Sequence record: OZ035795.1
From: Krischvirus LF73P4
Reading direction: 5' to 3' (one strand)
Length of the DNA stretch: 64,000 nt
The notes under the pieces: model-generated
What the model was told of the DNA's origin: nothing
The model's input: only the letters and a program-made list of their open reading frames with translations
The model's database searches: none
Translations under genes and position numbers: made by a program
Shown here: piece after piece, positions 1 through 64,000 of the stretch
Position numbering within the stretch: the first letter of the stretch is position 1
How the letters are laid out: every line of letters begins with the position of its first letter

Positions 1-48
1 ACCCCATTATCCCCGATCCGTCAAAGTTGCAGAATATTAATTTTTGTT

Positions 49-294
49 TCATATACGCCCCTTTAATCCAACACAGATTTTAGAAGGTTCTTTGCCGTGC
101 CACATTAAGTAAAGTCCGTTAATGCGGCCTTGTTTTGTGTATGATTCTTTTCTGATCTTCTTATAGTGTCGTGTTTCCTCTACCGATTGTTTAGAATACC
201 AATCATAAAGGAAGAGGAACAAAGGCCAACCATTAGCAACCTTAATGCAGTTATTCAAAAATTCCTTATTTCGTTTAATTAATTTTCTTTTCAC
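49..294 (-). CDS. hypothetical protein (81 aa, Trp-rich); GTG start, weak support
   Basis: ORF track; start codon is GTG overlapping the upstream stop; no clear SD. Confidence 0.3.
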   Translation of the reverse strand: MKRKLIKRNKEFLNNCIKVANGWPLFLFLYDWYSKQSVEETRHYKKIRKESYTKQGRINGLYLMWHGKEPSKICVGLKGRI

Positions 295-542
295 GCTGCC
301 CCCATTGGTTTGATAGTAACAGAATCTAAAAGACCTTTGTTAGCCAGTTCGCGGCAAGTTTTCAGATCCGCAACTTCCCAGCCAGCCGCAATCAGGTTAT
401 CAATGAGGCTGTTAGCAACTTCTTCGCTCATGAAAGAGCACTGTTTGCCGATGGTGTAGCGTACACGCTGTAATTTCAGTTTACGGAAGCCTTTAACGTT
501 CAGGTCTTTAGCGATTTTCTTTGCGGTTTCGATGTTAGCCAT
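291..542 (-). CDS. hypothetical small early protein (83 aa)
   Basis: ATG at 540-542 preceded by SD1 context and promoter 583-611. Confidence 0.6.
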   Translation of the reverse strand: MANIETAKKIAKDLNVKGFRKLKLQRVRYTIGKQCSFMSEEVANSLIDNLIAAGWEVADLKTCRELANKGLLDSVTIKPMGAA

Positions 543-582
543 TGTTTGATTCTCCTAAGTGGTATCTCGTCTTGATGGTTGT

Positions 583-611
583 ATTGTAGGGGAGTTATCC
601 TCCCCTGTCAA
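583..611 (-). promoter_or_regulatory. sigma70-type early promoter (PeSL-like)
   Basis: minus strand TTGACA (606-611), 17-nt palindromic spacer GGGGAGGATAACTCCCC, TACAAT (583-588). Confidence 0.7.
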
Positions 612-625
612 CACTTTTTATAAAA

Positions 626-793
626 TTATTTGTTAATTTCTGGTGCGTTGCTCGGATAGTAACCTTCTTTAACACCCAGATATTTTGCAACCATCCCTAC
701 AATCTTCTGTGCTACTACAATGTCAAATTTCAGATAATCTTCGCCGTGGGTTTCAATGATATATGCTTCACATGCTGCTTTAGTCTCGAACAT
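626..793 (-). CDS. hypothetical protein (55 aa); paralog of 3896..4063; not in ORF track
   Basis: ATG at 791-793 with SD1; nucleotide sequence nearly identical to 3896-4063. Confidence 0.5.
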   Translation of the reverse strand: MFETKAACEAYIIETHGEDYLKFDIVVAQKIVGMVAKYLGVKEGYYPSNAPEINK

Positions 794-826
794 TTTGATT
801 CTCCTATTTCGTTTCGGTATGTGTGT

Positions 827-855
827 ATTATAGGGGATCTCCCGATCCCCGTCAA
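827..855 (-). promoter_or_regulatory. sigma70-type early promoter (PeSL-like)
   Basis: minus strand TTGACG (850-855), palindromic 17-nt spacer, TATAAT (827-832). Confidence 0.7.
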
Positions 856-869
856 CAACTTTTTTAAAA

Positions 870-1151
870 TTATTCGTGATTAGTTTCGATGTTGTGCATT
901 TTGCACCAGTTCAGCCAATCACCCAGATCCTGATAGTTAATGCTTTTATCTGCTGCCATCGTTTTTGTCTTGATACCCATATGTGCGTTATGAGTAAGCA
1001 TTTTTACAGTGAACTCAATTTTATCGCCTTTAGCTTTAACATCAACCAGTTTGGTCCACTGGCTACCAGCGCCGCGAATGTTCATACCAACGATGTTTCC
1101 GATGTATGCTTCTTTGTTTTTCAGGATTTCGGTTGCTTTGATGAATTTCAT
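870..1151 (-). CDS. hypothetical small early protein (93 aa)
   Basis: ATG 1149-1151 with SD1; promoter 1185-1213. Confidence 0.6.
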   Translation of the reverse strand: MKFIKATEILKNKEAYIGNIVGMNIRGAGSQWTKLVDVKAKGDKIEFTVKMLTHNAHMGIKTKTMAADKSINYQDLGDWLNWCKMHNIETNHE

Positions 1152-1184
1152 TTTTGATTCTCCAGTTCGTTTCGGTATGGGTGT

Positions 1185-1213
1185 ATTATGCTATGTTCTT
1201 ACTTTGGTGTCAA
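1185..1213 (-). promoter_or_regulatory. sigma70-type early promoter (PeSL-like)
   Basis: minus strand TTGACA (1208-1213), 17-nt spacer, CATAAT (1185-1190). Confidence 0.65.
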
Positions 1214-1222
1214 CAACTTTTT

Positions 1223-1492
1223 TTAGATATTTTCAGAAATAAATTTTAAAACTTGACGTAAATGTTTCTCATCTTTGATAGTCGCCGGAAGTTCTTCTTT
1301 TACTTCCTGTGCAAGATAGATATTTCCGTTCCAAGTGAAAGATCCGTCTTCGTTTACGCGATAGCTGAACATCCACTCGCAATCATTTTCGATTTCATAT
1401 ACACACAGAAGGGTGTAATCGTTAAAGCTATTGATTTCAAGGTCGAAGCCGTGACGTTTTGCAAAGTTGGTAGTGGTTTTAGTCAGTGCCAT
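1223..1492 (-). CDS. hypothetical small early protein (89 aa)
   Basis: ATG 1490-1492 with SD1; promoter 1533-1561. Confidence 0.6.
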   Translation of the reverse strand: MALTKTTTNFAKRHGFDLEINSFNDYTLLCVYEIENDCEWMFSYRVNEDGSFTWNGNIYLAQEVKEELPATIKDEKHLRQVLKFISENI

Positions 1493-1532
1493 TGTTTGAT
1501 TCTCCTAAGTGGTATCTCGTTTCGATGGGTTT

Positions 1533-1561
1533 ATTATGCTATAGGCGTGATCTGGTGTCAA
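1533..1561 (-). promoter_or_regulatory. sigma70-type early promoter (PeSL-like)
   Basis: minus strand TTGACA (1556-1561), 17-nt spacer, CATAAT (1533-1538); module nearly identical to 20628-20656. Confidence 0.65.
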
Positions 1562-1583
1562 CAACTTTTTTAAAATTTTATGC

Positions 1584-1610
1584 AATAAAAAAGCCGACAC
1601 TAAGGTCGGC
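1584..1610 (-). terminator. rho-independent terminator (minus strand)
   Basis: hairpin GCCGAC/GTCGGC followed on minus strand by a T-run; downstream of gene 1619..1927. Confidence 0.6.
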
Positions 1611-1618
1611 TAATAAAA

Positions 1619-1927
1619 TCAACGAGATAGATAATCGTTTTGCGCGATCTGGTCGGCGTATGCTGGTGTTATGTCAATCGCCAACACTTTAACGCGTGCT
1701 TTCTTGCGACCTGGGTTTTCTCGTAACCAGTGCTCATGACCGTACACATTTTTATATTTTGATGCGGTTTCGAAGGTACGGATCGGACCAGGGTAATCAG
1801 CGTAAAGGATCTCTAGGTCTTCTGTGATGTAAAAATATACGTTGTAATTGCTGTTCTCTAGCTTAAGCAGAGACTTTCGGAACATTGGGAGATTTTCGCG
1901 GGTAAATTCAAAGATATTATCTTTCAT
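1619..1927 (-). CDS. HxHW-motif family protein, paralog 1 of 6 (102 aa)
   Basis: C-terminal HEHWL ... VKVLAIDIT motif shared with five neighbouring ORFs; SD2-type context. Confidence 0.6.
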   Translation of the reverse strand: MKDNIFEFTRENLPMFRKSLLKLENSNYNVYFYITEDLEILYADYPGPIRTFETASKYKNVYGHEHWLRENPGRKKARVKVLAIDITPAYADQIAQNDYLSR

Positions 1928-1950
1928 AGTATTATCCTCAATAGTTGGAT

Positions 1951-1972
1951 GAAAAGGGGGGCTTAATGCCCC
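1951..1972 (-). terminator. terminator-like hairpin (minus strand)
   Basis: GGGGC-TTAAT-GCCCC hairpin followed by T-run on minus strand, just downstream of 1978..2265. Confidence 0.5.
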
Positions 1973-1977
1973 GTATA

Positions 1978-2265
1978 TTAAAACAGTCCTTCCTGTACAC
2001 CGTAGTAGAGTTCATCGCTGATAATTTCATTAATGCGACGGTGTGCATATTCCTGATTTGCGAAGTTGTCAGCAAGTTCTACTTTAGTTTCGCCGTCATG
2101 AGTCCATTTAGTGATAACTTTACCATCTGCAAATTTGAAGTTGAACTCTTTAGCTACTGCATCGCGTACCAGACGTGCGAACTTGTTGTTACGGATTGCA
2201 TTATCGGTTTCGTGTGCAGCGTGAGCAAATTTGTTAACTTTCAGAGTGATAGTAATGTATGCCAT
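1978..2265 (-). CDS. hypothetical protein (95 aa); paralog of 5297..5608 (AKEFN motif)
   Basis: ATG 2263-2265 with SD1; shares RxxVRxAxAKEFNxK segment with 5297..5608. Confidence 0.6.
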   Translation of the reverse strand: MAYITITLKVNKFAHAAHETDNAIRNNKFARLVRDAVAKEFNFKFADGKVITKWTHDGETKVELADNFANQEYAHRRINEIISDELYYGVQEGLF

Positions 2266-2311
2266 AATTTGATTCTCCTAGTTAGAAAGTGTATCTCGTT
2301 TCGATGGGTGT

Positions 2312-2340
2312 ATTATGCTATACACCCGACCTCATGTCAA
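2312..2340 (-). promoter_or_regulatory. sigma70-type early promoter (PeSL-like)
   Basis: minus strand TTGACA (2335-2340), 17-nt spacer, CATAAT (2312-2317). Confidence 0.65.
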
Positions 2341-2346
2341 CACTTT

Positions 2347-2625
2347 TTATAAAATAATTTTTTGATATTTTTCTATGATGTTCGTGTAATTCACATCAAC
2401 CGCTAGCACCGTTGCTTCGAATCCACCGTTTAGCCAATGGCTATGATCGTGATCGTGAAAGAAACCTAGACCAGTACGAAGACCTTCTTTATATTCGGCG
2501 CGTACATTCAGTTTGTCGTCGATAAACAGATAAAACCATGAATTTTTACTAGGATTGATGATACAACCTTTCAGATTAGGGAGAATATCACGACTAAGAA
2601 TAAACTTATCACCTACCTTGAACAT
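2347..2625 (-). CDS. HxHW-motif family protein, paralog 2 (start adjusted to ATG 2625)
   Basis: HDHDHSHWL ... VLAVDV motif; SD2 context GTGAGGACTAATATT-ATG. Confidence 0.6.
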   Translation of the reverse strand: MFKVGDKFILSRDILPNLKGCIINPSKNSWFYLFIDDKLNVRAEYKEGLRTGLGFFHDHDHSHWLNGGFEATVLAVDVNYTNIIEKYQKIIL

Positions 2626-2629
2626 AATA

Positions 2630-2950
2630 TTAGTCCTCACTTATAAGGTCAAACCAATTGTTTTTCGCATAATGCTTAATGCGTGCTTGATCTGCTTCCG
2701 CTGGTGATAGATTCCATGCAACCACTACAACTTCTGACGCATCGTCATCCGTTTCTGATACCCAATGATTATGATTCATACAATTGTTTGCTATCGCGTG
2801 AGCAAATGATCTCATTACCGGAGACGTATAATCATAGTAACGGATTTTCAGATTTTCATCAACGTACAAGTAGATCGTATACGGCTTATATTCAGTAACC
2901 AGTAACAGACAGTTACGCAATTCTGGGAAAATCTTTTTAGTTAATTTCAT
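2630..2950 (-). CDS. HxHW-motif family protein, paralog 3 (start adjusted to ATG 2950)
   Basis: NHNHWV ... VVVAWNL motif; SD2 context before internal ATG. Confidence 0.55.
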   Translation of the reverse strand: MKLTKKIFPELRNCLLLVTEYKPYTIYLYVDENLKIRYYDYTSPVMRSFAHAIANNCMNHNHWVSETDDDASEVVVVAWNLSPAEADQARIKHYAKNNWFDLISED

Positions 2951-2951
2951 T

Positions 2952-3161
2952 TTATAATCCTCGGTCGCGGCTATAGTACACGGTACGCCATACAATTTCA
3001 TGTTTCGTGTCGCTCCAGCACACGATCTCATTTACTCTTAAATCTTTGTTATCAACAAAAGATGAACATTGTGACGCTTCTTTCATCATTTTATCTGCTG
3101 TTTTCTCATCAAATACAGCACAGATTTCTTTATACACTCGATAATCTTTAAACTTGCTCAT
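2952..3161 (-). CDS. hypothetical protein, MSKFKDY family paralog A
   Basis: N-terminus MSKFKDYRVY... with KMMKEASQC segment shared with 3164..3373. Confidence 0.5.
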   Translation of the reverse strand: MSKFKDYRVYKEICAVFDEKTADKMMKEASQCSSFVDNKDLRVNEIVCWSDTKHEIVWRTVYYSRDRGL

Positions 3162-3163
3162 AA

Positions 3164-3373
3164 TTAACACCAATCAAGAGTTTTTGAGAAAACCTCTATC
3201 CATTGTTGAGTATATGCGGTTTCTTTCCATGAGACAATACCGGTAGAATAATGGTTTTTGTTTCCAGAAAAGGACGGGCATTTTGATGCATCTTCCATCA
3301 TCTTTTCCGCGAACTCTGGTTCGTATACTCGCAAGATCTGTTGATATGCTTTGTAGTCTTTAAATTTGCTCAT
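3164..3373 (-). CDS. hypothetical protein, MSKFKDY family paralog B
   Basis: N-terminus MSKFKDYKAY... KMMEDASKC; tandem to paralog A. Confidence 0.5.
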   Translation of the reverse strand: MSKFKDYKAYQQILRVYEPEFAEKMMEDASKCPSFSGNKNHYSTGIVSWKETAYTQQWIEVFSKTLDWC

Positions 3374-3638
3374 AATCGTTAACTACCTTATCAGCTTCTT
3401 TTATTGTTTTTACATCAACTGCGATAACCCGTAAAGGTTCGTCGTGGTTCCACCAATGATCGTGAATATCAGCTTGTGATTTATCACCAAAGGAATCACG
3501 AATATCATTTTTACATTTATAGCTAATGTGACCGTCATAGTCAACATAAAGGTAATTATCGAAAATCGGCGTTTTTAAGATCATGCCGAAAAATCTTTCT
3601 TTGTGTGTCTTATCCAGTGTTGCAGTAATTCGCATCAT
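3360..3638 (-). CDS. HxHW-motif family protein, paralog 4 (92 aa)
   Basis: HDHWWNH ... VIAVDV motif; SD2 context. Confidence 0.6.
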   Translation of the reverse strand: MMRITATLDKTHKERFFGMILKTPIFDNYLYVDYDGHISYKCKNDIRDSFGDKSQADIHDHWWNHDEPLRVIAVDVKTIKEADKVVNDYEQI

Positions 3639-3650
3639 AATATATTCCTC

Positions 3651-3830
3651 TTAGAAAGGGATGGTCATTTCTTGAGCTTGTACATTCTCGTTAGGATTAA
3701 ACTTCATCCAACCGATATTGTCTACCAGCATATGCACATTTTTATCATATCCTACGTGAGTAGTCAATACTAAATGTGCTTTACCTTCAACGATGATTTC
3801 CATGTACTTCTGAACTTCGATAGCTTTCAT
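3651..3830 (-). CDS. hypothetical protein (59 aa); not in ORF track
   Basis: ATG 3828-3830 with SD1 and promoter 3864-3892; uninterrupted 59 codons. Confidence 0.45.
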   Translation of the reverse strand: MKAIEVQKYMEIIVEGKAHLVLTTHVGYDKNVHMLVDNIGWMKFNPNENVQAQEMTIPF

Positions 3831-3863
3831 TTTTGATTCTCCGTTTGTTGTCTTGATGGGAGT

Positions 3864-3892
3864 ATATTACTACTCCCTTTAATCATTGTCAA
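3864..3892 (-). promoter_or_regulatory. sigma70-type early promoter (PeSL-like)
   Basis: minus strand TTGACA (3887-3892), 17-nt spacer, TAATAT (3864-3869); GGGAGTA/TACTCCC palindrome around -10. Confidence 0.65.
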
Positions 3893-3895
3893 CTA

Positions 3896-4063
3896 TTATT
3901 TGTTAATTTCCGGTGCGTTGCTCGGATAGTAACCTTCTTTAACACCCAGATATTTTGCGACCATTCCGGTGATCTTCTGTGCTACTACAATGTCAAATTT
4001 CAGGTAGTCTTCACCGTGGTTTGCTACAATGTATGCTTCGCATTCTGCTTTAGTCTGGAACAT
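3896..4063 (-). CDS. hypothetical protein (55 aa); paralog of 626..793
   Basis: ATG 4061-4063 with SD1; near-identical to 626-793 at nucleotide level. Confidence 0.5.
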   Translation of the reverse strand: MFQTKAECEAYIVANHGEDYLKFDIVVAQKITGMVAKYLGVKEGYYPSNAPEINK

Positions 4064-4097
4064 TTTTGATTCTCCTATATCTCGTTGGTATGTGTGT

Positions 4098-4126
4098 AGT
4101 ATAGGGGATCGGTGATCCCCTGTCAA
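4098..4126 (-). promoter_or_regulatory. sigma70-type early promoter (PeSL-like)
   Basis: minus strand TTGACA (4121-4126), palindromic spacer GGGGATCACCGATCCCC, TATACT (4098-4103). Confidence 0.7.
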
Positions 4127-4133
4127 CAACTTT

Positions 4134-4442
4134 TTATTCTTCATCTTCATCTTTATCTTGATATGCGTACTTCATAAATTTGTCTGCTACTTTGTCCGCG
4201 TTTTCAGGTTCTACGTCTGACGCTAGGACAACAGCTAGTTCGGTTTTGTCGTTTCCATCATACCAATGATTATGAGTGTCGTTTTCTTCGATATAAAACG
4301 AATCGTTTGGAGTTGTGCGACAATATACGTCTAAATTCCCATCGATATAAAAGATCCAATCCGAATACAAAATGATTGTTTTAGCAAGATTTTTATTGTC
4401 TCTTACAAAAGGTTCCGCGACAAATAGCTTAGTTTGTTCCAT
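4134..4442 (-). CDS. HxHW-motif family protein, paralog 5 (start adjusted to ATG 4442)
   Basis: THNHWY ... AVVLASDV motif; SD2 context. Confidence 0.55.
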   Translation of the reverse strand: MEQTKLFVAEPFVRDNKNLAKTIILYSDWIFYIDGNLDVYCRTTPNDSFYIEENDTHNHWYDGNDKTELAVVLASDVEPENADKVADKFMKYAYQDKDEDEE

Positions 4443-4458
4443 AATATTTTCCTCAAAA

Positions 4459-4650
4459 TTATACAGCTTCGTAAACTTCCCAATGTTCAGCACCAACACG
4501 CTTAACGAAAAGGTTTTCTTTGATGTTATTCATAAACGTCTGGATGGATTTAATGCGGTTGGAAGGTTTCCAGTCTTCGTTGGCATTGCGGCGATACATA
4601 ATAATATTACCAGTTCGCTTATATTCAGCAACCATTTTAAGACCACACAT
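4459..4650 (-). CDS. hypothetical protein (63 aa)
   Basis: ATG 4648-4650 with SD2 context; promoter 4699-4727. Confidence 0.5.
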   Translation of the reverse strand: MCGLKMVAEYKRTGNIIMYRRNANEDWKPSNRIKSIQTFMNNIKENLFVKRVGAEHWEVYEAV

Positions 4651-4698
4651 AATATTATCCTCAATTTGTGGGAGAGTATTACCCTCCCGATTATTGTT

Positions 4699-4727
4699 AT
4701 ACTACATTACGCAAAATGGCGTGTCAA
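4699..4727 (-). promoter_or_regulatory. sigma70-type promoter
   Basis: minus strand TTGACA (4722-4727), 17-nt spacer, TAGTAT (4699-4704); overlaps 3' end of upstream gene. Confidence 0.5.
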
Positions 4728-5027
4728 TGCTTCTTTTGCTGTTCCGCTAAGATTCTCGATCTCTCCTGGCATAACATCAACCGCCAGAACTTCTACAACA
4801 TCCTCTGATCCTAACCAGTGAGTATGACCTTTGTAGAACTTGATAATCAGACTACCTTCCTCATCCCATTTAACGCTATCGCTAGCCCACCACACATCAC
4901 CGTCGATAAAGTTGATGTAAAGCACACTACGCCACATTGAATTAATTACTTTCAATACTGCGCCTTTCATATCTTCCACGGTGTGGTCTTCCATTTTGAA
5001 GACCTCGCCTACCTGAACTTTTGCCAT
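4707..5027 (-). CDS. HxHW-motif family protein, paralog 6 (106 aa)
   Basis: GHTHWLG ... VLAVDV motif; SD2-like context. Confidence 0.6.
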   Translation of the reverse strand: MAKVQVGEVFKMEDHTVEDMKGAVLKVINSMWRSVLYINFIDGDVWWASDSVKWDEEGSLIIKFYKGHTHWLGSEDVVEVLAVDVMPGEIENLSGTAKEALTRHFA

Positions 5028-5044
5028 TTAGTCACCTCTCTTTA

Positions 5045-5224
5045 TTACATAACAATTACGCCAGCCGTTGAAAGTTGATGTTTCAACTGAGCATTTTCTG
5101 CTACTGTCAAATCAATGATTTCTTGTGACGCTGCAATCATATAGCCATTGGTGATATTGTTTTGCATCAGTTCAATGGTTTCTTCGTTGTAGCGGATTTT
5201 AGCGATGATTTCGTTGAAGTTCAT
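5045..5224 (-). CDS. hypothetical protein (59 aa); not in ORF track
   Basis: ATG 5222-5224 with SD1 and promoter 5259-5288. Confidence 0.45.
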   Translation of the reverse strand: MNFNEIIAKIRYNEETIELMQNNITNGYMIAASQEIIDLTVAENAQLKHQLSTAGVIVM

Positions 5225-5258
5225 AATTGATTCTCCTAGTTCGTTTCGGTATGTGTGT

Positions 5259-5288
5259 ATTATAGGGGAGTTTAACCTCCCCTGTCAA
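5259..5288 (-). promoter_or_regulatory. sigma70-type early promoter (PeSL-like)
   Basis: minus strand TTGACA (5283-5288), palindromic 18-nt spacer, TATAAT (5259-5264). Confidence 0.65.
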
Positions 5289-5296
5289 CAACTTTT

Positions 5297-5608
5297 TTAA
5301 AGTTTTTCCATGATAACGGTCATAATTACATCTTCTGCGCGAGCGGTCAGATTATCAGCGTCAGCATGTGGGCGGTTGGTTGTTACAGAGATAACACCGT
5401 TGCGCACTGGTTTGATATTGATATCAAGATGATCCGCGAAACGTTCGCCAGTTACAGAATGAATTTTGGTGTTAAATTCTTTTGCCAGTGCCTTGCGAAC
5501 TTCACGAATCAGGGTAGCGTTTTTCAGTTGGTTCTCCGCGCTCATGGTCTTCTGAGTGTTCATGGTTCCGTCGAAGTCAATCATTGGCAGCGTTACGATG
5601 TATTTCAT
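5297..5608 (-). CDS. hypothetical protein (103 aa); paralog of 1978..2265
   Basis: ATG 5606-5608 with SD1; AKEFN segment shared. Confidence 0.6.
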   Translation of the reverse strand: MKYIVTLPMIDFDGTMNTQKTMSAENQLKNATLIREVRKALAKEFNTKIHSVTGERFADHLDINIKPVRNGVISVTTNRPHADADNLTARAEDVIMTVIMEKL

Positions 5609-5651
5609 TTTTGATTCTCCTTAAGAAAGTGTGTTTCGTTTTGATGTGTGT

Positions 5652-5680
5652 AGTATAGGGGATCACCGATCCCCTGTCAA
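5652..5680 (-). promoter_or_regulatory. sigma70-type early promoter (PeSL-like)
   Basis: minus strand TTGACA (5675-5680), palindromic spacer, TATACT (5652-5657). Confidence 0.7.
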
Positions 5681-5688
5681 CAACTTTT

Positions 5689-6018
5689 TTATGATTTTAG
5701 TGAATTAACCACTACATCAAAATGATGTACAGAGCACACCTTATTAAACACATATTCATCGTGTTTAGGAATAGCCCCTAATCGCTCGATTTCGCTCGCT
5801 GACACGATAAACCGTTTATCAGGTGCATTTACCTTATATGCTTCAACAACGCACGGAAAACGCGTTTTAGAGAGTTCGGGATAGTTTTCTGACTCCATCA
5901 GGACAATGAATACCCTATTACATTGATTGTAGAATCCGGTTTTTGATTTCATCAAGTTTTCTTCTCTGTGAAATTCGTGCAATCTTCCTTTCATGATTTC
6001 GTTGGTTCTTGTCTTCAC
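5689..6018 (-). CDS. hypothetical protein; start uncertain (possible internal ATG at 5994 or 5952)
   Basis: ORF track; last gene of an overlapping operon. Confidence 0.45.
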   Translation of the reverse strand: MKTRTNEIMKGRLHEFHREENLMKSKTGFYNQCNRVFIVLMESENYPELSKTRFPCVVEAYKVNAPDKRFIVSASEIERLGAIPKHDEYVFNKVCSVHHFDVVVNSLKS

Positions 6019-6259
6019 AGTTTACCCACTCAACAAGGTCTTTGCCTAACTCGAAAGCCCATTCTCGGTCCTGCTTTACGTTTTGTAGGTATGGACTTTC
6101 CGACACTCGACGAAGTGATCTTGTCGTAACAAGAATGATCCCAGGAATGTTCGGATGTTCCTTTCCATATACAATAGGACGCGAGTCACTATCAATACCC
6201 TGTAAGAAGGTGTATCCTGAATCACTTAGGATCATATACATTTTCATTTCATCCATCAC
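5918..6259 (-). CDS. hypothetical protein (about 112 aa)
   Basis: ORF track; start overlaps stop of upstream gene (translational coupling). Confidence 0.5.
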   Translation of the reverse strand: MMDEMKMYMILSDSGYTFLQGIDSDSRPIVYGKEHPNIPGIILVTTRSLRRVSESPYLQNVKQDREWAFELGKDLVEWVNCEDKNQRNHERKIARISQRRKLDEIKNRILQSM

Positions 6260-6516
6260 AGTTTCCTCAACCAGTTATTAAAGCGAGTAAACCATGATGC
6301 TTTTCGTGCTTCTTCTTCGGCTTTGCACGCACGCAAACCACTGAAACACCATTCATAATCATCACTGAAACATGATTCAACAGGAACACCCGCATTTCGT
6401 AGTTCTCTGGTCTTTATCATGAATCCTTGACATAAGGGGCGACCTTCAACAATGATAGGAAGTTTAACTTTTTCCATGAAAGTATACCCAGCACGGTCAA
6501 TAATTTCAATTTTCAT
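6256..6516 (-). CDS. hypothetical protein (86 aa)
   Basis: ORF track; coupled start/stop overlap. Confidence 0.5.
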   Translation of the reverse strand: MKIEIIDRAGYTFMEKVKLPIIVEGRPLCQGFMIKTRELRNAGVPVESCFSDDYEWCFSGLRACKAEEEARKASWFTRFNNWLRKL

Positions 6517-6760
6517 TTACATTATCTCCATAGATCTTTCCATCAATATCAATTTCACCAGCGCGAACATCTAGGATAAGATGTGGTAGGTGTATGCAGT
6601 TTTCCCACCCTACGCGCTTCATTTCTTCTACGGTAACGTAAGCCCACCCGTTCGCTGTAATAAAGTCTACTTCAACCTTGAGAGGAAAGCAAGACTTTTC
6701 TATGTCTTCGAATCCGACAATATGTTTTGTTGTTGAATATGGAATATATCCGGTGATCAT
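6506..6760 (-). CDS. hypothetical protein (84 aa)
   Basis: ORF track; ATGA start/stop overlap with upstream gene. Confidence 0.5.
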   Translation of the reverse strand: MITGYIPYSTTKHIVGFEDIEKSCFPLKVEVDFITANGWAYVTVEEMKRVGWENCIHLPHLILDVRAGEIDIDGKIYGDNVNEN

Positions 6761-7191
6761 TTTGTGATCTCCTTATACTCAACACACCATAAGCGGGTAG
6801 CCCATGATAAACGCTCATAACGCTGGCAGAAATCGGACCATAGATATTGTGTACCGTCTTGCATGGTTGAAATATGCGTTTTCTCTCCAACTTTCACGAA
6901 AGAAGTATTCGATTTTGTGATCTCGACCGGAGTATATCCGAAAGCGGGTTCCAACTCAACATCTGAACTAAATGCCAATTTAACAGAATTTGTTTTTCTG
7001 ACCGCTGTCCGGTTTCCTTCTGGGTACAGCACAGCAGGTTTAGCGCCTAAGCGGATAAACTCAGTATTTTTAATGAACAGAATATCATGATAACCGTCAT
7101 ATTCCGACACTTCCATAGTAACAGGAAAATCGACATGTGCTAAACCTGGTAGATCTCGCATATCATGAAATGTAGCCATAATCTTTTTCAT
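6757..7191 (-). CDS. hypothetical protein (start adjusted to ATG 7191)
   Basis: SD2-like context before internal ATG; ORF track 6757..7218. Confidence 0.5.
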   Translation of the reverse strand: MKKIMATFHDMRDLPGLAHVDFPVTMEVSEYDGYHDILFIKNTEFIRLGAKPAVLYPEGNRTAVRKTNSVKLAFSSDVELEPAFGYTPVEITKSNTSFVKVGEKTHISTMQDGTQYLWSDFCQRYERLSWATRLWCVEYKEITK

Positions 7192-7201
7192 TCTATATTC
7201 C

Positions 7202-7399
7202 TCACTCTTCTGTTTCATTTCTTTTATATGGTACTATAACAGGATTAATACAGCAAGCACCAATTACGTTATGAGCACCACAATTTAAGCATTTATAATC
7301 ATGGAACTTATTAAGGAATCGCCCGAACTCATAACCGACTAACGCCGCGTGTACTTGAGTCTCGATCTCATCCATATCAGCCAATGTTTTAACCTTCAT
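7202..7399 (-). CDS. hypothetical Cys-containing protein (65 aa; start adjusted)
   Basis: SD2 context TTGAGGATTATATT-ATG at 7399; CLNCGAHNVIGACC segment. Confidence 0.5.
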   Translation of the reverse strand: MKVKTLADMDEIETQVHAALVGYEFGRFLNKFHDYKCLNCGAHNVIGACCINPVIVPYKRNETEE

Positions 7400-7409
7400 A
7401 ATATAATCC

Positions 7410-7700
7410 TCAAATACTGGTTTTGCGAAGATGGTCATTACATGCTTTTAATGCATCAGTCGAGGTGTCATAGCGAGTATTATCATAGCACCAATAACCA
7501 TCTGTCAACTGATAAATTAATCCATCCTTTTTAGCGTCGATGAAAGACAATTCTTTGAAAGTTTCTACTTTCTTTGCTGATACTCCACGGTCACGGCGTT
7601 TATAGAGTTTAGCTAAAATGCGTTCAGCTTGTTCCTCTTTATCGCCAGACAGATCCCAGATGATGTTTCTGATATGCTTGATTAATTGTTCAGTGGTCAT
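7410..7700 (-). CDS. hypothetical protein (96 aa), first gene of operon
   Basis: ATG 7698-7700 with SD1; promoter 7731-7758. Confidence 0.6.
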   Translation of the reverse strand: MTTEQLIKHIRNIIWDLSGDKEEQAERILAKLYKRRDRGVSAKKVETFKELSFIDAKKDGLIYQLTDGYWCYDNTRYDTSTDALKACNDHLRKTSI

Positions 7701-7730
7701 ATTTGATTCTCCTTAGTTGGTATGGTTATC

Positions 7731-7758
7731 ATTATACGGGGATTTCTCCCCGTGTCAA
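7731..7758 (-). promoter_or_regulatory. sigma70-type early promoter (PeSL-like)
   Basis: minus strand TTGACA (7753-7758), spacer CGGGGAGAAATCCCCG, TATAAT (7731-7736). Confidence 0.7.
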
Positions 7759-7761
7759 CAA

Positions 7762-7983
7762 TTAAATGATCTCTGCTTCACCGTTAAGGAAGAAAGACCA
7801 TGTTTTGTTAGGATAACGAAGCGCCCACGATTCAGCAGTTTTAACACCAGCTTCGAACAATTGACGGCTGGTTACTTTAGCCATACCATCTTCGATGGCA
7901 ACGTTTTCAATAATCATCGGGTACTTAGCGCCACGCATGAAACCGAAGCCAGCGGAAGATTTGATAATTTTAACAGTTGCCAT
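7762..7983 (-). CDS. hypothetical protein (start adjusted to ATG 7983)
   Basis: SD1 context before ATG 7981-7983; promoter 8023-8051. Confidence 0.55.
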   Translation of the reverse strand: MATVKIIKSSAGFGFMRGAKYPMIIENVAIEDGMAKVTSRQLFEAGVKTAESWALRYPNKTWSFFLNGEAEII

Positions 7984-8022
7984 TTTTGATTCTCCTAGAA
8001 AGTGTCGTGTTTCGATGGGTGT

Positions 8023-8051
8023 ATTATGCAATAACACCGGATCGCTGTCAA
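8023..8051 (-). promoter_or_regulatory. sigma70-type early promoter (PeSL-like)
   Basis: minus strand TTGACA (8046-8051), 17-nt spacer, CATAAT (8023-8028). Confidence 0.65.
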
Positions 8052-8070
8052 CACTTTCTAAGAAAAATTT

Positions 8071-8355
8071 TTAAACTAATCGAATATAGCCCAGAATTTC
8101 AGCACCTTTAGCCAGTCCTAAAACTTCCCATTCAAGGTCGCCGTAGTCATAATTTGCAACCATCAACTGACCATTTTTCATGCAGCAATCATGAGAGAAA
8201 ATTTGCCCCGCATAAACTACGATAGTAATAAACTTTCCTGATTCTGGCGGTGTGGAAGACAAAGCGACCATATGACCATTCAGCTTAGTAACCAGTGATG
8301 GAACAATAAAATTCGGGCTTACCTTAATACCGTTAAATTCGTTTGTGTCTTTCAT
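8071..8355 (-). CDS. hypothetical protein (94 aa)
   Basis: ORF track; coupled to upstream gene. Confidence 0.5.
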   Translation of the reverse strand: MKDTNEFNGIKVSPNFIVPSLVTKLNGHMVALSSTPPESGKFITIVVYAGQIFSHDCCMKNGQLMVANYDYGDLEWEVLGLAKGAEILGYIRLV

Positions 8356-8702
8356 GCCAGACCTCGCAAAACACTAATAGCATAATCATGCTGGTTATTC
8401 ATAATATCAATTGCATTGTGATAACGAGCTAAACCATCAAGGATAAATTCTTGTTTATCCTGTTTCAGTTTGGTATCACGCGCAGCCATAAGAGCATCAA
8501 GAACAGGTCCAAAGTGATTATCTAATTCATCTTCGGTTGCAATGTTTCCTATTGCCTCGTCGATCCGTGATTCTAATGCTTGCTTTTCGTTGATCACTTG
8601 CTGGGTATATTCCAACACATCAAGAATATCGCGGGTAACGTCGCCATGATAAGGTATTCCCGCATGAAGATGATCAATTAATCGCTGAATATCAATGTTC
8701 AT
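8352..8702 (-). CDS. hypothetical protein (116 aa)
   Basis: ORF track; ATGA overlap with upstream gene. Confidence 0.5.
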   Translation of the reverse strand: MNIDIQRLIDHLHAGIPYHGDVTRDILDVLEYTQQVINEKQALESRIDEAIGNIATEDELDNHFGPVLDALMAARDTKLKQDKQEFILDGLARYHNAIDIMNNQHDYAISVLRGLA

Positions 8703-9037
8703 TTGTAACCCTCCTCTGAAAGCACATCCCAGATCGTTGAGTCAAGGTGCATTAAATTCCACATAATAGAGTCATAACTACCGAAGCCAGAAGTAAAAAT
8801 TACATCACACTGGCGATAGGTCTTATGAAAATCGGTGGCTGTCTCTGCATCAATCGGCATATCGTCACCTGAAAGCACCAGACATTTAAGAATCATAACT
8901 CTGTTAGCCGTTGGCGCTTGCTTAGTCTTTTCAGCATATTTTTCGATGATCCGTTTTGCCTTTTCTTCTTTGATACGTCCAGACCAAATCCGGTTTCGGT
9001 ATTGATTCATAATAATTTCAATCACATCATTTTGCAT
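8699..9037 (-). CDS. hypothetical protein (112 aa)
   Basis: ORF track; SD-like GGAG upstream. Confidence 0.5.
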   Translation of the reverse strand: MQNDVIEIIMNQYRNRIWSGRIKEEKAKRIIEKYAEKTKQAPTANRVMILKCLVLSGDDMPIDAETATDFHKTYRQCDVIFTSGFGSYDSIMWNLMHLDSTIWDVLSEEGYK

Positions 9038-9236
9038 TCTTCACGGTCTCCATAATTGTTTTGTAAGCCAGCTTAAGATGATCACCGAAAAACTTTGCAG
9101 TGTTACCCTTCGGATCGCGAAGCATGGTTTCTACGATCTCATCGGCAGTAACAATTTCTCCTTTCTTTGCTGCATGTTCTACCATATACTTCAAAGTTTC
9201 TTCGGAGGCAAGTGCTGCGGCTACTGGATTAATCAT
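9027..9236 (-). CDS. hypothetical protein (69 aa)
   Basis: ATG 9234-9236 with SD (AAGGAGAACC); promoter 9266-9294. Confidence 0.55.
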   Translation of the reverse strand: MINPVAAALASEETLKYMVEHAAKKGEIVTADEIVETMLRDPKGNTAKFFGDHLKLAYKTIMETVKNAK

Positions 9237-9265
9237 TTTGGTTCTCCTTTGTTGTCGATGTGTGC

Positions 9266-9294
9266 ATTATGCTATACCCTATTCCGGTTGTCAA
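9266..9294 (-). promoter_or_regulatory. sigma70-type early promoter (PeSL-like)
   Basis: minus strand TTGACA (9289-9294), 17-nt spacer, CATAAT (9266-9271). Confidence 0.65.
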
Positions 9295-9306
9295 CACCTA
9301 AAAACG

Positions 9307-9334
9307 AAAAAGCCACCCTTTCGGATGGCTTTTT
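9307..9334 (-). terminator. rho-independent terminator (hairpin flanked by A- and T-runs, potentially bidirectional)
   Basis: AGCCACCC-TTTC-GGATGGCT hairpin with flanking AAAA and TTTT. Confidence 0.6.
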
Positions 9335-9564
9335 GATTATATTTTATTCACGTCCATTTGTATAGTAGTGTTTGAATCGACCTTTGCTAAACTAGTTAAA
9401 CATAGTAACCAATTCACCATCCCTTTCCAATGATAACCCTTCCTCGTCTTAGACGGGTCTTCCGATTCGGCAGTAATTGAACACGCGAAAGTATGAGGAA
9501 GCCAAATGGTTGTGTTAATGCTAGTTTTCTTTTACTTCTGATATGTATCCCACGGTGACTAACA

Positions 9565-9963
9565 TTAAGCCAGTCGAGTGAGTTTATAAATTGTTTTAAA
9601 GCATAGAGCTTTGATATCGTCTAAAACGCTCTGTAACGAGCTATCAACATCATTATAAATCTCACTAGCCATTTGCGTTAACTCTTGCAAATAGGCAATT
9701 TCGCTAATCTCCTTGCGGACGACCAACTTTGGCTGATAACGACCAGTGATCCCAATATTGGTTTCAGTGAAATTATCAACCAATTCTTGCATTTCAAGAT
9801 AGAACTCTTCTAGAGCCTTATGTTTTGCATAAGATCCAGGACCAGTTACCCCAAAATGCGCAGAATGCATATAAGTAACACTCATCAGACATTCACCGAT
9901 AAAGCGGTCAACTTTATTAGCCTTTCCCTCTTCGGACGTCTTTAGAAAATCACTGAATTTCAT
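9565..9963 (-). CDS. hypothetical protein (start adjusted to ATG 9963, 132 aa)
   Basis: SD-like GGAGAATCGAGAAC-ATG; ORF track 9565..10062. Confidence 0.5.
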   Translation of the reverse strand: MKFSDFLKTSEEGKANKVDRFIGECLMSVTYMHSAHFGVTGPGSYAKHKALEEFYLEMQELVDNFTETNIGITGRYQPKLVVRKEISEIAYLQELTQMASEIYNDVDSSLQSVLDDIKALCFKTIYKLTRLA

Positions 9964-10252
9964 GTTCTCGATTCTCCATATTATGCAACAGAACAAATTG
10001 TTGTGCGGCATATCCCCCCATAATAAAACACTGCCTAGAATCCATACATTTACTACGAGCATACATCTTCATAATATGGGCATGAAATTTCTGGCTGGTT
10101 TCAATGGAAGGAGATATTTTGTTTACATATACTATCATTGCGCCGTCGAAATAATCAGTAAAGTCACCAGTTGGATCATATTGATCAGCACTGACACTTC
10201 CGACCGCAGTCAAGCATATTGCCGCTGTTAGAGTTTTACGAATAAATGACAT
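9950..10252 (-). CDS. hypothetical secreted protein (N-terminal signal-peptide-like segment)
   Basis: hydrophobic N-terminus LTAAICLTAVGSVSA; GGGGGAA SD; TATAAATA motif upstream at 10287-10294. Confidence 0.5.
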   Translation of the reverse strand: MSFIRKTLTAAICLTAVGSVSADQYDPTGDFTDYFDGAMIVYVNKISPSIETSQKFHAHIMKMYARSKCMDSRQCFIMGGYAAQQFVLLHNMENREHEIQ

Positions 10253-10320
10253 AAGTCATTCCCCCAGATTGAAAATATTCAGTTATATTTATAATCTGGG
10301 GCTTTATTTATGATTAACTC

Positions 10321-10917
10321 TTATTTGGTAGTACCGTCAATAAAATGTTTACGGCACACAGAAACATATTTATCCTCTGCACCAACTTCGATTTGAGCAC
10401 CATCGCGAATAACATTACCCTCTTTATCTACACGAAGGACCATTGTTGCTTTCTTGCCACAATGACAAATACCCTTCATTTCGACCAGTTTATCAGCAAA
10501 TGCCATTAATGCCGCAGATCCTTCAAATAGATTGCCCTGAAAGTCAGTGCGAAGGCCATAGCACAGTACAGGGATATTAGCATCATCAACAAGCGCACAC
10601 AAGCCTAAAACATGCTCTTTAGTCATAAATTGGGCTTCATCTACAAATACTGCATCTGGACGCCATCGATCCGGTCTACGCTTACCTAACGATTCACGAT
10701 AAACCAAATCGAAAAGATCATCCGATTTAGTGAAGGTGATCGCTGGGGCACTTAGGCCAATTCGGGAAACGACTTCACTTTCTGAATCTCGATTATCAAT
10801 CGCTGGCTTAAGAATTAATACTCGCATATCACGTTCGGTATAGTTATAAGCACTTTGTAACAGAGAAGTTGATTTGCCAGCGTTCATAGATGCATAGTAG
10901 AAATATAATTGCGCCAT
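10321..10917 (-). CDS. tdk: thymidine kinase
   Basis: MAQLYFYYASMNAGKST P-loop, LCYGLRTDF and VSVCRKH segments closely match E. coli Tdk as recalled. Confidence 0.95.
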   Translation of the reverse strand: MAQLYFYYASMNAGKSTSLLQSAYNYTERDMRVLILKPAIDNRDSESEVVSRIGLSAPAITFTKSDDLFDLVYRESLGKRRPDRWRPDAVFVDEAQFMTKEHVLGLCALVDDANIPVLCYGLRTDFQGNLFEGSAALMAFADKLVEMKGICHCGKKATMVLRVDKEGNVIRDGAQIEVGAEDKYVSVCRKHFIDGTTK

Positions 10918-11210
10918 TAATTAATCTCCAAAAATCCAACAAGGCCTAAACCGATATAAGTCCAGATACCAATGAAAAAGATGTTAATGCTCATGGCAAG
11001 GATAAACCCTTTCAGAGTTTTGGGATACCCGACCCAATATTCCCGACCATCTTCTAACCGGATCAACTTATTGCCTTGCGAGTCCATATCAACTACAACA
11101 TGTTTATTTCGAGATTGCAATAGATATTGTTTTACAATCTCTACACCCGCCATAATAACAATAACGAAAATAAAAGTCCACACAACAAGATTAATGATAG
11201 TCTCAAGCAT
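10917..11210 (-). CDS. hypothetical membrane protein (97 aa)
   Basis: two hydrophobic segments; SD GGAGGTGATAGAAA-ATG; stop overlaps tdk start. Confidence 0.55.
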   Translation of the reverse strand: MLETIINLVVWTFIFVIVIMAGVEIVKQYLLQSRNKHVVVDMDSQGNKLIRLEDGREYWVGYPKTLKGFILAMSINIFFIGIWTYIGLGLVGFLEIN

Positions 11211-11418
11211 TTTCTATCACCTCCACCCAATCAGGTGTTTCCTGAAAGACTCCTTCACCTTCATGATGGTCGCAACCTTTATTGCTACAGTACATCCACC
11301 AATCCCACATTCCCCACGGTAAACGCTGCATATCGTCGTTACAGCAAGTGAAGATGATAGGCCAACCACATCTACCACATCGGCAGTTTTCCTTCATGTG
11401 TGCGCTATTAGGCTTCAT
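11203..11418 (-). CDS. hypothetical Cys-rich protein (start adjusted)
   Basis: CRCGRCGW ... CC ... C..H.H cysteine cluster; ORF track 11203..11457. Confidence 0.45.
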   Translation of the reverse strand: MKPNSAHMKENCRCGRCGWPIIFTCCNDDMQRLPWGMWDWWMYCSNKGCDHHEGEGVFQETPDWVEVIENA

Positions 11419-11863
11419 ATTCAACCACCACAATATTGATATCCGGCGTAAAATCATTAATAATTTCTTCTACGCATTCCCACTCAAGACCGCCAATCCC
11501 ACAACCAATTTTAGGAATATAGAACGGCTTAACAGTACCTTCAAATGCGGAGTTAAGTTGTTCGAATCCACGGATGATAGCGGAATATTCAGCATTTGGT
11601 CCTGGACGGAATTGCGTATAAAGATTAATACCCATCCAGTTATAACCATTAACGGTATGATGCCAAACATTAAACTCGCCTAGCTTACTCGCCGTTCCTC
11701 TCGGTGTCTTTTTGTCAGTAGCCAATGCTTGCGGGAACTCTTTCGCGATCTTCGCAGCAATACCAGCACCCATAGTATGAAAACAATTACAACCATGAAT
11801 TAAATGACCGTTTCCTTGTTTAAACAGGGCGATGAGATCGCCCTTTACAGTATCAATAATCAT
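11408..11863 (-). CDS. macro-domain protein (ADP-ribose binding/processing)
   Basis: HGCNCFHTMGAGIAAKI and IGCGIGGL motifs typical of macro domains; SD2 context. Confidence 0.75.
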   Translation of the reverse strand: MIIDTVKGDLIALFKQGNGHLIHGCNCFHTMGAGIAAKIAKEFPQALATDKKTPRGTASKLGEFNVWHHTVNGYNWMGINLYTQFRPGPNAEYSAIIRGFEQLNSAFEGTVKPFYIPKIGCGIGGLEWECVEEIINDFTPDINIVVVEYEA

Positions 11864-11878
11864 AATATAAACCTCTCA

Positions 11879-12238
11879 TTAGTCACGGGAAGACAACCCA
11901 GCCATAAAACGGCTTAACAGTGTGTCGCGATAAGCAAAGCATAATTGCTTATCAGGGGCAGTATCACAAAGGTTGCGTTTTGTTTTAGCAAAGCTGGCAA
12001 TACTCAGATCCCACGCTCGATTTTTTCGTTTTTCATCTCGACCTTGTTTGTATGCTTCATCAAGTTCGAGCGCGATAAAATCACTACACATGTTATCATC
12101 ATCACAGAAAGTTTTAATGATCTTTTTGTTGATCTCAAATCCTTTGTATTCGAACTTTGGATAAGGGCGCTCATTACTAGCAAGCGCACCAGCCGAGAAC
12201 ATCATAGCAATCATAGCAATTATTGTCAACTTTTTCAT
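11879..12238 (-). CDS. hypothetical secreted/periplasmic protein (119 aa)
   Basis: signal-peptide-like N-terminus MKKLTIIAMIAMMFSAGALA; several Cys. Confidence 0.55.
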   Translation of the reverse strand: MKKLTIIAMIAMMFSAGALASNERPYPKFEYKGFEINKKIIKTFCDDDNMCSDFIALELDEAYKQGRDEKRKNRAWDLSIASFAKTKRNLCDTAPDKQLCFAYRDTLLSRFMAGLSSRD

Positions 12239-12245
12239 ATATTCC

Positions 12246-12836
12246 TCAATAGCGTTTAGTCTTAAGAATGCCTTTACTCTTTAGATGGTTAGCCTTTTTT
12301 AGTACATCATCAGCATAACCTAACCCGGCTTTATAGTTCCATCCAGCATTGTAAGAAGCTAGCGCGAGTCGGATATTACCGTTTCGAACATCCAGCCAGT
12401 ATGCTAACTCATCCATCGCGTAGAATGCAGAAACCTCGCGATTCATGATAAAGTTGATAGTCTGGCGATCACTCATTTTAACACCGCGCTTTGCATTTTT
12501 CGCTTTCACCGTTTTAAGGTAATTTTGAAATAATCCATAAGCATGATGATTTTTCTTTGGTGCTAAGTTTGCACCCGCGCTTGATTCTTGCCATGCGATA
12601 CCCGCCAGGATGTGACCTAAACCCTTTCCGTTATAGCGAATATTCGGATGGTCCTTTTTCAACTTACCGCTTTTCTCGAATTGCTCGCCGTATTGATAGG
12701 CGAAATGTAAATTATCTAGTTGGTGTGCTGTAAAGTTGTCTATCGGCGCTTTTTTGATCGGTGCGCTAGTCGATGCGTGTGTAGCACCAACGGCTAGTGA
12801 CAGACTCAATACTATCGCTTTTAGAACTTTTAACAT
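12246..12836 (-). CDS. secreted lytic transglycosylase (SLT-domain protein)
   Basis: signal peptide; AWQESSAG, YGLFQ and ASYNAG motifs of the SLT catalytic domain. Confidence 0.75.
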   Translation of the reverse strand: MLKVLKAIVLSLSLAVGATHASTSAPIKKAPIDNFTAHQLDNLHFAYQYGEQFEKSGKLKKDHPNIRYNGKGLGHILAGIAWQESSAGANLAPKKNHHAYGLFQNYLKTVKAKNAKRGVKMSDRQTINFIMNREVSAFYAMDELAYWLDVRNGNIRLALASYNAGWNYKAGLGYADDVLKKANHLKSKGILKTKRY

Positions 12837-12870
12837 TAATTTCTCCTGTTTGGCTTAACTTTCTGATTCC

Positions 12871-12899
12871 ATAATATAGCCCTATCACCAGAAAGTCAA
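12871..12899 (-). promoter_or_regulatory. sigma70-type promoter
   Basis: minus strand TTGACT (12894-12899), 17-nt spacer, TATTAT (12871-12876). Confidence 0.55.
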
Positions 12900-12922
12900 G
12901 CATTATTTTTAACCAATTTCCA

Positions 12923-13345
12923 TTATTGGTCTACCTTCAAAACAACCGCCGACATTTTACCCGCCAGTCGTTTTGGATTCTCTATAATCATTCGGCAGCA
13001 TAGACCGTGATATGGCTTACCCTCTTCGATTAGATCTACTGTCATCCCGATCCACATGTTACCGTCAGTAATTTCTAATCGATTCGGACGGTCTTCCATT
13101 TTCAGGAAGTCGAAGATCTCCGGCAAACGAGTTTCTATCTTATTGAATAGTTCCATTGTCTTATGTTCATCGATATGACGATCGGTTAGACGGTCGATCA
13201 TATGCGGACTAAAGCGAATGAAAATATACTCACCATAACCATCATTCAAGCACTTTTCTTTGATCTGTGCATTGGTTTTGCGCATTTCGGTTTCGAAGAA
13301 TCTACGCAGCTTACTACGGCGAACATGTACGTTAATTGTTTCCAT
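12923..13345 (-). CDS. hypothetical protein (start adjusted to ATG 13345, 140 aa)
   Basis: SD2-like context AGAAAGGATAATAAA-ATG; ORF track 12923..13417. Confidence 0.5.
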   Translation of the reverse strand: METINVHVRRSKLRRFFETEMRKTNAQIKEKCLNDGYGEYIFIRFSPHMIDRLTDRHIDEHKTMELFNKIETRLPEIFDFLKMEDRPNRLEITDGNMWIGMTVDLIEEGKPYHGLCCRMIIENPKRLAGKMSAVVLKVDQ

Positions 13346-13349
13346 TTTA

Positions 13350-13685
13350 TTATCCTTTCTTAAACAAATTGCGAAGCCAGTATACAAACGGGATTTCTTT
13401 AAACTTGAACTTGTCAATAGTTAATTCTTTAGTAGCAAGATGAATACCATAAGCATCATGTGTAACTATATGCCATTTTCTATAGTCCAAATGTGAACAA
13501 CCGTCTGGATCTAGGTTAATAAGAGTTTCTCGCTCACTAGAATTATTTTTCCACAATTTTGTAATAGGATCGCACATAATTCGACCTAGCGTACCATGAA
13601 TAATCTCACAACGGTAAAGTTTTCCAGCAGTGAGATAGGCGCACCCGTCATAGTCGGTATAAACAAACACTTCTTTAACACTCAT
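13350..13685 (-). CDS. hypothetical protein, CSHL-motif family paralog (start adjusted)
   Basis: SD1 and promoter 13717-13745; motif DPDGCSHLDYRKW shared with two upstream ORFs. Confidence 0.5.
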   Translation of the reverse strand: MSVKEVFVYTDYDGCAYLTAGKLYRCEIIHGTLGRIMCDPITKLWKNNSSERETLINLDPDGCSHLDYRKWHIVTHDAYGIHLATKELTIDKFKFKEIPFVYWLRNLFKKG

Positions 13686-13716
13686 TTTAATACTCCTTTG
13701 TTGTTTCGATGGGGGT

Positions 13717-13745
13717 ATATTACTACCCCCGATCATGGGTGTCAA
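13717..13745 (-). promoter_or_regulatory. sigma70-type early promoter (PeSL-like)
   Basis: minus strand TTGACA (13740-13745), 17-nt spacer, TAATAT (13717-13722); GGGGGTA/TACCCCC palindrome. Confidence 0.65.
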
Positions 13746-13991
13746 CTACTTTTTCAAGATTTTTTTGAGTGCATTCCAAAGACCTTTATTCCCAGGTTGT
13801 TTTGGTTCTTCGATCAGTGTCCATGTTCGACCGTCTAAGTGTGCACAATTTTTAAGACAAATAAAAATCTGGTGTCCCTTATCATCACGGATATAACCAC
13901 TATTCGCAAATCTTTCATGTGGTGTATATTCATACAGTGTATTAGGTGTAATATACTTGCGGTTACTATAAGGTGTCATCACATACATCAT
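13746..13991 (-). CDS. hypothetical protein, CSHL-motif family paralog
   Basis: motif NCAHLDGRTW; ATGA overlap with upstream gene. Confidence 0.5.
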   Translation of the reverse strand: MMYVMTPYSNRKYITPNTLYEYTPHERFANSGYIRDDKGHQIFICLKNCAHLDGRTWTLIEEPKQPGNKGLWNALKKILKK

Positions 13992-14182
13992 GGTACTAAC
14001 TCCCAACGATCACCGCGAAGATGAGAACATCTACCATCAAGAAGTATTGTAATACGATAACCTATATCATCTTTGATGTAACCGATTGTCGGTGGATTTT
14101 CGTCGTCTCGTGCCGGGGTAAAATCATACATCTTTCCGGGCGTAATATCTTGTCCTTTATTGCTATTGGTATAAACTTGCAT
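13988..14182 (-). CDS. hypothetical protein, CSHL-motif family paralog
   Basis: motif GRCSHLRGDRW; SD AGGAGATTAAGAAA-ATG. Confidence 0.5.
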   Translation of the reverse strand: MQVYTNSNKGQDITPGKMYDFTPARDDENPPTIGYIKDDIGYRITILLDGRCSHLRGDRWELVP

Positions 14183-14203
14183 TTTCTTAATCTCCTATAT
14201 TAA

Positions 14204-14902
14204 CTAACCACGGGTATAGTGTTCCAGAACAACTGTCAGATGAATATATTCTAATAGATCTTTCCAAAAGTCAACATCTGGTTCTTCCGGCATACCGTTT
14301 TTCTTTGCCTCTTCACGCGAGAGTTTAACACGCTCGTAGAGATCTTTCAATTCTTCCCGCACATTATCAAAGGTTCTTTCTCCTAACTTACACGCTAAAA
14401 TAGAAGAACGTCGCGCGAGCGGGAATTGTAGATCACCTGTCTGATAGATTTCAAGTAGCTGATAACCAACACGCAGAGCATGAGAAAGATCTTTCCAGTT
14501 ACTGAAATACTTTTCAGATTTGGCTACCTGCTTTTTGAGATAGCCAGACAAACCCCACATACCAACATGATAGAATTTATCTCGATGTGTTCGGATGTAT
14601 TCCCATTCTCTGGAGGATTCAATCAACATGTTACTAGGAGCGTGCACCATGTCAATAGCGCCGATATCGCCTTTACATGCCAGATTGATAAACCGTTTTA
14701 GACTGAACATATTAACATCAATATCGTCTTTGGTGTTCTTGATACCTTGACCGCTAGTGCTTTGGTCATAGTGTTCTTTCATAGATCCTAAGATAATTTC
14801 TTTCGCAGTCGGAACAAAGATACCACGATAATCTTTATCTGAATTTTCAGTATCAAGGCCGTACAAGTGAGATCCGAAGACCATTTTAACCATTGTATGC
14901 AT
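14204..14902 (-). CDS. predicted nucleotidyltransferase (Pol-beta superfamily fold)
   Basis: N-terminal GSHLYGLDTENSDKD matches GS-x3-G-x5-SD-x-D minimal nucleotidyltransferase signature. Confidence 0.6.
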   Translation of the reverse strand: MHTMVKMVFGSHLYGLDTENSDKDYRGIFVPTAKEIILGSMKEHYDQSTSGQGIKNTKDDIDVNMFSLKRFINLACKGDIGAIDMVHAPSNMLIESSREWEYIRTHRDKFYHVGMWGLSGYLKKQVAKSEKYFSNWKDLSHALRVGYQLLEIYQTGDLQFPLARRSSILACKLGERTFDNVREELKDLYERVKLSREEAKKNGMPEEPDVDFWKDLLEYIHLTVVLEHYTRG

Positions 14903-14920
14903 AATTAAACCCTCAGTTGA

Positions 14921-15514
14921 TTAAACGTATTCAGCAACAACATTATGTTTAAAATTACCGCTCCTTTTTGGATTTGGATTTTTCAATCGACTATGTATTA
15001 AATTTTTGTTGTATCCGGTTGCTTTAGACGCTTCGCCAATACTTTGATAAACAACACCATTAACACGAATCGGACGAGACTTATTAAACAGTTTATTCAA
15101 TCCGGCATCATATGCATGGTTTTGGTTTTCTTGCCTCGTTGCGATCTCAAGATTCCAAACACAATTACAAGATTTTACCCCACTTTTATGATTAATTTCA
15201 AGACCTTCACAATCACCTATAAAGTGTTCAGCAACTAGTCTATGAATATAGCTATATTTCTTACTTTCCCCATCATGCAAGCATACATTATAATAACCAT
15301 CACCAGCGCGTTTAGGTCGGAGTAGTTTACCTTTAACACGTTTTATAGTAGGGAACTCACCAAATTGATTTCTCTGGATAAACGGAATCTCGCGGTCTAA
15401 TGAACGGATTCGACCATAGTTAGACACTTGATAAAAACTTTCATATCCTTTAATTGGCTTCCATATCTCAGGGATTTCTACACCATCAATAACAACAAGT
15501 TTAAATTCTTCCAT
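14921..15514 (-). CDS. HNH homing endonuclease
   Basis: NUMOD4-like YQVSNYGRIRS, HNH core HRLVAEHF ... EINHK ... N..NLE; sits directly after grcA terminator without own promoter. Confidence 0.8.
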   Translation of the reverse strand: MEEFKLVVIDGVEIPEIWKPIKGYESFYQVSNYGRIRSLDREIPFIQRNQFGEFPTIKRVKGKLLRPKRAGDGYYNVCLHDGESKKYSYIHRLVAEHFIGDCEGLEINHKSGVKSCNCVWNLEIATRQENQNHAYDAGLNKLFNKSRPIRVNGVVYQSIGEASKATGYNKNLIHSRLKNPNPKRSGNFKHNVVAEYV

Positions 15515-15525
15515 ATTTCACCTCA

Positions 15526-15557
15526 TAAAAATAAAGCCAACCCTTTCGGATTGGCTT
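15526..15557 (-). terminator. rho-independent terminator (minus strand)
   Basis: AAGCCAACCC-TTTC-GGATTGGCTT hairpin followed by T-run on minus strand. Confidence 0.65.
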
Positions 15558-15562
15558 GTCGA

Positions 15563-15976
15563 TTACATAGATTCCGTAAAGGTACGGGTGATAATATCAA
15601 GTTGTTGTTCGCGTGTCAAGGCGTTGAAGCGGGTAGCATAACCACTGATTCGAATTGTAAGCTGCGGGTACTTCTCAGGATGTTCAACCGCATCAAGAAG
15701 AGTCTCCCGACGCAGTACATTCGCGTTGAGATGATGACCCGCGTTACTATTTACCCCGTTATCAATTGCTAAAGGACGGAAGCTAGTTGTGTGCAGTGCC
15801 AGCGAATCGACGTCTTCTGCGGTGATCACATGGTCTTCTGCGAAAGTTTTACTAACAATTACTTTAGCGCCGATCAGTGCTTTCGGTTCGGATACCAGAA
15901 TCATAGGCGCGAAGTGTCCACCAATAATAGTACCTTTATGCTCACCTTTCATGATTTGAATTGCTTTAAATTCCAT
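15563..15976 (-). CDS. grcA: autonomous glycyl radical cofactor (GrcA/YfiD-like)
   Basis: C-terminal [10 protein letters not shown] glycyl-radical motif and [27 protein letters not shown] segment match E. coli GrcA. Confidence 0.9.
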
Positions 15977-16111
15977 AATTCACCTCTTATAGATCAGGAC
16001 GTTCGTCATTAATTTTACCAACCAAAACACCATAGAGTTTATCAGGTTGGACTTTACGATTCTTATTGATTGTAGAACGGAATCGACGAGCTACGCTATC
16101 TTTATTTTTCA

Positions 16112-24124: not shown

Positions 24125-24715
24125 TTACTTTCTAAAAGCAGGGTGCATAGCTTTAATACCTTCCACCCTCTGACGATCCGCCGCCTGAATTGCTGGGCGA
24201 GGAACGATCAGTTGACCATCACGCTCAATGCTCATTGTTTTAAAGGGAAGAATTGCAGTACACACCAGAGATTCATGCATATCATCGGTGTATGTTAACT
24301 CAAGTTCCCCCAATTGTGAACACCAACAACCATAAAAGTTAAAAGTGCACACAATGTTACGTCGTTCGTTGTCCATCATGTGAACTTGAACGGCTTCCGG
24401 CATTGAATCCTTCCACGCAGTGGAGTTACCGTTATTGTAGTCTACTATAGAAAGCATCCATGTGTAAAGGTTTAGATAGCTTTCCAAATGCTCATCGACA
24501 ATAAACCGGACTACCAACGGGTCAAACTCCACATGACTAGACGGATAATCAGCGACCGCCAAACCATATTGACCAGCAACTTGCTTAGTCGGTGGAATGG
24601 TTATAGCCGGAAGTGTAACACCTTGAGCATTTAAAGTAAAGCCTTTTGTTAGTTGTCCATCTGGAATATTGATCTGCCAGTTGCTGGGGTTAGCATAGTT
24701 AAAGAGATTAGACAT
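24125..24715 (-). CDS. hypothetical structural protein (196 aa), downstream of tail fibre genes
   Basis: position in late fibre operon; SD2-like context; no recognisable motif. Confidence 0.4.
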   Translation of the reverse strand: MSNLFNYANPSNWQINIPDGQLTKGFTLNAQGVTLPAITIPPTKQVAGQYGLAVADYPSSHVEFDPLVVRFIVDEHLESYLNLYTWMLSIVDYNNGNSTAWKDSMPEAVQVHMMDNERRNIVCTFNFYGCWCSQLGELELTYTDDMHESLVCTAILPFKTMSIERDGQLIVPRPAIQAADRQRVEGIKAMHPAFRK

Positions 24716-24856
24716 TACTGATTCCTCAAATGAAAATATTTATTAACAATTGTCGCTTTGCGACGTGCCGGAGGCACTGACTACTTTTTAACCGAAACAA
24801 ATTTTCTATTATTCTAAAGATCTTTCTTCGTTTTGGTTATGTTTTAACCAACTGTA

Positions 24857-24886
24857 TAAAAATAAAGCCGACCACGAGGATCGGCT
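24857..24886 (-). terminator. rho-independent terminator (minus strand)
   Basis: AGCCGA/TCGGCT hairpin followed by T-run on minus strand. Confidence 0.6.
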
Positions 24887-24897
24887 TGTTAAAAATG

Positions 24898-26037
24898 TTA
24901 ATCAACATCGAACTCTTTAAAGTTGTTGGATGTGATATGTTTATTGTCTCTAGGTAATTTAAGAAGACTCATAACAGGGTTATCGAAATTGCCGTTATCC
25001 TGAATGTGAGTTGTTCTAATACCGTTAACACCAAATGAAGTAGGACCAGTAGTTTTGACGACTCCACTGATCGGCGTTATTAGTATGTTTCTAATTTTAA
25101 CAATACCTTCATTTGAGTTGGTTGGATATCTGATACAACCAGTGGTAACACTATCAACTCCTTCCGGTACGGTATAGACGGCTTCAAACTTTTCCCATTG
25201 ATCTTTCTGGCTGGCATTATAACGAACGCCAGTTTGATATTGTCCATCAGTGAAGTAGTTGTGATAGAAACGCGCTGTTACGTTGGCTGCGGCTGCGGCA
25301 CTATCACGGAACAATTCAAAGGATATTGATAGTTTGTCACCTGCCTTTATGTTAAAATCTTCAAGTGGTGCGCTGATCTCATCATGAGGCCATTGTATTA
25401 GCTCGAAATGTTCGGCATCTTCGCTAACATATTCAACCGGATAATCTAAAAATCGTTGTGGTGTTCCTGTTATTGCAAGATCGTCTATAGTATCATAAAC
25501 TTTCTCGATCTGTATAGACGAATCTTGACCTTCCCCGTTCGTTGCTTGCATCCCTTCGCACACAATTTTGCCCATTTTAGTAGAATAAATTGCTGCATAG
25601 GATATACGAGGCATTTGCTGTAGCAAAATGTGATTCGGGAATGATACAGATCCCATCTTAGAGAATACAACATCACTTATCGGATCTGCAAACAATTCTC
25701 CATGCGTTGCCATCGCAATGATATAGTCACCTTTCAGCAAAGAGAGATAATCACGCATTGCCAAAACAGCACCGCGACCATAGAATACCTTTTCTTCGTG
25801 TAGTTGTCCAGTTGGAGTAAGAACTTTAAAATTTAGGCCATTTTCATAGCCAGTGCCAACTATCTCCACTCCATTAAATCTAATCCTTGCTGGTTTGGAA
25901 GAATCCGCATTAGATCCGCGCACTTCCAGCTTATACATCACAGAGTTGTTTTCTGAAATGCTTGTAAATGTCGCGGAGTCTTCGTCGAAATGCGCAAACT
26001 TAATTCCAGTATTGCGTAATTCTATCTCTTGTGTCAT
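24898..26037 (-). CDS. putative tail fibre hinge protein (gp35-like by size and position)
   Basis: 379 aa ORF immediately downstream of gp34-like gene; assignment by synteny only. Confidence 0.45.
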   Translation of the reverse strand: MTQEIELRNTGIKFAHFDEDSATFTSISENNSVMYKLEVRGSNADSSKPARIRFNGVEIVGTGYENGLNFKVLTPTGQLHEEKVFYGRGAVLAMRDYLSLLKGDYIIAMATHGELFADPISDVVFSKMGSVSFPNHILLQQMPRISYAAIYSTKMGKIVCEGMQATNGEGQDSSIQIEKVYDTIDDLAITGTPQRFLDYPVEYVSEDAEHFELIQWPHDEISAPLEDFNIKAGDKLSISFELFRDSAAAAANVTARFYHNYFTDGQYQTGVRYNASQKDQWEKFEAVYTVPEGVDSVTTGCIRYPTNSNEGIVKIRNILITPISGVVKTTGPTSFGVNGIRTTHIQDNGNFDNPVMSLLKLPRDNKHITSNNFKEFDVD

Positions 26038-26071
26038 AATAACCCCATAGGGGGGCTTTCGCCCCCTTTAA

Positions 26072-29000
26072 TTAGTCTTCCCAGATAAAATCTACGGTAC
26101 GAGTCAAATTATTGGCAATAATTTTAACATTACCAACCTTGATCCAATCACGAACCGTCATAGAGTTCATCAAACCACCTTCGGCAACCACTGCCCCGAT
26201 TTCCTGAGCGGTAGGCTTGTTCTGTTTGGTGTAAATTTCGCCCCATGCAGTCCATTGACCATCTGTACCGGAACGGATATAATGCTTATGAGTACCATCA
26301 GGCGACCAGATTTGGGTAAGGCCGTTTTCATCAGTACCCCATTGCATCAATGTACCATTTTTCTTTTCTGGGTAGGTTTCTTTGATGTTTTGGGTAGTAA
26401 CTCGCATATTCCAGAAACCGATGTTACCGATTGCCGGAGCGGTTGCCGCGCTAGCTTCATGCTTAACAGAAACAATAGGCGCATTATCCATAGTCAGCTT
26501 ACCGACCATTGTATCGCCAGCATTCTTAACAAACTGACGGTTAAGAACTTCGTCAGCGTTTCCTGCGTGTACGATCTGATATTTCTGTCCGGCGATCTCT
26601 GTAGTTAACGTTTGATGACCTGCCTTGATGTTAACACTTCCACCGTGACCGATATTCAGCATACCATCAGAGGAACGAGTCATCGCCGGATTAGACTGAT
26701 CAACAATGTACAAACCGCCTTGTTTCGCATACAGGTTACGACCTGCAATAAAGTCTCTATAGGCTAACGCATCGCCGTCATGTTCCATAGCAAAGGAGTA
26801 ATGCTCGACGACTCCACCATCACTGATTTTACCGAAAGCGATAGCATCACTATCAACGACTTGCGCTGTTCCAGTACCACCAACGATAATAGACCATGAG
26901 TTTTCCATACCTTCCGATGCGGTTGTGCCATGCAGAGTAATTCCGGTGTGACCGTCAACTCCACGCTCACCCAACACCAGATGACCATTACTCGGATCAT
27001 CAGTAGAGTTCTTAGTCACAGACAGAGTTTCAAAGGAACCAGATTTTAAGCACTCTAAATCGCCCTTCACGTTAACGTTTTTATTAAACGTGTAATTGCT
27101 CTCTATGATCTGGTCAATGTCTCTACGCGCCCATTTAGCGGCCTCTACGTTACCCAATTTCAAACTATTCTGAGCGGTTGCCATCTTAGGTAAGAAATTA
27201 GCAAGTGCGTAGTTTAATCCTTTCGGAGTAACAGCAATTCCGTCATGCTGGTAGTTTCCTAGTTCTTGAGTAGAACCTTGCAGATTATCACCAACAAAAC
27301 AGTTTTCCTGAGTAGCAACTTTCAAGAATCCACGACGCGCTTCGGTTGCTTTCCATGTATCCTCTGTCTGAACAACATATTTGAAGTTCTTCGGAGAAAT
27401 TGCTACATTAGCCAGTGTACCAGCCACGGTTTCGGCTTGAGTACCAACTCGGATAATACCTTCTTTACCTTCGGTGGCTTTTTTGCCTTGCAGCTTTTTA
27501 GGCGTGATGATTGTAGTATCATCTTGACCAGCGTCAGTAAGCTGACTAGTTGCAACTTTCGCGACACCTTTTGTATCTTCGGTTGCATCAAGACCACTGA
27601 TCATGATACCCTGCCACAAGTCACCAGTAAGGTTAAGTCCTTGAGTCGGATCTACTTTCAAACGCTGTGCGTTCTCAAAGAAGGTTTTAATCTTCAATGG
27701 AGTAGAAATGCGAGCGTCGTCACGACCTGCGTCAAATTCCGGTTGAGTTGCAATTTCTGCTAAACCATGTAAAGTTTCCGTAGCACGGCGAGTATGCAGT
27801 TTTTTAGGTGTGATAATATGGTTATCACTTTGGCCTAAGTTAGTTTCTTCCTGCGTAGCAATTTCAGCGATACCAGTACGGGATTCGGTAGCAGTACGCT
27901 TGGTTAACGTGCGAGTAGTGATCAGCAATGCATCTTGCGGGGTTGATTCAGTAGCCCCTTGCACTTCCGCGTCAGTTGCCAGATACCCAACACCACGAGA
28001 AGTTTCAGTAGCTTTAACTTCGTTGATGTTTTGCGGAGTAACGATTTTAGCGTGGTCGTTGATGTTATAGATCCCTGTACCAGCTTCACCCCTTAGAGCG
28101 GCAGCATTACCGCCTACCTGAACAATTTCAGCGATACCAGCAAGATCCTCTGACGCTCGACGCTCTTCTAACTTCTTAGGAGTGATTGCGCGAGTATCGT
28201 CTAAACCTTCGTTGGTTTCATGTTGAGTTGCAATTTCCATCACACCACGACGGTCTTCGGTAGCAACACAGTCATTTAACTTTTTAGGTGTAACGATAAC
28301 ATCATCCAGGAAGCTGGAACCAGTATCTTGATGCGTTTCCGCTTGAGTTGCAATGCGAGCAATACCGCGTCGAGTTTCGTTGGCTGTTTTATTAGCCAGA
28401 ACCTTTGGAGTCACCGCAACTTCGTCGCTAGGATTATCTTCATGGTTTTTGTTTGTTTCATCCTGGGTAGCCAGTGCAATTACACCAACACGATCTTTAC
28501 GTGTAGGATCTACTCGTTCTACAATCGGGTGAGCATGTGCAACCAACCAGTATTTCTTACCATCATCACCTTCTGAATAAGAGAACTCCAGATAAGGTAC
28601 ATAATCATTTGCAGCGTTGAAAGACAATTCAGACACTCCCGTCCATGTATCGGTCCCATTGAATGGGTACTCGCTACGCTTAGGAAACTGAACCATGTTT
28701 TTCTGCATAAGGATTTTTGTATCCTCTTCTGAGGTAACGATTCGGCAAGTCTGGTTTCCGTGCATATACTGCATAGAAACTTGGATACGATCACCCGGCT
28801 CGACATTGGTCGGTAAAGTCAAGGTAACATCACGATCACCAAATACTGCAACATAGCTATTAGGGGATAAGCGAGTATCACTAATGATAGGATTCAAGCG
28901 AACAGACTGATCGCCATCCCACAAACGCCATAAGTTTTCCGGTTTGTCAAAGATGAATACACCATGACCGCTACGCTTACCAACAATTTCTTTTACCCCG

Positions 29001-29812
29001 AAAGTACCGATCGATTGTTCTTGCGCACCTTCATGTACTTTTACTGTAACATGGTTGGTTGCAGTCAATCCGTCAAGATCGGTAGTCTGGATCATATCAC
29101 CGTTATTAGCAAACTTAGGAAGCATCAAAACAATGTTACCTAAAGAACTACGACGGAATACCTGATCACCGTTTTGCATCTGAATCGGATCAATAGATGG
29201 CTGTGCATATACCCCGCGCGGCTCCGTTCCCGTCTGGTAAACGTGCCAGCGATTGCGAACAAAAATGAAGTAGTTCATTGCATAAGGGGTAGTACAATAC
29301 CATTTGCGGTTGTTTACCACACCGTTATGATAGAACTCATGACCAGCCGCAAGGAACGATAACTCATTAACACCGCACTTGCCACCGATATCTTTTACTG
29401 TTATAGTGTCGCCCTCTGCCGGATTAGTAGGCATTGAGAATGTCAAGTTTGCAAACTGACAGTCCGCTGCGATATAATCACCGGACTTTAAAGGAGTATC
29501 GCCGGAAGTTGCTGCAACATAATCCCAACGTGGGTCCGTGCGCAGTGCTTGCCATTTAGTCGGGTCAAAGTCACCTGCTGGTTTTGCGATATCTTCTTTT
29601 GCATAATACGGACGGTTTTGATAGATTGTAGTTCCGTATTGATCATAACCGCGAGTTGTGTCATACTGAGTAATACCATTATGGTAATTGAAAAATTCAA
29701 CGTTGACCGCATCCGTTGATGTGTTTTTATCTGCGTATGCTACATTGACGACCTTTTCATTACCAGCGTCAAAGCCAAATGTGGCCTTGAAATGTTGAGA
29801 AAAATCTGCCAT
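26072..29812 (-). CDS. 34: long tail fibre proximal subunit (T4 gp34-like)
   Basis: KPAGDFDPTKWQALRTD, VQFPKRSEYP, RISTPLKIKT and repeated ATE..G.AEIATQ...ITPKKL fibre repeats match T4 gp34. Confidence 0.9.
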   Translation of the reverse strand: MADFSQHFKATFGFDAGNEKVVNVAYADKNTSTDAVNVEFFNYHNGITQYDTTRGYDQYGTTIYQNRPYYAKEDIAKPAGDFDPTKWQALRTDPRWDYVAATSGDTPLKSGDYIAADCQFANLTFSMPTNPAEGDTITVKDIGGKCGVNELSFLAAGHEFYHNGVVNNRKWYCTTPYAMNYFIFVRNRWHVYQTGTEPRGVYAQPSIDPIQMQNGDQVFRRSSLGNIVLMLPKFANNGDMIQTTDLDGLTATNHVTVKVHEGAQEQSIGTFGVKEIVGKRSGHGVFIFDKPENLWRLWDGDQSVRLNPIISDTRLSPNSYVAVFGDRDVTLTLPTNVEPGDRIQVSMQYMHGNQTCRIVTSEEDTKILMQKNMVQFPKRSEYPFNGTDTWTGVSELSFNAANDYVPYLEFSYSEGDDGKKYWLVAHAHPIVERVDPTRKDRVGVIALATQDETNKNHEDNPSDEVAVTPKVLANKTANETRRGIARIATQAETHQDTGSSFLDDVIVTPKKLNDCVATEDRRGVMEIATQHETNEGLDDTRAITPKKLEERRASEDLAGIAEIVQVGGNAAALRGEAGTGIYNINDHAKIVTPQNINEVKATETSRGVGYLATDAEVQGATESTPQDALLITTRTLTKRTATESRTGIAEIATQEETNLGQSDNHIITPKKLHTRRATETLHGLAEIATQPEFDAGRDDARISTPLKIKTFFENAQRLKVDPTQGLNLTGDLWQGIMISGLDATEDTKGVAKVATSQLTDAGQDDTTIITPKKLQGKKATEGKEGIIRVGTQAETVAGTLANVAISPKNFKYVVQTEDTWKATEARRGFLKVATQENCFVGDNLQGSTQELGNYQHDGIAVTPKGLNYALANFLPKMATAQNSLKLGNVEAAKWARRDIDQIIESNYTFNKNVNVKGDLECLKSGSFETLSVTKNSTDDPSNGHLVLGERGVDGHTGITLHGTTASEGMENSWSIIVGGTGTAQVVDSDAIAFGKISDGGVVEHYSFAMEHDGDALAYRDFIAGRNLYAKQGGLYIVDQSNPAMTRSSDGMLNIGHGGSVNIKAGHQTLTTEIAGQKYQIVHAGNADEVLNRQFVKNAGDTMVGKLTMDNAPIVSVKHEASAATAPAIGNIGFWNMRVTTQNIKETYPEKKNGTLMQWGTDENGLTQIWSPDGTHKHYIRSGTDGQWTAWGEIYTKQNKPTAQEIGAVVAEGGLMNSMTVRDWIKVGNVKIIANNLTRTVDFIWED

Positions 29813-29840
29813 TATTGGGTCTCCTTTTATAGTATGTTCA

Positions 29841-29848
29841 TATTTATA
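29841..29848 (-). promoter_or_regulatory. T4-type late promoter motif TATAAATA (minus strand)
   Basis: exact TATAAATA about 29 nt upstream of the gp34 start codon. Confidence 0.55.
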
Positions 29849-29886
29849 AAATAAGGCTTGATAGAAACAAAAGAGGATGATATATT

Positions 29887-30072
29887 ATGGTTAAAGTTGA
29901 TTTGTCAGACGGTGCAAAATGGGTAGTTGACCGAATCCCTGATAAGGATTACAATTATTTTCGCGCAGAACTAAACAATGCAATTCTGCGAGTTATGGAG
30001 AAATACGGGTATGATCGTGAAGTATCTAGCTCGTTTGATGAGTCTGTTGTTGTGAGAGTGGAGAGAACTTAA
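29887..30072 (+). CDS. hypothetical protein (61 aa)
   Basis: ATG 29887 with SD2-like AAGAGGATGATATATT-ATG. Confidence 0.5.
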   Translation: MVKVDLSDGAKWVVDRIPDKDYNYFRAELNNAILRVMEKYGYDREVSSSFDESVVVRVERT

Positions 30073-30074
30073 TT

Positions 30075-31022
30075 ATGACGTATAACCCGTTTACAAAAAC
30101 TACCGCTACACTTAATGATTTCTTTGATGATCCAGAAGATAAACTGCCGGAAGGTGTGCATTTGATTGATATGTCGCAGCTTATGATTGCTACTATCTCG
30201 CATACCTTTAAACCGGAAGATCCTATTAATGAAGGCATGATCCGTCATCTTATTCTTGACACCATGCGTTATAATATGACAAAATTCAAAGATCAATACC
30301 CAATCACGGTACTTGCTTTTGATTCAAGCAAAGGTTACTGGCGACGTGATATCGCACCTTACTATAAACGCAACCGTAAGGAAAAACGAGACGCAGATCC
30401 GCGTGATTGGGAGATGATCTTTGCTGCGATCAATAAGATCACCGAAGAGTTTAAAGAGAACATGCCTTATCACGTTATTAAGGTTGACAAAGTTGAAGCA
30501 GATGATATAATCGCTGTGTTAACTAAAAAGTTTTCTGTAGAAGGTCGTAAGGTGCTAATCAACTCCGGCGATGGTGACTACACACAGTTGCACAAATACA
30601 AAAATGTGAAACAGTGGGCGCCAGTACAGAAAGCATGGAAGAAATGCAAATATGGTAGCCCTTACAAAGACCTTATGGTAAAATGTGTTAAGGGTGACGC
30701 AAAAGACGGTGTGGCTTCTGTCAAGTGTCGTAGTGATTTCATTATCTCTCGACTGGAAGGGGAACGAGCTAAACCAGTTCCAACCAAATGGTTGGAGCAA
30801 ATTTTCGATGCCGATGATCCAAAGTCTTTGATGACAGAGGAAGAAGCACGACGATTTGACGAAAACCGCGAACTTATTGATTTCGATTACATCCCAGATG
30901 ATATTCAGAATCAGATTCTGGAGTCATGGGAAAAATCTAAACCAGCACCACGCGGTAAAATTTATAACTATTTTGTAACAAATGCGTTAGTTAAAATGTT
31001 GCAGAAAATTAGTGAGTTCTAA
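30075..31022 (+). CDS. rnh: RNase H / 5'-3' exonuclease (T4 rnh-like FEN)
   Basis: KGYWRRDIAPYYKRNR, EADDIIAVL, SGDGDYTQLHKYKNVKQW and C-terminal PRGKIYNYFV match T4 RNase H. Confidence 0.9.
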   Translation: MTYNPFTKTTATLNDFFDDPEDKLPEGVHLIDMSQLMIATISHTFKPEDPINEGMIRHLILDTMRYNMTKFKDQYPITVLAFDSSKGYWRRDIAPYYKRNRKEKRDADPRDWEMIFAAINKITEEFKENMPYHVIKVDKVEADDIIAVLTKKFSVEGRKVLINSGDGDYTQLHKYKNVKQWAPVQKAWKKCKYGSPYKDLMVKCVKGDAKDGVASVKCRSDFIISRLEGERAKPVPTKWLEQIFDADDPKSLMTEEEARRFDENRELIDFDYIPDDIQNQILESWEKSKPAPRGKIYNYFVTNALVKMLQKISEF

Positions 31023-31032
31023 GGGTTGACAT

Positions 31033-31632
31033 ATGAAAGAACTTGAATTAAAATACTATGCACACTCACAAATTGGCGTCGAAACCATCTGTGATTTGTG
31101 GGTGGCAATGTATGACGGATACAATCTCTTAGACCGAGATAACATTCTAAAACACGAATTTTATTATGATACCGAAGATCATGCGCTACGTCAAAAAGGA
31201 ATTTATGCACGACTTGACTGTCGAAAATCAGAGATCATGGTCAAAATGGGTGATAATGAATCTGGACTATTCAACCGCGAGGAAATGACATTTTCAAATT
31301 GGGATGAGTTTGTCCATTTTATTGATAGTATAGGGGTAAACTCAGACTATATCACTACAACAATGCAAGTAATGACATATCGCAAGTCATTGACTATAGA
31401 TATGGGTTGTGGTATAGTGGAAATGTGCAAAGACACTTTCTATTATGGCAAAGTAGGCGAAGGATTGGGCGACACTGCTCATTATGAACTTGAGTTCGAG
31501 TTAAAATCAGGTGATGAAAAAGCACTTGACATTATCCGAGAAATGATGCTAGAATATGTGGGTGACGATTTACGTCCTAGCGAAATCTCAAAAGCTGAAC
31601 GTGGTTTTCAATTAATGACGAAAGAGGGTTAA
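31033..31632 (+). CDS. CYTH-domain protein (triphosphate tunnel metalloenzyme-like)
   Basis: N-terminal ELELK (ExExK), YYDTEDHALRQKGIYARLDCRK and C-terminal HYELEFELK (ExExE) signatures. Confidence 0.55.
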   Translation: MKELELKYYAHSQIGVETICDLWVAMYDGYNLLDRDNILKHEFYYDTEDHALRQKGIYARLDCRKSEIMVKMGDNESGLFNREEMTFSNWDEFVHFIDSIGVNSDYITTTMQVMTYRKSLTIDMGCGIVEMCKDTFYYGKVGEGLGDTAHYELEFELKSGDEKALDIIREMMLEYVGDDLRPSEISKAERGFQLMTKEG

Positions 31633-31636
31633 TATT

Positions 31637-31912
31637 ATGACTGAACAGAAAAAAGAAAAAGTAGTATTTGACGAAAATGTACACGGAAATACCCTGGCAC
31701 AACTGATTAAAGAAGCCAGCGATCAGAAAACCATTCAAGAAGCATACGGCGATAAGATCAAAGAGATCAAACAGCGTGCTAAAGAAGAATTAGGCGTAGA
31801 CGGTAAAATGTGGGGCATTCTGTTTAAACTGTATCACCAGCAACAGCGCGAAACCTTCGAAGCAGAACGCGATGAAGCGGTAGAACTCTATGATCGGGTG
31901 TTCAATGCTTAA
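31637..31912 (+). CDS. hypothetical protein (91 aa); position corresponds to T4 dsbA/33 region
   Basis: SD2-like AAGAGGGTTAATATT-ATG; synteny only. Confidence 0.5.
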   Translation: MTEQKKEKVVFDENVHGNTLAQLIKEASDQKTIQEAYGDKIKEIKQRAKEELGVDGKMWGILFKLYHQQQRETFEAERDEAVELYDRVFNA

Positions 31913-32159
31913 TGAACATGCGGTAAAAGCCGCGAATAAAACAGCAAACGGTCTTGCAATCGAAAAACTGGTTGTTGAAGAGGGATTGACTTATCTTGAA
32001 GCGACCACTCAGTTTGTAGAGGAAAACTCTATCGAATATGGTCACTATCAGAAATATATTCCGGTGTCCATTATTGACAAGATCACACAAGAATGTATAG
32101 TAAATAGAACGCTCAGGAAGGGAGTGATCGACGAACCGACCAACACTCTCGATATTTAA
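31890..32159 (+). CDS. hypothetical protein (about 85 aa); possible late-transcription accessory protein by position
   Basis: ORF track; start may be ATG 31905; synteny between rnh and gene 59. Confidence 0.45.
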   Translation: MIGCSMLNEHAVKAANKTANGLAIEKLVVEEGLTYLEATTQFVEENSIEYGHYQKYIPVSIIDKITQECIVNRTLRKGVIDEPTNTLDI

Positions 32160-32168
32160 GGGGTATGT

Positions 32169-32849
32169 ATGATCAGAAACCGTCTTCCTCCAGATCCAGA
32201 TATGCGAATTAATGCTAAATCTGTGTATATGTTATATTGCATGATGAAAGCTCACATGAACGGGCGTTATGATTGCGTAAAATACAATTGGAGGATGCGG
32301 TTGTCTGATGCCGCATTCAATAAACGCAGAGATAAGTATTATTTCGCAAAATTAGCGGAAAAGTACAATCTAAGAGAATTATACTTCCTATTCCTAAGCA
32401 ATCTGGTAGCTAATACCGATGCATGGGTAGGTGAAATCACTGATGTTGACGCATACGGCTTTTATATGGAATACATAGGAAAGATAACCGATGCAGCAAC
32501 ACGATTTGACGATGACATTAAAAGTCTGGTATACTTCTCCGAGAAACGCGGGGTTACTCTTAAAGAGCTAATTACATACAATCCCACAACCGAAACAAGC
32601 GGTATCTTTAAACTACTGCAAAATCGGATTATATCGTTTGAGTCGTTTATGTTGTTAGATAGCTTTCTAAATATAATCGACGAACACGACAAGGTAGCCA
32701 AAGACTTGATTTGGCAAACTTATAGTGTTAAAATGAAGGCGTACAAGAAACTACTTGTTATTGACGCCGCAAAAGCAAGAGCATTATTTGTTAAAGTAGT
32801 TAAAGAGTGTAAAGAAATATCTCAATTAAAAGCCGAAACAAATAGTTGA
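32169..32849 (+). CDS. 59: helicase loader (T4 gp59-like)
   Basis: KSVYMLYCMMKAHMNGRYDCVKYNWRMRLSDAAFNKRRDKYYF and ISFESFMLLDSFLNIIDEHD closely match T4 gp59. Confidence 0.85.
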   Translation: MIRNRLPPDPDMRINAKSVYMLYCMMKAHMNGRYDCVKYNWRMRLSDAAFNKRRDKYYFAKLAEKYNLRELYFLFLSNLVANTDAWVGEITDVDAYGFYMEYIGKITDAATRFDDDIKSLVYFSEKRGVTLKELITYNPTTETSGIFKLLQNRIISFESFMLLDSFLNIIDEHDKVAKDLIWQTYSVKMKAYKKLLVIDAAKARALFVKVVKECKEISQLKAETNS

Positions 32850-32873
32850 CAAGTAAATTTAAATCTGTATAAT
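32846..32873 (+). promoter_or_regulatory. sigma70-type promoter
   Basis: TTGACA (32846-32851), 16-nt spacer, TATAAT (32868-32873). Confidence 0.6.
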
Positions 32874-32903
32874 AGTCTAGTAAATTAATCAAAAGAAGGA
32901 ATA

Positions 32904-33878
32904 GTGAATATGTTTAAACGCCAAGATTCTTCCAAACTGCAAGCTCAACTGGCCTCACTGAAAGGTGGCAACGGTTTCTCCAAAGAAGATCCGAAAGAGT
33001 GGAAGATTAAGACTGATGCAGCAGGTAACGGTGAAGCCCTGATTCGCTTCCTGCCGTCTAAGACAGAAGACGGTCTGCCGATTGTGAAACTGGTAAACCA
33101 TTCCTTCAAAGTTAATGGCAAATGGTATTGGGAAAACTGCTCCAGCACCCACGGTGATTTTGATTCTTGCCCTGTGTGCAAATATATTAACGAAAAAGAC
33201 CTGTACAATACCGATAAAACCGAATGGCAACTGATTAAGCGTAAAGCGTCTTACTACGCAAACATTCTGGTACTGAAAGATCCTCAAGCACCAGAAAATG
33301 AAGGTAAGGTATTCAAATTCCGCTTCGGTCAGAAAATTTATGATAAGATCGTTGCAATGGTGAACGTGAATACCGATATGGGCGAAGTTCCGGTAGATGT
33401 AACTTGTGTGTTCTCCGGTGCTAACTTCCTCCTGAAAGCTAAGAAGGTTGATAAACACCAGAACTATGATGATTCTCGTTTCATGCAGCAATCACAGCTT
33501 CCGAAAATTGAAGACGAAGCATATCAGAAATATCTGATGGAAAACATGGTTGATCTGGGTGAGATTGTAGCGCCTAGCCAGTTTAAACCGTTCGATGAAC
33601 TGGAAACCAAATTTAAGAAAACTATGGGCGTTTCTATGGTAGCTGGTGCTGCGGCTTCCAGTGCTGCGGCAGCGATTAACAGTCAGCTTGACGATTTTGA
33701 CGCACAGATGAATGCATTCGACTCTGGTATTACCGCAGCTAGCACTGTAGTTGGTATTAACGCAGCTAGCACGGCGTTAGATTCTTCCGCTGATGACCTG
33801 ATGGCATCGCTGGATCTGGGTGGCGGTACTTCCTCCGCTTCTGATCTGGATGACCTGGACTCACTTCTGAATCTGTAA
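32904..33878 (+). CDS. 32: single-stranded DNA-binding protein (T4 gp32-like)
   Basis: [40 protein letters not shown] zinc-binding segment match T4 gp32. Confidence 0.9.
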
Positions 33879-33888
33879 TGAATTTTTA

Positions 33889-33914
33889 AAGCCTTCCTTC
33901 GGGGAGGCTTTTTA
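33889..33914 (+). terminator. rho-independent terminator
   Basis: AGCCTTCC-TTCG-GGGAGGCT hairpin followed by TTTTTA. Confidence 0.65.
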
Positions 33915-33939
33915 TTGCCTAAAATTTTATGAAAAAGGT

Positions 33940-33967
33940 GTTGACATGCTGATGTGGTAATGTATAA
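33940..33967 (+). promoter_or_regulatory. sigma70-type early promoter
   Basis: TTGACA (33940-33945), 16-nt spacer, TATAAT (33962-33967), conserved CATCGAAAC leader. Confidence 0.65.
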
Positions 33968-33999
33968 TACACACATCGAAACAAAGAGAGGATTATATT

Positions 34000-34329
34000 A
34001 TGTGGACTGTAGAACAAATCGTAAACGACTCAACCGAAATTATCTCATGCGGCACTATTGAAGAATGTCTTAAAGCCGCTAACCGTGAATGTATTACGGT
34101 TTATGAATCACGTCGCGGTGATGGCAGCTTGATTCAAAGCGATTACCGCTACACCGCAAATAAAATTATCTTCCGTTTCTGGGAAAATGGTGTTAATGTT
34201 GGTGTCAGCCTACTGAAAATGTGGCGTGATTATTCCGAACGCTATTATGTTTCTCCTGATGTTGGTAATGAGTTTAAAACCGAGATCACAGAAGAAAACG
34301 TTAACGAAAACTATCTCAAGCTGGTTTGA
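34000..34329 (+). CDS. hypothetical protein (109 aa)
   Basis: exact SD2 context GAGAGGATTATATT-ATG. Confidence 0.55.
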   Translation: MWTVEQIVNDSTEIISCGTIEECLKAANRECITVYESRRGDGSLIQSDYRYTANKIIFRFWENGVNVGVSLLKMWRDYSERYYVSPDVGNEFKTEITEENVNENYLKLV

Positions 34330-34344
34330 TAGGAGATTTATATT

Positions 34345-34926
34345 ATGATTCAATGTGTATTTGCGATTGGTGACACTAAAATGTCGGATGAAAATTGGGC
34401 TTTTGGTTTTAAAGGCGGTTTACCGTGGGGTCGTCCAATCAAAAAGGACATGGAAAACTTTAAAATGCGCACTATGGGAGATGTTGATCTTGCGGCGGTT
34501 GTAATGGGACGCAATACCTTTGAAAGTCTTCCTAAAGCACTGGAAGGTCGTGTGAATGTGGTTGTTAGTACCGATACCAGTAAGCCAGCACCGAAAGCAA
34601 AAAACGGCGAACAACCTGATGTGTATACCGCGATTACTAATGATGGTGGATTGAAGGAATTATTAGAAGTCATAGAGAAATTGCAAGGTTTGGTAAGCGT
34701 TATCGGCGGACCTTCCCTGATTGAAAAAGCGGTTGACTTTGCGGACCGTATTGTGTTAACGTATGTTCAACGTTCAGGGGTCAACGATCCATTTGAATAT
34801 GATGTTGGTATCTCTAAGGAAATGATTCAGGAATTATATTTTGATTTTGCAACAAAAGAAGAACATAATTACTTCCTTGATGATTACCTGATCAGCGAAC
34901 AAATTTTAGAACGTAAGAAGGCGTAA
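34345..34926 (+). CDS. frd: dihydrofolate reductase
   Basis: GLPWGRP and VIGGPSL DHFR motifs; position next to td as in T4. Confidence 0.8.
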   Translation: MIQCVFAIGDTKMSDENWAFGFKGGLPWGRPIKKDMENFKMRTMGDVDLAAVVMGRNTFESLPKALEGRVNVVVSTDTSKPAPKAKNGEQPDVYTAITNDGGLKELLEVIEKLQGLVSVIGGPSLIEKAVDFADRIVLTYVQRSGVNDPFEYDVGISKEMIQELYFDFATKEEHNYFLDDYLISEQILERKKA

Positions 34927-34927
34927 C

Positions 34928-35020
34928 ATGAAAATTCTGACAGATTATGAGTGCAAACATTGTGGTGAATCTTTGATGTTTGCTGGTAGTCGGTGTTTAC
35001 ATTGTGGACGGGAACAATAA
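34928..35020 (+). CDS. zinc-ribbon mini-protein (30 aa, CxxC...CxxC); not in ORF track
   Basis: MKILTDYECKHCGESLMFAGSRCLHCGREQ; stop overlaps next ATG (TAATG). Confidence 0.4.
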   Translation: MKILTDYECKHCGESLMFAGSRCLHCGREQ

Positions 35021-35289
35021 TGAAAATAACCATTATTCAATTATGGTCAGCTACCAGTGAAAACTACGCAGTAGCCGTAGATTATTACGGGTTACAATAT
35101 CTCTATGATGAAGCTAAAGCGTCATGGCTTCCAGTACAGGAAAATAGCGACATTTCAAGACCTGTTACTGTATTCGATCCGGGCGTTGTCTTTATCGATA
35201 TTGACGAGACAGTAGCAAAACTGCGTAAGAAAGCAATCAATAAGAAAAAGGTGAAGTGGGATGAAAGAATATTTGAAACTGTTGCGTGA
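35020..35289 (+). CDS. hypothetical protein (89 aa; start adjusted to ATG 35020)
   Basis: translationally coupled to upstream mini-ORF; ORF track 34993..35289. Confidence 0.5.
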   Translation: MKITIIQLWSATSENYAVAVDYYGLQYLYDEAKASWLPVQENSDISRPVTVFDPGVVFIDIDETVAKLRKKAINKKKVKWDERIFETVA

Positions 35290-36484
35290 TGTTCTTGATA
35301 ATGGTTGGCCTCGTGAAGACCGCACGGGGGTAGGTACGCTCTCTAAATTCGGCGCAGAGATGCGAATTGATTTAAGCAAGGGTTTCCCCTTACTGACCAC
35401 TAAAAAGATGGCTACAGCCTCTGTAATTGGCGAATTGCTATGGTTTATGGAGGGATCACTTGACCGCCGTCGTTTACAGGAAATTACACGCGGTAAGTTT
35501 GACGAAGAAGCCTTCGACATTTGGCGCGGTAACTGTCTTGATATGAAAGAAAAGAATCCTTTGCGATTCAATGGTTATAATGTCGGTAATATGTATGGTA
35601 TGGCATGGCGACGCAAACCGATTCATCCACACGGTGAAATCAAAATTAAGCGCGTTAAGAGCAAATATACACATACATTTAAGCACCCGTGGGTAGAAGA
35701 CTTTACGCCAACTAACGACACAGAAGACCGTTTATGTGCTATCTGGCGTGGTATGCGTTATGAAGAGTTTGATTATATTCTGGTAGCAGACCACTGGAAG
35801 ACTCAATCTAATTTTGTTAATGATGCATATTGCTTGTGGGGATTCCAGGAATGGGTAGATGATGGTTATTTCGGTTATCTGCTTGATAATGAATATCTGG
35901 GCGGTGACATTTTAGCACCGGATACCACGATCTTTGTTAGTATGGACGTAGACACATCAAGCCCTAAAGACGATGAAGAATATGTCTATCGCCAGAAGAT
36001 CTGGGAAGACCAGTTACAAAAAGTTATTGACATGATCAAGAATGATCCATATAGTCGTCGTATTATCATTGATTCATGGAACGTACAGGAAACGCATAAT
36101 GCTGTGTTAGGTGTATGTCATCCGATGGTACAGTTTTATGTTTCCAACGACAACAAATTGAGTTGTTTATTTTTCATGCGTTCGAATGATCTCTTTTTAG
36201 GGAATCCGTTCAACGTAGCGAGCTATGCACTGTTAACGCATATCATCGCGAAGATTTGCGGGTTAGAAGTTGGCGAACTGGTTTATCAGTGTGGGGATTG
36301 CCACATTTACAAAAACCATTTTGATCAAGTTATGGAACAGTTAAGCCGTGTTCCGTTTGATAAACCAACAATTGAGTTGCCGGAATTTAAATCTTTAGAT
36401 GAGGTATTGACAAAGACTCCGAAAGACTTTAAAATTCACAACTATCAAAGCCATCCAGCAATCACCGCTCAAATGGCAGTATAA
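35261..36484 (+). CDS. td: thymidylate synthase (ThyA-type) with a large internal insertion
   Basis: N-terminal DRTGVGTLS, FPLLTTKK; C-terminal DPYSRRIIIDSWNV, CHPMVQFYV, LGNPFNVASYALLTHIIA match ThyA; 407 aa versus about 265-290 typical. Confidence 0.85.
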   Translation: MKEYLKLLRDVLDNGWPREDRTGVGTLSKFGAEMRIDLSKGFPLLTTKKMATASVIGELLWFMEGSLDRRRLQEITRGKFDEEAFDIWRGNCLDMKEKNPLRFNGYNVGNMYGMAWRRKPIHPHGEIKIKRVKSKYTHTFKHPWVEDFTPTNDTEDRLCAIWRGMRYEEFDYILVADHWKTQSNFVNDAYCLWGFQEWVDDGYFGYLLDNEYLGGDILAPDTTIFVSMDVDTSSPKDDEEYVYRQKIWEDQLQKVIDMIKNDPYSRRIIIDSWNVQETHNAVLGVCHPMVQFYVSNDNKLSCLFFMRSNDLFLGNPFNVASYALLTHIIAKICGLEVGELVYQCGDCHIYKNHFDQVMEQLSRVPFDKPTIELPEFKSLDEVLTKTPKDFKIHNYQSHPAITAQMAV

Positions 36485-36490
36485 ACAAAT

Positions 36491-36508
36491 GCGGGGAGAA
36501 ATCCCCGC
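36491..36508 (+). promoter_or_regulatory. conserved GCGGGG-AGAAAT-CCCCGC hairpin element
   Basis: perfect 6-bp stem hairpin between td stop and next SD; same element recurs in promoter spacers and after other genes. Confidence 0.5.
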
Positions 36509-36520
36509 TAGGAGTATCAA

Positions 36521-36838
36521 ATGAAAATATGCCGCGTTGTAAACAAGTACAATAGCGATTTTGATGTTAACATTCAGCGTGGTACTATGTGGGGAAATCC
36601 ATACACCGCCAAAGAATACGGACGCGAGAAAGCTATTGCATTATACAAAGAGTGGTTGTATAATAAGATTCGAAATGGTGAGATAACACGAGCGCATTTA
36701 GAAGTATTAAGACATATGCGCTTAGGTTGTACTTGTTACCCTAAGAAATGCCACGGTGAAGTATTGGCGGATCTCGTTAATAGAGTTTTCGGCGATACTC
36801 CAGAAAATACGCTTGATATATTAAGTGAGGTAATATGA
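36521..36838 (+). CDS. hypothetical protein, DUF4326-like (recalled family, unverified)
   Basis: GNPY ... CTCYPKKCHG pattern; directly upstream of nrdA with ATGA overlap. Confidence 0.5.
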   Translation: MKICRVVNKYNSDFDVNIQRGTMWGNPYTAKEYGREKAIALYKEWLYNKIRNGEITRAHLEVLRHMRLGCTCYPKKCHGEVLADLVNRVFGDTPENTLDILSEVI

Positions 36839-39078
36839 TTAAAAATGTTGTTAAGTCTTCCGGTCTGACTGTTCCGTTTGAAAAAGAAAAAGTAATGAAA
36901 ATTCTGGAAGCGGCAGCCGAAGGTCATAACGTTGATCCATATGAATTGTTTGATATGGTTGAACCACTTCTGACAGAAGGTATGTCTACCAATGATATCC
37001 AGAAAGTATTGATTAAGGTCGCCGCAGATAACATCACGGTAGAAACTCCTGATTATCAATATGTAGCAAGTAACCTTGCAATGTTCGCGCTTCGCAAATC
37101 AGTATACGGTCAATTCCAACCGATTGATTTTTACAGCCATATTGAGCGTAATATTGCAACCGGAAAATATGATCGCGAAATTCTGCAAAAATATTCCCGT
37201 GAAGAAGTGGAATATCTGGAGAAATTCATCGACCATAAACTTGATTTTAAAATGACCTATGCTGGTGCGATGCAGTTAAAAGAGAAATATCTTGTTCAAG
37301 ATCGCAGCACCAAGAAAATCATCGAAACACCGCAATTTGCGTATATGCTGATCGGTATGTGCTTGCATCAAGAAGAGACAGAAAATCGACTTGAACATGT
37401 GATTGATTTTTATAATGCGGTTGCGAATAAGCAAATCTCTCTGCCTACTCCGATTATGGCAGGTGTGCGTACCCCAACACGCCAATTTAGTTCGTGTGTG
37501 GTGATTGAAAGTGATGACTCATTGCAGGGTATTAATGAAACCGCAAATGCAATCATCAAGTATATTAGCAAGCGTGCTGGTATCGGTATCAACGCTGGCA
37601 TGATTCGCGCGGAAGGATCTAAGATCGGGCATGGTGAAGTTCGTCATACTGGAGTTATCCCATTCTGGAAACATTTTCAGACTGCCGTTAAGTCATGCTC
37701 ACAAGGCGGTATTCGTGGCGGGGCAGCGACACTCTATTACCCAATGTGGCATTTAGAGTTTGAAAGTCTGATTGTGTTAAAGAACAATAAGGGCGTGGAA
37801 GATAACCGCATTCGTCATCTTGATTACGGCGTACAGATTAATAACCTGATGGTAGAGCGATTCCTTAAACGGGATTACATTACTCTGTTTAGTCCAGATG
37901 TTGCGGGTGGCTTGTTGTGGGATCTGTACTTCCGAGACGAGGAAGGTTTCCGCCAACTTTACGAAAAACTGGAAAAAGATCCGAGTGTTCGTAAAACTCG
38001 TGTTAAAGCCGAAGACCTGTTTTTAGCGGTGGCAATTGAACGTTTTAACACTGGTCGAATCTACCCAACGTTCACAGACAACATGAACAATCACGGGGCG
38101 TTTATTCGTAATGTAGCACCGATTAAACAATCTAACCTGTGTTGTGAAATTGCACTGCCTACTAAACCGATGGGTCGTGATGATTCAGAGATCAGCCTAT
38201 GCACTTTGGCAGCATATGTTTTAGGTAATTTCGATATCGAAAACATGGAAGAAGTAGAACGCATTGCTATGGTTATGGTGCGTGCACTTGACAACCTGTT
38301 AGATTATCAGGATTATCCTGTAGAACAAGCTCTGACAGCAAAAAAACGTCGCTCTCTGGGCGTTGGTGTTACTAACTTTGCATCATATCTCGCGGATAAT
38401 TTCTTCACATATGAAGACGCTAACGAGTTTACGCATAAAACGTTTGAACGCTTGCAATATGCTCTGATTAAGGCTAGTGTGCAACTCGCAAAAGAGAAGG
38501 GTGCTTGCGAACTGATGCACGAAACACGCTACGGTCGCGGTGAACTTCCTATCGACTGGTACAAAAAGACAGTAGATGAACTGGTTGATCCGGTGTATGA
38601 GATGGATTGGGAAGAACTGCGCGAAGACCTGAAAAAATATGGCATTCGTAACAGTACGCTTTCGGCTCTGATGCCTTGTGAGTCGTCTTCTCAGGTATCT
38701 AACAGCACAAACGGTATTGAACCGCCTCGCGGGATTGTATCGGTTAAAGGATCGAAAGAAGGGCAATTTAATCAGGTTATTCCGAACGTAGAGAATAATG
38801 CTGATGTTATTGACCTGCTTTGGACACTGATCAAGAAAGGTAACAAGCCTTATCTGACACTTGCAGCGATCATGCAGAAGTTTGTAGACCAGGCGATTAG
38901 TTCCAACACATCCTACGATCCAAGCACTTATAAGACTGGTAAAGTCGATATTGCTGATGTGTTAGATGATATGTTGTTCGCTCAACATTACGGTCTGAAA
39001 ACCCTGTATTATGCGAACGTTCGCGACGGTGCAGATGGTACGGAAGACGCTAGCGAGTGTTCATCCTGTAAGCTGTAA
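36835..39078 (+). CDS. nrdA: ribonucleotide reductase class Ia, large subunit
   Basis: N-terminal ATP-cone, active-site region NLCCEIALP, C-terminal Cys pair; 747 aa. Confidence 0.95.
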   Translation: MIKNVVKSSGLTVPFEKEKVMKILEAAAEGHNVDPYELFDMVEPLLTEGMSTNDIQKVLIKVAADNITVETPDYQYVASNLAMFALRKSVYGQFQPIDFYSHIERNIATGKYDREILQKYSREEVEYLEKFIDHKLDFKMTYAGAMQLKEKYLVQDRSTKKIIETPQFAYMLIGMCLHQEETENRLEHVIDFYNAVANKQISLPTPIMAGVRTPTRQFSSCVVIESDDSLQGINETANAIIKYISKRAGIGINAGMIRAEGSKIGHGEVRHTGVIPFWKHFQTAVKSCSQGGIRGGAATLYYPMWHLEFESLIVLKNNKGVEDNRIRHLDYGVQINNLMVERFLKRDYITLFSPDVAGGLLWDLYFRDEEGFRQLYEKLEKDPSVRKTRVKAEDLFLAVAIERFNTGRIYPTFTDNMNNHGAFIRNVAPIKQSNLCCEIALPTKPMGRDDSEISLCTLAAYVLGNFDIENMEEVERIAMVMVRALDNLLDYQDYPVEQALTAKKRRSLGVGVTNFASYLADNFFTYEDANEFTHKTFERLQYALIKASVQLAKEKGACELMHETRYGRGELPIDWYKKTVDELVDPVYEMDWEELREDLKKYGIRNSTLSALMPCESSSQVSNSTNGIEPPRGIVSVKGSKEGQFNQVIPNVENNADVIDLLWTLIKKGNKPYLTLAAIMQKFVDQAISSNTSYDPSTYKTGKVDIADVLDDMLFAQHYGLKTLYYANVRDGADGTEDASECSSCKL

Positions 39079-39086
39079 AATAACTG

Positions 39087-39115
39087 TTGACGCGGGGAGA
39101 AATCCCCGCTATAAT
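39087..39115 (+). promoter_or_regulatory. sigma70-type early promoter (PeSL-like)
   Basis: TTGACG (39087-39092), spacer CGGGGAGAAATCCCCGC, TATAAT (39110-39115); 32-bp identical copy at 39977-40008. Confidence 0.7.
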
Positions 39116-39133
39116 GTGAGGTGAATTGTAAGA

Positions 39134-39983
39134 ATGAATTATTACAATGAGTGGGATAAAGGCGCGGCTAACTGGTTACGTGAACTTATAGCAAACAAAT
39201 TAATTCCTTATGGGTATGTCGATGAAAGATCAATTACAGAAGTCACCCCTAGAGATCTGGAAGGATTTACACAATGTCACTTCTTCGCGGGGATTGGGGG
39301 GTGGTCAAGAGCATTGCAACTCGCTGGAGTACCAGAAACAACAAGGCTATGGGCCGGATCGCCACCATGTCAACCATTTTCAAGAGCCGGAAAGCAAAAA
39401 GGAAAGTTCGACGAAAGACACCTTGCACCGACATTTCTTAAACTCGTGTCAGCGTGCAAACCTCCAATGCTCTTTGGGGAACAGGTTGCAAAAGCTATCG
39501 AAACCGGGTGGTTGGATGATCTTCACGAGGAATTGGAAAGAGAAGGTTACAGTGTCGGGGCTGCGGTATTATCATGTGATATCGTCGGTGCGCCGCACAA
39601 GCGGGACAGACTTTTCTTCGGGGCTATTAACGAGTTGGCAAACACCTACTGTAACGAATATATCAGCAAGATCGCCGGGCAATGCAACGGAGAATGGAAG
39701 CGAGACTTGCAACGGGGAGGAAATCACTAGCGCCGGGAAATTTATCAGAACAAGTGAAGATGTATTACGGTTTTGGGACAGTGGAACAGAGTATCTATGC
39801 AGAGACGGGAAAAAACGAATTGTTGAACCCACGATTCCCTTGTTGGCTGATGGGGTATCCTCAACAATGGGACGATTGCGCGGTTATGGCAATGCGATAG
39901 TTCCTCAAGTCGGAGCACTTTTTATAGAAAGTTTTGTAGGTGCTTACATTGATGCTTGCGATGGATTGTCAAATAGCTGTTGA
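39134..39983 (+). pseudogene. DNA cytosine-C5 methyltransferase (Dcm-like) disrupted by frameshifts
   Basis: frame 2 carries motifs I (FAGIGG), IV (SPPCQPFS), VI (EQV), VIII (RDRLF); motif IX-like LMGYPQQW lies in frame 1 (39850-39879) and motif X GNAIVPQV in frame 0 (39888-39911). Confidence 0.6.
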
Positions 39984-40008
39984 CGCGGGGAGAAATCCCC
40001 GCTATAAT
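39980..40008 (+). promoter_or_regulatory. sigma70-type early promoter (PeSL-like)
   Basis: TTGACG (39980-39985), CGGGGAGAAATCCCCGC spacer, TATAAT (40003-40008). Confidence 0.7.
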
Positions 40009-40039
40009 ACAACCATCAAAAACAAGTGAGGATTTTATT

Positions 40040-40207
40040 ATGACCAAATTAAAATGTGTTGCTGTAGATTTTGAACTAGCTGATAGCTTTGTTGTTGGTG
40101 ATGAATATGATGCTCGACATGATGGGACTTGCTACTACGTCGAGGATGAATACGGTGTAGAATGGGCGATTCTTCCTGATGATAAATGTTTTGAGGTTGT
40201 CGGATAA
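40040..40207 (+). CDS. hypothetical protein (55 aa)
   Basis: SD2 context GTGAGGATTTTATT-ATG; ORF track 39980..40207 trimmed. Confidence 0.45.
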   Translation: MTKLKCVAVDFELADSFVVGDEYDARHDGTCYYVEDEYGVEWAILPDDKCFEVVG

Positions 40208-40380
40208 TGGCTACTGTATGGTTATTGATTGCAATAAGCAATTCAATGTATAATTACGGAAATATGTCAAGCATTGAGTTTGCAACAAAGCAGGATTGCG
40301 TTAAAGCTCGCGAGATTATCCGCGAAGACAATAAACGCTTTATGAATCTATATTGCGTTGAAAAACAAAAGGTGAACTAA
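40207..40380 (+). CDS. hypothetical small protein (57 aa), MATxWLL family A; not in ORF track
   Basis: TAATG-coupled ATG; N-terminus MATVWLLIAIS... Confidence 0.4.
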   Translation: MATVWLLIAISNSMYNYGNMSSIEFATKQDCVKAREIIREDNKRFMNLYCVEKQKVN

Positions 40381-40547
40381 TGGCTACATTATGGTTATTG
40401 CTTTCCGTTAGCGTAGGCGTATATAATAAAGGAACTGTTACCAGCGTAGAGTTTTCATCATATCAAAATTGTTTTGAAGCTGTGCAGGAATTGCAGCAGG
40501 ATAGCGAAATAAACAGAAATACTAAGTTCTTTTGTGTTAAAAAGTGA
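40380..40547 (+). CDS. hypothetical small protein (55 aa), MATxWLL family B; not in ORF track
   Basis: TAATG-coupled ATG; N-terminus MATLWLLLSVS..., paralog of preceding ORF. Confidence 0.4.
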   Translation: MATLWLLLSVSVGVYNKGTVTSVEFSSYQNCFEAVQELQQDSEINRNTKFFCVKK

Positions 40548-40562
40548 TAGTGAGGTGAATTA

Positions 40563-41726
40563 ATGAGCGTATTTAACCGCGAACATGTTGATATTATGAA
40601 CGAACCGATGTTTCTGGGTAGTGGGTTGGGTATCGCTCGCTATGATATTCAGCGTCATCAAGTATTTGAAGAATTAATTGAAAAATCTCTGTCATTTTTC
40701 TGGCGTCCAGAAGAGATTTCACTTGCAACCGACCGCATTCAATATCTTAATATGGGTGACGTTGAAAAGCGTTTCTTTACCGAAAACTTGAAGTATCAGA
40801 CATTACTTGATTCTATTCAAGGTCGCGCACCGTCCGCAGCATTTGGTCCAATTGTATCTGATCCAACTCTCGATACATGGTTGCAAACATGGACATTCAG
40901 CGAAACGATTCATAGCAGAAGCTATACACACATTATGCGTAACTGTTTCATTGATCCGGCTAGTGAGTTCGACCAGATCATCGATAACCCTGCTATCATG
41001 AAGCGAGCGGAATCTATCGGGAAATATTATGATGATGTTCTGGTGAAAATCCGTGAATACGAGGACGCTAAAGAAAGTTTTAGTCGTTCTTCTGAAAATG
41101 AATTTGACCTTGATGCATATTCTGATAGCATTTCGTACGTGGAAGAAACTAAACGCAATCTGATGGAATCACTCTATCTGTGTATGCATTGCGTTAATGC
41201 ACTGGAGGCAATCCGTTTTTATGTGTCCTTTGCATGTACTTTCAGCTTTGCCGAACGTGGTTTACTGGAAGGTAACGCGAAGATCATGAAATTTATTGCG
41301 CGTGATGAACAACTTCACTTAAAAGGCACACAATACATTATTCGTCAATGGCAAACGGGGGTTGATGGTGATGAGTGGAAACAGATTGCGGAAGAACTTG
41401 AAGGCGAAGCAACGAAAATCTTTCTGGATGTTGTCGAGCAAGAAAAAGAATGGGTAGACCACCTATTCGCAATGGGGTCAATTCCTGGCTTGTCACCGGA
41501 AATTCTGAAAACTTATGTAGAATACCTGGCAGATTCCCGTATGCGTGCTGTCGGACTGAAAAGCCCGTTTAGTGTTCGTCGTCATCCTTTACCGTGGATG
41601 CGTAAGTGGTTAAACTCTGACGAAGTACAGAATGCAGCGCAAGAAGTAGAGATTATGTATCTGGTATCTCAGGTTAATACCGATTTAACAGACGATGACT
41701 ACAACCGATTCGGGAAATATCTATGA
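40563..41726 (+). CDS. nrdB: ribonucleotide reductase class Ia, small subunit
   Basis: diiron/tyrosyl radical protein signature segments; 387 aa; SD2-like GTGAGGTGAATTA-ATG. Confidence 0.95.
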   Translation: MSVFNREHVDIMNEPMFLGSGLGIARYDIQRHQVFEELIEKSLSFFWRPEEISLATDRIQYLNMGDVEKRFFTENLKYQTLLDSIQGRAPSAAFGPIVSDPTLDTWLQTWTFSETIHSRSYTHIMRNCFIDPASEFDQIIDNPAIMKRAESIGKYYDDVLVKIREYEDAKESFSRSSENEFDLDAYSDSISYVEETKRNLMESLYLCMHCVNALEAIRFYVSFACTFSFAERGLLEGNAKIMKFIARDEQLHLKGTQYIIRQWQTGVDGDEWKQIAEELEGEATKIFLDVVEQEKEWVDHLFAMGSIPGLSPEILKTYVEYLADSRMRAVGLKSPFSVRRHPLPWMRKWLNSDEVQNAAQEVEIMYLVSQVNTDLTDDDYNRFGKYL

Positions 41727-42199
41727 TATATTTTGTCGATTTAGATTTTACGATCACAGATCCAACGCATCGACTAGCAAAGATGCCAACCGAAAATCTT
41801 GATAAAGTCGAGTCATGGATCGAATATAACAAAGCATGTGGGGGAGATTCCCCCATTTACGATGTAATTCGTGTTATTAATGCTCTTTCCGACAACGGGC
41901 ATTTGATTTACATCCTCACAGGACGAAGTTCACATGCTTACATGGAAACAATTGATTGGTTAATTTCTAACGGGGTGTGTTTTGATAAAATCTTTATGAG
42001 AGGCCGTACCGATTCCCGTAAAGACTATCACATCAAATTAGAGGTAATTAAATCCTTTGATAAAGATGAAGTTGTCGGAGTCTTTGAGGATAACCCAGAA
42101 GTGATTAAAGTTTTGCGTGAAAATGGTTATCGTGTCTTTGACGTAGGAAATCACAAAGATAAGACGCGAGCGGATATTGCAAATCACGGTCATGATTAA
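41723..42199 (+). CDS. HAD-superfamily phosphatase-like protein
   Basis: N-terminal VDLDFTIT (DxDxT) motif; ATGA overlap with nrdB stop. Confidence 0.55.
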   Translation: MIYFVDLDFTITDPTHRLAKMPTENLDKVESWIEYNKACGGDSPIYDVIRVINALSDNGHLIYILTGRSSHAYMETIDWLISNGVCFDKIFMRGRTDSRKDYHIKLEVIKSFDKDEVVGVFEDNPEVIKVLRENGYRVFDVGNHKDKTRADIANHGHD

Positions 42200-42208
42200 T
42201 GTTTGTTC

Positions 42209-42236
42209 AAAGTCGCCCATAGTGGCGACTTTTTTG
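42209..42236 (+). terminator. rho-independent terminator
   Basis: AGTCGCC-CATAGT-GGCGACT hairpin followed by TTTTTTG. Confidence 0.7.
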
Positions 42237-42246
42237 TTATTGGGTG

Positions 42247-42275
42247 TTGACAATCTGATCTTGCCATAGCATAAT
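42247..42275 (+). promoter_or_regulatory. sigma70-type early promoter
   Basis: TTGACA (42247-42252), 17-nt spacer, CATAAT (42270-42275). Confidence 0.65.
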
Positions 42276-42299
42276 ACGCACATCGAAACGGAGGAACAT

Positions 42300-42518
42300 A
42301 TGGAAACAGAAGAACAAGTCATTGCATATTTTCATCGTAAAAAGATGAAACTTAGAATCGAAAAGCAGTACATCAATCACTACATTGACCGAGTTCACTT
42401 AACAAGTACACCTTACCTATTCCGGTTGATAAACCCTAGAAAACGGTGGGAGAAGTTGGATAGAAACACAAAAATAATTGATAAGCTCACCCAATGGTGG
42501 AATGAATACAACAAGTAA
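42300..42518 (+). CDS. hypothetical protein (72 aa)
   Basis: SD ACGGAGGAACAT-ATG downstream of promoter. Confidence 0.5.
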   Translation: METEEQVIAYFHRKKMKLRIEKQYINHYIDRVHLTSTPYLFRLINPRKRWEKLDRNTKIIDKLTQWWNEYNK

Positions 42519-42525
42519 AAAGTAG

Positions 42526-42554
42526 TTGACACTGAATAACGGGGGTAGTAAGAT
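42526..42554 (+). promoter_or_regulatory. sigma70-type early promoter (PeSL-like)
   Basis: TTGACA (42526-42531), 17-nt spacer, TAAGAT (42549-42554); GGGGGTAGTA...TACTCCC palindrome. Confidence 0.65.
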
Positions 42555-42587
42555 ACTCCCATCGAAACGAAACAAAGGAGAATCAAA

Positions 42588-42806
42588 ATGAAATTTACTT
42601 GCACCGACTCTATCAGCAAACACTTTGTAGTAGGCGAAGTATACGAATCTACTACCATTCGCCAGCGTGACCTGATGGGTCGCCTTTACAATCAGCCAGT
42701 ATTCATTATTGGCGAAGAATTGTTCTACATTGAAAACCGTCCGTGGGTTGCTTTCAATAAACGAGGACGCAAGGTAGCAAAATTCGAACTTGTCATTAAA
42801 AAGTAG
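42588..42806 (+). CDS. hypothetical protein (72 aa)
   Basis: SD1 context. Confidence 0.5.
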   Translation: MKFTCTDSISKHFVVGEVYESTTIRQRDLMGRLYNQPVFIIGEELFYIENRPWVAFNKRGRKVAKFELVIKK

Positions 42807-42835
42807 TTGACAGCATGAAACGGGGGTAGTAATAT
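42807..42835 (+). promoter_or_regulatory. sigma70-type early promoter (PeSL-like)
   Basis: TTGACA (42807-42812), 17-nt spacer, TAATAT (42830-42835). Confidence 0.65.
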
Positions 42836-42873
42836 ACCCCCATCGAAACGAAATACACTTTAAGGAGAATCAA

Positions 42874-43023
42874 ATGAACAACTTTGACGCGGTACTGAAA
42901 ATGGCAATCGAAACTTACGCGGAGATCTCCGGCGAGAAAGTAGAGGACATTATCAAAGAATGTCAGAACTTTGAAAGCCAGACAGCCAAGAATGTTCAAA
43001 TGTTGATGTTTGCGGTTGCATAA
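42874..43023 (+). CDS. hypothetical protein (49 aa); not in ORF track
   Basis: SD1 context AAGGAGAATCAA-ATG after promoter. Confidence 0.45.
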   Translation: MNNFDAVLKMAIETYAEISGEKVEDIIKECQNFESQTAKNVQMLMFAVA

Positions 43024-43031
43024 AAAAGCAG

Positions 43032-43060
43032 TTGACAGCATATCACGGGAGTAGTAAGAT
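43032..43060 (+). promoter_or_regulatory. sigma70-type early promoter (PeSL-like)
   Basis: TTGACA (43032-43037), 17-nt spacer, TAAGAT (43055-43060). Confidence 0.65.
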
Positions 43061-43093
43061 ACTCCCATACCAAAACAACTAAGGAGTATCAAG

Positions 43094-43492
43094 ATGATTA
43101 AATTTCAAACTCGCAAAGATGTTCTGGACTTCGTTAAAGTTTTCGGTTACGCTGCATTGCAACATGCAATGGACAAAATGGCCATCTCCCCAGATCAGAC
43201 TATGCTGATCCGTATGGTTAAAGCAACCGCCTACAAAAACGACATTACCCTCTCAGAAATCAACGACGGTAATACTGTTCGCGAGGTAATTGTTTCTTTC
43301 GAATCACCGAAAATTGGCGGTTTTCATACCACGATGTTAGGTGAAATCACTGTCACTGTATACGGGCAAGGTGGCGGAGTGTTTACCGTCAAAGAAGCAA
43401 TGGAAAATGGAACGCTGAACAAAGAAAAACTGGAATTTGTCCTGAAAATCATCAAGGAGCGTAACGAAGCTCGCGATATTCTGGAAAGTTAA
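43094..43492 (+). CDS. hypothetical protein (132 aa)
   Basis: SD AAGGAGTATCAAG-ATG. Confidence 0.55.
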   Translation: MIKFQTRKDVLDFVKVFGYAALQHAMDKMAISPDQTMLIRMVKATAYKNDITLSEINDGNTVREVIVSFESPKIGGFHTTMLGEITVTVYGQGGGVFTVKEAMENGTLNKEKLEFVLKIIKERNEARDILES

Positions 43493-43498
43493 TAAGGT

Positions 43499-43523
43499 GG
43501 GCGGGAGAAATCCCGCCTTTGTT
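43499..43523 (+). terminator. terminator-like hairpin (GCGGGA-GAAA-TCCCGC)
   Basis: hairpin followed by CTTTGTTG; weak U-tract. Confidence 0.45.
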
Positions 43524-43542
43524 GTGACGTGAGGAAAGGATA

Positions 43543-44004
43543 ATGATTAATGAGCTAATAGAAAACTATGGATTCGTTAAATATTCATGTTTAGAGTGTA
43601 AAGATGGTGATGTGATTCTGCCGCCTCAGAAGAACCGTTTAAATGTTCTTTACGCTATTGTTGTTGATGATGAACTGGTATACATTGGTCAGACTGTCAA
43701 TCTCAGAAAGCGGATCAATTATTACCGGACTAGCATTAACAGACAAACACCAACAGCGGATACTCGCAAGAGTAAGAATATTCATAAGGCGCTAGAGGAA
43801 GGTAAGACAGTAACATTCTATTACCGCCAGTGTTTTGAGTTGTACATCGAGAATCCAACGGGTAAGGATATTATAAGCACTGCCGATATCGAAGAACCTG
43901 TTTTGATCACCAAATTTAAACCAGAATGGAACACAAATTATGTCAACAAAAGAAAACAACAAAAAAGTTTTAGCATTGTTCAAAAATCTGATGGCACTAT
44001 GTGA
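43543..44004 (+). CDS. GIY-YIG domain protein (Seg-like homing endonuclease candidate, short)
   Basis: VLYAIVVDDELVYIGQTVNLRKRINYY matches GIY-YIG motif. Confidence 0.6.
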   Translation: MINELIENYGFVKYSCLECKDGDVILPPQKNRLNVLYAIVVDDELVYIGQTVNLRKRINYYRTSINRQTPTADTRKSKNIHKALEEGKTVTFYYRQCFELYIENPTGKDIISTADIEEPVLITKFKPEWNTNYVNKRKQQKSFSIVQKSDGTM

Positions 44005-45109
44005 CGGATCTGATACGTTCTATTACAAAGATGAAATTACGGCGATGCAAACTCGTATGCGCATTTTTAGCTATCTGTACTTGAGCAAACCGGAAATGTG
44101 GAATAAACCAGATGCGTTAGAGTGTCGCGGGATCATGTTTGAAATTGACGATAAAGGTCGTCCGGTCCGCATTGCATCTCGTCCTATGGAGAAGTTTTTT
44201 AATTTAGGCGAGAATGATCGCGCTCGCTTTAAGCCGGAAGATGTGGAAATGGTCATGGACAAAATGGACGGTAGTCTAGTAAGCACATACATTGATAACG
44301 GCTATGTTCAGTTGAAGTCTAAAGCGGCCTTGTACTCAAGCCAGGCAGAGAGAGCAAACGGTCTTCTGTATTCAGAGAAGTATGCGGATCTACGCGCTAA
44401 GATTGCTGATATTGGGTCTGATTATACTTTCAACTTTGAATATACAGCGCCCAGCAACCGAATTGTTGTAGAATATTCTGAACCGTCGCTAACACTTCTG
44501 AATGTACGCCATAACGTCACAGGAGAGTACGTACCGCATCAAATGCTATTTGTTGACGCAATCCTACGTCCTCATCTGGTAAATGCGTTACAGGTTGATT
44601 CAGCGCGTTTTGGCAATATTCTTGACGAAGTTCGGACCGCAGAAGGTATCGAAGGAATTGTTGCACGCACTAAAGACGGTCAAATGTTCAAAGTGAAGAG
44701 TGAATGGTATATTGGTGTGCATAACATTAAAAACACATCGATGTTTCCTAATAACCTGATCTACTATGTCGTAGAAAGCGAAACCGATGATTTGCGTGCT
44801 GCATATGAAGGCGAACCGGAAGCACTGGAACGAATCGAGCTATTCGAGGAAGCATTCAGGTCTATTCTTCGCAATGCCTTCACGACAGCAACAGAATTTT
44901 ATAGCGCACACGCGGGAGAAGACAGAAAGACATATGCATCAAATGCGACTATCGAATCACGTAAACATGGTGATGCACAAGCATATATTTTCATGTGTCT
45001 GATGATTGCATTTGATGGTCTTGATTATGACCGTATTCTGGATTCAATGAAAACTTACTATCTACGGAATTATAAGAAACTTATTCCGGCTGATAAGATT
45101 GATTGGTAA
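43940..45109 (+). CDS. rnlA: RNA ligase 1 (T4 RnlA-like)
   Basis: PDALECRGIMFEIDDKGRPVRIASRPMEKFFNL and KMDGSLVSTY (KxDG) match T4 Rnl1. Confidence 0.9.
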   Translation: MSTKENNKKVLALFKNLMALCDGSDTFYYKDEITAMQTRMRIFSYLYLSKPEMWNKPDALECRGIMFEIDDKGRPVRIASRPMEKFFNLGENDRARFKPEDVEMVMDKMDGSLVSTYIDNGYVQLKSKAALYSSQAERANGLLYSEKYADLRAKIADIGSDYTFNFEYTAPSNRIVVEYSEPSLTLLNVRHNVTGEYVPHQMLFVDAILRPHLVNALQVDSARFGNILDEVRTAEGIEGIVARTKDGQMFKVKSEWYIGVHNIKNTSMFPNNLIYYVVESETDDLRAAYEGEPEALERIELFEEAFRSILRNAFTTATEFYSAHAGEDRKTYASNATIESRKHGDAQAYIFMCLMIAFDGLDYDRILDSMKTYYLRNYKKLIPADKIDW

Positions 45110-45114
45110 TAATA

Positions 45115-45139
45115 AGCGGGGCTAGTTCCCCGCCTTTTG
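45115..45139 (+). terminator. terminator-like hairpin (GCGGGG-CTAGTT-CCCCGC)
   Basis: hairpin followed by CTTTTGTCG. Confidence 0.5.
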
Positions 45140-45154
45140 TCGTTGGGGGGTAAT

Positions 45155-45478
45155 ATGTCAAAGCTGATATACATTGTTATCATATCTGTATTGCTGGGGG
45201 TAGGTGGCAATATGTGGTGGGAAAATAAAAAGGAGGTAGATCGACTGAATCAGGAATTTACAGAATATAAGAAAAAGACAGATGAGAAGATGAAGATTGT
45301 AGACTCGCTGCAAAAGGAGATGTACGGAATAAGAACTAAGTTTGCAGAAGAACAAAACAAAGCAATGAAAGACGCTACACGAGGCGATGTAGTAGCACAA
45401 AAACCCAAGTTGGTAGAGAAACAGCTTAATGACTCATTTAAGGAGTTTACCGAAGAATTAAGGGAGGCTACTAAATGA
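45155..45478 (+). CDS. i-spanin-like protein (N-terminal TM helix plus coiled coil)
   Basis: LIYIVIISVLLGVGGNMWW then charged helical region; located just upstream of pseT. Confidence 0.5.
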   Translation: MSKLIYIVIISVLLGVGGNMWWENKKEVDRLNQEFTEYKKKTDEKMKIVDSLQKEMYGIRTKFAEEQNKAMKDATRGDVVAQKPKLVEKQLNDSFKEFTEELREATK

Positions 45479-45927
45479 GCATAGAAATATTTCCTACACA
45501 AGAGCAGATAAGCAATTTTAATCTGGTTGATTATCTGTGGATAGGTGCAAGCATTATTATCCTGATGGTGTTTTCAATTTTCGTGATACACTGGATGTTT
45601 AAGAAAGCACATAAGAATTTTCAGACCGCCATAATCCATGTCTTCGCTGTGCCTATTGTATTTGCGCTTTCTTCGTGTACAATGGACCATTATTCACAGG
45701 AACCGAAATTACATCCTCCACTACCAGCACCAATAGAAAAAGTTGACATTGACCTGAAAGTTGATACAATAGACGGTAAACCTAGAGTTTCTATGTCGTG
45801 GGAGGACTCCCAAAAATTCAGAGTCTGGCTTGCGGATATTAAGAGATATACACTTGAAAGTAAGTTGATCATGTGTTATTATCGAAAAGAACTTAATGAG
45901 GAACGGTGCAAACCGAAGGAGAAATAA
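45475..45927 (+). CDS. o-spanin-like lipoprotein (possible internal start at 45595)
   Basis: lipobox-like VFALSSC preceded by MFKKAHK n-region; Cys and Pro-rich mature part. Confidence 0.45.
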   Translation: MSIEIFPTQEQISNFNLVDYLWIGASIIILMVFSIFVIHWMFKKAHKNFQTAIIHVFAVPIVFALSSCTMDHYSQEPKLHPPLPAPIEKVDIDLKVDTIDGKPRVSMSWEDSQKFRVWLADIKRYTLESKLIMCYYRKELNEERCKPKEK

Positions 45928-46805
45928 TGCCGAAATGTGAAGTGATTTTAACCGTTGGTTGTTCTGGGTCTGGTAAAACTACATGGGCGATGGAAACATG
46001 TAAACGGTTTAGTAATTATCGTAATGTGAATCGTGATGATCTTCGTCTTATGTTGTTTGGTGTTGACTCACATTTGAAATACAAGTATACTAAGGAAAAA
46101 GAAAAACTGGTGGAGTCTATTCAGAGAATGATTGCTCGTGAGACTCTATCACGCGGATTGAGTATCATTATCTCTGATACCAACCTGAAAGAAAAACATC
46201 GTGTATTCTACAAAGAACTTGCAAAAGAATTTAACGCGGTGTATACTGAACAAGTGTTCAATGAATCATTTGAGACACTAAAGAAACGTAATTTCTATCG
46301 CGGCGAGAAAGCAATTCCACTTTCTCATTTGCGCAACCAATTTTATCTGATGCAGGAATATATGGGTCAAGAAGTATACAAACCGAATACCATGCTGCCA
46401 AAGGCAGTGATCTTTGATATTGATGGAACATTAGCGGATAAGGGCGGTCGTCATCCGTTTGACTGGACAAAGGTCAAAGAAGATAAACCGCGTCCGCAAG
46501 TGATCGAAATGCTTAAACTGTATCGTGATAATGGCTATCGTATCATTACATGCTCAGGGCGTGAGGATGTTTGCGAAGAAGATACTCTGCAATGGCTGCG
46601 TGAACAAGGTATTGAACCTAGTGATCACTTTCAACGTGAAACTAATGATCGTCGTCCTGATCATGAAGTGAAGAAAGAGATTTTCTTCTCTGAAATTGCA
46701 CCGCGTTATCATGTTGTTTTGGCGGTAGATGACCGTGATCAAGTGGTTGACATGTACCGCTCAATTGGTGTAGAATGTTTTCAGGTTAACTACGGAGAAT
46801 TTTAA
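45927..46805 (+). CDS. pseT: polynucleotide 5'-kinase/3'-phosphatase
   Basis: Walker A GCSGSGKTT, HAD motif VIFDIDGTLAD and C-terminal IGVECFQV match T4 Pnk; start adjusted to ATG 45927. Confidence 0.9.
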   Translation: MPKCEVILTVGCSGSGKTTWAMETCKRFSNYRNVNRDDLRLMLFGVDSHLKYKYTKEKEKLVESIQRMIARETLSRGLSIIISDTNLKEKHRVFYKELAKEFNAVYTEQVFNESFETLKKRNFYRGEKAIPLSHLRNQFYLMQEYMGQEVYKPNTMLPKAVIFDIDGTLADKGGRHPFDWTKVKEDKPRPQVIEMLKLYRDNGYRIITCSGREDVCEEDTLQWLREQGIEPSDHFQRETNDRRPDHEVKKEIFFSEIAPRYHVVLAVDDRDQVVDMYRSIGVECFQVNYGEF

Positions 46806-47008
46806 TGTTTACCGATAAACTCAAGCAATTAGGCGAAGCACTTGCTAAACGTGGTTTTAGTGTTGATATTGAACCAGCGCCAGTTATGCCGTTTAGCGAT
46901 GAACGTCGCAGTGTATATGTCATCATGAGAAATAATCATGGTGTGAATACATTCAATGTAAAACAGTATAGCGACGGATCAGTAGAATACTTTCGCGTAT
47001 ACGGTTAA
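46805..47008 (+). CDS. hypothetical protein (67 aa)
   Basis: TAATG coupling to pseT stop. Confidence 0.5.
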   Translation: MFTDKLKQLGEALAKRGFSVDIEPAPVMPFSDERRSVYVIMRNNHGVNTFNVKQYSDGSVEYFRVYG

Positions 47009-47029
47009 TTACTATGTGAGGATTATATT

Positions 47030-47536
47030 ATGTTGTCACAAACTTACATGCAGATCGCCTATCTGATCGCAAAGAACTCTAAATGTGTTTCGTGGAAGGT
47101 AGGCGCACTGATCGAAAAAGACGGGCGAATCATTTCTACTGGATTTAACGGAACTCCAGCAGGGCAAGTAAATTGTAGCTGTCATGCACATAAAAACGGT
47201 TGGCTGGATGATGACGGCAAAATGATCCCAGAAAAACGACCAGAGCATAGTGCATGGTCACAGAAAAACGAGATCCATGCTGAATTAAATGCTATTTTGT
47301 TTGCTGCCCGTAGCGGTGTATCGATTGAAGGCGCTAGTATGTGGTGTACTGCTTCACCGTGTCCAGATTGCGCTAAAGCAATTGCAAACAGTGGTATTAA
47401 ACATCTATACTATTGCGACACATATGATCGAAATGGTGGGCGTGATTGGGCTGATATTCTGAATAATGCAGATATTACGATCACGCGTATTCCAAAAGCA
47501 TTATTGACTGATTTGAAGGGTATTGATAATGACTGA
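47030..47536 (+). CDS. cd: dCMP deaminase
   Basis: zinc-binding HAELNAI and PCPDCAKAI motifs of cytidine/dCMP deaminases. Confidence 0.85.
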   Translation: MLSQTYMQIAYLIAKNSKCVSWKVGALIEKDGRIISTGFNGTPAGQVNCSCHAHKNGWLDDDGKMIPEKRPEHSAWSQKNEIHAELNAILFAARSGVSIEGASMWCTASPCPDCAKAIANSGIKHLYYCDTYDRNGGRDWADILNNADITITRIPKALLTDLKGIDND

Positions 47537-47843
47537 ACAAGTTGATAATATCGCACTTCGTGAAGCACTAAAGAAAATGTTTTCGGTCGGTACTCACTCT
47601 TTGCAGTTTACTAAGAAAGATGGTACTGTCCGTGAGATGATCGCCACGCGAGATCCGGCACTGATGCCGTTTGAAACATACGAAAAGTGGTTAGTTCCGA
47701 ATGTTGAAAAACCGCGTAAAGAATCAGAAACATCTTTGCCAGTATATGAAATTACAGTTGAAGGTTTCCGTAGTTTTGGGCTTGATAGTCTGATTAATGT
47801 AGATGGGCTGACTCCAGCGCAGATCGTCGAAATTTATAAATAA
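47523..47843 (+). CDS. hypothetical protein (106 aa)
   Basis: ORF track; overlaps end of cd. Confidence 0.5.
   Translation: MIMTEQVDNIALREALKKMFSVGTHSLQFTKKDGTVREMIATRDPALMPFETYEKWLVPNVEKPRKESETSLPVYEITVEGFRSFGLDSLINVDGLTPAQIVEIYK
47835..47842 (+). promoter_or_regulatory. T4-type late promoter motif TATAAATA
   Basis: exact TATAAATA about 43 nt upstream of the gp31-like start. Confidence 0.4.
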
Positions 47844-47884
47844 TTCATCATTAAACTGTATTGATTTGAAGAGGTAATAAAATT

Positions 47885-48208
47885 ATGACCGTTAAAACTC
47901 CTAAAGCACTTGGTGATTATGTAATTATCGAAGCTAAAGCAGAAAGCGCAGGGACCGAAGTAAAAAGCTCTATGGGGATCATTATTGAGCAAAAGCGCAC
48001 TATGGGTGAGATTCCGCTGGTAGGTAAGATTATTGATATTGGCGAGACGGTAGATAAAGAATTGCTGGGTAAAACTGTTTTACTGCCACATGGAAAGATG
48101 AATAAAGTTCCTCATCCAGACGTTATTAACGGCGTTAAGAAGGAAGAAGAGATCGACCTGAAATGGACTGTAACGCACAAACAGAATATTGTGGTAGTTT
48201 ACGGTTAA
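47885..48208 (+). CDS. 31: co-chaperonin (GroES-like, T4 gp31-like)
   Basis: LGDYVIIEAKAESAGTEVKSSMGIIIE ... NKVPHPDVI resemble T4 gp31; position next to cd. Confidence 0.7.
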   Translation: MTVKTPKALGDYVIIEAKAESAGTEVKSSMGIIIEQKRTMGEIPLVGKIIDIGETVDKELLGKTVLLPHGKMNKVPHPDVINGVKKEEEIDLKWTVTHKQNIVVVYG

Positions 48209-48219
48209 TGATTTTAAAC

Positions 48220-48248
48220 GGCGGGAAATAATCCCGCCTATATTTTGG
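48220..48248 (+). terminator. terminator-like hairpin (GGCGGGA-AATAA-TCCCGCC)
   Basis: hairpin followed by T-rich TATATTTTGG. Confidence 0.5.
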
Positions 48249-48290
48249 CTATATGATTTTGTAAGTTATTGATTATTAAGGAATTTTATT

Positions 48291-48455
48291 ATGAAAACTA
48301 TGAATGTAAACATCCACGAAATCCATACCGAAGTATTCACCGAAGAAGACCAGTTTGGTGTATGGGTAAATCCTCATTCGATTACTATCGATATTCCTAA
48401 TGACGATTATGATCCGTTCTCTCTGATTAGCGAGATTAGTTTCAATGACTTCTGA
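48291..48455 (+). CDS. hypothetical protein (54 aa); not in ORF track
   Basis: ATG 48291 after AAGGAATTTTATT; acidic. Confidence 0.4.
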   Translation: MKTMNVNIHEIHTEVFTEEDQFGVWVNPHSITIDIPNDDYDPFSLISEISFNDF

Positions 48456-48924
48456 AATTGATATCTATGCGGGTGGACCTTATCCATCGGGTGAATTGAG
48501 CAATTTCAATAAAAGACCATTCCGTCTATTTGGTTGCGATATTAACAGCACAGAAGGATTTTTACAGGGGCTAAGATTTAAGAACCCTCAGAGACAAAGA
48601 GAAATCTTTTTGATGCACGGTGGCAAAGCAAAAAGAACCGGAAGAACTGAAAAGATTGAGAATCACATGTTATATTTTCAGGGTCGCCCGATTCATCGAA
48701 TGAGTGAGCATTATTACAGACTGGTACATCTGGCATTTGTTACGATGGCACGGAATAACCCAGAATTTTGTAAAGCATTACTCGCTACCGGAAATAAGAA
48801 ATTGCGTCATAGCATAGGTGGAACTGATCCGTTAAAGACTATATTGACTGAATCGGAATTTTGTAGTATCCTCAATGATATTCGTGAACGTTTAACAAAA
48901 CGAGGTGAAAATGTCAATTCTTAA
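48445..48924 (+). CDS. NADAR-domain protein (YbiA-like, ADP-ribose processing)
   Basis: GELSNFNKRPF, STEGFLQGLRF and LLATGNKKL segments match NADAR family hallmarks. Confidence 0.65.
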   Translation: MTSEIDIYAGGPYPSGELSNFNKRPFRLFGCDINSTEGFLQGLRFKNPQRQREIFLMHGGKAKRTGRTEKIENHMLYFQGRPIHRMSEHYYRLVHLAFVTMARNNPEFCKALLATGNKKLRHSIGGTDPLKTILTESEFCSILNDIRERLTKRGENVNS

Positions 48925-50407
48925 TATCATTAATCAGCTTGCAGCGACCGACAAAACATCGCTGAAAGAAAAGATCCTGAAAGAATCCGCAAGCAATGAA
49001 ACTCTGAAAGAATGCTTTTATCTGGCATATTGCAAACAGGTTACGTTTGGCGTAAAGAAATACGATAAACCATCTCGCTATTCGTCTGTATTGTCTTTAT
49101 CCGGTGCATTGCAGGTCTTTAAAAATAAACTTGCCACGCGTCAAGTAACTGGTAACGCAGCATTACAGCTAGTTACCGATACTCTGACTTGCTTGTCAGA
49201 AGATGATGCTAAAGTTGCAATGATGGTCCTGAATCGTGATCTGGAATGTGGTTGTTCCGCTACTACTGCAAACAAGGTATGGAAGAAACTGATCCCCCAG
49301 CAGCCGTGCCACCTTGCATCGTCATGTTCTGATAAGACTATTGCTAATATCAAGTATCCGGCGTATGCACAACTTAAAAGCGATGGCGCTCGTGGTATGG
49401 CTGATATTGACGGGGAAACATTAGCAATCTATACCCGCTCAGGTAATACCTATCAAGGACTTGATGATTTGTTTGCGGTTTTAGAGCGTCTACGAGGCCG
49501 TGGAATTGTTCTAGATGGCGAATTGGTATATATGCCTACCCTTTCGCAAACACCAGCGCAGAACTTCGTTGAAAGCGTTTATGATGGTACTCTGTCATGG
49601 ATATTTGAAGAAGAGGAAATGCCATTAACGCCAGTAGCGGAAGCAGTGAAAGAATCCGTTGTTGCAGATCGTCAGACCGGAAATGGTATCCTCAACAAAT
49701 CACTTAAAGGAACTATTCCAAAAGAAGAAGCCCAATGTATTGTTTATACTGTCTGGGATGTTATCGACCGTGATGTGTATTACGGAAATGAGAAAGCAAC
49801 GAAGCAATATAAAGATCGATTCGAAGAACTAAAACAGATTGTTGAAGAACTTAACGATCCTCGTGTTCAGATAATCGAAAACACTGTAGTTAACAATATA
49901 GATGAAGCTCGCGAAGTATATCATCGCTATGTAAACATGGGCTTAGAAGGTATTATCCTTAAAAATTTACATGGTGTATTTGAAGATCGCCGTAGTAAAG
50001 ATCAGGTTAAATTTAAAGAAGTGATTGACTTCGACGCGGAAATTGTTGATGTATATCCGCATAGTAAAGACCCCAATAAGGTAGGCGGTTTTACTGTCCG
50101 TAGTGCGTGCGGACGAATGATGACTAACACCGGATCGGGATTGACCGACACCACAACCGAAAAAGGCGATGATGGTATTGAACGTGTGATTCCGTTTGAC
50201 CGTCGAAATGAACTTGACCGAGAAATGTTATGGGCTGACCGTCATAACCTGATTGGAAAAGTTATTGAGATGACATGCAACGGGTATATCCGCAGCAAAT
50301 CACGTAAAGAAGATGAACCGGAGTTCTCTTTATTTCTCCCAATCATCAAACGTATTCGCTACGACAAGACCACTGCAAATACAGTAAAAGAGGTATTCGA
50401 TGTGTGA
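48911..50407 (+). CDS. 30: ATP-dependent DNA ligase (T4 gp30-like)
   Basis: N-terminus and KYPAYAQLKSDGAR (KxDG), EGIILKN, C-terminal IRYDKT match T4 DNA ligase; start adjusted to ATG 48911. Confidence 0.9.
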   Translation: MSILNIINQLAATDKTSLKEKILKESASNETLKECFYLAYCKQVTFGVKKYDKPSRYSSVLSLSGALQVFKNKLATRQVTGNAALQLVTDTLTCLSEDDAKVAMMVLNRDLECGCSATTANKVWKKLIPQQPCHLASSCSDKTIANIKYPAYAQLKSDGARGMADIDGETLAIYTRSGNTYQGLDDLFAVLERLRGRGIVLDGELVYMPTLSQTPAQNFVESVYDGTLSWIFEEEEMPLTPVAEAVKESVVADRQTGNGILNKSLKGTIPKEEAQCIVYTVWDVIDRDVYYGNEKATKQYKDRFEELKQIVEELNDPRVQIIENTVVNNIDEAREVYHRYVNMGLEGIILKNLHGVFEDRRSKDQVKFKEVIDFDAEIVDVYPHSKDPNKVGGFTVRSACGRMMTNTGSGLTDTTTEKGDDGIERVIPFDRRNELDREMLWADRHNLIGKVIEMTCNGYIRSKSRKEDEPEFSLFLPIIKRIRYDKTTANTVKEVFDV

Positions 50408-50873
50408 TAATGAAGGGGCGAAAGCCCCTAAACCTAAAAAATTGTCAAAGAAAGAGCAACGCCAGATCCTGAAAATGAAATATGGTGGACGTTGTGCCTA
50501 TTGTGGCGAGGAACTAGGGGATCGCTGGCACGCAGACCACATCAAACCAGTATTGCGACGCTCAAAGGTAGTCTATGATGAAAATGGACGAATTGCCCGT
50601 AATGATGATGGATCGTGGAAGTATAAGGTTGTAGGAATGCATAAACCGGAACATGATATACTTGATAACATGAATCCGGCGTGTGTGCAATGCAATCTTT
50701 ATAAAAGCTGTATGGGCTTAGAATACTGGCGTAAGTGTATACGCGAGAACTTCCAGAAGTACATTCAGCGCAATATGGGATTGCGAGCGGCTAAACGCTT
50801 TGGCTTGCTGTCAATTCATGACCAGCCAGTAGAATTTTATTTCGAAAAGTACGAGCGCGAAAATAAGGAGTAA
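50400..50873 (+). CDS. HNH endonuclease
   Basis: CAYCGEELGDRWHADHIKP ... NMNPACVQCN HNH motif. Confidence 0.7.
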   Translation: MCDNEGAKAPKPKKLSKKEQRQILKMKYGGRCAYCGEELGDRWHADHIKPVLRRSKVVYDENGRIARNDDGSWKYKVVGMHKPEHDILDNMNPACVQCNLYKSCMGLEYWRKCIRENFQKYIQRNMGLRAAKRFGLLSIHDQPVEFYFEKYERENKE

Positions 50874-50880
50874 CCATTAT

Positions 50881-51225
50881 ATGTTCTTTCTGTTTATCTA
50901 TATCCTTTTTGTTTTCCTGGTAGGCATGTACGCAAGCCGTTTAAACCGTAGCGTTATCGGTTATGTTATCCTATCATTGATCATTAGCCCGTTGATCACC
51001 TTTATCATTTTGTTGGTGTTGGGTCCAACGAAATCATATGAACAGGAACAAGCAGACAAGCTAAAAGCCGAGATGGTAGAGAAACAATTTGTTCAACTGT
51101 ATCTAGAAAACCCAGATTTTGAGGAAGTTTCCACCCTTAAGCGAATGTATGACGATCTAACACGATACCCTAACTATCGAAATGTGCTGGCTATGGAAGA
51201 AGCCATTAAGCTCATGAAAAAATAA
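50881..51225 (+). CDS. hypothetical membrane protein (114 aa)
   Basis: two N-terminal hydrophobic helices; SD AAGGAGT. Confidence 0.5.
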   Translation: MFFLFIYILFVFLVGMYASRLNRSVIGYVILSLIISPLITFIILLVLGPTKSYEQEQADKLKAEMVEKQFVQLYLENPDFEEVSTLKRMYDDLTRYPNYRNVLAMEEAIKLMKK

Positions 51226-51238
51226 TTCAAAAAAGTTG

Positions 51239-51267
51239 TTGACAGGGGATCACGTATCCCCTATACT
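51239..51267 (+). promoter_or_regulatory. sigma70-type early promoter (PeSL-like)
   Basis: TTGACA (51239-51244), palindromic spacer GGGGATCACGTATCCCC, TATACT (51262-51267). Confidence 0.7.
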
Positions 51268-51309
51268 ACACACATCAAAACGAAACACACTTTCTTAAGG
51301 AGAATCAAA

Positions 51310-51588
51310 ATGAGCAACCTGTCTTTCGCTAAAGTAGAAATTTCTAAAACTCGCGGTGGCTTTAAAATCAAAACTTCCAATATCACTTCCTGCCGTGGTT
51401 GCGTCCGGTTTGCGTTCGACTTGGCAGCGAAGCTGGGTATTAAAACCTTTACCGTTGAGAGCGGATCTAACTGGACCACTCTGATTGTTACTGCCGCTTG
51501 GATTAATGGCGAGTATGTGGAAAAAGCATACTTTGACATTTTCTATGACTATGAAGAAAAATGCTTTTATGCACTGCAAGACATGTAA
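51310..51588 (+). CDS. hypothetical protein (92 aa)
   Basis: SD1 context. Confidence 0.55.
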   Translation: MSNLSFAKVEISKTRGGFKIKTSNITSCRGCVRFAFDLAAKLGIKTFTVESGSNWTTLIVTAAWINGEYVEKAYFDIFYDYEEKCFYALQDM

Positions 51589-51598
51589 GGAGGATAAC

Positions 51599-51907
51599 GT
51601 GACAACACAAGATATTGTTAATGTGCTTTATATCTGGACTACTGGTGCAATGATCTCGTATCTAGTATTCTGCTTGTACGCCAGATTCGACAAGGACACC
51701 AAAGAGGTCGATACAGGAGCATTTTGTATTGCTGCAATCGTATGGCCTATAACGTGGACCGTGGTTGATATTGTTATGTGTTATAAAGGATTGAAATGTT
51801 TTGGTTTGATGATTGCTGGTAAACCGGAAGCGAAGCCGCGCAAGCATAAAGGATTTACTCCAAAACAAGAAGACGACGGTCGATATAAACCGGAAGAAGA
51901 TTTTTAA
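51599..51907 (+). CDS. hypothetical membrane protein (GTG start after AAGGAGGA)
   Basis: strong SD 5 nt upstream of GTG; hydrophobic helices; ORF track 51485..51907. Confidence 0.4.
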   Translation: MTTQDIVNVLYIWTTGAMISYLVFCLYARFDKDTKEVDTGAFCIAAIVWPITWTVVDIVMCYKGLKCFGLMIAGKPEAKPRKHKGFTPKQEDDGRYKPEEDF

Positions 51908-51912
51908 AACAG

Positions 51913-51941
51913 TTGACATGAAAATGCGGTTATCCTATAAT
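51913..51941 (+). promoter_or_regulatory. sigma70-type early promoter (PeSL-like)
   Basis: TTGACA (51913-51918), 17-nt spacer, TATAAT (51936-51941); GCGGTTAT/ATAACCGC palindrome around -10. Confidence 0.65.
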
Positions 51942-51975
51942 AACCGCATCAAATGAACGATGTGAGGATTATATT

Positions 51976-52284
51976 ATGTTTATCTCTTCTGCTACTCCAG
52001 TTAAAGTTTACGGCGAAACTGTGTATCTTCCGGCTGGCTATCGCTATGTTATCGTTGACCGTCACGGTGTAGTGTATGCTTTTAAAGGCCGTCCGGTTGA
52101 GATTGATTCTGAATATGGCACATGGGGATATAAAGCCGCATACATGGATATTCCTGATTTGGGAGTACGTTTAGGAAGATTTGATAATGATGTTAAACCA
52201 TGCTTGATTAAGTATGCATCCTATGGTAAAACTGTTAAACCAAATAGCGTCGGCTGGATTGATGACGGCGTTAACGTGAAATAA
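51976..52284 (+). CDS. hypothetical protein (102 aa)
   Basis: exact SD2 context. Confidence 0.5.
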   Translation: MFISSATPVKVYGETVYLPAGYRYVIVDRHGVVYAFKGRPVEIDSEYGTWGYKAAYMDIPDLGVRLGRFDNDVKPCLIKYASYGKTVKPNSVGWIDDGVNVK

Positions 52285-52298
52285 TGTGAGGTGAATTT

Positions 52299-52592
52299 AT
52301 GCTGTCTACTCGTAAAATGGTTGTTGGTGTCGCTGAAAATGCTTTAGAAATCGCTGATGAGGCTTTGACCGTCGCTTATGTTCGACGTGAAGAATTGCTA
52401 TTGAAACACGCGGATCTATTGGTTGAACGGAAAGAGACTATGAAAGCTGGTAAAAGCACGCTCGCGATTGCCATTAAACTATCTGATAGTGAAGATGAGA
52501 TCGTGGAGATCCACACTAAGATCAAGGAAGTAGAAAAATACTCTGAAATGCTGCGACATAATCTTGATGAATTAGGGGTAAATCATGGCTAA
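52299..52592 (+). CDS. hypothetical protein (97 aa)
   Basis: SD2-like GTGAGGTGAATTT-ATG. Confidence 0.5.
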   Translation: MLSTRKMVVGVAENALEIADEALTVAYVRREELLLKHADLLVERKETMKAGKSTLAIAIKLSDSEDEIVEIHTKIKEVEKYSEMLRHNLDELGVNHG

Positions 52593-52806
52593 GTTACGAT
52601 CTGGACGAGTTTTAACGCTGGCTGAACTGAAAGAAAAAGGTTTAGACCCTGATTCTGTAGGTATTAGACCTATTAATTACATTCTGTTTCTAGAGGGTAA
52701 ACTCTTTACTAATGCTCATCCAGCATTAAATGCACCACATTTTTATAAGTGTAATGACTTTAACGGTTATATCGTTCCAGAATATTTCTTAGAATTTGAT
52801 GATTAG
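52585..52806 (+). CDS. hypothetical protein (73 aa)
   Basis: ORF track; coupled to upstream gene. Confidence 0.45.
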   Translation: MAKLRSGRVLTLAELKEKGLDPDSVGIRPINYILFLEGKLFTNAHPALNAPHFYKCNDFNGYIVPEYFLEFDD

Positions 52807-53092
52807 TATAAAACACTCACCGACCGGAAAGGGGTCGGTGATCTTCAATGACGATAAACCGTTAATCTTGATTCGTAATGGTGACTGGACATTGCATGAT
52901 ACCCGTGTTACTATCCATTCACCGCCTAAAGAGATTCAACGGGAATTGGTTAGGATCGCCCTAACCGATAAGCATAAAGAGGCGGTAGGCTATTCTCTTC
53001 TGAAATTAGGTGTTGACTTTCCTTTCGAGTATACGCTAACATTCAGAGAGCAGTCAGTGAAGCTAACAGAGATTCTATTCTCTGAGATATGA
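52796..53092 (+). CDS. hypothetical protein (98 aa)
   Basis: ORF track; no clear SD. Confidence 0.4.
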   Translation: MMISIKHSPTGKGSVIFNDDKPLILIRNGDWTLHDTRVTIHSPPKEIQRELVRIALTDKHKEAVGYSLLKLGVDFPFEYTLTFREQSVKLTEILFSEI

Positions 53093-53102
53093 GGATTATA
53101 TA

Positions 53103-53534
53103 ATGGTTTATCCAACTCCTAGTAAGATTTACATTGACGATACTCATTTTCTTGTTGAAATTATGGGTATAAAGTTTAGTGGTAATGTTAAAATTGTAGA
53201 ATGGGAATTGCACGGTCAACCTGTAACCGATTATGACAATTATATCCCTTTCGGTGGCGATGATAACTTTGTTTCATTCGACCATGAAGGTTACATGAAC
53301 TTTGAGCAAGACGATGTACCTTTGTATCTGGCAATGATGGATATTCCTACCAAAACAGAATATACAGAGGGTGATTGCGATTGTTGCGGATACTACAGCG
53401 TAACAGATATTAAGCTGCCATCCGGTAAAGAACTTTACAAAGAGGATCATTTCGGAAACTGCAATTTTCCGTGTGATTGGCAAGAATTTTTTGAACTGGT
53501 AGAGATTGAGCGAACTTATTTGAGGAAGGGATAA
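53103..53534 (+). CDS. hypothetical Cys-containing protein (143 aa)
   Basis: SD2 context; CDCCGY and CNFPC cysteine clusters. Confidence 0.5.
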   Translation: MVYPTPSKIYIDDTHFLVEIMGIKFSGNVKIVEWELHGQPVTDYDNYIPFGGDDNFVSFDHEGYMNFEQDDVPLYLAMMDIPTKTEYTEGDCDCCGYYSVTDIKLPSGKELYKEDHFGNCNFPCDWQEFFELVEIERTYLRKG

Positions 53535-54346
53535 TGAAGAAAGCATTAGGTTTAATTCCCTATACGGGCAATAAGGAAAAGTTATTGCCTGGTGTTAGTA
53601 AGTATTTCCCTAAGCACTATAACCGCTTTGTCGATGCCTTTTGTGGCGGTTTGAGCGTGTCTCTGTACGTCGAAGGGGATGTTCTGGCTAATGACTATGA
53701 TCACCGCTTAATTGATGCTTACAAAGCGATTGACGAGTGTCCTGATCCGGTTTTTATGATCAAGCGGATTATTGCCGAAAATGGTTTGTCTCGTGATGAT
53801 AAAGATGCTTACATGGCATTCCGTAAGAAGTATAATGAGAATCCAGATCCGCTATCTCTGTTTGTTCTGATTCAGCACAGTTTTAGCAACATTAACCGCC
53901 ATAACCGGAAGGGCGAATTTAATGCTAATTTTGGTCGCCGGACTTTTAACGAAAACGCGGTAGAGCGTGTCCTGAATTTTAAGGAAGAAAACAAAGACGG
54001 TCGAATCAATTTTACGTCTGGTCGTTATGACGAGATCGAGATCTTGCCCGGTGATTTCGTTTATTTGGACCCGCCGTACCTTATCACTTCTGCGGAATAT
54101 AATAAGTTCTGGAGTGACGAGGAAGAGATTAAATTCTATCAGTGGGTGGAATCTATTATGGCGCGTGGTTTTCAGTTTGGTATCAGTAATGTCACGCATC
54201 ATAAGGGAAAGGTAAATGATCATCTTCTTGACTTTATCAAGCGGAATGATCTAAACTGCGTCCTGTTGAATAAGACCTATTGCCTAGATCGTTCAGGTGG
54301 CAAGTCTTCTGATACGCAAGAAGTTTATGTAACTAACGTAGATTGA
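53534..54346 (+). CDS. dam: DNA adenine (N6) methyltransferase, T4 Dam-like
   Basis: FVDAFCGGLSVSL, DPPY motif (FVYLDPPYLITSAEYNKFWS) closely match T4 Dam. Confidence 0.9.
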   Translation: MKKALGLIPYTGNKEKLLPGVSKYFPKHYNRFVDAFCGGLSVSLYVEGDVLANDYDHRLIDAYKAIDECPDPVFMIKRIIAENGLSRDDKDAYMAFRKKYNENPDPLSLFVLIQHSFSNINRHNRKGEFNANFGRRTFNENAVERVLNFKEENKDGRINFTSGRYDEIEILPGDFVYLDPPYLITSAEYNKFWSDEEEIKFYQWVESIMARGFQFGISNVTHHKGKVNDHLLDFIKRNDLNCVLLNKTYCLDRSGGKSSDTQEVYVTNVD

Positions 54347-54354
54347 GGTATAAT

Positions 54355-54636
54355 ATGGTAGAAATTTTTGGTTTTGAAGGTTACAACTGTAAGTATTGCC
54401 AGAATGCAAAGCGCCTTTGTGAATCGCGTAAGATCCCTTACATCTACATTCCGGTTAATGATGGTGTAGACGAAAACGGTCGTCCGGTAAAGATTGATTC
54501 TATCATTGCCGACATTCAGGATCGCGCAGGGGTAGAAGTTATTGCCACCATGCCGCAGATTTTCTATAATGGTGATTATATAGGTGGTTTTGATGAGTTC
54601 AGATCCTTTGTAGTCAAAAACAAGATTAATGGTTAA
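54355..54636 (+). CDS. nrdC: glutaredoxin/thioredoxin (T4 NrdC-like)
   Basis: CKYCQNAKRL redox motif and TMPQIFYNGDYIGGFDEF; start adjusted to ATG 54355. Confidence 0.8.
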   Translation: MVEIFGFEGYNCKYCQNAKRLCESRKIPYIYIPVNDGVDENGRPVKIDSIIADIQDRAGVEVIATMPQIFYNGDYIGGFDEFRSFVVKNKING

Positions 54637-54660
54637 ATACCTTCTTTGGAGGGTGAATTT

Positions 54661-55134
54661 ATGTTACTGACTGCTAAGAGTGCTAAAGAGTACAAACAAG
54701 AACTATTCGAAAAACAGGGGGGCATTTGCCCCCTTTGTCAATTGCCCCTTTTTGAGGATATGAGCAAAAACCATCTTGACCACGACCACGATCTAGATGG
54801 GAAAGGTCAAGGCCGTGTAAGGGGATTGCTTCATTCGTGTTGCAACCGCCTAGAAGGATCGTTGACCGGAGACTTTAAGCGGTTTGGAGTTGGTGCTTTA
54901 GGTGCTGATTTCGTTGTTTGGGCTACAAACTATGTTAATTACATCAAAGGAGACTACACCAACAATCATTTACATCCTCAATATGCTGTTGATAAAGTAA
55001 AACGATTTTCACGCTTGACACGCGCGGAGATGGTTGCTATTATGGACGCAGAAGGTTTCGATTACTGCGACGCTGATACACGAGAAGAAATCACGAAGAA
55101 GTATAAGAAACAATTTATACAAAGATTAAGATAG
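54661..55134 (+). CDS. 49: endonuclease VII (T4 gp49-like Holliday junction resolvase)
   Basis: CPLCQ ... NHLDHDHDLDGKGQGRVRGLLHSCCN and C-terminal region match T4 endo VII; start adjusted to ATG 54661. Confidence 0.9.
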   Translation: MLLTAKSAKEYKQELFEKQGGICPLCQLPLFEDMSKNHLDHDHDLDGKGQGRVRGLLHSCCNRLEGSLTGDFKRFGVGALGADFVVWATNYVNYIKGDYTNNHLHPQYAVDKVKRFSRLTRAEMVAIMDAEGFDYCDADTREEITKKYKKQFIQRLR

Positions 55135-55137
55135 TGG

Positions 55138-55166
55138 TTGACAATAAGAAATGGGAGTAGTAAAAT
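55138..55166 (+). promoter_or_regulatory. sigma70-type early promoter (PeSL-like)
   Basis: TTGACA (55138-55143), 17-nt spacer, TAAAAT (55161-55166). Confidence 0.65.
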
Positions 55167-55197
55167 ACTCCCATCTAATCAAGAAGGAGAATCAACA

Positions 55198-55470
55198 ATG
55201 CGTAAGATGTTTAAAGCTGGTGTGGCCTATGTTTTTAAATCTGAGCAAGCACGTAAAGACTTCTTAGAGGACGACTACGAAGGTCTGAAAGATACCTACG
55301 AAGCAATCAAGAATGGATTTACTGTTCTTAAAGTGTCACCTATTGGTTATGTAAGTGAAATCTCGGTTGATGGGAAAACCTACACCGCTAAAGACTTTGA
55401 TCCGCGTTGGGAATTTATGCTGCTTCCATGTGACCGCATTCTGTTTCGTGCTGTTCAATTAGTGAAATGA
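55198..55470 (+). CDS. hypothetical protein, GFxVL/KDF family member (start adjusted)
   Basis: SD1-like AAGGAGAATCAACA-ATG; shares NGFTVLKV segment with following genes. Confidence 0.5.
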   Translation: MRKMFKAGVAYVFKSEQARKDFLEDDYEGLKDTYEAIKNGFTVLKVSPIGYVSEISVDGKTYTAKDFDPRWEFMLLPCDRILFRAVQLVK

Positions 55471-55484
55471 TAGAGGATTATATT

Positions 55485-56051
55485 ATGGTACAGAAAACGT
55501 ATAAATTGTATCCGGCTAAGTCTTCAAATGATGCTGTTTTTGAACGAGGTCGTTATTACACTTTCCGTAATGCTGAGTCCGCAGTGGAATTTGTTAAACG
55601 CTATCCACAACATAACAAATTCCTGCATGATGTGCTTCGCAATGGCTTTAAAGTTCTGACGGTTAATGTTATGGGTAAAGTGTATTTGGTAGAAACTCAT
55701 GATTATGAGGGCGCGTCAATAATGATTGATGCAAGCGAGCGAAAATACTTTAAACGCATCACTAAAAAGCAGTTTGAAGAAATGAAACCAGTTAAGAAAG
55801 AAGAATCTCTGGAAGACCTGATTAACTTGTTTGCGAAGTCTTCTTTGGTGTCATTGACGCTGGAAGATTTTAGCTTTGATAATCAGCTATACTTTAAAAA
55901 TGCAGATGACTTGAAAGATTTTCTGATTGAGAATAAACCTAAGCTAGAAACCTATATCAAAGGTGAGCTTAAGCGCATGGAACATCAAGCAAAATATAGC
56001 GCCGATAAAGTAGCTGAACTGAAAGAGATCCAAAAGTCATTTAACGCTTGA
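55485..56051 (+). CDS. hypothetical protein, GFKVL/ERKYFKRI family member
   Basis: exact SD2 context; RNGFKVLTV and ERKYFKRITK segments. Confidence 0.5.
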   Translation: MVQKTYKLYPAKSSNDAVFERGRYYTFRNAESAVEFVKRYPQHNKFLHDVLRNGFKVLTVNVMGKVYLVETHDYEGASIMIDASERKYFKRITKKQFEEMKPVKKEESLEDLINLFAKSSLVSLTLEDFSFDNQLYFKNADDLKDFLIENKPKLETYIKGELKRMEHQAKYSADKVAELKEIQKSFNA

Positions 56052-56076
56052 CATGATGAAACGGGAGTAGTAAGAT
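56048..56076 (+). promoter_or_regulatory. sigma70-type early promoter (PeSL-like)
   Basis: TTGACA (56048-56053) overlapping upstream stop, 17-nt spacer, TAAGAT (56071-56076). Confidence 0.65.
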
Positions 56077-56107
56077 ACTCCCATCTAAACAACGAGAGGA
56101 TTATATT

Positions 56108-57286
56108 ATGGCTAAATTCTTTGAAGGTCATTACTATGCATTCCGTGAAGGCGGTAAAGATGAGTTTCTAGACTTTTCTCGCTATTCAATTATTCTGACC
56201 GATGCTTCGCGCCGTGGTCATATTCGGGTTGCTGAAATCGTAGAAAAGGGCTTTAAAGTATTAGAAAAAGATGACCACGGTCATGTTATTACTATTGAAG
56301 CTGGAGATGTAGTTTATTCCGCTAATGATATTGTTGATTATTGGGCTACTATGATTATGAACAATGAGCGCAAATACTTTAAACGTATCTCAAAAGAGGC
56401 ATACGAAGCGATGAACAAGAAAGAGGATGCAATGCCGACTTACTTTGAAAAAGGTAAATGTTATTCGTTTACCCCAGAAGGTTTGCAAGAATTTAAGCGA
56501 TTCTGGGGAGAGCATGACCCAGAGCACAAAGAAGCTATGAAACTTGTTGATTTTGTCGAATATGGCTTTTTAGTTGAAGAAGAATTGCACGGATCAGCTA
56601 CCATGATCACCGCGAAAGGTGAAACTGTTAAGGCAGATCGTTTTTGTGACCAATGGAATTGCTTGTTTGACGGTAGCGAATTTGAATACTTCGCGGAAAT
56701 CACGCGAGTTGAATATGTCCGTATGCAGGAGCGTGGTCAGAGATTTAAAGTAGGCGAACGCTACAAACCAAATCCACATAATTTGCCTCATTGGTTTAAC
56801 ACTGAAACCGTATCCAGTCATGTTATTGAAATTGTTCAAAAGCTGGAACATGGATTTAAGGTAACTAAAGTAGATTCTTTCGGAAGTGTTGACGCGGTTG
56901 AAATTGATGGTGTAGAATATACACCGAAATCTTTCGGGCTTTGCTGGTATCACTTGATCAGCAATGATGAACGTTATAACTTTGTTGAACTGCCATCTGA
57001 ACCGGAAGAAGCACTAGAAGATCATGATCATCTGTCTGAACTGGTTAAGCTGTTTGGTGATCTGCCGGATGGTGTGGGTGTTGCGGTAATGGGTGAAGGT
57101 ACTGTTATTCGCAACCTGAAAGACCTTAAAAAGTTCTTGATCGACATGCTTCCTAAACTCGATGAGAATCTAGATACAGATATTCAGAATCGCAAAGAAA
57201 TTGTTAAAGAGACTGAAAAAGAGATCGAAGAGATTCGAGCAATTCGCCAGAAGGTGAAAGCAGTAAAGAAAAAAGTTAGTGTTTGA
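56108..57286 (+). CDS. hypothetical protein with internal repeats, GFKVL/ERKYFKRI family (392 aa)
   Basis: repeated GFKVL/GFLVE/GFKVT units and NERKYFKRISK; C-terminus similar to 55485..56051. Confidence 0.5.
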   Translation: MAKFFEGHYYAFREGGKDEFLDFSRYSIILTDASRRGHIRVAEIVEKGFKVLEKDDHGHVITIEAGDVVYSANDIVDYWATMIMNNERKYFKRISKEAYEAMNKKEDAMPTYFEKGKCYSFTPEGLQEFKRFWGEHDPEHKEAMKLVDFVEYGFLVEEELHGSATMITAKGETVKADRFCDQWNCLFDGSEFEYFAEITRVEYVRMQERGQRFKVGERYKPNPHNLPHWFNTETVSSHVIEIVQKLEHGFKVTKVDSFGSVDAVEIDGVEYTPKSFGLCWYHLISNDERYNFVELPSEPEEALEDHDHLSELVKLFGDLPDGVGVAVMGEGTVIRNLKDLKKFLIDMLPKLDENLDTDIQNRKEIVKETEKEIEEIRAIRQKVKAVKKKVSV

Positions 57287-57310
57287 CATGCGAAGGGAGT
57301 ATGCTATAAT
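57283..57310 (+). promoter_or_regulatory. sigma70-type early promoter (PeSL-like)
   Basis: TTGACA (57283-57288), 16-nt spacer, TATAAT (57305-57310). Confidence 0.65.
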
Positions 57311-57340
57311 ACTCCCACTTAACAACGAGAGGATTATATT

Positions 57341-57835
57341 ATGTGGGTACAAGATGTTTGGTATACTGTAACTAAAGAAAACCTTGACGCATTCAGCGAC
57401 CAATCTTGCGCTAATAGCTCAATTGCTGGTATACTTACTGATGTGTTTGGTGGTGTTGATAAAATTCGTTTTAAAGTTGTTGTTAGTTCGATGGGGCATG
57501 TGCAAGATCTTTACACCGAAGATAAAGACCTTGATCTTGAACTTCGTCTTCGTATTGAGAATGCAAGTCTAGGTTATTGGTTTGAAGATAACGAGTATGA
57601 ATACTTCACACCAGCAATTAAAGTTTTTGCAACTAAACTGGAAGCTGTACTAAATCTCCGACCAATTAATGTTGACGGTTACATTATCAAAAATATTCAG
57701 GAGTGGGATTCATATCTAGATCAGATTATCCGAAATAGTAAGCAGGAAGCCGCTAATAAGAAGCGACAAGAGATCAAACAACTGAAAGCTGAACTGGAAG
57801 CGGCGGAAAAAGAATTAGCAGAACTGGTAAAATAA
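57341..57835 (+). CDS. hypothetical protein (164 aa) with C-terminal coiled coil
   Basis: exact SD2 context. Confidence 0.5.
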   Translation: MWVQDVWYTVTKENLDAFSDQSCANSSIAGILTDVFGGVDKIRFKVVVSSMGHVQDLYTEDKDLDLELRLRIENASLGYWFEDNEYEYFTPAIKVFATKLEAVLNLRPINVDGYIIKNIQEWDSYLDQIIRNSKQEAANKKRQEIKQLKAELEAAEKELAELVK

Positions 57836-57844
57836 CTATCAACG

Positions 57845-57867
57845 AGCGGGAGAAATCCCGCTTTTTC
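57845..57867 (+). terminator. rho-independent terminator (AGCGGGA-GAAA-TCCCGCT)
   Basis: hairpin followed by TTTTTC. Confidence 0.6.
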
Positions 57868-57879
57868 ATAGGTGATACA

Positions 57880-59742
57880 ATGGAAAAACTAATCAAAGAC
57901 ATTACAGAGATCGCAACGGGTAAAGAAAACGAAGTAAGCAAAGAGAACGCGAACAAAGACGCGCGAACATTCCCGACACGTCGAGATCTGATTGCTGGTG
58001 CTGTGTCTAAACAGATTGCTAAAACCGTGTTACCTGAGCACATCTATAAAGCGCATGTAGACGGTGACATTCATTATCATGATATGGATTATGCACCCGC
58101 TATGCCGTTTACTAACTGCTGTCTTGTTAATCTCAAAGACATGTTAGAGAATGGTTTTAAATTGGGTAGCGCACAAATCGAAAGTCCGAAATCAATCGGC
58201 GTTGCTTGTGCTGTAACCGCTCAAATTATCGCACAGGTGGCAAGTCATCAATATGGCGGGACCACAATTGCAAACATCGATCAGGTTTTAGCGCCATACG
58301 TTGAGAAAACATATCATAAACACCTTGCTGATGCCGAAACCTACGGAATCAAAGCGGATACTCTCTATGCACAAGAGAAGACAGAAAAAGAAACGCTAGA
58401 CGGGTATCAAGCGTTGGAATATGAAATCAACACTTTGTTCTCCACCAACGGTCAAACACCTTTTGTGACTTTAACATTTGGTATGGGTACTAGCTGGGAA
58501 GAAAAACTGATTCAGAAAGCGATCCTGAACGTTCGAACTAAAGGTTTAGGTAAAGATGGTATCACTCCGGTGTTTCCTAAGCTGGTGATGTTCTTAGAAG
58601 AAGGATTAAACCTTAAACCGGAAGATCCGAACTACGACATTAAGCAACTTGCATTGGAATGTTCTAGTAAGCGTCTTTACCCTGATTATATCTCTGCGAA
58701 GAATAACCGTAGTATCACCGGATCTAGTGTTCCGGTTAGCCCGATGGGTTGTCGTAGCTTCCTGGGTGTGTGGCATAATGAGAAAGGCGAAGAAGTATTA
58801 GACGGACGTAATAACTTAGGTGTTGTGACTCTGAATCTTCCGCGTATTGCCCTTATTGCCGCTCGTCGTGCTGGTAAAGCGTCTGTAATGCGCAGAATTG
58901 AGCTATTCGAACAAGAGCTAGCTAATCGTATGCCTATTTGCTTTGATGCGCTCATGAGTCGCGTAGACGCTTTAAAAGGGGCTAAAGCCAATGTTGCTCC
59001 GGTGCTGTATACAGAAGGTGCATTTTTCCGTATTCATCAAAACGATGAAATTTTGGAAGTGCTGAAAGATGGTCGCGCTAGTATCTCTCTTGGATATATT
59101 GGTTTACATGAGGTATTGAGCGTCCTGTTTGGTGTTCATCCGTTTGATTCGGAAGATGCGCAGCGATACGGTAAACATATTCTTAAGATCTTGCGTCATT
59201 ATACTGAAAAATGGAAGGACGAAACCGGACTTGGGTTTAGTCTTTACGGTACTCCAGCCGAGAGCCTTTGCTATCGATTTAATCGACTGGACCGAGAGCA
59301 ATTTGGTATTGTTAAGGGTGCTACCGATAAAGACTGGTACACCAACTCATTCCACCTTGACGTAGACCGGAAAGTCACACCGTTTGAGAAAATCGACTTT
59401 GAGAAAGATTATCACTGGCTGGCGTCCGGTGGCATGATCTCTTATGTTGAGTTCCCAGACATGAAAAACAACCTGAAAGGTCTTGAAACTGTAGTAGACT
59501 ATGCAATGGATAAATTGCACTACTTCGGTGTTAATACTCCTTCTGATGTATGTCATGTATGCGGATCTAATAAGGAAATGAGAGCGACCGAGTCTGGTTT
59601 TGTTTGCCCTGATTGCGGCAATGACAATCTGGAAAAGATGAATGTTATCCGTCGCGTTAGTGGATATCTTGGATCTGTTGATCTGCGTCCATTTAACCAC
59701 GGGAAACACTCCGAGATGGTAAACCGCGTTAAGCACATGTAA
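57880..59742 (+). CDS. nrdD: anaerobic ribonucleoside-triphosphate reductase (class III)
   Basis: C-terminal CPDCG zinc ribbon and RRVSGYLG glycyl-radical motif; 620 aa. Confidence 0.95.
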   Translation: MEKLIKDITEIATGKENEVSKENANKDARTFPTRRDLIAGAVSKQIAKTVLPEHIYKAHVDGDIHYHDMDYAPAMPFTNCCLVNLKDMLENGFKLGSAQIESPKSIGVACAVTAQIIAQVASHQYGGTTIANIDQVLAPYVEKTYHKHLADAETYGIKADTLYAQEKTEKETLDGYQALEYEINTLFSTNGQTPFVTLTFGMGTSWEEKLIQKAILNVRTKGLGKDGITPVFPKLVMFLEEGLNLKPEDPNYDIKQLALECSSKRLYPDYISAKNNRSITGSSVPVSPMGCRSFLGVWHNEKGEEVLDGRNNLGVVTLNLPRIALIAARRAGKASVMRRIELFEQELANRMPICFDALMSRVDALKGAKANVAPVLYTEGAFFRIHQNDEILEVLKDGRASISLGYIGLHEVLSVLFGVHPFDSEDAQRYGKHILKILRHYTEKWKDETGLGFSLYGTPAESLCYRFNRLDREQFGIVKGATDKDWYTNSFHLDVDRKVTPFEKIDFEKDYHWLASGGMISYVEFPDMKNNLKGLETVVDYAMDKLHYFGVNTPSDVCHVCGSNKEMRATESGFVCPDCGNDNLEKMNVIRRVSGYLGSVDLRPFNHGKHSEMVNRVKHM

Positions 59743-59747
59743 TTTTC

Positions 59748-59775
59748 AGCCGATCCGAAAGGGTCGGCTTTTTCG
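59748..59775 (+). terminator. rho-independent terminator
   Basis: GCCGATCC-GAAA-GGGTCGGC hairpin followed by TTTTTCGTTTT. Confidence 0.7.
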
Positions 59776-59785
59776 TTTTGGGGTG

Positions 59786-59813
59786 TTGACAACCTGATTA
59801 GCTAATGTATAAT
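59786..59813 (+). promoter_or_regulatory. sigma70-type early promoter
   Basis: TTGACA (59786-59791), 16-nt spacer, TATAAT (59808-59813). Confidence 0.65.
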
Positions 59814-59842
59814 GCTCACATCGAAAACAACGAGAGGACAAC

Positions 59843-60385
59843 ATGATGATGATGTTTTGTGTACTGAGCAAAGAAGTTAAACTTCGTAAACTGGAAATTG
59901 GCGATGGTGTTGTTGTTAAAATGCACGCTAGCACATTGGCTAGTTTTAATTTAAAGGAAAGTTTTTTTATTAGAGGAACGGTGGTTAATATCTGCTGGAG
60001 TCAAGGCGAAGGAATCCGTAGCTTTTGCGTAATTGACGATGATAATAACCTGTATGTGATTCGCTATCATAATAATTCTGTATTGGTCTATACCGACAAT
60101 TCACGAGAATTATATACTCTTGAATTTGTTAAGCGTACTGATTGCGACCGATTTGTTCGTGCTTATGAAGAAGATGGCTGTTTTGCGACTGAAACAGAAA
60201 CAAATGAATATGTTCCTATGGAAGTAGGGGCAGAAATTAAACACAAGATCACGGATCGTATTTTTAAGGTTGTGGCGGTTGCTCATACTCAATTTGTAGC
60301 GCAAGCGCCGGATGAAGAATTTATTATCTACAATATTGGTAATGCAAGTTCTCATTTTCATAATGTACTATATCGCGACCTTTGA
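59843..60385 (+). CDS. hypothetical protein (180 aa)
   Basis: SD CGAGAGGACAAC-ATG. Confidence 0.5.
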   Translation: MMMMFCVLSKEVKLRKLEIGDGVVVKMHASTLASFNLKESFFIRGTVVNICWSQGEGIRSFCVIDDDNNLYVIRYHNNSVLVYTDNSRELYTLEFVKRTDCDRFVRAYEEDGCFATETETNEYVPMEVGAEIKHKITDRIFKVVAVAHTQFVAQAPDEEFIIYNIGNASSHFHNVLYRDL

Positions 60386-60402
60386 TAATGTGTGAGGTGA
60401 AT

Positions 60403-60930
60403 ATGAAATCATTAAACCGTAAGCGTAAAGCACAACGACACAAAGAACGAGCTAAAAAGATTGCTATTGAACTGGTTGAGCGTGAGGATAGCTATTTGTC
60501 TACGGGTCGTTTGTATACATTCCATGCATTGATTGATGGTAAGCTAGTGTTGCATAATCATGATTGTTTGGCACTGTTTCACGAGATCGAACCAATCCAT
60601 CGTGAATGGGATGACAACAAAGCAAAAGGACAATATTTCCTTACTTGTTCGTGTGGTCATGCTGGATGTGCTGGATATTGGGAACCTGTTACTATCCGTG
60701 AGAAAAATGATACCATTCAATGGGTCGCCCGTACCCGCGATGGTTATGATAAAGGTGCTGATGGTACTGGCGATAACGTAGTTTACTTTAATCGTGATTG
60801 GTATTATATGGCGCGATGTATGATCCTGTTTTATCTTGACTCGATGCCGTATGAATATTTCAGTTTCCAGAATGGGACCGAACTGACAGGGAAGGAATGG
60901 TCTGACTACATTCGAAAAAATTTAAAATAA
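60403..60930 (+). CDS. hypothetical protein (start adjusted to ATG 60403)
   Basis: SD2-like GTGAGGTGAAT-ATG; ORF track 60382..60930. Confidence 0.5.
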   Translation: MKSLNRKRKAQRHKERAKKIAIELVEREDSYLSTGRLYTFHALIDGKLVLHNHDCLALFHEIEPIHREWDDNKAKGQYFLTCSCGHAGCAGYWEPVTIREKNDTIQWVARTRDGYDKGADGTGDNVVYFNRDWYYMARCMILFYLDSMPYEYFSFQNGTELTGKEWSDYIRKNLK

Positions 60931-60934
60931 ATGC

Positions 60935-60963
60935 TTGACGGGGATCGCGAGATCCCCTATACT
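60935..60963 (+). promoter_or_regulatory. sigma70-type early promoter (PeSL-like)
   Basis: TTGACG (60935-60940), palindromic spacer GGGATCGCGAGATCCCC, TATACT (60958-60963). Confidence 0.7.
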
Positions 60964-61005
60964 ATATTCATCAAGACGAGATACAACTTTACAGGAGAAT
61001 CAAAT

Positions 61006-61158
61006 ATGTGGACTTTACTGATTTGGGAAACTGAAAACGCACAAGTAGAAATCCGTGAATACGAATACCTAAGCCCAGCTTATCTATTGGCATCTCGCGG
61101 TGGTTACTATAAAGCGCAGATTGTAAACGAGTTCGGGGTAATTGAATATGAGTTCTGA
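61006..61158 (+). CDS. hypothetical protein (50 aa; start adjusted)
   Basis: SD1 context before ATG 61006; ORF track 60931..61158. Confidence 0.45.
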   Translation: MWTLLIWETENAQVEIREYEYLSPAYLLASRGGYYKAQIVNEFGVIEYEF

Positions 61159-61651
61159 TACATACGGAAAACTACGCTATGCCGATATTAAAGATTGTGA
61201 TATGGTTAACGGTGAGGGAGTGAGAGTCTCCCTTTACGTTACCGGATGTTCACACGCATGTGATGGTTGCTTTAATGCTAGCCTACTCAATCCTAAGAAC
61301 GGGGAACCATTCACCGATGATACAATGGGATTGATTCTGGATCTGCTTAGACCTGATTTTATTCAGGGGCTAACATTCTTAGGTGGCGATCCACTGTATA
61401 AACGCAATTTAAAGGGTGTACAGCGGATCATCGATGAAGTAAAATCATGGATGCCAAATAAAGATATTTGGCTATGGTCCGGTTATACCCTTGACCAATT
61501 GAATGATGAGCAAAGAAAAATCGTAGAATCAGTTGACATGTTCATCGATGGGCGTTATATTAAAGATATGCCAACGAAGAAGCCGTGGCGGGGGTCTGAC
61601 AATCAAGTACAATACAAGATTGTTAATAGTATTCCAGTAAAAATTATTTGA
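61142..61651 (+). CDS. nrdG: anaerobic ribonucleotide reductase activating protein (radical SAM)
   Basis: CSHACDGC (Cx3Cx2C) radical-SAM motif; overall match to T4 NrdG as recalled. Confidence 0.9.
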   Translation: MNMSSDTYGKLRYADIKDCDMVNGEGVRVSLYVTGCSHACDGCFNASLLNPKNGEPFTDDTMGLILDLLRPDFIQGLTFLGGDPLYKRNLKGVQRIIDEVKSWMPNKDIWLWSGYTLDQLNDEQRKIVESVDMFIDGRYIKDMPTKKPWRGSDNQVQYKIVNSIPVKII

Positions 61652-61661
61652 GGTGATTGCT

Positions 61662-62150
61662 ATGAAATGGGAATTGGGTAAGATGTACACTCTTGATGGT
61701 GATGAGAAGAAAGCAGAATTTACCAAATCTGAACTGTCAATCAACCGTCAAGTTGCTGAGTTTCTTGATGGACGTCCTTTTACAGTCGAGGTTATGAGTA
61801 ATGAGGGTCATGTTCTTGAAATCTCGTTAAGTGATGGTAAATGTATTTCTGTTCGAGACACTCCAATTGGTGCGCACGGTGCATGGTTTTGGGCTGGTGA
61901 ACGTCGATTCTTTAAAGAAGTTAAAGAACCAGATCTAACTTTAGAACGTCTGGGTCTGCTTATGGAAGCCTACGACATTCAGTTAATCGATAAGACGGGG
62001 TTACAACATAGTATTGCCAAAATTACTACCCTAGAAGGTATTAAGAGCGTTCTAAATGGTATGCCTAGCCGGATTGGTGCTATCCGCGAATACAAGCAAA
62101 CGCGAGACCGTATGATCCAATTAGAATCACGTATCAAAAATGAGAGATAA
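61662..62150 (+). CDS. hypothetical protein, KWExGKTY family member 1
   Basis: MKWELGKMYT ... RPFTV ... RRFFKEV; start adjusted to ATG 61662. Confidence 0.5.
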   Translation: MKWELGKMYTLDGDEKKAEFTKSELSINRQVAEFLDGRPFTVEVMSNEGHVLEISLSDGKCISVRDTPIGAHGAWFWAGERRFFKEVKEPDLTLERLGLLMEAYDIQLIDKTGLQHSIAKITTLEGIKSVLNGMPSRIGAIREYKQTRDRMIQLESRIKNER

Positions 62151-62154
62151 TATT

Positions 62155-62640
62155 ATGAAATGGGAAGAAGGTAAGACCTATGCGTTGGTTGGCGAATACG
62201 AAAAGCGTATTTTGCGTGATTGTTGGAGTTACGAACAAAGACCTAATATTGATGGTATGTTTACATATCTAGATAAACCATTTACTGTCGCTACGGTAGA
62301 CCGTTGGGGTAATGTGCGTTCAATCTATAATCACGAAGGGGATTATATTAGTTCTATCGATATTGGTGATAATATATGGTTTTCCGATGGTGACCGAGCG
62401 TGCTTCAAAGAAGTTTTATTACCTGGTCATGAATATGATCTAATAGACCTTCTCAAATTGGCGATGGATAATTATAAAATCCGCTTTGAATGCAAATCAC
62501 ATGCGGCTATCGGTGCTAACGCCTTGCGTCATATCTCCAGTTTTGAAGAGTTGAAAGATTTTCTTGACAAAATGCCGGAAAGGGTGCAAGCTATACAGGA
62601 AGCAGAGAAAGCATTAAACGAACTTGATAAAATCGGTTAA
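62155..62640 (+). CDS. hypothetical protein, KWExGKTY family member 2
   Basis: MKWEEGKTYA ... KPFTV ... RACFKEV; SD2 context. Confidence 0.5.
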   Translation: MKWEEGKTYALVGEYEKRILRDCWSYEQRPNIDGMFTYLDKPFTVATVDRWGNVRSIYNHEGDYISSIDIGDNIWFSDGDRACFKEVLLPGHEYDLIDLLKLAMDNYKIRFECKSHAAIGANALRHISSFEELKDFLDKMPERVQAIQEAEKALNELDKIG

Positions 62641-62652
62641 GGGGAATATATT

Positions 62653-63477
62653 ATGAAATGGGAAATTGGTAAAACTTACACTTGGAAAGATGAAAACGCT
62701 AAAACTGAGTTTATTACTAACGGAGAAGGTGTTCTTTCTCCACTTAACAGCGATATTAGTGCATCTATTGGTGACAAGCCATTTACCATCATCGAGATCG
62801 ATGGCAACGGTTGGATTAATGCAATAGAGCTAGACGGTGTTTATCATACGGCGAAAACTGCTACAGGAAAAGACATTTGGACTGCAACATATTTCTTTAG
62901 TCCATTCGATAGAAAATTCTTTCGTGAAGTTGAAGAAGTTCCCCAGAAATGGGAAGTTGGTAAAACTTATACTTGGAAAGATGTGAATGCTATGACAGAC
63001 TTCTGCCATTATGCTGAAAACGTATCTAACCTTAATTATGTTATTGCACGAGCAATAAATTATAGACCTTTTACTGTTAAAAATGTTAGTCCATGTGGGC
63101 AAATTGATGTAATTGAAATTGATGGTAAAGACCATACTCTAATGAGCGCAACCGAAGATAGAGACCATAAAGGAACTAGCTGGTTTATTGATTCTGATAG
63201 AAAATTCTTTCGTGAAGTAGAAGAATTGGAAGTTATAACCACTGATTCTAAAATCGTTGGACAGTTGAAACGTCTGTTTAGTAGTCGTTACGGCCTGACA
63301 ATGGTTAAATTTGGCGAAGCAAATGAAGGTAAAACCTTTGAACGTTTCGATGATTTCATCGCAGCACTTGACAAGATGGACGAAATAATGCAAGATCGCC
63401 AGAAGATTAAAGACCTTCAAGAAGACATTAAACGTCGTGAAGTTGAATTTTTGATTGGTAAAGAGCGAGGATGGTAA
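62653..63477 (+). CDS. hypothetical protein, KWExGKTY family member 3 (two tandem copies of the domain)
   Basis: MKWEIGKTYTWKD ... RKFFREV and QKWEVGKTYTWKD ... RKFFREV within one ORF. Confidence 0.5.
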   Translation: MKWEIGKTYTWKDENAKTEFITNGEGVLSPLNSDISASIGDKPFTIIEIDGNGWINAIELDGVYHTAKTATGKDIWTATYFFSPFDRKFFREVEEVPQKWEVGKTYTWKDVNAMTDFCHYAENVSNLNYVIARAINYRPFTVKNVSPCGQIDVIEIDGKDHTLMSATEDRDHKGTSWFIDSDRKFFREVEELEVITTDSKIVGQLKRLFSSRYGLTMVKFGEANEGKTFERFDDFIAALDKMDEIMQDRQKIKDLQEDIKRREVEFLIGKERGW

Positions 63478-63478
63478 T

Positions 63479-63958
63479 ATGTTTGTTGTTGGTATGACCT
63501 ATCAGTGGAAAAACGATCGAGCGCGGAAAGCCTTTGCAACCAGTGTTGCAAATGATGCAATAGCAGACTTTATCGGTGACCGTACATTTAAAGTTATCGC
63601 TTTTGAAAAAATTGCGTCAGATATCGAATATGTTTCTGCGATTGAAATTGATGGAAAAACATACACCTGTCGAGATGTTGATGATGTACGGGAATACGCG
63701 CACAACTGGTTTTTGCAATCAGAAGAACGTTATTTTAAAGTGGTGTCGTCAGAACTGACTACTGATGCAATGTTGGAACAATTTTTCAACAACTACGAAG
63801 TTTCTGTACGTCGCTATGGCGAAGAAGAAGTGTTTAAAATCGATGATTACAATCAGTTTAAACGAGTATTCGCCACTAAGTTGCAGCGTGACTTTGAACG
63901 TGACCAACGGATCAAGGAACTGGAAGAAGAATTGGAAAGATTAAAGGCTGAGAAATGA
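63479..63958 (+). CDS. hypothetical protein, KWExGKTY family member 4 (divergent)
   Basis: MFVVGMTYQWKND ... RTFKV ... ERYFKVV; start adjusted to ATG 63479. Confidence 0.5.
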   Translation: MFVVGMTYQWKNDRARKAFATSVANDAIADFIGDRTFKVIAFEKIASDIEYVSAIEIDGKTYTCRDVDDVREYAHNWFLQSEERYFKVVSSELTTDAMLEQFFNNYEVSVRRYGEEEVFKIDDYNQFKRVFATKLQRDFERDQRIKELEEELERLKAEK

Positions 63959-64000
63959 TCGAGATATACGGTATACCGAAAGAGGCTTATCATTGTTATG
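63955..64000 (+). CDS. partial CDS running off the window end (N-terminus MIEIYGIPKEAYHCY)
   Basis: ATGA-coupled start; truncated by window. Confidence 0.3.
   Translation, partial: MIEIYGIPKEAYHCY

Follow-up and report, generated by a model that had tools for sequence, protein, structure and literature searches.

Regulatory modules of the window

The analyzed window, a 64,000-nucleotide stretch of Krischvirus LF73P4 (OZ035795.1), comes from an RB49-like T4-type coliphage of the genus Krischvirus; it is 92-97% identical to phage ECD7 and collinear with it within blocks. A curated catalogue of the window contains 36 regulatory modules (Table 1), in keeping with the at least 35 transcription units of the original prediction. 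The order within a module is a TTGACA-type -35 element, a spacer of 16-18 nt, a -10 element, an A/C-rich leader, a Shine-Dalgarno sequence (SD) and ATG. Modules were included if the -35 element had no more than one mismatch, the spacer was 16-18 nt long, the -10 element fitted xAxxxT, and the promoter lay 18-60 nt upstream of the SD and ATG of an ORF; the SD and start codon at the 3' end of all 36 modules follow from this construction. Every module is co-oriented with the genes; the strand changes at ~29.8 kb, with 20 minus-strand modules before this point and 16 plus-strand modules after it. The spacer is 17 nt long in 32 modules, and the leader from the -10 element to ATG measures 18-60 nt (median, 33.5).

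Such promoters are strongly over-represented. The pattern TTGACA-N16-18-TATAAT has 8 matches in the window versus 0.11 expected, and TTGACA-N17-TANNNT has 23 versus 1.2 expected, a count attained in none of 100 shuffles. Positions 1-20000 contain 16 promoter-like sites that agree with the consensus at 11 or more of 12 positions, every one of them on the coding (minus) strand. The most conserved columns of the modules are the -35 element, the -10 element and the SD. The upstream consensus is taaaAaaattttaAAAAAGtTG-TTGACA, with stop codons visible upstream, and the leader following the -10 element has the consensus ACaCcCATCaAaAc; the string CATCGAAAC is exact in 10 modules and present in a degenerate form in 16 of the 36. 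Both predicted ribosome-binding contexts were found, the GGAGAATCAAA-like one (class A) in 24 of 36 modules and the GAGGATTATATT-like one (class B) in 7, with the other 5 fitting neither. Downstream ORFs have a median length of 91 aa, and the neighboring genes are mostly annotated as "hypothetical protein".

Table 1. Promoter modules and associated features of the window. PeSL, promoter-early stem-loop; J1-J3, junctions of the putative inversions.
Position	Strand	Element	Hairpin or terminator	SD	Remarks
540-611	-	PeSL	Spacer, GGGGAGGATAACTCCCC (MFE -15.7, z -3.7)	Class A	83-aa ORF
791-855	-	PeSL	Spacer, GGGGATCGGGAGATCCCC	Class A	55-aa ORF paralogous to 3896-4063
1149-1213	-	PeSL-type promoter, -10 CATAAT	No strong hairpin	Class A	
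1490-1561	-	PeSL-type promoter	Canonical terminator 1592-1611, ~30 nt upstream	Class A	1533-1561 (-35 to -10) = 20628-20656
2263-2340	-	PeSL	Spanning -10, GGGTGTATAGCATAATACACCC	Class A	
3828-3892	-	PeSL	Spanning -10, GGGAGTAGTAATATACTCCC	Class A	
4061-4126	-	PeSL	Spacer, GGGGATCACCGATCCCC	Class A	RB49 PeSL206/205 ortholog
4648-4727	-	Early promoter	No promoter hairpin	Class B, GAGGATAATATT	
5222-5288	-	PeSL	In 18-nt spacer	Class A	
5606-5680	-	PeSL	Spacer, GGGGATCGGTGATCCCC	Class A	5' of ORF210 homolog; J1 (overlap 5605-5698); inverted-repeat partner 51229-51310
7698-7758	-	PeSL	Spacer, CGGGGA-GAAA-TCCCCG	Class A	ECD7 breakpoint (window lacks gp38-like ORF)
7981-8051	-	PeSL-type promoter	Weak/imperfect, over -10	Class A	
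9234-9294	-	PeSL	Canonical terminator 9307-9334 adjoining -35	Class A	
12834-12899	-	Early promoter TTGACT	No hairpin	Other	
12923-13345	-	regB endoribonuclease gene		Own SD region GGATAATAAAA	PF10715, E 1e-48
13683-13745	-	PeSL	Spanning -10, GGGGGTAGTAATATACCCCC	Class A-like	
19605-19678	-	PeSL	Spanning -10, GGGTGTATAGCATAATACACCC	Class A	
20327-20387	-	PeSL	Spacer	Class A-like	20359-20387 (-35 to -10) = 583-611
20579-20656	-	PeSL-type promoter	Terminator ~30 nt upstream	Class A	20628-20656 (-35 to -10) = 1533-1561
22136-22198	-	PeSL	Spanning -10	Class A	
22580-22648	-	PeSL	Terminator T-run adjoining -35	Class A	
24743-24851	-	R_L, 109-bp late-gene upstream repeat			J2
32846-32912	+	Consensus early promoter	No hairpin		5' of gene 32 homolog
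33941-34002	+	PeSL-type	Canonical terminator 33889-33913 upstream	Class B	ECD7 breakpoint
36492-36520	+	PeSL remnant, no -35/-10	CGGGGAGAAATCCCCG	Class A-like	Heads DUF4326 ORF absent from ECD7
39087-39136	+	PeSL	Spacer		Left flank of C5-methylase cassette
39980-40042	+	PeSL	Spacer, = 39087 copy	Class B	Right flank of C5-methylase cassette
42247-42302	+	PeSL	Terminator adjoining -35	Other	
42526-42590	+	PeSL	Spanning -10, one G-U pair	Class A	
42807-42876	+	PeSL	Spanning -10	Class A	Flanks 49-aa ORF, replaced in ECD7
43032-43096	+	PeSL	Spanning -10	Class A-like	
51239-51312	+	PeSL	Spacer, GGGGATCACGTATCCCC	Class A	RB49 PeSL211/210 match; J3 (overlap 51219-51313)
51913-51978	+	PeSL	Spanning -10, 9-10 bp (z -4.5)	Class B	
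53013-53105	+	Weaker early promoter TTGACT-18-TAACAT		Class B	
55138-55200	+	PeSL	Spanning -10	Class A	
56048-56110	+	PeSL	Spanning -10	Class B	392-aa ORF
57283-57343	+	PeSL	Spanning -10, 16-nt spacer	Class B	
59786-59845	+	PeSL	Terminator adjoining -35	Other	
60935-61008	+	PeSL	Spacer, GGGGATCGCGAGATCCCC	Class A	

Relation to known PeSLs and cassette-bounded exchange

Promoter-early stem-loops were defined in RB49 and phi1, which belong to the same clade (Arbiol et al., 2010, PMC2839356). All the sequence features that define them were found in the window: an AT-rich tract 5' of the -35 element, a sigma70 promoter close to consensus, a stem-loop of the GN-loop-CN form at the published positions (between the boxes, overlapping either box, 5' of the -35 element or 3' of the -10 element), and an SD with ATG, the whole preceding small ORFans of the hyperplastic regions. 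The stretch 51215-51320 is identical to RB49 PeSL211/210 in promoter, hairpin and leader, the sole difference being a 2-nt AC indel just 5' of the SD. The stretch 4055-4140 is orthologous to PeSL206/205, from which it is set apart by a loop in the opposite orientation and a single base of the -10 element, and PeSL210/209 likewise has an orthologous or near-identical counterpart. The modules of the window are thus very probably (about 0.9) PeSLs, the composite regulatory cassettes of RB49-type (genus Krischvirus) T4-like phages. Since the window is from a Krischvirus, the clade is the published one and individual RB49 elements are matched, the predicted correspondence to the mobile PeSL cassettes of T4-type phages is supported, and the finding is a rediscovery of a system already described.

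The same scan of the full ECD7 genome revealed 56 modules, 38 of them in segments homologous to the window, which is the same density as the 51-52 PeSLs published for RB49/phi1 (PMC2839356). The predicted "genome-wide" array is overstated, the modules being clustered at 30-65 kb and 120-137 kb of ECD7, i.e., in the hyperplastic regions. Sharing genus, architecture and a hyperplastic location upstream of ORFans with the RB49/phi1 PeSLs, the window elements differ from them in nothing of kind. The PeSLs/PmSLs of T4/PST and KVP40/nt-1 (Comeau et al., 2014, PMC4122927) are also promoter-terminator composites bounding variable genes of hyperplastic regions, whereas their promoters have diverged (TTTACW, TTGYVH), their stems have other sequences and their stem-loops lie mostly 5' of the promoter; the window elements, as in RB49, have a sigma70 consensus that is nearly perfect and stems made of a G-run and a C-run. 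Neither RegB nor inversions are mentioned in the two PeSL papers (PMC2839356, PMC4122927). Beyond these papers, two modest additions are suggested by the sequence: a RegB/S1-target-like SD in the cassettes, next to a second SD class with no RegB match, and a putative large rearrangement with junctions in cassettes, where a PeSL pair would bound an inversion of 45.6 kb instead of a local indel.

The near-consensus host sigma70 promoter (A-rich tract, GTTG-TTGACA, 17 bp, TATAAT/CATAAT/TAAGAT) would fire immediately upon infection. RB49 orthologs have demonstrated promoter activity; among them, the PeSL206/205 promoter was tested by lacZ fusion (PMC2839356). Transcription would start at the A following a C-rich discriminator, giving a short, weakly structured A/C-rich leader; the RB49 early consensus, in which position -12 is T or C and positions -3 to -1 are C-rich, agrees with 5'-end mapping (PMC1524935).

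Some cassettes are near-identical copies. As predicted, 583-611 and 20359-20387 match exactly, with identity reaching ~43 bp, and so do 1533-1561 and 20628-20656; the other claimed copies were also found at their coordinates. Two ECD7 cassette copies are identical over ~88 bp, positions 5609-5690 and 51229-51310 form inverted-repeat arms of 82 nt with 95% identity, and a 55-aa gene cassette is present in duplicate (the ORF of the 791-855 module and its paralog 3896-4063). Near-identity over 40-90 bp would permit exchange by the phage recombination machinery, leading to the insertions, deletions, duplications and replacements of flanked genes seen in comparisons with relatives. Six or seven of the 12 breakpoints between the window and ECD7 fall in PeSLs, which occupy 4.9% of the window; if gene boundaries are taken as the only possible breakpoints (a PeSL is present at 36 of 131), the enrichment is modest, with p ~0.03-0.08 as an estimate from the single ECD7 comparison. 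Of 58 relatives, 3 have the C5-methylase cassette, which is flanked by two identical PeSLs, and the PeSL-bounded positions 4135-5227 are missing from the relatives L006 and L011. Comparison of cassette-flanked gene content among relatives, as originally proposed, thus revealed indels bounded by cassettes.

In outline, these elements resemble integron gene cassettes, which are also small single-gene modules with short structured repeats, excised as circles and reinserted. An integron cassette, with its attC hairpin, is a promoterless ORF, whereas each window cassette brings its own promoter. The window cassettes are not members of integrons: both an integrase and attC/attI are lacking, and exchange would proceed by general homologous recombination.

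Independent convergence on a strong promoter and a strong RBS would make the cassettes alike without their being homologous, mobile or drivers of shuffling, and selection alone could hold the conserved -35, -10 and SD columns near consensus. This explanation is highly improbable and largely refuted, as the ~43-bp identity extends over unconstrained spacer loops, leader and upstream tract, the 88-bp copies and 82-nt arms are longer still, and presence/absence polymorphisms are bounded by cassettes. Moreover, mini-circles were demonstrated in RB49 and phi1, with PeSL211/210 among the elements forming them (PMC2839356).

Compared with more than 58 collinear relatives, two nested putative inversions were observed in this window alone. 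Junctions J1 and J3 fall in a PeSL pair, which would bound the 45.6-kb inversion, and J2 falls in the repeat R_L, which is common to gp3 and gp36 in relatives and at J2 joins the gp35 terminator to gp3. It is rather probable that this order is an artefact of assembly or merging, in which contig ends in the shared repeats were joined to wrong partners: all three junctions are exactly within repeats, the order can be reasoned to be precisely the other Eulerian path in a graph containing these two repeat pairs, no junction was found in any other record or contig searched, and k=31 contigs obtained independently for this strain end inside the PeSL or R_L repeats. However, the junctions are seamless and contain no duplicated k-mer, and the longest exact stretch shared by the PeSL pair is only 55 nt because the loops differ between the two copies, which is less than the k-mers or reads of most current assemblers. 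Genuine inversions would also fit the complete regulatory unit kept at every junction, with which the genome should be viable, and the second inversion would be mechanistically natural, since the first turns the two PeSLs into inverted repeats. The rearrangement at cassettes, the non-spacer majority of hairpins and the hyperplastic clustering were all absent from the original prediction.

Hairpins of the cassettes

Hairpins were found in 30 modules, and 6 modules have none. The hairpin is a palindromic spacer in 11 of the 36 modules, sometimes taking in the last -35 base, and has the -10 element in its loop in 12; in 7 modules, a canonical terminator hairpin lies 0-30 nt 5' of the -35 element. 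The predicted palindromic spacers are genuine, but "frequently" holds for only these 11 modules, most hairpins lying outside the spacer. The 23 internal hairpins have MFE values of -10 to -16 kcal/mol. An MFE of -8 kcal/mol or lower was found in 26 of the 36 modules versus 18% of random 43-mers, with z < -2 in 21 modules. Compensatory pair changes were detected across 31 sources; in the formal covariation analysis, double-sided changes were counted in 3 of 8 pairs, with a score of 0.46 versus 0.13 and none of 500 shuffles scoring as high. The set had been pre-selected for pairing, and hence only the double-sided changes are informative, not the 100% pairing.

As the hairpin is always 5' of the predicted start site of its own cassette, it would exist only in read-through RNA from the upstream unit. 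There it would attenuate or terminate transcription or cap the 3' end, insulating each small gene. Termination rests on one published reporter assay, in which the RB49 PeSL211/210 stem-loop cut lacZ expression as strongly as rrnB T1 (PMC2839356). None of the spacer or -10-spanning hairpins was called by the terminator scan and no U-run follows them, so that canonical intrinsic termination lacks sequence support for 23 of the 30 hairpins.

This lack of U-runs and terminator calls would also be expected if the G/C-rich palindromes acted mainly as DNA, being cruciform or hairpin hot spots of recombination, or as RNA 3'-end caps, and not as terminators. In the DNA-level version they would be substrates, e.g., for endonuclease VII or template switching, and recombinogenicity would be a designed property instead of a side effect of the homology between repeats. 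The stems are perfect palindromes, and the loops of otherwise identical hairpins are reverse-complementary (GGGGATC-ACC-GATCCCC at 4104-4120 and GGGGATC-GGT-GATCCCC at 5658-5674), the expected trace of a palindrome flip. An endonuclease VII gene is present in the window, the crossover of an RB49 mini-circle was mapped within the loop, and a targeted recombination pathway was raised by Arbiol et al. (PMC2839356). Nevertheless, we regard this role as unlikely, given the lacZ assay and the presence of hairpin-less cassettes at breakpoints as well, e.g., at 33941. The compensatory changes do not discriminate between the two explanations, as they fit RNA and DNA structure alike.

Two SD classes and RegB

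The class A site AGGAGAATCAAA was found in 24 of 36 cassette genes and in only 1 of 95 other genes. GGAGAAUCAAA, the SD in two thirds of cassettes, matches at 10 of 11 positions GGAGRAYARAA, the RegB/S1 cleavage consensus in the SD regions of T4 early genes (Durand et al., 2006, PMC1702504; Uzan and Miller, 2010, PMC3014915). The class B SD has no match to this consensus. Sites with GGAG and at most one mismatch over 11 nt were found in 18 of 36 cassette genes and in none of the 95 others (Fisher p = 1.5e-12). In ECD7, 24 of 28 such 11-mers are SDs, 22 of those with a promoter within 60 nt, and the reversed-sequence control gave 0. The view of the two RBS contexts as distinct kinds is thereby borne out and sharpened, one class resembling the RegB/S1 target.

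All 24 class A SDs contain GGAG, i.e., the invariant GGA and the preferred G at position 4. Positions 5-11 (AAUCAAA versus RAYARAA) match at 6 of 7, with no C at positions 5 and 6, where C is rare in RegB/S1 targets, or at position 9, where C does not occur in them. RegB/S1 targets are single-stranded; with an assumed start site, little structure is predicted for the 5' ends (MFE -1.5 to -7.9 kcal/mol over 56-73 nt), and the mean unpaired probability over the RegB-like site is 0.59. Class A sites share with the T4 RegB/S1 sites a GGAG in the SDs of early genes and the A-rich stretch after it; they differ by a C at position 8, where T4 strongly prefers A. The RegB of RB49 is divergent from that of T4, and the RB49 regB SD, GGAU, is cleaved (PMC1702504, PMC3014915); the SD of regB in the window is of this autoregulatory GGAU type. 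Given the C at position 8 and the divergent RB49 RegB, cleavage of class A sites remains putative.

As judged from sequence, class A may mark RegB-sensitive and class B RegB-resistant mRNAs. The RegB encoded in the window would cut class A messages in the SD soon after infection, resulting in a short burst of ORFan expression, while the GAGGAUUAUAUU class would escape RegB and remain translatable. Alternatively, the two contexts may have no regulatory meaning and mark two copied lineages of cassettes or leaders, with the SD hitch-hiking. Near-confinement of class A to cassettes with the same leader, as if the 3' half were copied whole, and occurrence of class B at 9 internal genes without promoters are compatible with this possibility. 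It is considered doubtful, however, because class A fits an independently defined 11-nt nuclease target, the phage encodes RegB, the regB SD obeys a rule of GGAU plus a strict A-rich stretch, and the same arrangement is functional for T4 early genes.

Promoter/stem-loop cassettes of the window

The window matched 58-90 phage records (megablast, window searched in three thirds). Almost all of these records belong to Escherichia/Shigella Krischvirus, including RB49, JSE, ECD7, and FL20, with 92-97% identity, and none of them reached 80% coverage of any third. Genes were called in a strand-aware manner; all lie on the minus strand below ~29.8 kb and on the plus strand above it. A module was accepted if it had a -35 box with at most one mismatch, a 16-18 nt spacer, a -10 box of the form xAxxxT, and, 18-60 nt downstream, the Shine-Dalgarno sequence (SD) and ATG of a called gene; eight weak intragenic candidates were dropped. 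The resulting catalogue comprises 36 modules (20 minus-strand, 16 plus-strand), each of which reads in the same direction as the genes. The motif TTGACA-N16-18-TATAAT was observed 8 times in the window (0.11 expected) and TTGACA-N17-TANNNT 23 times (1.2 expected). Positions 1-20000 contain 16 promoter-like sites that match the consensus at 11 or more of 12 positions, and all 16 are on the coding strand. The same family was independently recovered by repeat finding, as repeats D1-D14 and I1-I25. The copies named in the original prediction are present at the coordinates given there, and those early in the window read as reverse complements: 583-611 is identical to 20359-20387, with ~43 identical bases counting flanks, and 1533-1561 to 20628-20656.

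Promoter-early stem-loops (PeSLs) were described in RB49 and phi1 as an AT-rich tract, a sigma70-consensus promoter, a polyG/polyC stem-loop in one of five alternative positions, and an SD with ATG; each genome has 51-52 of them, mostly in hyperplastic regions and upstream of ORFans (PMC2839356). RB49 intergenic regions 211/210, 206/205, and 210/209 align with modules of the window. The module at 51239 is identical to PeSL211/210 over promoter, hairpin, and leader, with one 2-nt indel before the SD, and the module at 4126 is an ortholog of PeSL206/205. Terminator activity, promoter activity, and mini-circle formation were tested for the matching elements in RB49 (PMC2839356). By sequence match, PeSL membership of the window modules is established, which supports the PeSL interpretation originally proposed. 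The array itself is confirmed, but its description as genome-wide was overstated: the same scan found 56 modules in ECD7, 38 of them in segments homologous to the window, and the window owes its many PeSLs to the hyperplastic regions that follow one another in it. PeSLs are a known phenomenon. They are re-identified here in the genus of their first description, and one more genome's set of published elements carries little weight by itself. The gain is a quantified catalogue of 36 elements with three hairpin geometries and compensatory stem changes; an SD resembling the RegB target and putative cassette-bounded inversions are added as leads for specialists in T4 phages.

Upstream of the -35 box, the modules have an A-rich tract with the consensus end AAAAAGtTG. 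The -10 boxes are TATAAT, CATAAT, TATACT, or TAAGAT, followed by the consensus ACaCcC-ATCaAaAc. This fits the early consensus of RB49, which has T or C at -12 and C-rich positions -3 to -1 and is in agreement with mapped 5' ends (PMC1524935). MotA-type middle promoters were discounted on published grounds, as RB49-type phages have neither motA nor a middle-promoter consensus (PMC1524935).

The palindromic spacers described earlier are real, but they were found in only 11 of 36 modules, and the remaining modules have another geometry or none. In 12 modules, a hairpin spans the -10 box, with a 7-10 bp stem, the -10 hexamer within the loop, and the discriminator as 3' arm. Seven modules have a canonical terminator (stem and T-run) adjoining the -35 box or ~30 nt upstream, and six have no hairpin. 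Promoter regions folding at -8 kcal/mol or below were found in 26 of 36 modules, vs. 18% of random 43-mers, and 21 of 36 had z < -2 relative to dinucleotide shuffles. Compensatory exchanges in the stems include GC to TA, GC to CG, and AT to GC in either direction, with G-U intermediates (31 sources). A single consensus structure for all hairpins was rejected, as subclasses differ in hairpin register by half a step or a full one; each register was counted separately. For one register, double-sided changes were found by formal count in 3 of 8 pairs; covariation there was 0.46 vs. 0.13 in shuffles (0 of 500 as high), with sequences pre-selected for pairing, so that only double changes are informative.

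All hairpins lie upstream of the cassette's own predicted start site, so that their only possible targets are read-through RNA and DNA. The 23 internal hairpins all lack a U-run after the stem, and the terminator scan called none of them. Searches of the whole window with Rfam (gathering threshold) and ARAGORN gave no match; by Rfam, the leader thus belongs to no catalogued RNA family.

Canonical terminators at 43497-43514 and 57840-57858 (hairpin with T-run) have a GGGAGAAATCCC core with a GNRA-type GAAA loop, and three PeSLs, at 7758, 39087, and 39980, have this core in their spacer hairpins. The shared core suggests a common origin of terminator hairpins and promoter-embedded hairpins. The spacers 4104-4120 and 5658-5674 are palindromes (arms GGGGATC and GATCCCC) that are identical except for a reverse-complemented loop, ACC in the first and GGT in the second. 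The same reversal exists between RB49 PeSL206/205 and PeSL210/209. Such a pattern would be expected from a hairpin flip or from exchange between oppositely oriented copies.

Ribosome-binding contexts and the RegB target

Two ribosome-binding contexts had been noticed, and both were recovered. Class A, a GGAGAATCAAA-like SD, was found at 24 of the 36 cassette genes, and class B, a GAGGATTATATT-like SD, at 7. Among the other 95 genes, the class A-like SD was found once, at the remnant 36492-36520, and the class B-like SD at 9. The leaders are predicted to be weakly structured.

The T4 RegB/S1 target is the 11-mer GGAGRAYARAA, and GGAU is cut only when a strict A-rich stretch comes next (PMC1702504; PMC3014915). 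Of the 11 positions of this target, class A matches 10, the exception being a C at position 8; class B has four mismatches. GGAG with at most one mismatch over the 11-mer was found at 18 of 36 cassette genes and at none of the 95 others (p = 1.5e-12). The complete ECD7 genome has 28 such 11-mers, of which 24 serve as SDs, 22 of these 24 with a promoter within 60 nt; the reversed-sequence control gave none. The regB gene is encoded in the window, and the SD region of regB itself, GGATAATAAAA, conforms to the GGAU rule, as reported for RB49 (PMC3014915).

From these matches, we infer that class A cassettes would be RegB-sensitive, with burst expression, and class B cassettes RegB-resistant. The PeSL SD appears to be a near-consensus RegB/S1 target, and the cassette may encode both a switch-on (sigma70 promoter) and a switch-off (RegB cleavage) of its ORFan. 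If so, the cassette SD would be a built-in RegB shut-off signal. The two PeSL papers (PMC2839356, PMC4122927) make no mention of RegB.

The class B sequence AUUAUAUUAUG resembles T4 RegA operators such as AAAUUAUG, which is taken as a lead only; the GAGGATTATATT-ATG context is also similar to these operators in AU-richness around AUUAUG. GAGGATTATATT-ATG was also found at promoter-less internal genes (7202-7399, 18353-18673, 47030-47536, and 55485-56051), including a dCMP deaminase homolog. It is thus a general translation-initiation motif of the phage rather than a cassette component.

Order of the window relative to other Krischvirus genomes

The window is non-collinear with any of more than 58 Krischvirus genomes. 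Placement on the complete ECD7 genome by local blastn gave four segments separated by three junctions, J1, J2, and J3 (see table).

Segments, junctions, and selected elements of the window
Feature	Window	ECD7	Orientation	Description
Segment aligned with ECD7	2-5698	120373-126045	+	local blastn
Segment aligned with ECD7	5609-24851	44306-64228	+	local blastn
Segment aligned with ECD7	24743-50860	151764->126055	-	local blastn
Segment aligned with ECD7	51219-64000	44395->31569	-	local blastn
Junction J1	5605-5698			half of putative reciprocal exchange, PeSL downstream of gp071 x PeSL211/210
Junction J2	24743-24851			within 109-bp repeat R_L; its copies in relatives precede gp3 and gp36 and are inverted with respect to each other
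Junction J3	51219-51313			other half of the same reciprocal exchange as J1
NUMOD4/HNH homing-endonuclease ORF	14921-15514			197 aa; inserted relative to ECD7, without PeSL
Decayed-cassette-like element	36492-36838			hairpin CGGGGAGAAATCCCCG and class A-like SD, without -35 or -10
C5-cytosine DNA methylase, N-terminal part	39134-39730			Pfam PF00145
C5-cytosine DNA methylase, second frame	39210-39983			overlaps the first; contains C-terminal GNAIVP motif

The observed order is reproduced by two nested inversions relative to ECD7. The first would have occurred between the 109-bp inverted repeats upstream of gp3 and gp36, inverting ~87 kb and turning a PeSL211/210-type cassette pair into inverted repeats. 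The second would have occurred between those two PeSLs and covered 45.6 kb (window 5.6-51.2 kb). The PeSL pair of J1 and J3 forms 88-bp identical direct repeats in ECD7; in the window, it is an inverted repeat of 82 nt with 95% identity, 45.5 kb apart. R_L, in minus-strand sense, has 100% identity to one ECD7 copy and 93% to the other, with two small hairpins (GTGCCTCCGGCAC and GTCGCAAAGCGAC) just ahead of a late-promoter-like box, TAATAAATA; the repeat may be to late genes what the cassettes are to early ones.

We put the probability that the two nested inversions are real, and set the source phage apart from every other sequenced Krischvirus, at roughly one in three. Misassembly is a plausible source of this order, since it is exactly the alternative path through the repeat graph. 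Two features speak against misassembly: the seamless junctions, and an exact match of just 55 nt between the PeSL copies, whose loops differ. Simple contig concatenation was ruled out, as each junction holds a single seamless copy of its repeat.

No junction-spanning record was found among 58 phage records (megablast). Exact patterns gave no matches for J1, J2, and J3 in IMG/VR or for J1 and J2 in JGI metagenomes; the canonical-junction control gave 2 matches in IMG/VR. The flanking 103-aa and gp3 proteins were found only in canonical contexts among the ten listed for each, and exact-protein look-up returned no record for the 198-aa and 109-aa junction ORFs. The 87-aa and gp35 proteins had exact matches only in k=31 Logan contigs ending within repeats. 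Public reads of the same strain appear to exist (ERR12949693). The k=31 Logan contigs of this run are identical to the window where compared and end inside PeSL and R_L, and so are uninformative on linkage. If the two inversions are real, short regulatory cassettes, early PeSLs together with a late-gene analogue, would re-orient a quarter to half of a T4-type genome. Their role would then go beyond the shuffling of single ORFans, with all transcription units left intact.

Gene content at and outside cassettes

In total, 12 breaks were found in the alignment of the window with ECD7. Six of them lie in curated PeSLs, which cover 4.9% of the window, and one more in the promoter-less remnant 36492-36520. 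Relative to a stricter gene-boundary null (36 of 131 boundaries with a PeSL), this single-genome enrichment is modest. Breakpoint statistics for loci L005-L014 were contaminated by locus ends, so only internal breakpoints were used, qualitatively. Positions 4135-5227, with a PeSL at either end, are missing from two metagenomic relatives (L006 and L011). Two copies, 89% identical, exist of a 55-aa gene together with the PeSLs on its flanks (625-796 and 3895-4066).

An 850-bp insert (39115-39967) between two identical PeSLs contains a C5-cytosine methylase ORF (Pfam E = 5e-19). Of 58 relatives, just 3 have the insert here, and in the others the flanks are contiguous. The split of the methylase over two frames points to a frameshift, which may reflect a pseudogene, a sequencing error, or recoding. 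In the KMB43 relative, the methylase looks intact and is 5 nt longer across the same stretch. A 75%-identical copy was found in a Cronobacter phage.

At 36492-36838, the PeSL hairpin and SD head a DUF4326 ORF that is inserted between thymidylate synthase and nrdA and absent from ECD7. This arrangement resembles a decayed cassette.

Some of the breakpoints outside PeSLs are explained by homing endonucleases, such as that of the NUMOD4/HNH ORF. An HNH gene of ECD7 is missing at window 47836-47862. Three or four paralogous ORFs, each of roughly 160-270 aa, form a tandem family at 61662-63958, with near-identical N-termini (ATGAAATGGGAA...) and the internal repeats D15-D17.

What the first reader, a model, noticed from the sequence alone, without database searches (positions are those of the whole stretch)
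11408..11863. Phage-encoded macro domain protein
A stand-alone 151-aa macro domain (HGCNCFHTMGAGIAAKI, IGCGIGGL) in the early region. Macro domains bind or hydrolyse ADP-ribose and its derivatives. In a phage this suggests reversal of host ADP-ribosylation-based defence (DarT-type DNA modification), interference with ADP-ribose-derived immune signals, or tuning of the phage's own ADP-ribosyltransferases.
Basis: partly seen in the sequence, partly recalled or inferred. Interest (0 to 1): 0.7.

Follow-up and report, generated by a model that had tools for sequence, protein, structure and literature searches.

The report
Phage Tk.4/AdfM macrodomain, anti-DarT2 enzyme
This is the RB49-like phage's copy of the T4 gene tk.4 (recently renamed adfM), a small macrodomain enzyme that most likely strips ADP-ribose off phage DNA to defeat the bacterial DarTG2 defence; the gene family and its role are already described, so the finding is correct but ordinary.

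Summary

T4 tk.4 was named AdfM in a 2025 preprint: its knockout sensitises T4 to DarTG2. PhiKZ AdfM was shown in 2026 to remove DarT2-made ADP-ribose from ssDNA.

Two refinements:
- The Tk.4 subfamily has Gln, not Lys, at the DarG/TARG1 catalytic position (115 of 116 homologs). This matches SCO6735, a Lys-independent thymidine-ADPr DNA hydrolase.
- The 3' two-thirds of the gene is a recombined, divergent allele (about 75% nt identity inside roughly 100%-identical flanks). It is under purifying selection (dN/dS 0.14) and is absent from GenBank phages.

The tk.4 A1pp/macro match has been published since 2006. Verdict: already known, low interest.

The parts
11408..11863 (-). tk.4 / adfM ortholog CDS: 151-aa stand-alone macrodomain (stop codon included).
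11872..11877 (-). Shine-Dalgarno GAGAGG, 8 nt upstream of the ATG and immediately after the vs stop codon (11879-11881). Indicates tight operon coupling to vs.
   Evidence: Read directly from the sequence.
11786..11797 (-). Codons H23-G24-C25-N26 (HGCN motif). N26 corresponds to SCO6735 Asn27 and PhiKZ AdfM Asn23. G24 corresponds to the backbone position of SCO6735 Val25.
   Evidence: N26 and G24 are invariant in 116/116 homologs and H23 is present in 112/116. Alignment A4. Mutational data for the equivalent residues in PMC9411070 and PMC13309987.
11612..11617 (-). Codons T83-Q84. Gln84 occupies the position of the catalytic Lys80 of DarG and Lys84 of TARG1, and equals Gln85 of SCO6735.
   Evidence: HMMER alignments to 5e3b and 5m3i. 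MAFFT alignment A4. hhalign 98.3% probability with Q aligned to Q. Q in 115/116 homologs.
11489..11506 (-). Codons G120-C-G-I-G-G125: the glycine-rich diphosphate-binding loop. G124 occupies the position of TARG1 Asp125.
   Evidence: G120 and G122 are invariant and G125 is present in 113/116. Alignment A4.
11408..11753 (-). Divergent allele patch covering codons ~37-151. It is ~75% nt identical to all 58 GenBank Krischviruses, while both flanks are ~98-100% identical to JSE.
   Evidence: Pairwise alignment A1. Distant blastn gives at most 75.5%. Codons 44-151 have dS 1.44 and dN/dS 0.14, against dS 0.04 for codons 1-43. Three-way sliding identity. Allele seen only in metagenome assemblies (P0001 99%, P0002 93%).
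11206..11418 (-). Downstream small ORF (71 aa, Phage_zn_bind) whose start overlaps the tk.4 stop by 11 nt. In JSE a further 64-aa ORF (EpJSE_00092, Phage_zn_bind_2) lies between the two genes; in the window it is precisely absent, ATG to ATG.
   Evidence: L003 retains the extra ORF.
11879..12238 (-). vs (valyl-tRNA synthetase modifier), immediately upstream. Synteny anchor for the tk.4 orthology.
   Evidence: PHROG 1256 E 1.8e-33. JSE and T4 annotation.
10321..10917 (-). tk (thymidine kinase). Downstream synteny anchor.

Best explanation
The ORF is the Krischvirus ortholog of T4 tk.4 (adfM, anti-DarT factor macrodomain). It is made early in infection as part of the regB-vs.1-vs-tk.4 gene string.

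Proposed mechanism:
1. When a host DarTG2 system releases DarT2, the toxin ADP-ribosylates thymidines in TNTC motifs on single-stranded phage DNA and blocks replication.
2. The macrodomain binds the ADP-ribose moiety in its Gly-rich cleft (GAG 32-34; G120-x-G122-x-x-G125).
3. It hydrolyses the thymine-N3-ribose bond. This releases free ADP-ribose and restores normal DNA, so the protein acts as an orphan antitoxin.

Catalysis is probably not DarG/TARG1-like, because there is no Lys at the catalytic position. It is more likely SCO6735-like: Gln84, held by Asn26, positions the distal ribose, and a backbone-bound water starts the reaction.

What is shown here: fold, class, active-site residues, orthology, and purifying selection. 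What is shown in the literature for relatives: the anti-DarTG2 phenotype of T4 tk.4, and dT-ADPr hydrolysis by PhiKZ AdfM and by SCO6735. What is inferred: that this protein has the same substrate and the Gln-type chemistry.
For: Fold and class:
- Macro fold with very high confidence.
- Best sequence hit in PDB is SCO6735.
- NCBIfam and PADLOC DarG models match over the macro part only.

Orthology to T4 Tk.4:
- Same gene order.
- 43% identity, E 2.7e-39, sole hit in the window.
- Same PHROG.

Literature on relatives:
- T4 tk.4 knockout is sensitised to DarTG2.
- PhiKZ AdfM removes DarT2-made ADPr from ssDNA, and the Asn mutant is impaired.
- SCO6735 cleaves dT-ADPr with an essential Gln85/Asn27.

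Active site and selection:
- Gln84, Asn26 and the Gly loop are near-invariant across 116 homologs. Q84 aligns to Q85.
- The divergent allele is under purifying selection (dN/dS 0.14), and its substitutions fall at permissive sites. The gene is therefore functional.

Context:
- The same window carries the gp30.3/AdfN-family gene, the anti-DarTG1 counterpart in T4 (PMC11825919).
Against: - No enzymology or genetics exists for this protein or for any Krischvirus.
- For T4 Tk.4 only the phenotype is published (as a preprint). Hydrolysis is assumed, not shown.
- Identity to T4 Tk.4 is only 43%, and to the biochemically tested PhiKZ AdfM only 28%.
- The catalytic Lys of DarG/TARG1 is absent.
- The DNA-binding Lys34 and the extended Lys89 loop of SCO6735 are also absent (Ala33; no 5-residue insertion). 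DNA recognition therefore cannot be copied from either model.
Confidence: 0.72

Rival explanations
1. Small-molecule NAD-metabolite enzyme. The protein would be an ADP-ribose-1''-phosphate phosphatase (this is the basis of the database label 'phosphatase', Poa1p-like) or an O-acetyl-ADP-ribose deacetylase. It would clear by-products of tRNA repair/splicing or of sirtuin-type reactions rather than acting on DNA.
Against: The annotation derives only from the old A1pp domain name. The only phenotype known for an ortholog is DarTG2-specific. T4-type tRNA repair (Pnk/Rnl) does not generate Appr>p or Appr-1''-p (established knowledge of the pathway). The central part of Poa1p did not align by sequence.
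Confidence: 0.1
2. Nucleic-acid de-ADP-ribosylase with a different or broader main substrate than DarT2-modified DNA. Examples are uracil-linked ADP-ribose on RNA, or the product of a still unknown host nucleic-acid ADP-ribosyltransferase.
For: SCO6735, TARG1 and DarG all also reverse uracil-ADPr on ssRNA, and SCO6735 does so efficiently (PMC13036486). The subfamily is very widespread: 2742 of 50,697 phage records across many genera. It also occurs as stand-alone genes in bacteria without DarT. This hints at a target more common than DarTG2.
Against: No bacterial uracil-RNA ADP-ribosylating defence is known. The T4 screen gave tk.4 as the single hit specifically under DarTG2. T4 remains sensitive to the adenine-RNA ADP-ribosylating CmdTAC system (PMC11618068), so Tk.4 does not reverse that modification.
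Confidence: 0.1
3. Eraser of protein ADP-ribosylation. It would either tune or reverse the marks laid by the phage's own transferases (Alt, ModA/ModB, and a second ART in JSE), or remove marks placed by host ARTs.
For: Krischviruses encode alt, a second ART and modB. SCO6735 and TARG1 remove Glu/Asp-linked mono-ADPr from proteins.
Against: Alt and Mod enzymes modify arginine, a linkage that TARG1-class macrodomains are not known to cleave (established knowledge; ARH/DraG-type enzymes do this). Homologs are common in phage groups outside the T4-like phages, including Vequintavirinae, Felixounavirus, Ackermannviridae-size phages and Pseudomonas phages; whether those groups carry Alt/Mod homologs was not checked here. 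No phenotype points this way.
Confidence: 0.05
4. Mainly a stoichiometric inhibitor or decoy. It would bind DarT2, or sequester an ADP-ribose-derived signal such as Thoeris gcADPR, without needing catalysis.
For: Catalytically dead SCO6735 (Q85A), DarG (K80A) and TARG1 (K84A) still inhibit DarT in vitro, and SCO6735 does so most strongly. The allele replacement at surface-permissive sites could reflect co-evolution with a protein partner.
Confidence: 0.05

Closest known systems
T4 Tk.4 = AdfM (anti-DarT factor macrodomain), bioRxiv 10.1101/2025.11.20.689424
   Same: Ortholog. Same position between vs and tk, same size (151 vs 155 aa), 43% identity, same PHROG 335. Same HGCNC...NLYTQF.PGPN...IG.GIG signature, including Gln at the DarG-Lys position.
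   Different: Different genus (Krischvirus vs Tequatrovirus) and 57% of residues differ. No phenotype has been tested. Even for T4 Tk.4, only genetics is published, not enzymology.
JSE/RB49 Tk.4 (annotated 'phosphatase; contains A1pp phosphatase motif')
   Same: Same gene in the same genus. The first 47 residues are identical (the first 110 nt are identical at DNA level), and the flanking DNA is ~98-100% identical.
   Different: Residues 48-151 belong to a different allele: 27 substitutions, ~75% nt identity, dS 1.44. The adjacent 64-aa ORF of JSE is missing.
SCO6735 of Streptomyces coelicolor (PDB 5E3B; PMC9411070)
   Same: Best PDB sequence hit. Stand-alone ALC1/TARG1-class macrodomain. Gln at the catalytic-Lys position, with the conserved Asn and Gly partners. 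Documented thymidine-ADPr DNA hydrolase that protects from DarT.
   Different: About 26% identity. Lacks SCO6735's 5-residue longer mobile loop with Lys89, and lacks Lys34 (Ala33 here). SCO6735 is a bacterial DNA-damage-induced gene, not a phage gene.
DarG antitoxin macrodomain (Mtb 5M3I, T. aquaticus 5M31/5M3E; NCBIfam NF048014)
   Different: No catalytic Lys80 (Gln84 instead). No C-terminal DarT-binding domain (151 aa vs ~340). No adjacent darT. Scores 53 bits against the 250-bit equivalog cutoff.
PhiKZ gp104 AdfM (PMC13309987)
   Same: Phage-encoded stand-alone macrodomain used as an orphan anti-DarT2 antitoxin. Conserved Asn (N23 there, N26 here).
   Different: Only 28% identity. PhiKZ AdfM is a true DarG-type enzyme with FPTK Lys, E 9e-25 to DarG. 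It is imported into a phage nucleus. The two 'AdfM' proteins belong to different subfamilies.
Human TARG1/OARD1 and yeast Poa1p
   Same: Closest Foldseek hits (E 1e-10) with the same compact ~150-aa macro fold. TARG1 cleaves thymidine-ADPr.
   Different: Poa1p is a phosphatase acting on Appr-1''-p.

Membership tests
Macro domain (Pfam PF01661) | Profile match above the curated gathering score over the whole domain. | tested here: met
   28.3 bits against a cutoff of 22, profile positions 1-118 of 118.
Macro domain (Pfam PF01661) | Three-layer alpha/beta/alpha macro fold with Gly-rich ADP-ribose-binding loops. | tested here: met
ALC1/TARG1-like macrodomain class (TARG1, DarG, SCO6735, Poa1p) | Closest structural and sequence neighbours are members of this class rather than MacroD, PARG or viral X-domains. 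| tested here: met
T4 Tk.4 / AdfM orthologous group | Conserved genomic position between vs and tk in a T4-like early cluster. | tested here: met
   Gene order regB-vs.1-vs-tk.4-(small ORFs)-tk-rI in the window, JSE and T4.
T4 Tk.4 / AdfM orthologous group | Sequence homology over the full length, as the unique best match. | tested here: met
   tblastn of T4 Tk.4 against the window gives a single hit: 43% identity over 153 aa, E 2.7e-39. PHROG 335 E 2.5e-62.
T4 Tk.4 / AdfM orthologous group | Protects the phage from DarTG2 (loss of the gene sensitises). | not testable with these tools
   Known only for T4. Needs phage genetics.
DarG antitoxin (NCBIfam NF048014 equivalog) | Score at or above the equivalog cutoff; two-domain architecture with a C-terminal DarT-binding domain. 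| tested here: not met
   53.4 bits against a cutoff of 250. Only model positions 2-144 of 338 are matched, and the protein is 151 aa.
DarG antitoxin (NCBIfam NF048014 equivalog) | Catalytic Lys80 in the FPTK motif. | tested here: not met
   Gln84 (YTQF) aligns with Lys80.
DarG antitoxin (NCBIfam NF048014 equivalog) | Encoded next to a darT toxin gene. | tested here: not met
   The neighbours are vs and a small zinc-binding protein. No DarT-like ORF is nearby.
TARG1/OARD1 | Lys84/Asp125 catalytic dyad. | tested here: not met
   Gln84 and Gly124 occupy these positions.
SCO6735-type (Lys-independent) dT-ADPr hydrolases | Gln at the catalytic-Lys position, with the stabilising Asn (Asn27) and the conserved Gly (Gly128). 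| tested here: met
   Q84 aligns to Q85 by HMMER, MAFFT and hhalign. N26 is invariant and the Gly loop is invariant.
SCO6735-type (Lys-independent) dT-ADPr hydrolases | Extended mobile loop with Lys89, and Lys34, for DNA binding. | tested here: not met
   The 5-residue insertion 'GMKTG' is absent, and Ala33 replaces Lys34.
SCO6735-type (Lys-independent) dT-ADPr hydrolases | Hydrolysis of thymidine-linked ADP-ribose on ssDNA. | not testable with these tools
   Requires an enzyme assay.
Poa1p-type ADP-ribose-1''-phosphate phosphatase | His23 and Ser30 active-site residues, and phosphatase activity. | tested here: inconclusive
   H23 is conserved, and T30 occupies the Ser30 position in the N-terminal HMMER alignment. 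The central region did not align, the Poa1p structure paper was not available, and the activity is untestable here.

The most novel reading that the evidence does not exclude
The Tk.4-type AdfM proteins, including this one, form a distinct, very widespread subfamily of phage and bacterial stand-alone macrodomains, found in about 5% of sequenced phages. They would reverse base-linked nucleic-acid ADP-ribosylation by a Lys-independent, Gln/Asn-plus-water mechanism. This would have been reached independently of the DarG-type AdfM of PhiKZ.

On this reading, the cassette-like allele replacement seen in near-identical Krischvirus backbones reflects selection to match different host toxins, or to evade DarT2 variants or inhibitors, rather than neutral recombination. 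The alleles might then differ in specificity, for example DNA-T versus RNA-U, or different DarT2 clades.
Probability: 0.25. Interest if true: 0.45.

Novelty: already known. Interest (0 to 1): 0.2.

Why it matters
[quoted passage not shown] This gene shows that RB49-like therapeutic-type coliphages carry the macrodomain eraser (Tk.4/AdfM). In the same window they also carry the gp30.3/AdfN-family NADAR eraser, so they are probably armed against both DarTG2 and DarTG1.

Two points go beyond the literature:
- The Tk.4 branch uses Gln rather than the DarG/TARG1 lysine. Its chemistry should therefore be modelled on SCO6735, and DarG-directed inhibitors or lysine-based mutants would be the wrong tools.
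- The gene exists as exchangeable alleles within one genus.

Both points are incremental. They sharpen experiments rather than open a new question.

Tried and rejected
- DarG membership: rejected. The score is below cutoff, there is no C-terminal domain, no darT neighbour and no Lys80.
- TARG1-type Lys/Asp dyad: rejected.
- The idea that the divergent 3' part is a decaying or rapidly evolving pseudogene: rejected. The frame is intact, dN/dS is 0.14 with saturated dS, and the changes lie at permissive sites.
- The idea that the allele came from Vequintavirinae-type phages, the next-closest group at ~67% aa: not supported. No GenBank phage matches the patch at more than 75.5% nt. The closest alleles (99%, 93%, 91% aa) are in metagenomic Krischvirus-context contigs.
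- Looking for a toxin partner or prophage context of a bacterial family member (P0077): none found.
- Promoter and terminator consensus scan around the gene: only a weak excess (24 against 15.4 +/- 4.3). No assignable promoter directly upstream of tk.4.
- Poa1p catalytic comparison: the structural paper is not in the library, so this was left inconclusive.
It was repeated without them.
- Junction searches for the window's unusual gene order in IMG/VR: zero hits. Controls show only one comparable genome there, so the result is uninformative.

Full report
**Observation**

A GAGAGG ribosome-binding site lies 8 nt upstream, directly after the stop codon of the preceding gene.
- Pfam Macro (PF01661) matches end to end at 28.3 bits (gathering score 22).
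- PHROG 335 ('phosphatase') matches at E 2.5e-62.
- The NCBIfam and PADLOC DarG models match, but only over their N-terminal macro part: 53 bits against a 250-bit equivalog cutoff.

The only addition is that the gene is on the minus strand.

**Genomic identity**

The surrounding 5.5 kb is 96-97.5% identical to 58 RB49/JSE-like coliphages, genus Krischvirus, Straboviridae.
- In JSE the corresponding gene is annotated 'tk.4; contains A1pp phosphatase motif'.
- Gene order in the window is regB, vs.1 (SLT domain), vs, tk.4, small zinc-binding ORFs, tk, rI, rI.-1. This is the same as in JSE and in T4.
- T4 Tk.4 finds exactly one match in the window, this ORF: 43% identity, E 2.7e-39.

The ORF is therefore the ortholog of T4 tk.4. 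Homologs occur in 2742 of 50,697 phage records across many genera. The A1pp/macro match of tk.4 orthologs, RB49 included, was already reported in 2006 (PMC1524935).

**What is known about the family**

- T4 Tk.4. A transposon-sequencing study of T4 found tk.4 as the single gene specifically required in the presence of DarTG2. A clean knockout confirmed this, and the gene was renamed adfM (anti-DarT factor macrodomain). Hydrolysis was proposed, not demonstrated (bioRxiv 10.1101/2025.11.20.689424).
- PhiKZ gp104. A 2026 paper gave the same name to this protein. It showed in vitro removal of ADP-ribose from DarT2-modified TNTC ssDNA, impairment by an Asn23Ala mutation, and rescue of DarT2 toxicity (PMC13309987).
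- AdfN. The NADAR protein AdfN (T4 gp30.3) plays the parallel role against DarTG1 (PMC11825919).

**Structure and class**

An AlphaFold2 model built on 116 homologs is very confident: pLDDT 96.4, pTM 0.91.
- Foldseek gives TARG1, Poa1p, DarG and SCO6735.
- By sequence, the best solved relative is SCO6735.

The protein thus belongs to the ALC1/TARG1-like class. This is the class that contains every macrodomain known to cleave thymidine-linked ADP-ribose.

**Active site**

Alignments by HMMER, MAFFT and hhalign agree.
- The catalytic lysine of DarG (Lys80, FPTK) and TARG1 (Lys84) is replaced by Gln84 (NLYTQF). This is also true in JSE, T4 and Vequintavirus Tk.4.
- TARG1's Asp125 position is Gly124.
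- PhiKZ AdfM, in contrast, keeps the DarG lysine and is a much closer DarG relative (E 9e-25). It is only 28% identical to the window protein.
- Across 116 homologs, Gln84 is present in 115. Asn26, Gly24, Gly34, Gly120 and Gly122 are present in all. His23 is present in 112.

This is the SCO6735 configuration.
- In SCO6735, Gln85 sits at the lysine position and is essential.
- Asn27 locks it in place, and N27S is nearly dead.
- Gly128 matters.
- A backbone-positioned water is proposed to start the reaction.
- The enzyme cleaves dT-ADPr on ssDNA and protects cells from DarT (PMC9411070).

The window protein differs from SCO6735 in two ways: it lacks the 5-residue longer mobile loop with Lys89, and it lacks Lys34 (Ala33). 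How it grips DNA therefore cannot be read from either model. The literature treats T4 Tk.4 simply as 'DarG-like'. The Gln-for-Lys difference is a modest refinement made here.

**Allele mosaic**

The flanks and the first 110 nt of the gene are identical to JSE. The rest of the gene (window ~11408-11753) is only ~75% identical to every GenBank Krischvirus, and the best protein identity there is 84%.
- For codons 44-151, dS is 1.44 (saturated) and dN/dS is 0.14. For codons 1-43, dS is 0.04.
- The 27 amino-acid differences fall at positions that are variable across the family: mean entropy 3.22 against 1.86 bits.
- The same allele (99%) and intermediate ones (93%, 91%) occur in metagenome assemblies. 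One 15-kb Krischvirus contig carries a third, itself mosaic, allele.

This is homologous replacement by an old, functional allele. It is not decay, and there is no evidence of positive selection. Immediately downstream, a 64-aa zinc-binding ORF present in JSE and in that contig is missing precisely from ATG to ATG.

**Mechanism proposed**

The gene is expressed early with vs and regB. Early expression is established for the T4 cluster and was not tested here; the promoter scan was uninformative. When DarT2 ADP-ribosylates thymidines in TNTC motifs on single-stranded phage DNA, the macrodomain binds the ADP-ribose and hydrolyses the base-ribose bond. It thereby acts as an orphan antitoxin, probably by the Gln/Asn-assisted, Lys-independent route.

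Confidence is about 0.7. It is limited by the lack of any assay on this protein and by the purely genetic evidence for T4 Tk.4.

**Rival explanations**

- A Poa1p-like ADP-ribose-1''-phosphate phosphatase or OAADPr deacetylase role. This is supported by structural similarity and the shared HxCNC motif, but the 'phosphatase' label is only a legacy of the A1pp domain name.
- A broader or different nucleic-acid substrate, such as uracil-ADPr RNA, which SCO6735, TARG1 and DarG also cleave (PMC13036486).
- Erasing protein ADP-ribosylation by the phage's own Alt/Mod enzymes. This is unlikely: those marks are arginine-linked, and homologs are common in phage groups outside the T4-like phages.
- Non-catalytic inhibition of DarT2 or signal sequestration. 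This is disfavoured by the near-invariant catalytic residues.

A stand-alone bacterial member of the subfamily has neither a DarT neighbour nor a prophage context.

**Verdict**

Novelty: already known. It is a new allele, plus a mechanistic nuance. Interest is low (0.2).

**Side observations**

- The window also encodes the gp30.3/AdfN-family protein at 48445-48921 (PF08010, 132 bits).
- The window is not collinear with JSE. It reads as JSE 121.2-127.0 kb (+), 44.9-65.6 kb (+), 152.5-127.0 kb (-), 45.0-31.4 kb (-).
- Two junctions lie in copies of an ~85-nt early-promoter/stem-loop cassette, TTGACA-GGGGATC...GATCCCC-TATACT. This is the 'PeSL' element known to mediate shuffling in RB49-like phages (PMC2839356). 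The third junction lies in a ~108-nt repeat.
- Whether this is a genuine rearrangement or an assembly artefact could not be decided.

Noticed in passing
window 1-64000; junctions at ~5605-5690, ~24743-24851 and ~51229-51313: The window is not collinear with phage JSE (nor, judging from relative strand and position of the two blocks compared, with RB49 or FL04). It maps as JSE 121.2-127.0 kb (+), 44.9-65.6 kb (+), 152.5-127.0 kb (-), 45.0-31.4 kb (-). This equals two nested inversions between short repeats. Gene 3 ends up next to long-tail-fibre genes 35/34, which are separated from 36/37. It could be a real repeat-mediated rearrangement or an assembly mis-join at repeats.
   Followed up: partly
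window 4100-4126 (-), 5261-5288 (-), 5654-5680 (-), 51239-51265 (+): There are four copies of a composite early promoter/stem-loop cassette: TTGACA, a GGGG...CCCC hairpin in the spacer, then TATA(C/A)T, followed by AAGGAG and an ATG. None is expected by chance. These are the PeSL mobile regulatory cassettes described for RB49/phi1 (PMC2839356). Two of them form the rearrangement junctions J1 and J3.
   Followed up: partly
window 48445-48924 (+): This is the ortholog of T4 gp30.3 (Pfam Phage_30_3, 132 bits), the NADAR-family anti-DarTG1 factor AdfN in T4. It lies just upstream of DNA ligase gp30 (48905-50407). The window therefore carries family members of both published anti-DarT erasers.
   Followed up: partly
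window ~11416-11418, compared with JSE 51589-51783: A 195-bp ORF (64 aa, Phage_zn_bind_2) lies between tk.4 and the next zinc-binding ORF in JSE and in a metagenomic Krischvirus contig (L003). In the window it is deleted exactly from start codon to start codon.
   Followed up: partly
window 13353-14182 (-): Three consecutive small ORFs (111, 86 and 64 aa) all hit the same PHROGs (6261 / 15978). They appear to be a tandem paralog family of unknown function between regB and the nrdC.11-like nucleotidyltransferase.
   Followed up: no
window ~14900-15500 and ~18700-19000: These segments have no detectable similarity to JSE, within an otherwise 92-98% identical backbone. The first replaces JSE's homing-endonuclease gene (55282-55812) with a different 197-aa ORF (14921-15514). 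Such gene swaps are typical of a hyperplastic region.
   Followed up: no
window 12201-12229 (-): This is the best sigma-70 consensus match of the region: TTGACA, 17 nt, TG-TATGAT (11 of 12). It lies inside the first codons of vs and points towards tk.4. It could be an internal early promoter or a chance match in AT-rich DNA.
   Followed up: no
L010 6001-6459 (Pelagimonas phthalicica chromosome): A 43%-identical member of the Gln-type Tk.4 subfamily is a stand-alone chromosomal gene among housekeeping-type neighbours, with no DarT and no prophage. Bacteria therefore also keep orphan copies of this eraser.
   Followed up: partly

Follow-up and report, generated by a model that had tools for sequence, protein, structure and literature searches.

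The DNA analysed here is a 64,000-nucleotide stretch of Krischvirus LF73P4 (sequence record OZ035795.1; hereafter the window), a phage of the RB49/JSE/GEC-3S type. The window shares ~95% nucleotide identity with JSE, RB49 and GEC-3S, and the matched stretch is annotated there as vs.1, vs, regB and tk.4. By ORF calling, synteny and profile searches, two adjacent minus-strand ORFs, whose coordinates had been given exactly in an earlier note made from the sequence alone, were identified as the T4 vs.1 and T4 vs orthologues (Table 1). The product of the larger ORF matches the PHROG 600 profile (phrog_600) over residues 6-193 (E=6e-60), and that of the smaller one matches PHROG 1256 (phrog_1256) over its full length (E=1.8e-33); neither protein gives a match in NCBIfam. 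Deposited phage proteins are 98-100% identical to both products, Vs.1 being 100% identical to a protein of phage FL04 and Vs to the Vs of RB49. The pair is flanked by regB, tk.4 and tk, and vs.1 follows regB and precedes vs here as it does in T4, JSE and GEC-3S. Both are thus already catalogued genes, and the finding is an ordinary one with a single annotation paradox. A 2006 publication already reported the similarity of Vs.1 to SLT enzymes in six T4-type genomes, and secretion signals are noted for both proteins in the GenBank record of phage Konradin. The earlier note had named the ORFs neither as vs.1 and vs nor by the label 'valyl-tRNA synthetase modifier' that the smaller one carries. 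Among precomputed hits, PF26829 is listed for T4 Vs.

Table 1. Positions of the vs.1-vs genes and associated features in the window.
Feature	Position	Strand	Basis
Early promoter of vs.1-vs, sigma-70 type	12871..12899	-	consensus scan, 10/12 match; sequence reading
Shine-Dalgarno AGGAG of vs.1	12843..12847	-	sequence reading; 6 nt 5' of ATG
vs.1 orthologue, predicted exported SLT/GH23-type lytic transglycosylase precursor, 196 aa	12246..12836	-	ORF, Pfam, PHROG, AF2, Foldseek
Predicted Sec/SPase I signal peptide, Vs.1 residues 1-21	12774..12836	-	heuristic n-h-c; cleavage after T-H-A
Glu84 codon, predicted catalytic acid, motif W-Q-E-S-S	12585..12587	-	conservation; hhalign
vs.1 stop/vs Shine-Dalgarno overlap	12243..12248	-	sequence reading
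vs orthologue, predicted exported four-helix protein precursor, 119 aa	11879..12238	-	ORF, PHROG, alignments, AF2
Predicted signal peptide, Vs residues 1-20	12179..12238	-	heuristic; cleavage after A-L-A

The promoter assigned to the pair is preceded by an A-rich stretch and consists of a -35 element TTGACT (12899-12894), a 17-nt spacer and a -10 element TATTAT (12876-12871). The sigma70-type promoter that the earlier note had read from the sequence holds up as a consensus match, and GEC-3S carries an annotated promoter with -35/-10 signals at the homologous position. From this element (12899-12871), host RNA polymerase would transcribe vs.1 and vs early in infection. Placement in the early region likewise agrees with the neighbouring genes and with T4, in which vs and vs.1 belong to the early class as RNA and to the middle class as protein (PMC9697503 supplement). 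The arrangement differs from T4 in the spacing, the regB-vs.1 spacer being 86 nt long with its own promoter in this phage, whereas the T4 regB stop lies 7 nt from the vs.1 start. The Shine-Dalgarno sequence of vs.1 includes a GGAG tetranucleotide, at which cleavage by RegB is possible, going by an annotation note on that nuclease. At the junction of the two genes, the vs.1 stop codon TGA (12248-12246) overlaps the Shine-Dalgarno sequence GAGGA of vs (12247-12243). As only 7 nt separate this stop from the vs ATG, the two genes are likely to be translationally coupled. Overlapping or abutting stops and starts also occur in T4, STP4-a, KPV15, CC31, Acj133 and Konradin, as well as in 38+6 IMG/VR loci.

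The assignment of Vs.1 to an enzyme family rests on a profile match, on conserved motifs and on a predicted fold. Vs.1 matches Pfam SLT (PF01464) over residues 76-167 with E=6.6e-6 and 26.1 bits, above the curated gathering cut-off of 21.3 bits, which bears out the SLT-type enzyme proposed earlier. The motifs are E84-S85, G101-L-F-Q104 and S161-Y-N-A-G165; ES and GLFQ had been read correctly in the earlier note, while its 'AYNAG' is in fact A-S-Y-N-A-G. Across 21 Vs.1 homologues, with identities down to ~40%, E84-S85, G101, F103, Q104, S161, Y162, A164 and G165 are invariant and N163 is conserved in at least 90%; S86 and the longer stretches HHAYGxFQN and SYNAG likewise vary little or not at all. 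The catalytic Glu on which the earlier proposal depended is accordingly conserved throughout this set. In hhalign alignments, E84 is aligned with the E-S motif both in E. coli MltE ('AIES') and in Slt70 ('RQES'); the Glu of this motif is the catalytic residue in these enzymes. No second conserved carboxylate was found between E84 and motif II in the alignment of homologues, a feature that fits transglycosylases rather than hydrolases. Furthermore, an AF2 model of Vs.1 (pLDDT 82.8, pTM 0.76) gave, as its top 17 Foldseek matches, MltD, Slt, goose-type lysozyme and GH23 chitinase, with probabilities mostly of 0.97-1.0 (lowest 0.92), TM scores of 0.39-0.51 and E-values of 0.01-0.1. Taken from sequence profile and modelled structure, Vs.1 is most likely a lytic transglycosylase, with a putative lysozyme-like fold (GH23, SLT family 1) and Glu84 as its presumed single catalytic acid.

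The same motifs could be relics in a catalytically dead, or only peptidoglycan-binding, protein of lysozyme fold. The profile score is weak (26 bits), searches of the PDB with the single Vs.1 sequence and with a profile returned nothing relevant, hhalign comparisons with single transglycosylase sequences were not significant, and a literature search found no published activity for any member of the family. Against this stand the catalytic Glu and all three SLT motifs, invariant down to ~40% identity, and the retention of the family in more than 2000 phage genomes from several families (Straboviridae, Felixounavirus, Ackermannviridae). Since relics are seldom so conserved, loss of catalysis is improbable, and markedly more so than the other alternatives considered below. 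A pattern scan of 185,579 bacterial species genomes did not find the Vs.1 family.

Export signals were judged with a home-made n-h-c heuristic that looks for a positive n-region, an h-region of 7-17 residues and small residues at -3 and -1. By this measure both proteins begin with a signal peptide, as the earlier note had proposed for each of them: the N-terminus of Vs.1 reads MLKVLK-AIVLSLSLAVGA-THA/STS and that of Vs reads MKK-LTIIAMIAMMFSAGA-LA/SNE, the slash marking the predicted cleavage site. A crude screen of the window was passed by 6 of its 112 non-overlapping ORFs, and Vs.1 and Vs are the only classic signal peptides among the six; the others resemble small membrane proteins. The n-h-c architecture is present in 20 of the 21 Vs.1 homologues despite divergent sequence, the one exception resembling a truncated gene call. 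More distant relatives of Vs.1 also carry export signals, some of the lipoprotein type (a Vibrio phage). Every full-length member of the Vs family shows signal-peptide architecture, and the Karamvirus-type homologues (CC31, P0068) have a lipobox, L-S-G-C. On these grounds Vs.1 and Vs are predicted to reside in the periplasm after signal cleavage; export by a cleavable Sec signal would leave Vs.1 as a basic periplasmic protein of ~20 kDa (computed for the predicted mature form: ~175 aa, 19.7 kDa, pI 9.9), and Vs is most likely exported too (~99 aa, 11.6 kDa computed for the mature form). The mature N-termini predicted in T4 are DTSYTEIR... for Vs and SEHTFSNVQLDNMR for Vs.1.

Two cellular roles for an exported murein enzyme can be set aside. 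SAR endolysins have a weakly hydrophobic N-terminal transmembrane domain of ~18-20 or more residues and lack a cleavage site. Vs.1 was rejected as a member of this class, its h-region of ~12 residues, followed by a cleavage-type T-H-A/S, being too short for a membrane anchor. The phage encodes a separate endolysin, an M15 peptidase (16666-17055), in agreement with the earlier statement that the enzyme is distinct from the lysis protein. A contribution to DNA entry, also suggested earlier, is implausible on grounds of timing, as vs.1 is expressed only once the genome is inside, and nothing suggests packaging into the virion. The pair would thus serve neither as a DNA-entry device nor as a lysis enzyme.

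The smaller protein shows the profile match, the length class (about 100-135 aa) and the four aligned cysteines of the T4 Vs family. Its cysteines C45, C51, C91 and C100 are invariant in two family alignments. An AF2 model (pLDDT 77) contains helices at 31-45, 49-71, 76-86 and 97-115, and the four invariant cysteines are located at two helix-hairpin turns when model and alignment are combined. Vs would accordingly fold as a small helical bundle, presumably with local disulfides C45-C51 and C91-C100. A PDB fold search with Vs gave no meaningful match, and among 1.84 billion representatives the family comprises only 26 clusters, all of small single-domain proteins, with no informative distant relative. 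Tree distances put the evolutionary rate of Vs at ~3 times that of Vs.1 or RegB, and tblastn searches with T4 or RB49-type Vs did not retrieve the other subgroup. T4 Vs (NP_049724) shares with the present protein its length class, a signal-like N-terminus, the four aligned cysteines and a C-terminal GL motif; however, identity is just 29%, and the ValRS-modifier function has been studied in T4 alone.

The two proteins are linked by gene order. The small protein follows the enzyme, the stop of one gene overlapping the start of the next, in nine Straboviridae genera sampled, and in IMG/VR Vs.1 directly abuts upstream of Vs in 44 of the 44 loci that have Vs. Phage Miller, with one ORF between the two, is the sole exception to this adjacency. 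Vs.1 relatives do occur without Vs, namely in 31 of 69 IMG/VR viral loci and, among sampled GenBank records, in Felixounavirus, Kuttervirus and a Vibrio phage; no small secreted Cys-rich ORF was found beside the lone Vs.1 in those 31 IMG/VR loci. A mirror-tree test on 30 non-identical loci, with RegB as control, gave r=0.61 for Vs.1-Vs, r=0.86 for Vs.1-RegB and a partial correlation of 0.09 for Vs.1-Vs after controlling for RegB, the test being weak as Vs distances are near saturation. Specific co-evolution of Vs.1 and Vs thus finds no support in this weak test. Because Vs.1 often stands alone and a co-evolution signal is lacking, the functional link that we infer between the two may be mere conserved gene order.

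A small exported protein next to a muramidase-fold enzyme recalls, in concept, T4 spackle (Sp) with the gp5 lysozyme and the Ivy, MliC, PliG and LprI pairs. In one alternative model, Vs.1 would be a potentially self-damaging periplasmic murein hydrolase for auxiliary lysis or wall loosening, with Vs as its dedicated periplasmic inhibitor or regulator, in the manner of an effector-immunity pair or spackle; the earlier note had offered a regulator or inhibitor for the small ORF. Predicted export of both proteins, the constant order of vs.1 before vs across nine genera and all IMG/VR loci with Vs, and the harm done by deletion of vs in T4, as would follow from loss of an antidote, speak for it. 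The comparison nevertheless breaks down at several points. Nearly half of the IMG/VR loci have the enzyme without the supposed antidote, the partial correlation is close to nil, and insertions in T4 vs.1 are depleted (LB reads per site like those of vs; M9 log2FC -0.87), being neither neutral nor beneficial; T4 genetics is therefore not antidote-like. LprI/DUF1311 is a helical, four-Cys, periplasmic family. With E. coli YecT, confirmed as PF07007, as reference, Vs was rejected as an inhibitor of this type (hhalign probability 0.45%), and no Vs member matched PF07007 at E up to 10. More generally, Vs shows no LprI likeness in sequence or fold, no inhibitor Pfam match at E values up to 10 and no informative fold match. 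An inhibitory role for Vs is consequently unlikely, and the earlier suggestion draws no support from these indirect tests.

The strongest competitor for the role of Vs comes from its name. In PHROG and GenBank the family is labelled 'valyl-tRNA synthetase modifier', which implies a cytoplasmic role: as the tau factor, Vs would bind the valyl-tRNA synthetase of the host, its hydrophobic N-terminus would be unused or only partly used for export, and Vs.1 would be an unrelated periplasmic enzyme, next to Vs simply by conserved T4-type gene order. Classical T4 vs genetics and biochemistry stand behind this label, in the work of Muller and Marchin (1975/1977; cited in PMC8076793). The T4 vs factor was reportedly bound to ValRS and roughly 10 kDa in size. 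The missing co-evolution signal between Vs.1 and Vs is also as this explanation would have it. Fitness data from T4 add to its case. On LB both vs and vs.1 are non-essential, and in liquid competition insertion reads per site for the two genes are ~10-fold below those of neighbours (10.1101/2025.11.20.689424). In M9 glucose, log2FC is -2.19 for vs and -0.87 for vs.1; the vs defect in minimal medium is the strongest of all T4 genes in this 2025 transposon screen, and a clean deletion agrees (10.1101/2025.11.20.689424). Such a defect is expected if the economy of amino acids or tRNA charging matters, and it suits a translation-related role no worse than an envelope role. The depletion of vs.1 insertions may be simple polarity on vs.

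Other evidence runs against a cytoplasmic Vs. Signal-peptide architecture marks every full-length family member, with a lipobox in the CC31-type proteins, and four invariant cysteines at two hairpin turns are a common trait of oxidised proteins in the periplasm. The original T4 GenBank record says only 'ORF 60.9', without the vs label, and Vs evolves at ~3 times the rate of Vs.1 or RegB even though its supposed target ValRS is conserved. The predicted export itself argues against modification of ValRS by Vs in vivo. In addition, full-length T4 Vs made in the cytoplasm was insoluble (PMC8076793). A cytoplasmic Vs is, on balance, a possible but less favoured explanation. Its counterpart, a disulfide-bonded periplasmic Vs (lipid-anchored in some phages) that works in the envelope with Vs.1 and whose ValRS label is mis-assigned or incomplete, is equally tentative.

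The preferred interpretation, to which a probability of roughly 0.7 can be attached, is broader: the vs.1-vs pair of RB49-type phages would encode an exported transglycosylase and an exported small protein that form an accessory envelope module. By the chemistry that we infer, Vs.1 would cut MurNAc-GlcNAc bonds in the host sacculus and leave 1,6-anhydro-MurNAc ends. The module would target the envelope once the cell is infected and would be non-essential yet fitness-enhancing. As a re-description of two catalogued T4-type genes, the finding itself changes little, and its value is rather that of a pointer, as relatives of Vs.1 occur in more than 2000 phage genomes and a function has been demonstrated for none. 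Should Vs truly be periplasmic, a 50-year-old textbook assignment and the annotation propagated from it would need revision, and phages would turn out to reshape the host sacculus from within the periplasm at an early stage of infection; should it act there with Vs.1, the ValRS label copied to hundreds of phage genomes would be wrong or at best incomplete, and the minimal-medium defect of T4 vs would stem from the envelope and not from translation.

Comparison with known systems places Vs.1 at a distance from its nearest functional analogues. Slt70, MltE/EmtA and MltD resemble it in the lysozyme-like helical fold, in the E-S, GLxQ and (A/S)YNxG motifs and in the export signal, whereas family-1 transglycosylases are remote from it in sequence and the HHAYGxFQN signature is found only in the Vs.1 family. 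VirB1, IpgF, EtgA and P19 are specialised small transglycosylases of secretion and conjugation systems, and Vs.1 resembles them in its small single-domain size; we know of no transport machine that goes with Vs.1. The closest counterpart is T4 Vs.1 (NP_049725), the orthologue located between regB and vs. Identity across T4-type phages is 47-52% (52% for T4) over residues 35-192, and the signal-like N-terminus and the E-S, GxFQ and SYNxG motifs are common to both proteins. The RB49-type protein is longer than that of T4 by 15 residues and has additional sequence following its signal peptide.

The adjacent genes at 11879-12836 are vs.1 and vs of a T4-like phage, as follows from a gene order that matches T4 (regB-vs.1-vs-tk.4...tk), from protein identities and from PHROG families. 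Identity is 100% between the 196-aa Vs.1 and a phage FL04 protein, and likewise between the 119-aa Vs and RB49 Vs. By megablast, 58 phage records, all RB49/JSE/GEC-3S-type coliphages of the genus Krischvirus, match 11400-13500 at 90-99% identity, with vs.1, vs, regB and tk.4 annotated under the match. PHROGs lists the Vs.1 family as of unknown function and that of Vs as 'valyl tRNA synthetase modifier'. The earlier note, which described a secreted SLT-type enzyme with a small secreted partner, was correct in its observation; the genes are already known and named, and the novelty is low. Published work and GenBank already contain both predictions: the vs.1-SLT similarity was published in 2006 for six T4-type genomes, citing earlier PSI-BLAST matches (PMC1524935), and for Acinetobacter phage Konradin Vs.1 is annotated as 'putative lytic murein transglycosylase, putative periplasmic secretion signal' and Vs as 'putative periplasmic secretion signal'.

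Features of the vs.1-vs region and of related loci (L004-L009, comparison phage loci in their own coordinates)
Feature	Coordinates	Strand	Remark
vs.1 orthologue, 196 aa	12246-12836	-	ORF call; phrog_600 E=6e-60
vs orthologue, 119 aa	11879-12238	-	ORF call; phrog_1256 E=1.8e-33
regB	12923-13417		upstream of vs.1
tk.4 orthologue, macro domain	11408-11863	-	downstream of vs; Pfam E=1.9e-6, phrog_335
Promoter TTGACT-17-TATTAT	12899-12871	-	within 86-nt regB-vs.1 spacer
vs.1 Shine-Dalgarno AGGAG	12847-12843	-	read from sequence
vs.1 stop TGA	12248-12246	-	
Endolysin, M15 peptidase	16666-17055	-	Peptidase_M15_4 E=4.4e-12; phrog_465 endolysin
Hydrophobic ORF, 63 aa	17084-17275		phrog_15016; directly upstream of endolysin
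Third signal-peptide ORF after vs	L004 1818-2219; L005 1740-2132; L006 1737-2156		
Third signal-peptide ORF after vs	L007 1722-2141; L008 1830-2255; L009 1779-2219		

The best-supported reading of vs.1-vs is an exported early envelope pair. Herein, two early, co-expressed proteins would be exported, Vs.1 as a periplasmic lytic transglycosylase and Vs as a small helical protein stabilised by disulfides, and would jointly form a non-essential, fitness-raising module that acts on the envelope once the cell has been infected. Export was judged by a simple n-h-c test. By this test, the signal peptides claimed for both ORFs are predicted, with N-termini reading MLKVLK / AIVLSLSLAVGA / THA|STS in Vs.1 and MKK / LTIIAMIAMMFSAGA / LA|SNE in Vs. 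Only 6 of 112 non-overlapping window ORFs passed, among which the adjacent vs.1 and vs are the sole classic cases; the other four resemble small membrane proteins or a spanin. The architecture is kept, with divergent sequence, in all full-length Vs.1 homologues, in distant relatives from uncultured phages and in all Vs homologues. Moreover, a Vs.1 relative of a Vibrio phage is annotated as a lipoprotein, and a classic lipobox (L-S-G-C) is present in Vs proteins of the CC31 type. A signal-anchor (SAR) domain was excluded for Vs.1 because its h-region, at about 12 residues, is too short.

The SLT catalytic motifs claimed for Vs.1 are borne out. A profile search matched Pfam SLT with 26.1 bits (E=6.6e-6; gathering threshold 21.3), and all three family-1 lytic transglycosylase signatures are present and conserved, since 21 aligned homologues, with identity down to 40%, show no variation at E84, S86, H97, A99-Y-G101, F103-Q-N105, S161-Y162 or A164-G165. 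The predicted catalytic Glu is thus conserved, as are G101, F103 and Q104 of GLFQ, and motif III reads A-S-Y-N-A-G rather than 'AYNAG'. In profile-to-sequence alignments, whose statistics are weak against single sequences, W-Q-E84-S-S corresponds to A-I-E-S-G of E. coli MltE and R-Q-E-S-A of Slt70, and AYGLFQ to their AIGLMQ and ASGLMQ. An AlphaFold2 model built on the alignment (pLDDT 82.8, pTM 0.76) is confident except for the N-terminal 30 residues; its best PDB fold matches are Pseudomonas MltD and Slt, goose-type lysozyme and GH23 chitinase, with probabilities mostly of 0.97-1.0, TM-scores of only ~0.4-0.5 and E-values of 0.01-0.1. As PDB sequence searches with Vs.1 found nothing, kinship to these enzymes is real but remote. 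No second conserved carboxylate lies between E84 and motif II in the 21 homologues, and a single carboxylate would fit a transglycosylase better than a hydrolase.

The proposal of a murein enzyme separate from the endolysin also holds, the lysis enzyme being a distinct M15 peptidase, unlike the e-type lysozyme of T4. Because of this, Vs.1 is the sole predicted glycan-strand-cleaving enzyme among the window genes examined. A role in DNA entry is excluded, as Vs.1 is made only after entry.

The AlphaFold2 model of Vs (pLDDT 77) has four helices, and four cysteines (C45, C51, C91, C100) are invariant among homologues. The two cysteines of each pair flank a turn between helices, an arrangement that points to two local disulfides with this presumed pairing. 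The family is tiny: at 50% identity it makes up 26 clusters out of 1.84 billion representatives, with lengths of 77-134 aa throughout. A PDB fold search with the model gave no informative relative, and a local Pfam library no family match, the precomputed label PF26829 postdating that library. Membership of LprI/DUF1311, a helical four-cysteine family of lysozyme inhibitors, was tested by profile comparison and rejected.

The idea that Vs inhibits Vs.1 is disfavoured on four grounds: Vs resembles no inhibitor family, Vs.1 frequently occurs without it, T4 insertions do not resemble antidote loss, and no special Vs.1-Vs co-evolution was seen in a mirror-tree of 30 loci (r=0.61; partial correlation given RegB, 0.09). 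Vs.1 relatives in 2085 phage records belong to Straboviridae, Felixounavirus (labelled 'lysin'), Kuttervirus and Vibrio Ackermannviridae, and Vs is limited to a subset of Straboviridae. Among 69 IMG/VR loci containing a relative of Vs.1, Vs lies directly downstream in 38 and is absent from 31; Vs.1 lies directly upstream in 6/6 loci found with a Vs query. Vs therefore never occurs without Vs.1, yet Vs.1 thrives alone. Only in phage Miller does an ORF separate the two genes. Vs evolves about 3 times faster than Vs.1.

Regarding expression, the sigma70-type promoter claimed for vs.1 is present and coincides with a promoter annotated in GEC-3S. Translation of the two genes is likely coupled, since only 7 nt lie between the vs.1 TGA and the ATG of vs, whose Shine-Dalgarno (GAGGA) shares bases with that stop codon. 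The two T4 genes fall in the early class by RNA and in the middle class by protein (PMC9697503 supplement). GGAG, the cut motif of the endoribonuclease RegB, encoded directly upstream, lies within the vs.1 AGGAG site (12843-12846, minus strand) and is absent from the window vs site and from the T4 vs.1 site (GAGG). Given its presence in the vs.1 site and not in that of vs, Vs.1 translation may be shut off early in this lineage while Vs translation goes on. The best promoter-like match of a 3-kb scan (TTGACA-17-TATGAT, extended TG, 11/12; 12201-12229, minus strand) falls in the first vs codons; it may drive tk.4 and the genes beyond it from within vs, or may have arisen by chance in AT-rich sequence that encodes a signal peptide.

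In a 2025 T4 transposon preprint, vs and vs.1 were non-essential on LB, with 30/32 and 46/52 TA sites hit; in liquid competition, the two genes averaged 26.6 and 22.6 reads per site, against 289.6, 178.6 and 652 for neighbouring tk.4, regB and vs.3. On M9 glucose versus LB, vs showed the strongest depletion of all genes (log2FC -2.19, adjusted p ~0), vs.1 reached -0.87 (p=0.0055, adjusted 0.155), and a clean vs deletion plated poorly on M9 glucose (10.1101/2025.11.20.689424). Disruption of either gene thus costs T4 fitness in the same direction, although the vs.1 effect could be polarity on vs. Full-length T4 Vs with an N-terminal His tag was insoluble in E. coli (PMC8076793).

By its universal annotation, the Vs family modifies cytoplasmic valyl-tRNA synthetase (ValRS), whereas all sequence features predict export; the original T4 sequence record names the vs ORF only 'ORF 60.9'. 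The purified ValRS-modifying factor is reportedly about 10 kDa, which would fit processed T4 Vs (predicted mature 11.0 kDa; precursor 13.1 kDa), a size that does not settle the site of action. The minimal-medium phenotype is compatible with an envelope or a ValRS role alike. This localisation paradox is the sole lead worth a cheap test.

In many T4-like genera, a third signal-bearing ORF of 130-146 aa overlaps the vs stop, matching phrog_4957 (unknown function) in the two copies scanned, CC31 and Konradin; it is lacking in the window and T4. Konradin adds a fourth, then rI, giving a run of predicted periplasmic proteins. In Felixounavirus Andreotti (L010 2501-3049), the Vs.1 relative, annotated 'putative lysin', lies between rIIB and polynucleotide kinase, ~1.2 kb from i-/o-spanin genes, with no Vs-like gene. 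The annotated vs.1 is a 98-aa N-terminal fragment followed by a 270-nt gap in Proteus phage PM2 (L009 903-1199) and 120 aa from an internal Met in Klebsiella phage KPV15 (L005 1061-1423), vs being intact in both; the cause may be a frameshift, a sequencing error or real vs.1 decay with vs kept.

As T4 tk.4 was identified as AdfM, an anti-DarTG2 factor, in a 2025 preprint, an anti-defence gene probably adjoins the pair in the window. Beyond tk.4 lie a zinc-binding ORF, a small membrane ORF and then tk. The longest version of the Phage_zn_bind ORF (84 aa, 11203-11457, minus strand) overlaps the tk.4 end by 50 nt; its true start is probably an internal Met, since GEC-3S annotates shorter genes there.

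Follow-up and report, generated by a model that had tools for sequence, protein, structure and literature searches.

Sequence evidence for three ancient paralogs of a widespread phage family with a predicted SH3-like fold between the nucleotidyltransferase and regB genes of Krischvirus

Three small ORFs, here called A, B and C, which follow one another between the genes for an nrdC.11-like nucleotidyltransferase (NTase) and the endoribonuclease RegB of Krischvirus, are, judged from their sequences, real paralogs of ancient duplication with a similarity far above chance, and they share a domain of about 60 residues that is predicted to be an SH3-like small β-barrel. Identity, paralogy, fold class and accessory status, taken jointly, can be regarded as highly probable. 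Our overall reading, which we consider somewhat probable, is that these ancient paralogs with their predicted SH3-like barrel would be early accessory binding modules serving host takeover or counter-defence. The binding-module mechanism within it is drawn from fold class, charge and evolutionary behaviour, and is put forward tentatively, as a plausible suggestion.

The locus

The window, i.e. the whole 64-kb stretch of DNA that was analysed, is a genome segment of a Krischvirus (RB49/JSE/Phi1-like, Straboviridae), a T4-type coliphage. Over positions 12800-15600 it shares 98.8% identity with Escherichia phage AV108, and this part matches 58 Krischvirus genomes, in which the locus was found as well, and every gene of this neighbourhood is carried by the minus strand. 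The three minus-strand ORFs called here by the first-pass annotation were recovered at the same positions (Table 1); their RB49 counterparts are all annotated as hypothetical. Beyond vs.1, the order of transcription continues with vs and then tk.4, which encodes a Macro domain.

Table 1. Genes and sequence signals around ORFs A, B and C, in the order of transcription (positions are those of the window).
Feature	Position	Strand	Length (aa)	Profile matches	Remarks
vs.6 (glycyl-radical protein)	15976..15563	minus			
HNH/NUMOD4 homing endonuclease	15514..14921	minus			
nrdC.11-like NTase	14204..14902	minus	232	Pfam RlaP PF10127 3.6e-14; PHROG 388 4.1e-79	neighbour upstream of ORF A
ORF A (RB49ORF097c)	13988..14182	minus	64	PHROG 6261	bare family domain, A type
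ORF B (RB49ORF096c)	13746..13991	minus	81	PHROG 15978	family domain with C-terminal tail
Promoter-like site, sigma-70-type (T4 early-type)	13717..13745	minus			TTGACA-17 nt-TAATAT, in the B-C spacer
GC-rich hairpin	13711..13730	minus			GGGGGUA-GUAAUA-UACCCCC, overlaps the -10 hexamer
ORF C (RB49ORF095c)	13350..13685	minus	111	PHROG 6261	most diverged copy
regB endoribonuclease	12923..13345	minus	140	Pfam REGB_T4 1.1e-48	neighbour downstream of ORF C
vs.1 (SLT-domain protein)	12246..12836	minus		Pfam SLT 6.6e-6	closes the conserved block NTase, family, regB, vs.1

A phage family shared by the three ORFs

BLASTP aligned A with B at 40% identity (E=6e-13), and C with A at E=1e-3 and with B at E=2e-3. 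PHROG 6261 was matched by A (1.8e-27), C (4.7e-37) and B (6.5e-6), and PHROG 15978 by B (8.4e-60) and A (8.6e-8). A leave-out HMM of 53 family members, none of them above 42% identity to A, B or C, gave 75.7 bits for B, 69.2 bits for A and 47.4 bits for C, the next-best of 1025 window ORFs reaching 8.6 bits, and the window holds exactly three copies of the family. The tandem paralogy proposed in the first-pass annotation is thus borne out, both by the BLASTP alignment of A with B and by HMM scores of 47-76 bits. As repeats or gene conversion at the DNA level within the window amounted to short chance matches only, the duplications are old.

When 1.84 billion cluster representatives were searched exhaustively by HMM, 165 proteins were returned at E≤1e-3, mostly of 58-75 aa. 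The family therefore comprises 165 or more clusters at 50% identity, almost all from phages; cultured members outside Krischvirus include the Vibrio phages helene 12B3 and eugene 12A10. It was this search that made the wider family visible: a word-index protein search reached close Krischvirus relatives only, and an alignment search with the A type yielded one IMG/VR locus and four metagenome loci, mostly Krischvirus. PHROG 6261 is matched by 139 and PHROG 15978 by 120 of 149 relatives. Both are annotated as 'unknown function', being automatic clusters that come without a function, a structure, a domain definition or a paralog relationship. Neither A nor B nor C matched Pfam at E≤1, the hits in Pfam and NCBIfam being chance matches (Tetrabrachion, cyclophilin and FosA fragments) far below cut-off, and the family domain is covered by no model of either collection. 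A literature search found no paper on these ORFs, the PHROG identifiers or the family, and no member with an experimentally known function or partner was found.

The motif from which the paralogy had been proposed is meaningful as well, as it turned out to be part of the signature of this family, T-x-G-K-x-Y ... I-x-D-D-x-G ... C-x-H-L-x(3-5)-W. In ORF A numbering, the hallmarks are T14 (95%), G16 (84%), K17 (92%), Y19 (99%), I36 (88%), D39 (90%), G41 (85%), C52 (90%), H54 (84%), L55 (84%) and W60 (99%). ORF A carries all of them, ORF B departs from them only at positions 16 and 17, where it has N and T, and ORF C keeps T, G, K and Y as well as C, H, L and W, an insertion replacing its DDxG hairpin. 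The motif as first worded therefore has to be narrowed for ORF C: GYI(K/R)DD.G is shared by A and B, but C reads GRIMCD followed by a hairpin insertion of about 10 residues, and at C(S/A)HL(D/R)G(R/D)xW it reads CSHLDYRKW, with Y replacing the G.

In some GenBank records, ORF C is labelled as the RegB endoribonuclease. This identity was rejected, as ORF C has no Pfam match and no similarity to RegB; BLASTP against the RegB of the window gave no alignment at E≤100, and the true regB product scores 1.1e-48 with REGB_T4.

Several relatives (P0023, P0025 and P0034) contain two to three tandem copies of the domain within a single polypeptide, and others bear C-terminal extensions of various kinds, among them one DUF3850 and one weak Tad2-like match (E=7.8e-4). 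Such tandem domain copies and fusions to varied C-terminal domains would suit a modular binder.

Predicted barrel fold and conserved residues

The AlphaFold2 model of ORF A (pLDDT 89, pTM 0.74) is all-β, with a short 3-10 helix at C-S-H-L. Foldseek of this model against the PDB gave nothing significant, a structure search of BFVD led to uncharacterised phage proteins only, and the family profile had no match among PDB sequences even at E≤10; the model of ORF C was poor (pLDDT 47) and was excluded from the fold search. The likeness to SH3, Tudor and KOW domains is one of fold class only, without a sequence relationship: no Pfam model of these domains matched A, B or C, one of 149 relatives weakly matched Tudor_5 (9.5e-4), and the canonical SH3 peptide-binding signature is absent from the family. 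On the predicted barrel, T-x-G-K-x-Y would occupy the end of the RT-type loop and strand 2, I-x-D-D-x-G the distal hairpin, and C-x-H-L...W the 3-10 helix and strand 5, the signatures acting as determinants of fold and surface.

Cys52 and His54 are among the best-conserved positions (90% and 84%), and many members, ORF C included, have an additional Cys at position 10, so that C-x-H-L might be read as a catalytic Cys-His dyad or a metal site, and the proteins as tiny enzymes or zinc proteins. However, about 20 of 165 members have F, Y or W at the position of His54, and 13 have Ser at that of Cys52, such replacements affecting about 20% of the members; they include the class-2 B alleles of Krischvirus, which read CAYL and are yet under purifying selection. 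Cys10 is optional, being absent in 60% of the members, and does not covary with the C52/H54 pair, which is found in 74% of the members with Cys10 versus 77% of those without it. No enzyme family was matched, and the 3-10 helix at which the motif is predicted to lie is a classic packing element of SH3-like barrels. Therefore, from the substitutions, the missing covariation, the CAYL alleles and the predicted location at the 3-10 helix and strand 5, the C-x-H-L...W motif seems to serve the structure or the surface of the protein and neither catalysis nor metal binding, and a Cys/His active site is highly improbable.

With a median pI of 5.0 and a median net charge of -3, and with 9% of the members above pI 8, the core domain is acidic, which argues against generic nucleic-acid binding. 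The C-terminal tail of ORF B, GLWNALKKILKK, is cationic and amphipathic (μH 0.66, net charge +6), and ORF C has, besides its insertion at the distal hairpin, a C-terminal extension of 35 residues with an amphipathic helix at its end. Cationic amphipathic C-terminal helices are thus present in B, C and the B-type orthologs P0018 and P0024 (μH 0.47-0.66).

Alternatively, the domain might bind nucleic acid in the manner of Tudor, KOW or Sm-type small barrels, or a nucleotide or other small ligand as the sponge proteins Acb2 and Tad2 do. The near-invariant T14, K17, Y19, D39 and W60 would fit a small-ligand pocket as well, a point that counts against the binding-module reading. The acidic core speaks against such a binder, as do the lack of sequence similarity to Acb2, the lack of a profile match to any solved protein and the weakness of the Tad2-like match, seen in a single member; we consider it unlikely.

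Signals at the gene junctions

ORF A starts 21 nt after the stop codon of the NTase gene, and B begins within the end of A, its ATG sharing an ATGA (13991-13988) with the stop codon of A. A spacer of 60 nt lies between B and C, and the stop codon of C lies 4 nt short of the regB ATG. The three ORFs had been described as translationally coupled; this applies to the overlapping A/B pair but not to B and C, whose spacer holds a promoter-like site and a hairpin. GGAG precedes the ATG of all three ORFs, in ORF A by 11 nt. GGAG is the motif cleaved by RegB in early mRNAs and is unremarkable for T4-type early genes.

Both hexamers of the promoter-like site in the B-C spacer are invariant in 12 Krischvirus loci and the bases between them vary; the site probably drives the transcription of ORF C and regB. 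The hairpin that overlaps its -10 hexamer is likewise invariant in the 12 loci, and two uncultured T4-like phages (L005 and L009) have comparable hairpins 5' of regB. A region of 101 nt around it folds with -21.9 kcal/mol (z = -3.0). It lacks a T tract, and in the G37-3 record it is labelled as an ARNOLD terminator. It could form on read-through transcripts of A/B only. Rfam gave no match over positions 12000-16500. The Shine-Dalgarno sequence of regB, GGAU, sits within the end of ORF C, in agreement with the report that RB49 regB uses a GGAU Shine-Dalgarno sequence and has its own early promoter (PMC3014915). From the junctions, the promoter-like site, the hairpin and the Shine-Dalgarno signals we infer two early units, A-B, possibly together with the NTase gene, and C-regB, the early timing being deduced from these sequence signals and from what is known of T4.

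Divergence among close relatives

The window was compared with eight other Krischvirus genomes for DNA identity, dN/dS and dS. The NTase gene keeps 97.4-98.4% DNA identity to the window (dN/dS 0.03), regB 95-99% (dN/dS 0.05) and ORF C 94.6-99.4% (dN/dS 0.13), with a mean dS of about 0.09 in all three cases. For ORF A the identity goes down to 85% (dN/dS 0.22, mean dS 0.20) and for ORF B, which falls into two allele classes (77-98%), down to 77% (dN/dS 0.21, mean dS 0.48), and the flanks of A/B hold 95-99%. A, B and C are therefore genuine proteins under relaxed purifying selection, and A and B are hotspots of divergence within Krischvirus, whose alleles predate their flanks, which suggests mosaic exchange. 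In phage FL04, a frameshifting deletion of 14 nt disrupts ORF A and the NTase gene is intact. One metagenome scaffold shows a chimera of A and B followed by C and regB; the chimera stands at the end of a contig and may have arisen in assembly. As copy number, alleles and integrity differ between close relatives, the three genes look like dispensable accessory genes with a fast turnover.

Neighbouring genes as candidate partners

Uncultured T4-like phages outside Krischvirus have the family in several related arrangements, with one, two or three copies among T4-like relatives. The order is family, NTase, family, regB, vs.1 in L005/6, where the NTase stop codon overlaps the start of a family gene and, in L005, a divergent copy stands on either side of the NTase gene; it is NTase, family, regB, vs.1 in L009/10, and NTase, family, family up to the contig end in L007. 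In L008, an ORF of 85 aa is placed between a family copy and regB, and the 152-kb contig L011 has HNH, family, regB, one other gene and family, without an NTase gene. The regB-adjacent copy of the single-copy lineages is of the A type, five relatives (P0019, P0020, P0021, P0022 and P0026) being 44-59% identical to ORF A. B-type orthologs are P0024, which is encoded in L007, and P0018, and no orthologs of ORF C were found outside Krischvirus. This distribution would fit a history in which a single A-type copy is ancestral, the B type is older than Krischvirus and the C type is specific to Krischvirus.

Outside these lineages the linkage is not seen. No family member is present in positions 1-68 kb of T4, which include nrdC.11 and regB, and T4 nrdC.11 accordingly has no family neighbour. 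In tblastn with four family queries, T4-like matches were confined to the 58 Krischvirus records, with none in Tequatrovirus, and cultured regB-bearing T4-like phages outside Krischvirus, T4 included, had no family match. In about 15 family loci of phages that are not T4-like, the scanned flanks, which spanned 4-6 kb at most and often much less, contain neither an RlaP/NTase gene nor regB; the family members there sit amid small accessory ORFs, sometimes in two copies.

The position just downstream of the NTase gene had led to the proposal that the three proteins function together with the nucleotidyltransferase, for instance as dedicated partners, i.e. substrate adaptors or regulators, of the RlaP/nrdC.11 enzyme in RNA repair or nucleotide transfer. 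The NTase gene does directly precede a family copy in Krischvirus, L005/6, L007 and L009, family copies flank it in L005, and the surroundings are RNA-centred, with RegB, the valyl-tRNA-synthetase modifier Vs and the Macro-domain protein. Against a dedicated partnership stand L011, with a family copy and regB but no NTase gene, the T4 genome with its nrdC.11 and the loci outside the T4-like phages described above, the dN/dS of A and B, which is 5-7 times that of the NTase gene, and the pseudogene of A next to an intact NTase gene in FL04. The case for joint function is one of synteny, and the linkage to regB is at least as consistent as that to the NTase gene; a dedicated NTase partner thus appears improbable.

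A second candidate is RegB itself, for which the copy upstream of regB might be a regulator, whether it inhibits RegB like an antitoxin, sets its specificity or, as a leader, determines its dosage by translational coupling. A family copy is found directly 5' of regB in all T4-like lineages whose next gene downstream can be seen (Krischvirus, L005, L009/10 and L011), with L008 as the exception. In Krischvirus, the short C-regB junction, the regB Shine-Dalgarno sequence inside ORF C and the conserved promoter-like site ahead of C can all be read in this sense. RegB has further been likened to the toxins YoeB and RelE, and its production is under tight control (PMC3014915). With ORF C directly upstream of regB behind a shared promoter-like site, the layout is indeed that of a type II antitoxin, and the single-copy relatives share the adjacency of family gene and regB; however, no antitoxin-type DNA-binding domain (RHH, HTH or AbrB) was detected in A-C. 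The regB phages cultured outside Krischvirus lack a family match, the family is frequent among phages that have no regB, and the adjacent copy is of the A type in some lineages and of the C type in Krischvirus, so that there is no conserved partner ortholog. A RegB regulator is therefore quite unlikely.

Judged from these gene orders, the NTase association would be a clade-specific syntenic block that is no stronger than the regB association, and inherited gene order through shared ancestry accounts for both linkages. That the adjacency to NTase and regB genes persists across several diverged T4-like lineages nevertheless makes a functional link conceivable and weighs against the reading as free-standing binding modules.

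Discussion

In the mechanism that we propose, A, B and C would be old duplicates within a widespread, phage-specific family. A and B would follow the NTase gene, translationally coupled to each other and expressed early, and ORF C would be co-transcribed with regB from its own promoter. The proteins may act as stand-alone, non-enzymatic binding modules whose target, in takeover or counter-defence, would be a protein of the host or of the phage, with B and C adding a cationic amphipathic tail to the core domain. The slot between NTase and regB genes would then be an inherited gene order of one T4-like sub-clade, and not evidence of a shared pathway.

Two named systems offer a comparison. In T4, unrelated genes lie in the slot between vs.6 and regB, namely vs.3, vs.4, which encodes the counter-defence sponge Acb2, and vs.5; phmmer against all window ORFs revealed no homologs of the three, with nothing below E=0.2. 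Vs.4/Acb2, a cyclic-nucleotide sponge directed against CBASS, resembles A-C as a small early accessory protein in an equivalent slot, but is unrelated to them in sequence, and the analogy is positional only. The second is Gp54 of phage Bas11 (PDB 9axb), a small barrel that is non-essential, has no known function and triggers the defence protein CapRelSJ46; even close homologues of Gp54 fail to trigger CapRel (PMC11578894). Gp54 is similar to the family in fold class and lifestyle, but differs in its sequence (6% identity, no homology to the A-C family being found), its rare six-stranded barrel, its phage group and its genomic context.

A more far-reaching version of the binding-module reading takes the A/B/C array as a set of diversifying binders, in which each paralog hits a different immunity or RNA-metabolism protein of the host, or one of them tunes RegB. 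This would explain the allelic hotspots of A and B, the changes in copy number and the location in the Acb2 slot, and we regard it as rather unlikely.

The ORFs had already been catalogued as hypothetical proteins and PHROG clusters; what is added here is a definition of the family, a predicted fold, a history of its duplications and its behaviour as a hotspot. Three 'hypothetical proteins' of 58 Krischvirus genomes are thereby turned into a defined domain family, and the propagated misannotation of ORF C as an endoribonuclease is corrected. On present evidence, this is for now an ordinary uncharacterised phage accessory family. As small early barrels yield anti-defence factors or triggers of defence, with Acb2 and Gp54 of Bas11 as examples, the family is nevertheless a reasonable candidate for a functional screen, and if the array is indeed a set of diversifying binders, the SH3-like domain would represent a new and widespread family of inhibitor or adaptor modules in phages.

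Variation within the array

ORF A, the first of the three paralogs in transcription order, carries a 14-nt deletion in phage FL04 (L019 1388-1585, orthologous to 13988-14182 of the window), which leads to a frameshift after about 27 codons. As B, C, the nrdC.11-type nucleotidyltransferase and regB are intact in the same phage, ORF A is dispensable. An ENA scaffold (L039 45-296) encodes a family member of 83 aa, P0005, that joins the N-terminus of A to the C-terminus of a class-2 B, one of the two ORF B allele classes in Krischvirus. The junction is the GYIKDD(K/I)GY segment common to A and B, and the chimeric gene is followed by C and then regB. This may be explained either by an unequal crossover cutting the array to two copies or by an artefact of metagenome assembly, the latter being possible because the gene starts only 45 nt from the contig end.

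Features of the array and its surroundings (window coordinates)
Feature	Position	Strand	Description
Promoter-like site and GC hairpin	within 13711-13745	-	B-C spacer; TTGACA-17-TAATAT
B tail	13746-13781	-	Cationic amphipathic helix GLWNALKKILKK; hydrophobic moment muH 0.66
C tail	13353-13394	-	Cationic amphipathic helix IPFVYWLRNLFKKG; hydrophobic moment muH 0.47
HNH/NUMOD4 homing endonuclease	14921-15514	-	Between vs.6 and nrdC.11

The C-terminal helices of B and C resemble membrane-targeting or protein-docking helices; such a cationic amphipathic terminus was also detected in the B-type orthologs P0018 and P0024 and is absent from ORF A. In JSE (L001 3924-4193), ORF B is annotated with 270 nt compared to 246 nt, and a 1-nt indel close to its 3' end results in an altered, longer C-terminal tail (...KKNLEKV...). 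In the spacer between B and C, the GC hairpin overlaps the -10 hexamer of the promoter-like site, and both signals are unchanged across 12 Krischvirus loci, the intervening bases being variable. This hairpin may mark the point at which the upstream transcript has its 3' end or is processed. A GC hairpin also closely precedes the regB Shine-Dalgarno sequence in L005 and L009, two uncultured T4-like relatives called single-copy.

Some deposited genomes (GenBank records JK32, 011D4 and Skers) name ORF C 'endoribonuclease' or 'RegB'. Since ORF C (13350-13685) gave neither a Pfam REGB_T4 match nor BLASTP similarity to RegB, this assignment is an annotation error. Upstream of the array, the vs.6/nrdC.11 junction is polymorphic among Krischvirus genomes: the HNH/NUMOD4 homing endonuclease is carried by AV108, MIZ4, G37-3 and JK32, is replaced by another homing endonuclease of 531 nt in JSE and 011D4, and is missing from RB49, KFS-EC and kaaroe, whose matches span just 76% of the query.

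The family in other phages

In the family alignment (ORF A numbering), 11 of the 13 members with serine instead of Cys52, the first residue of the C-x-H-L motif, have a cysteine at position 10, which could stem from the lineage of these members or be a compensatory substitution. In the uncultured T4-like relative L011, from which the nucleotidyltransferase is absent, the gene for the anti-CBASS nuclease Acb1 (PF23474; 1509-1949) shares one run of small early genes with the family-regB pair and lies about 4 kb upstream of that pair. On a high-GC IMG/VR contig (L033 3896-4810), two family copies about 350 nt apart are flanked by terminase-large-subunit-like and portal-like ORFs and adjoined by a dUTPase-like ORF, identities that were read by eye. 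The multi-copy arrangement of the family domain recurs in unrelated phages.
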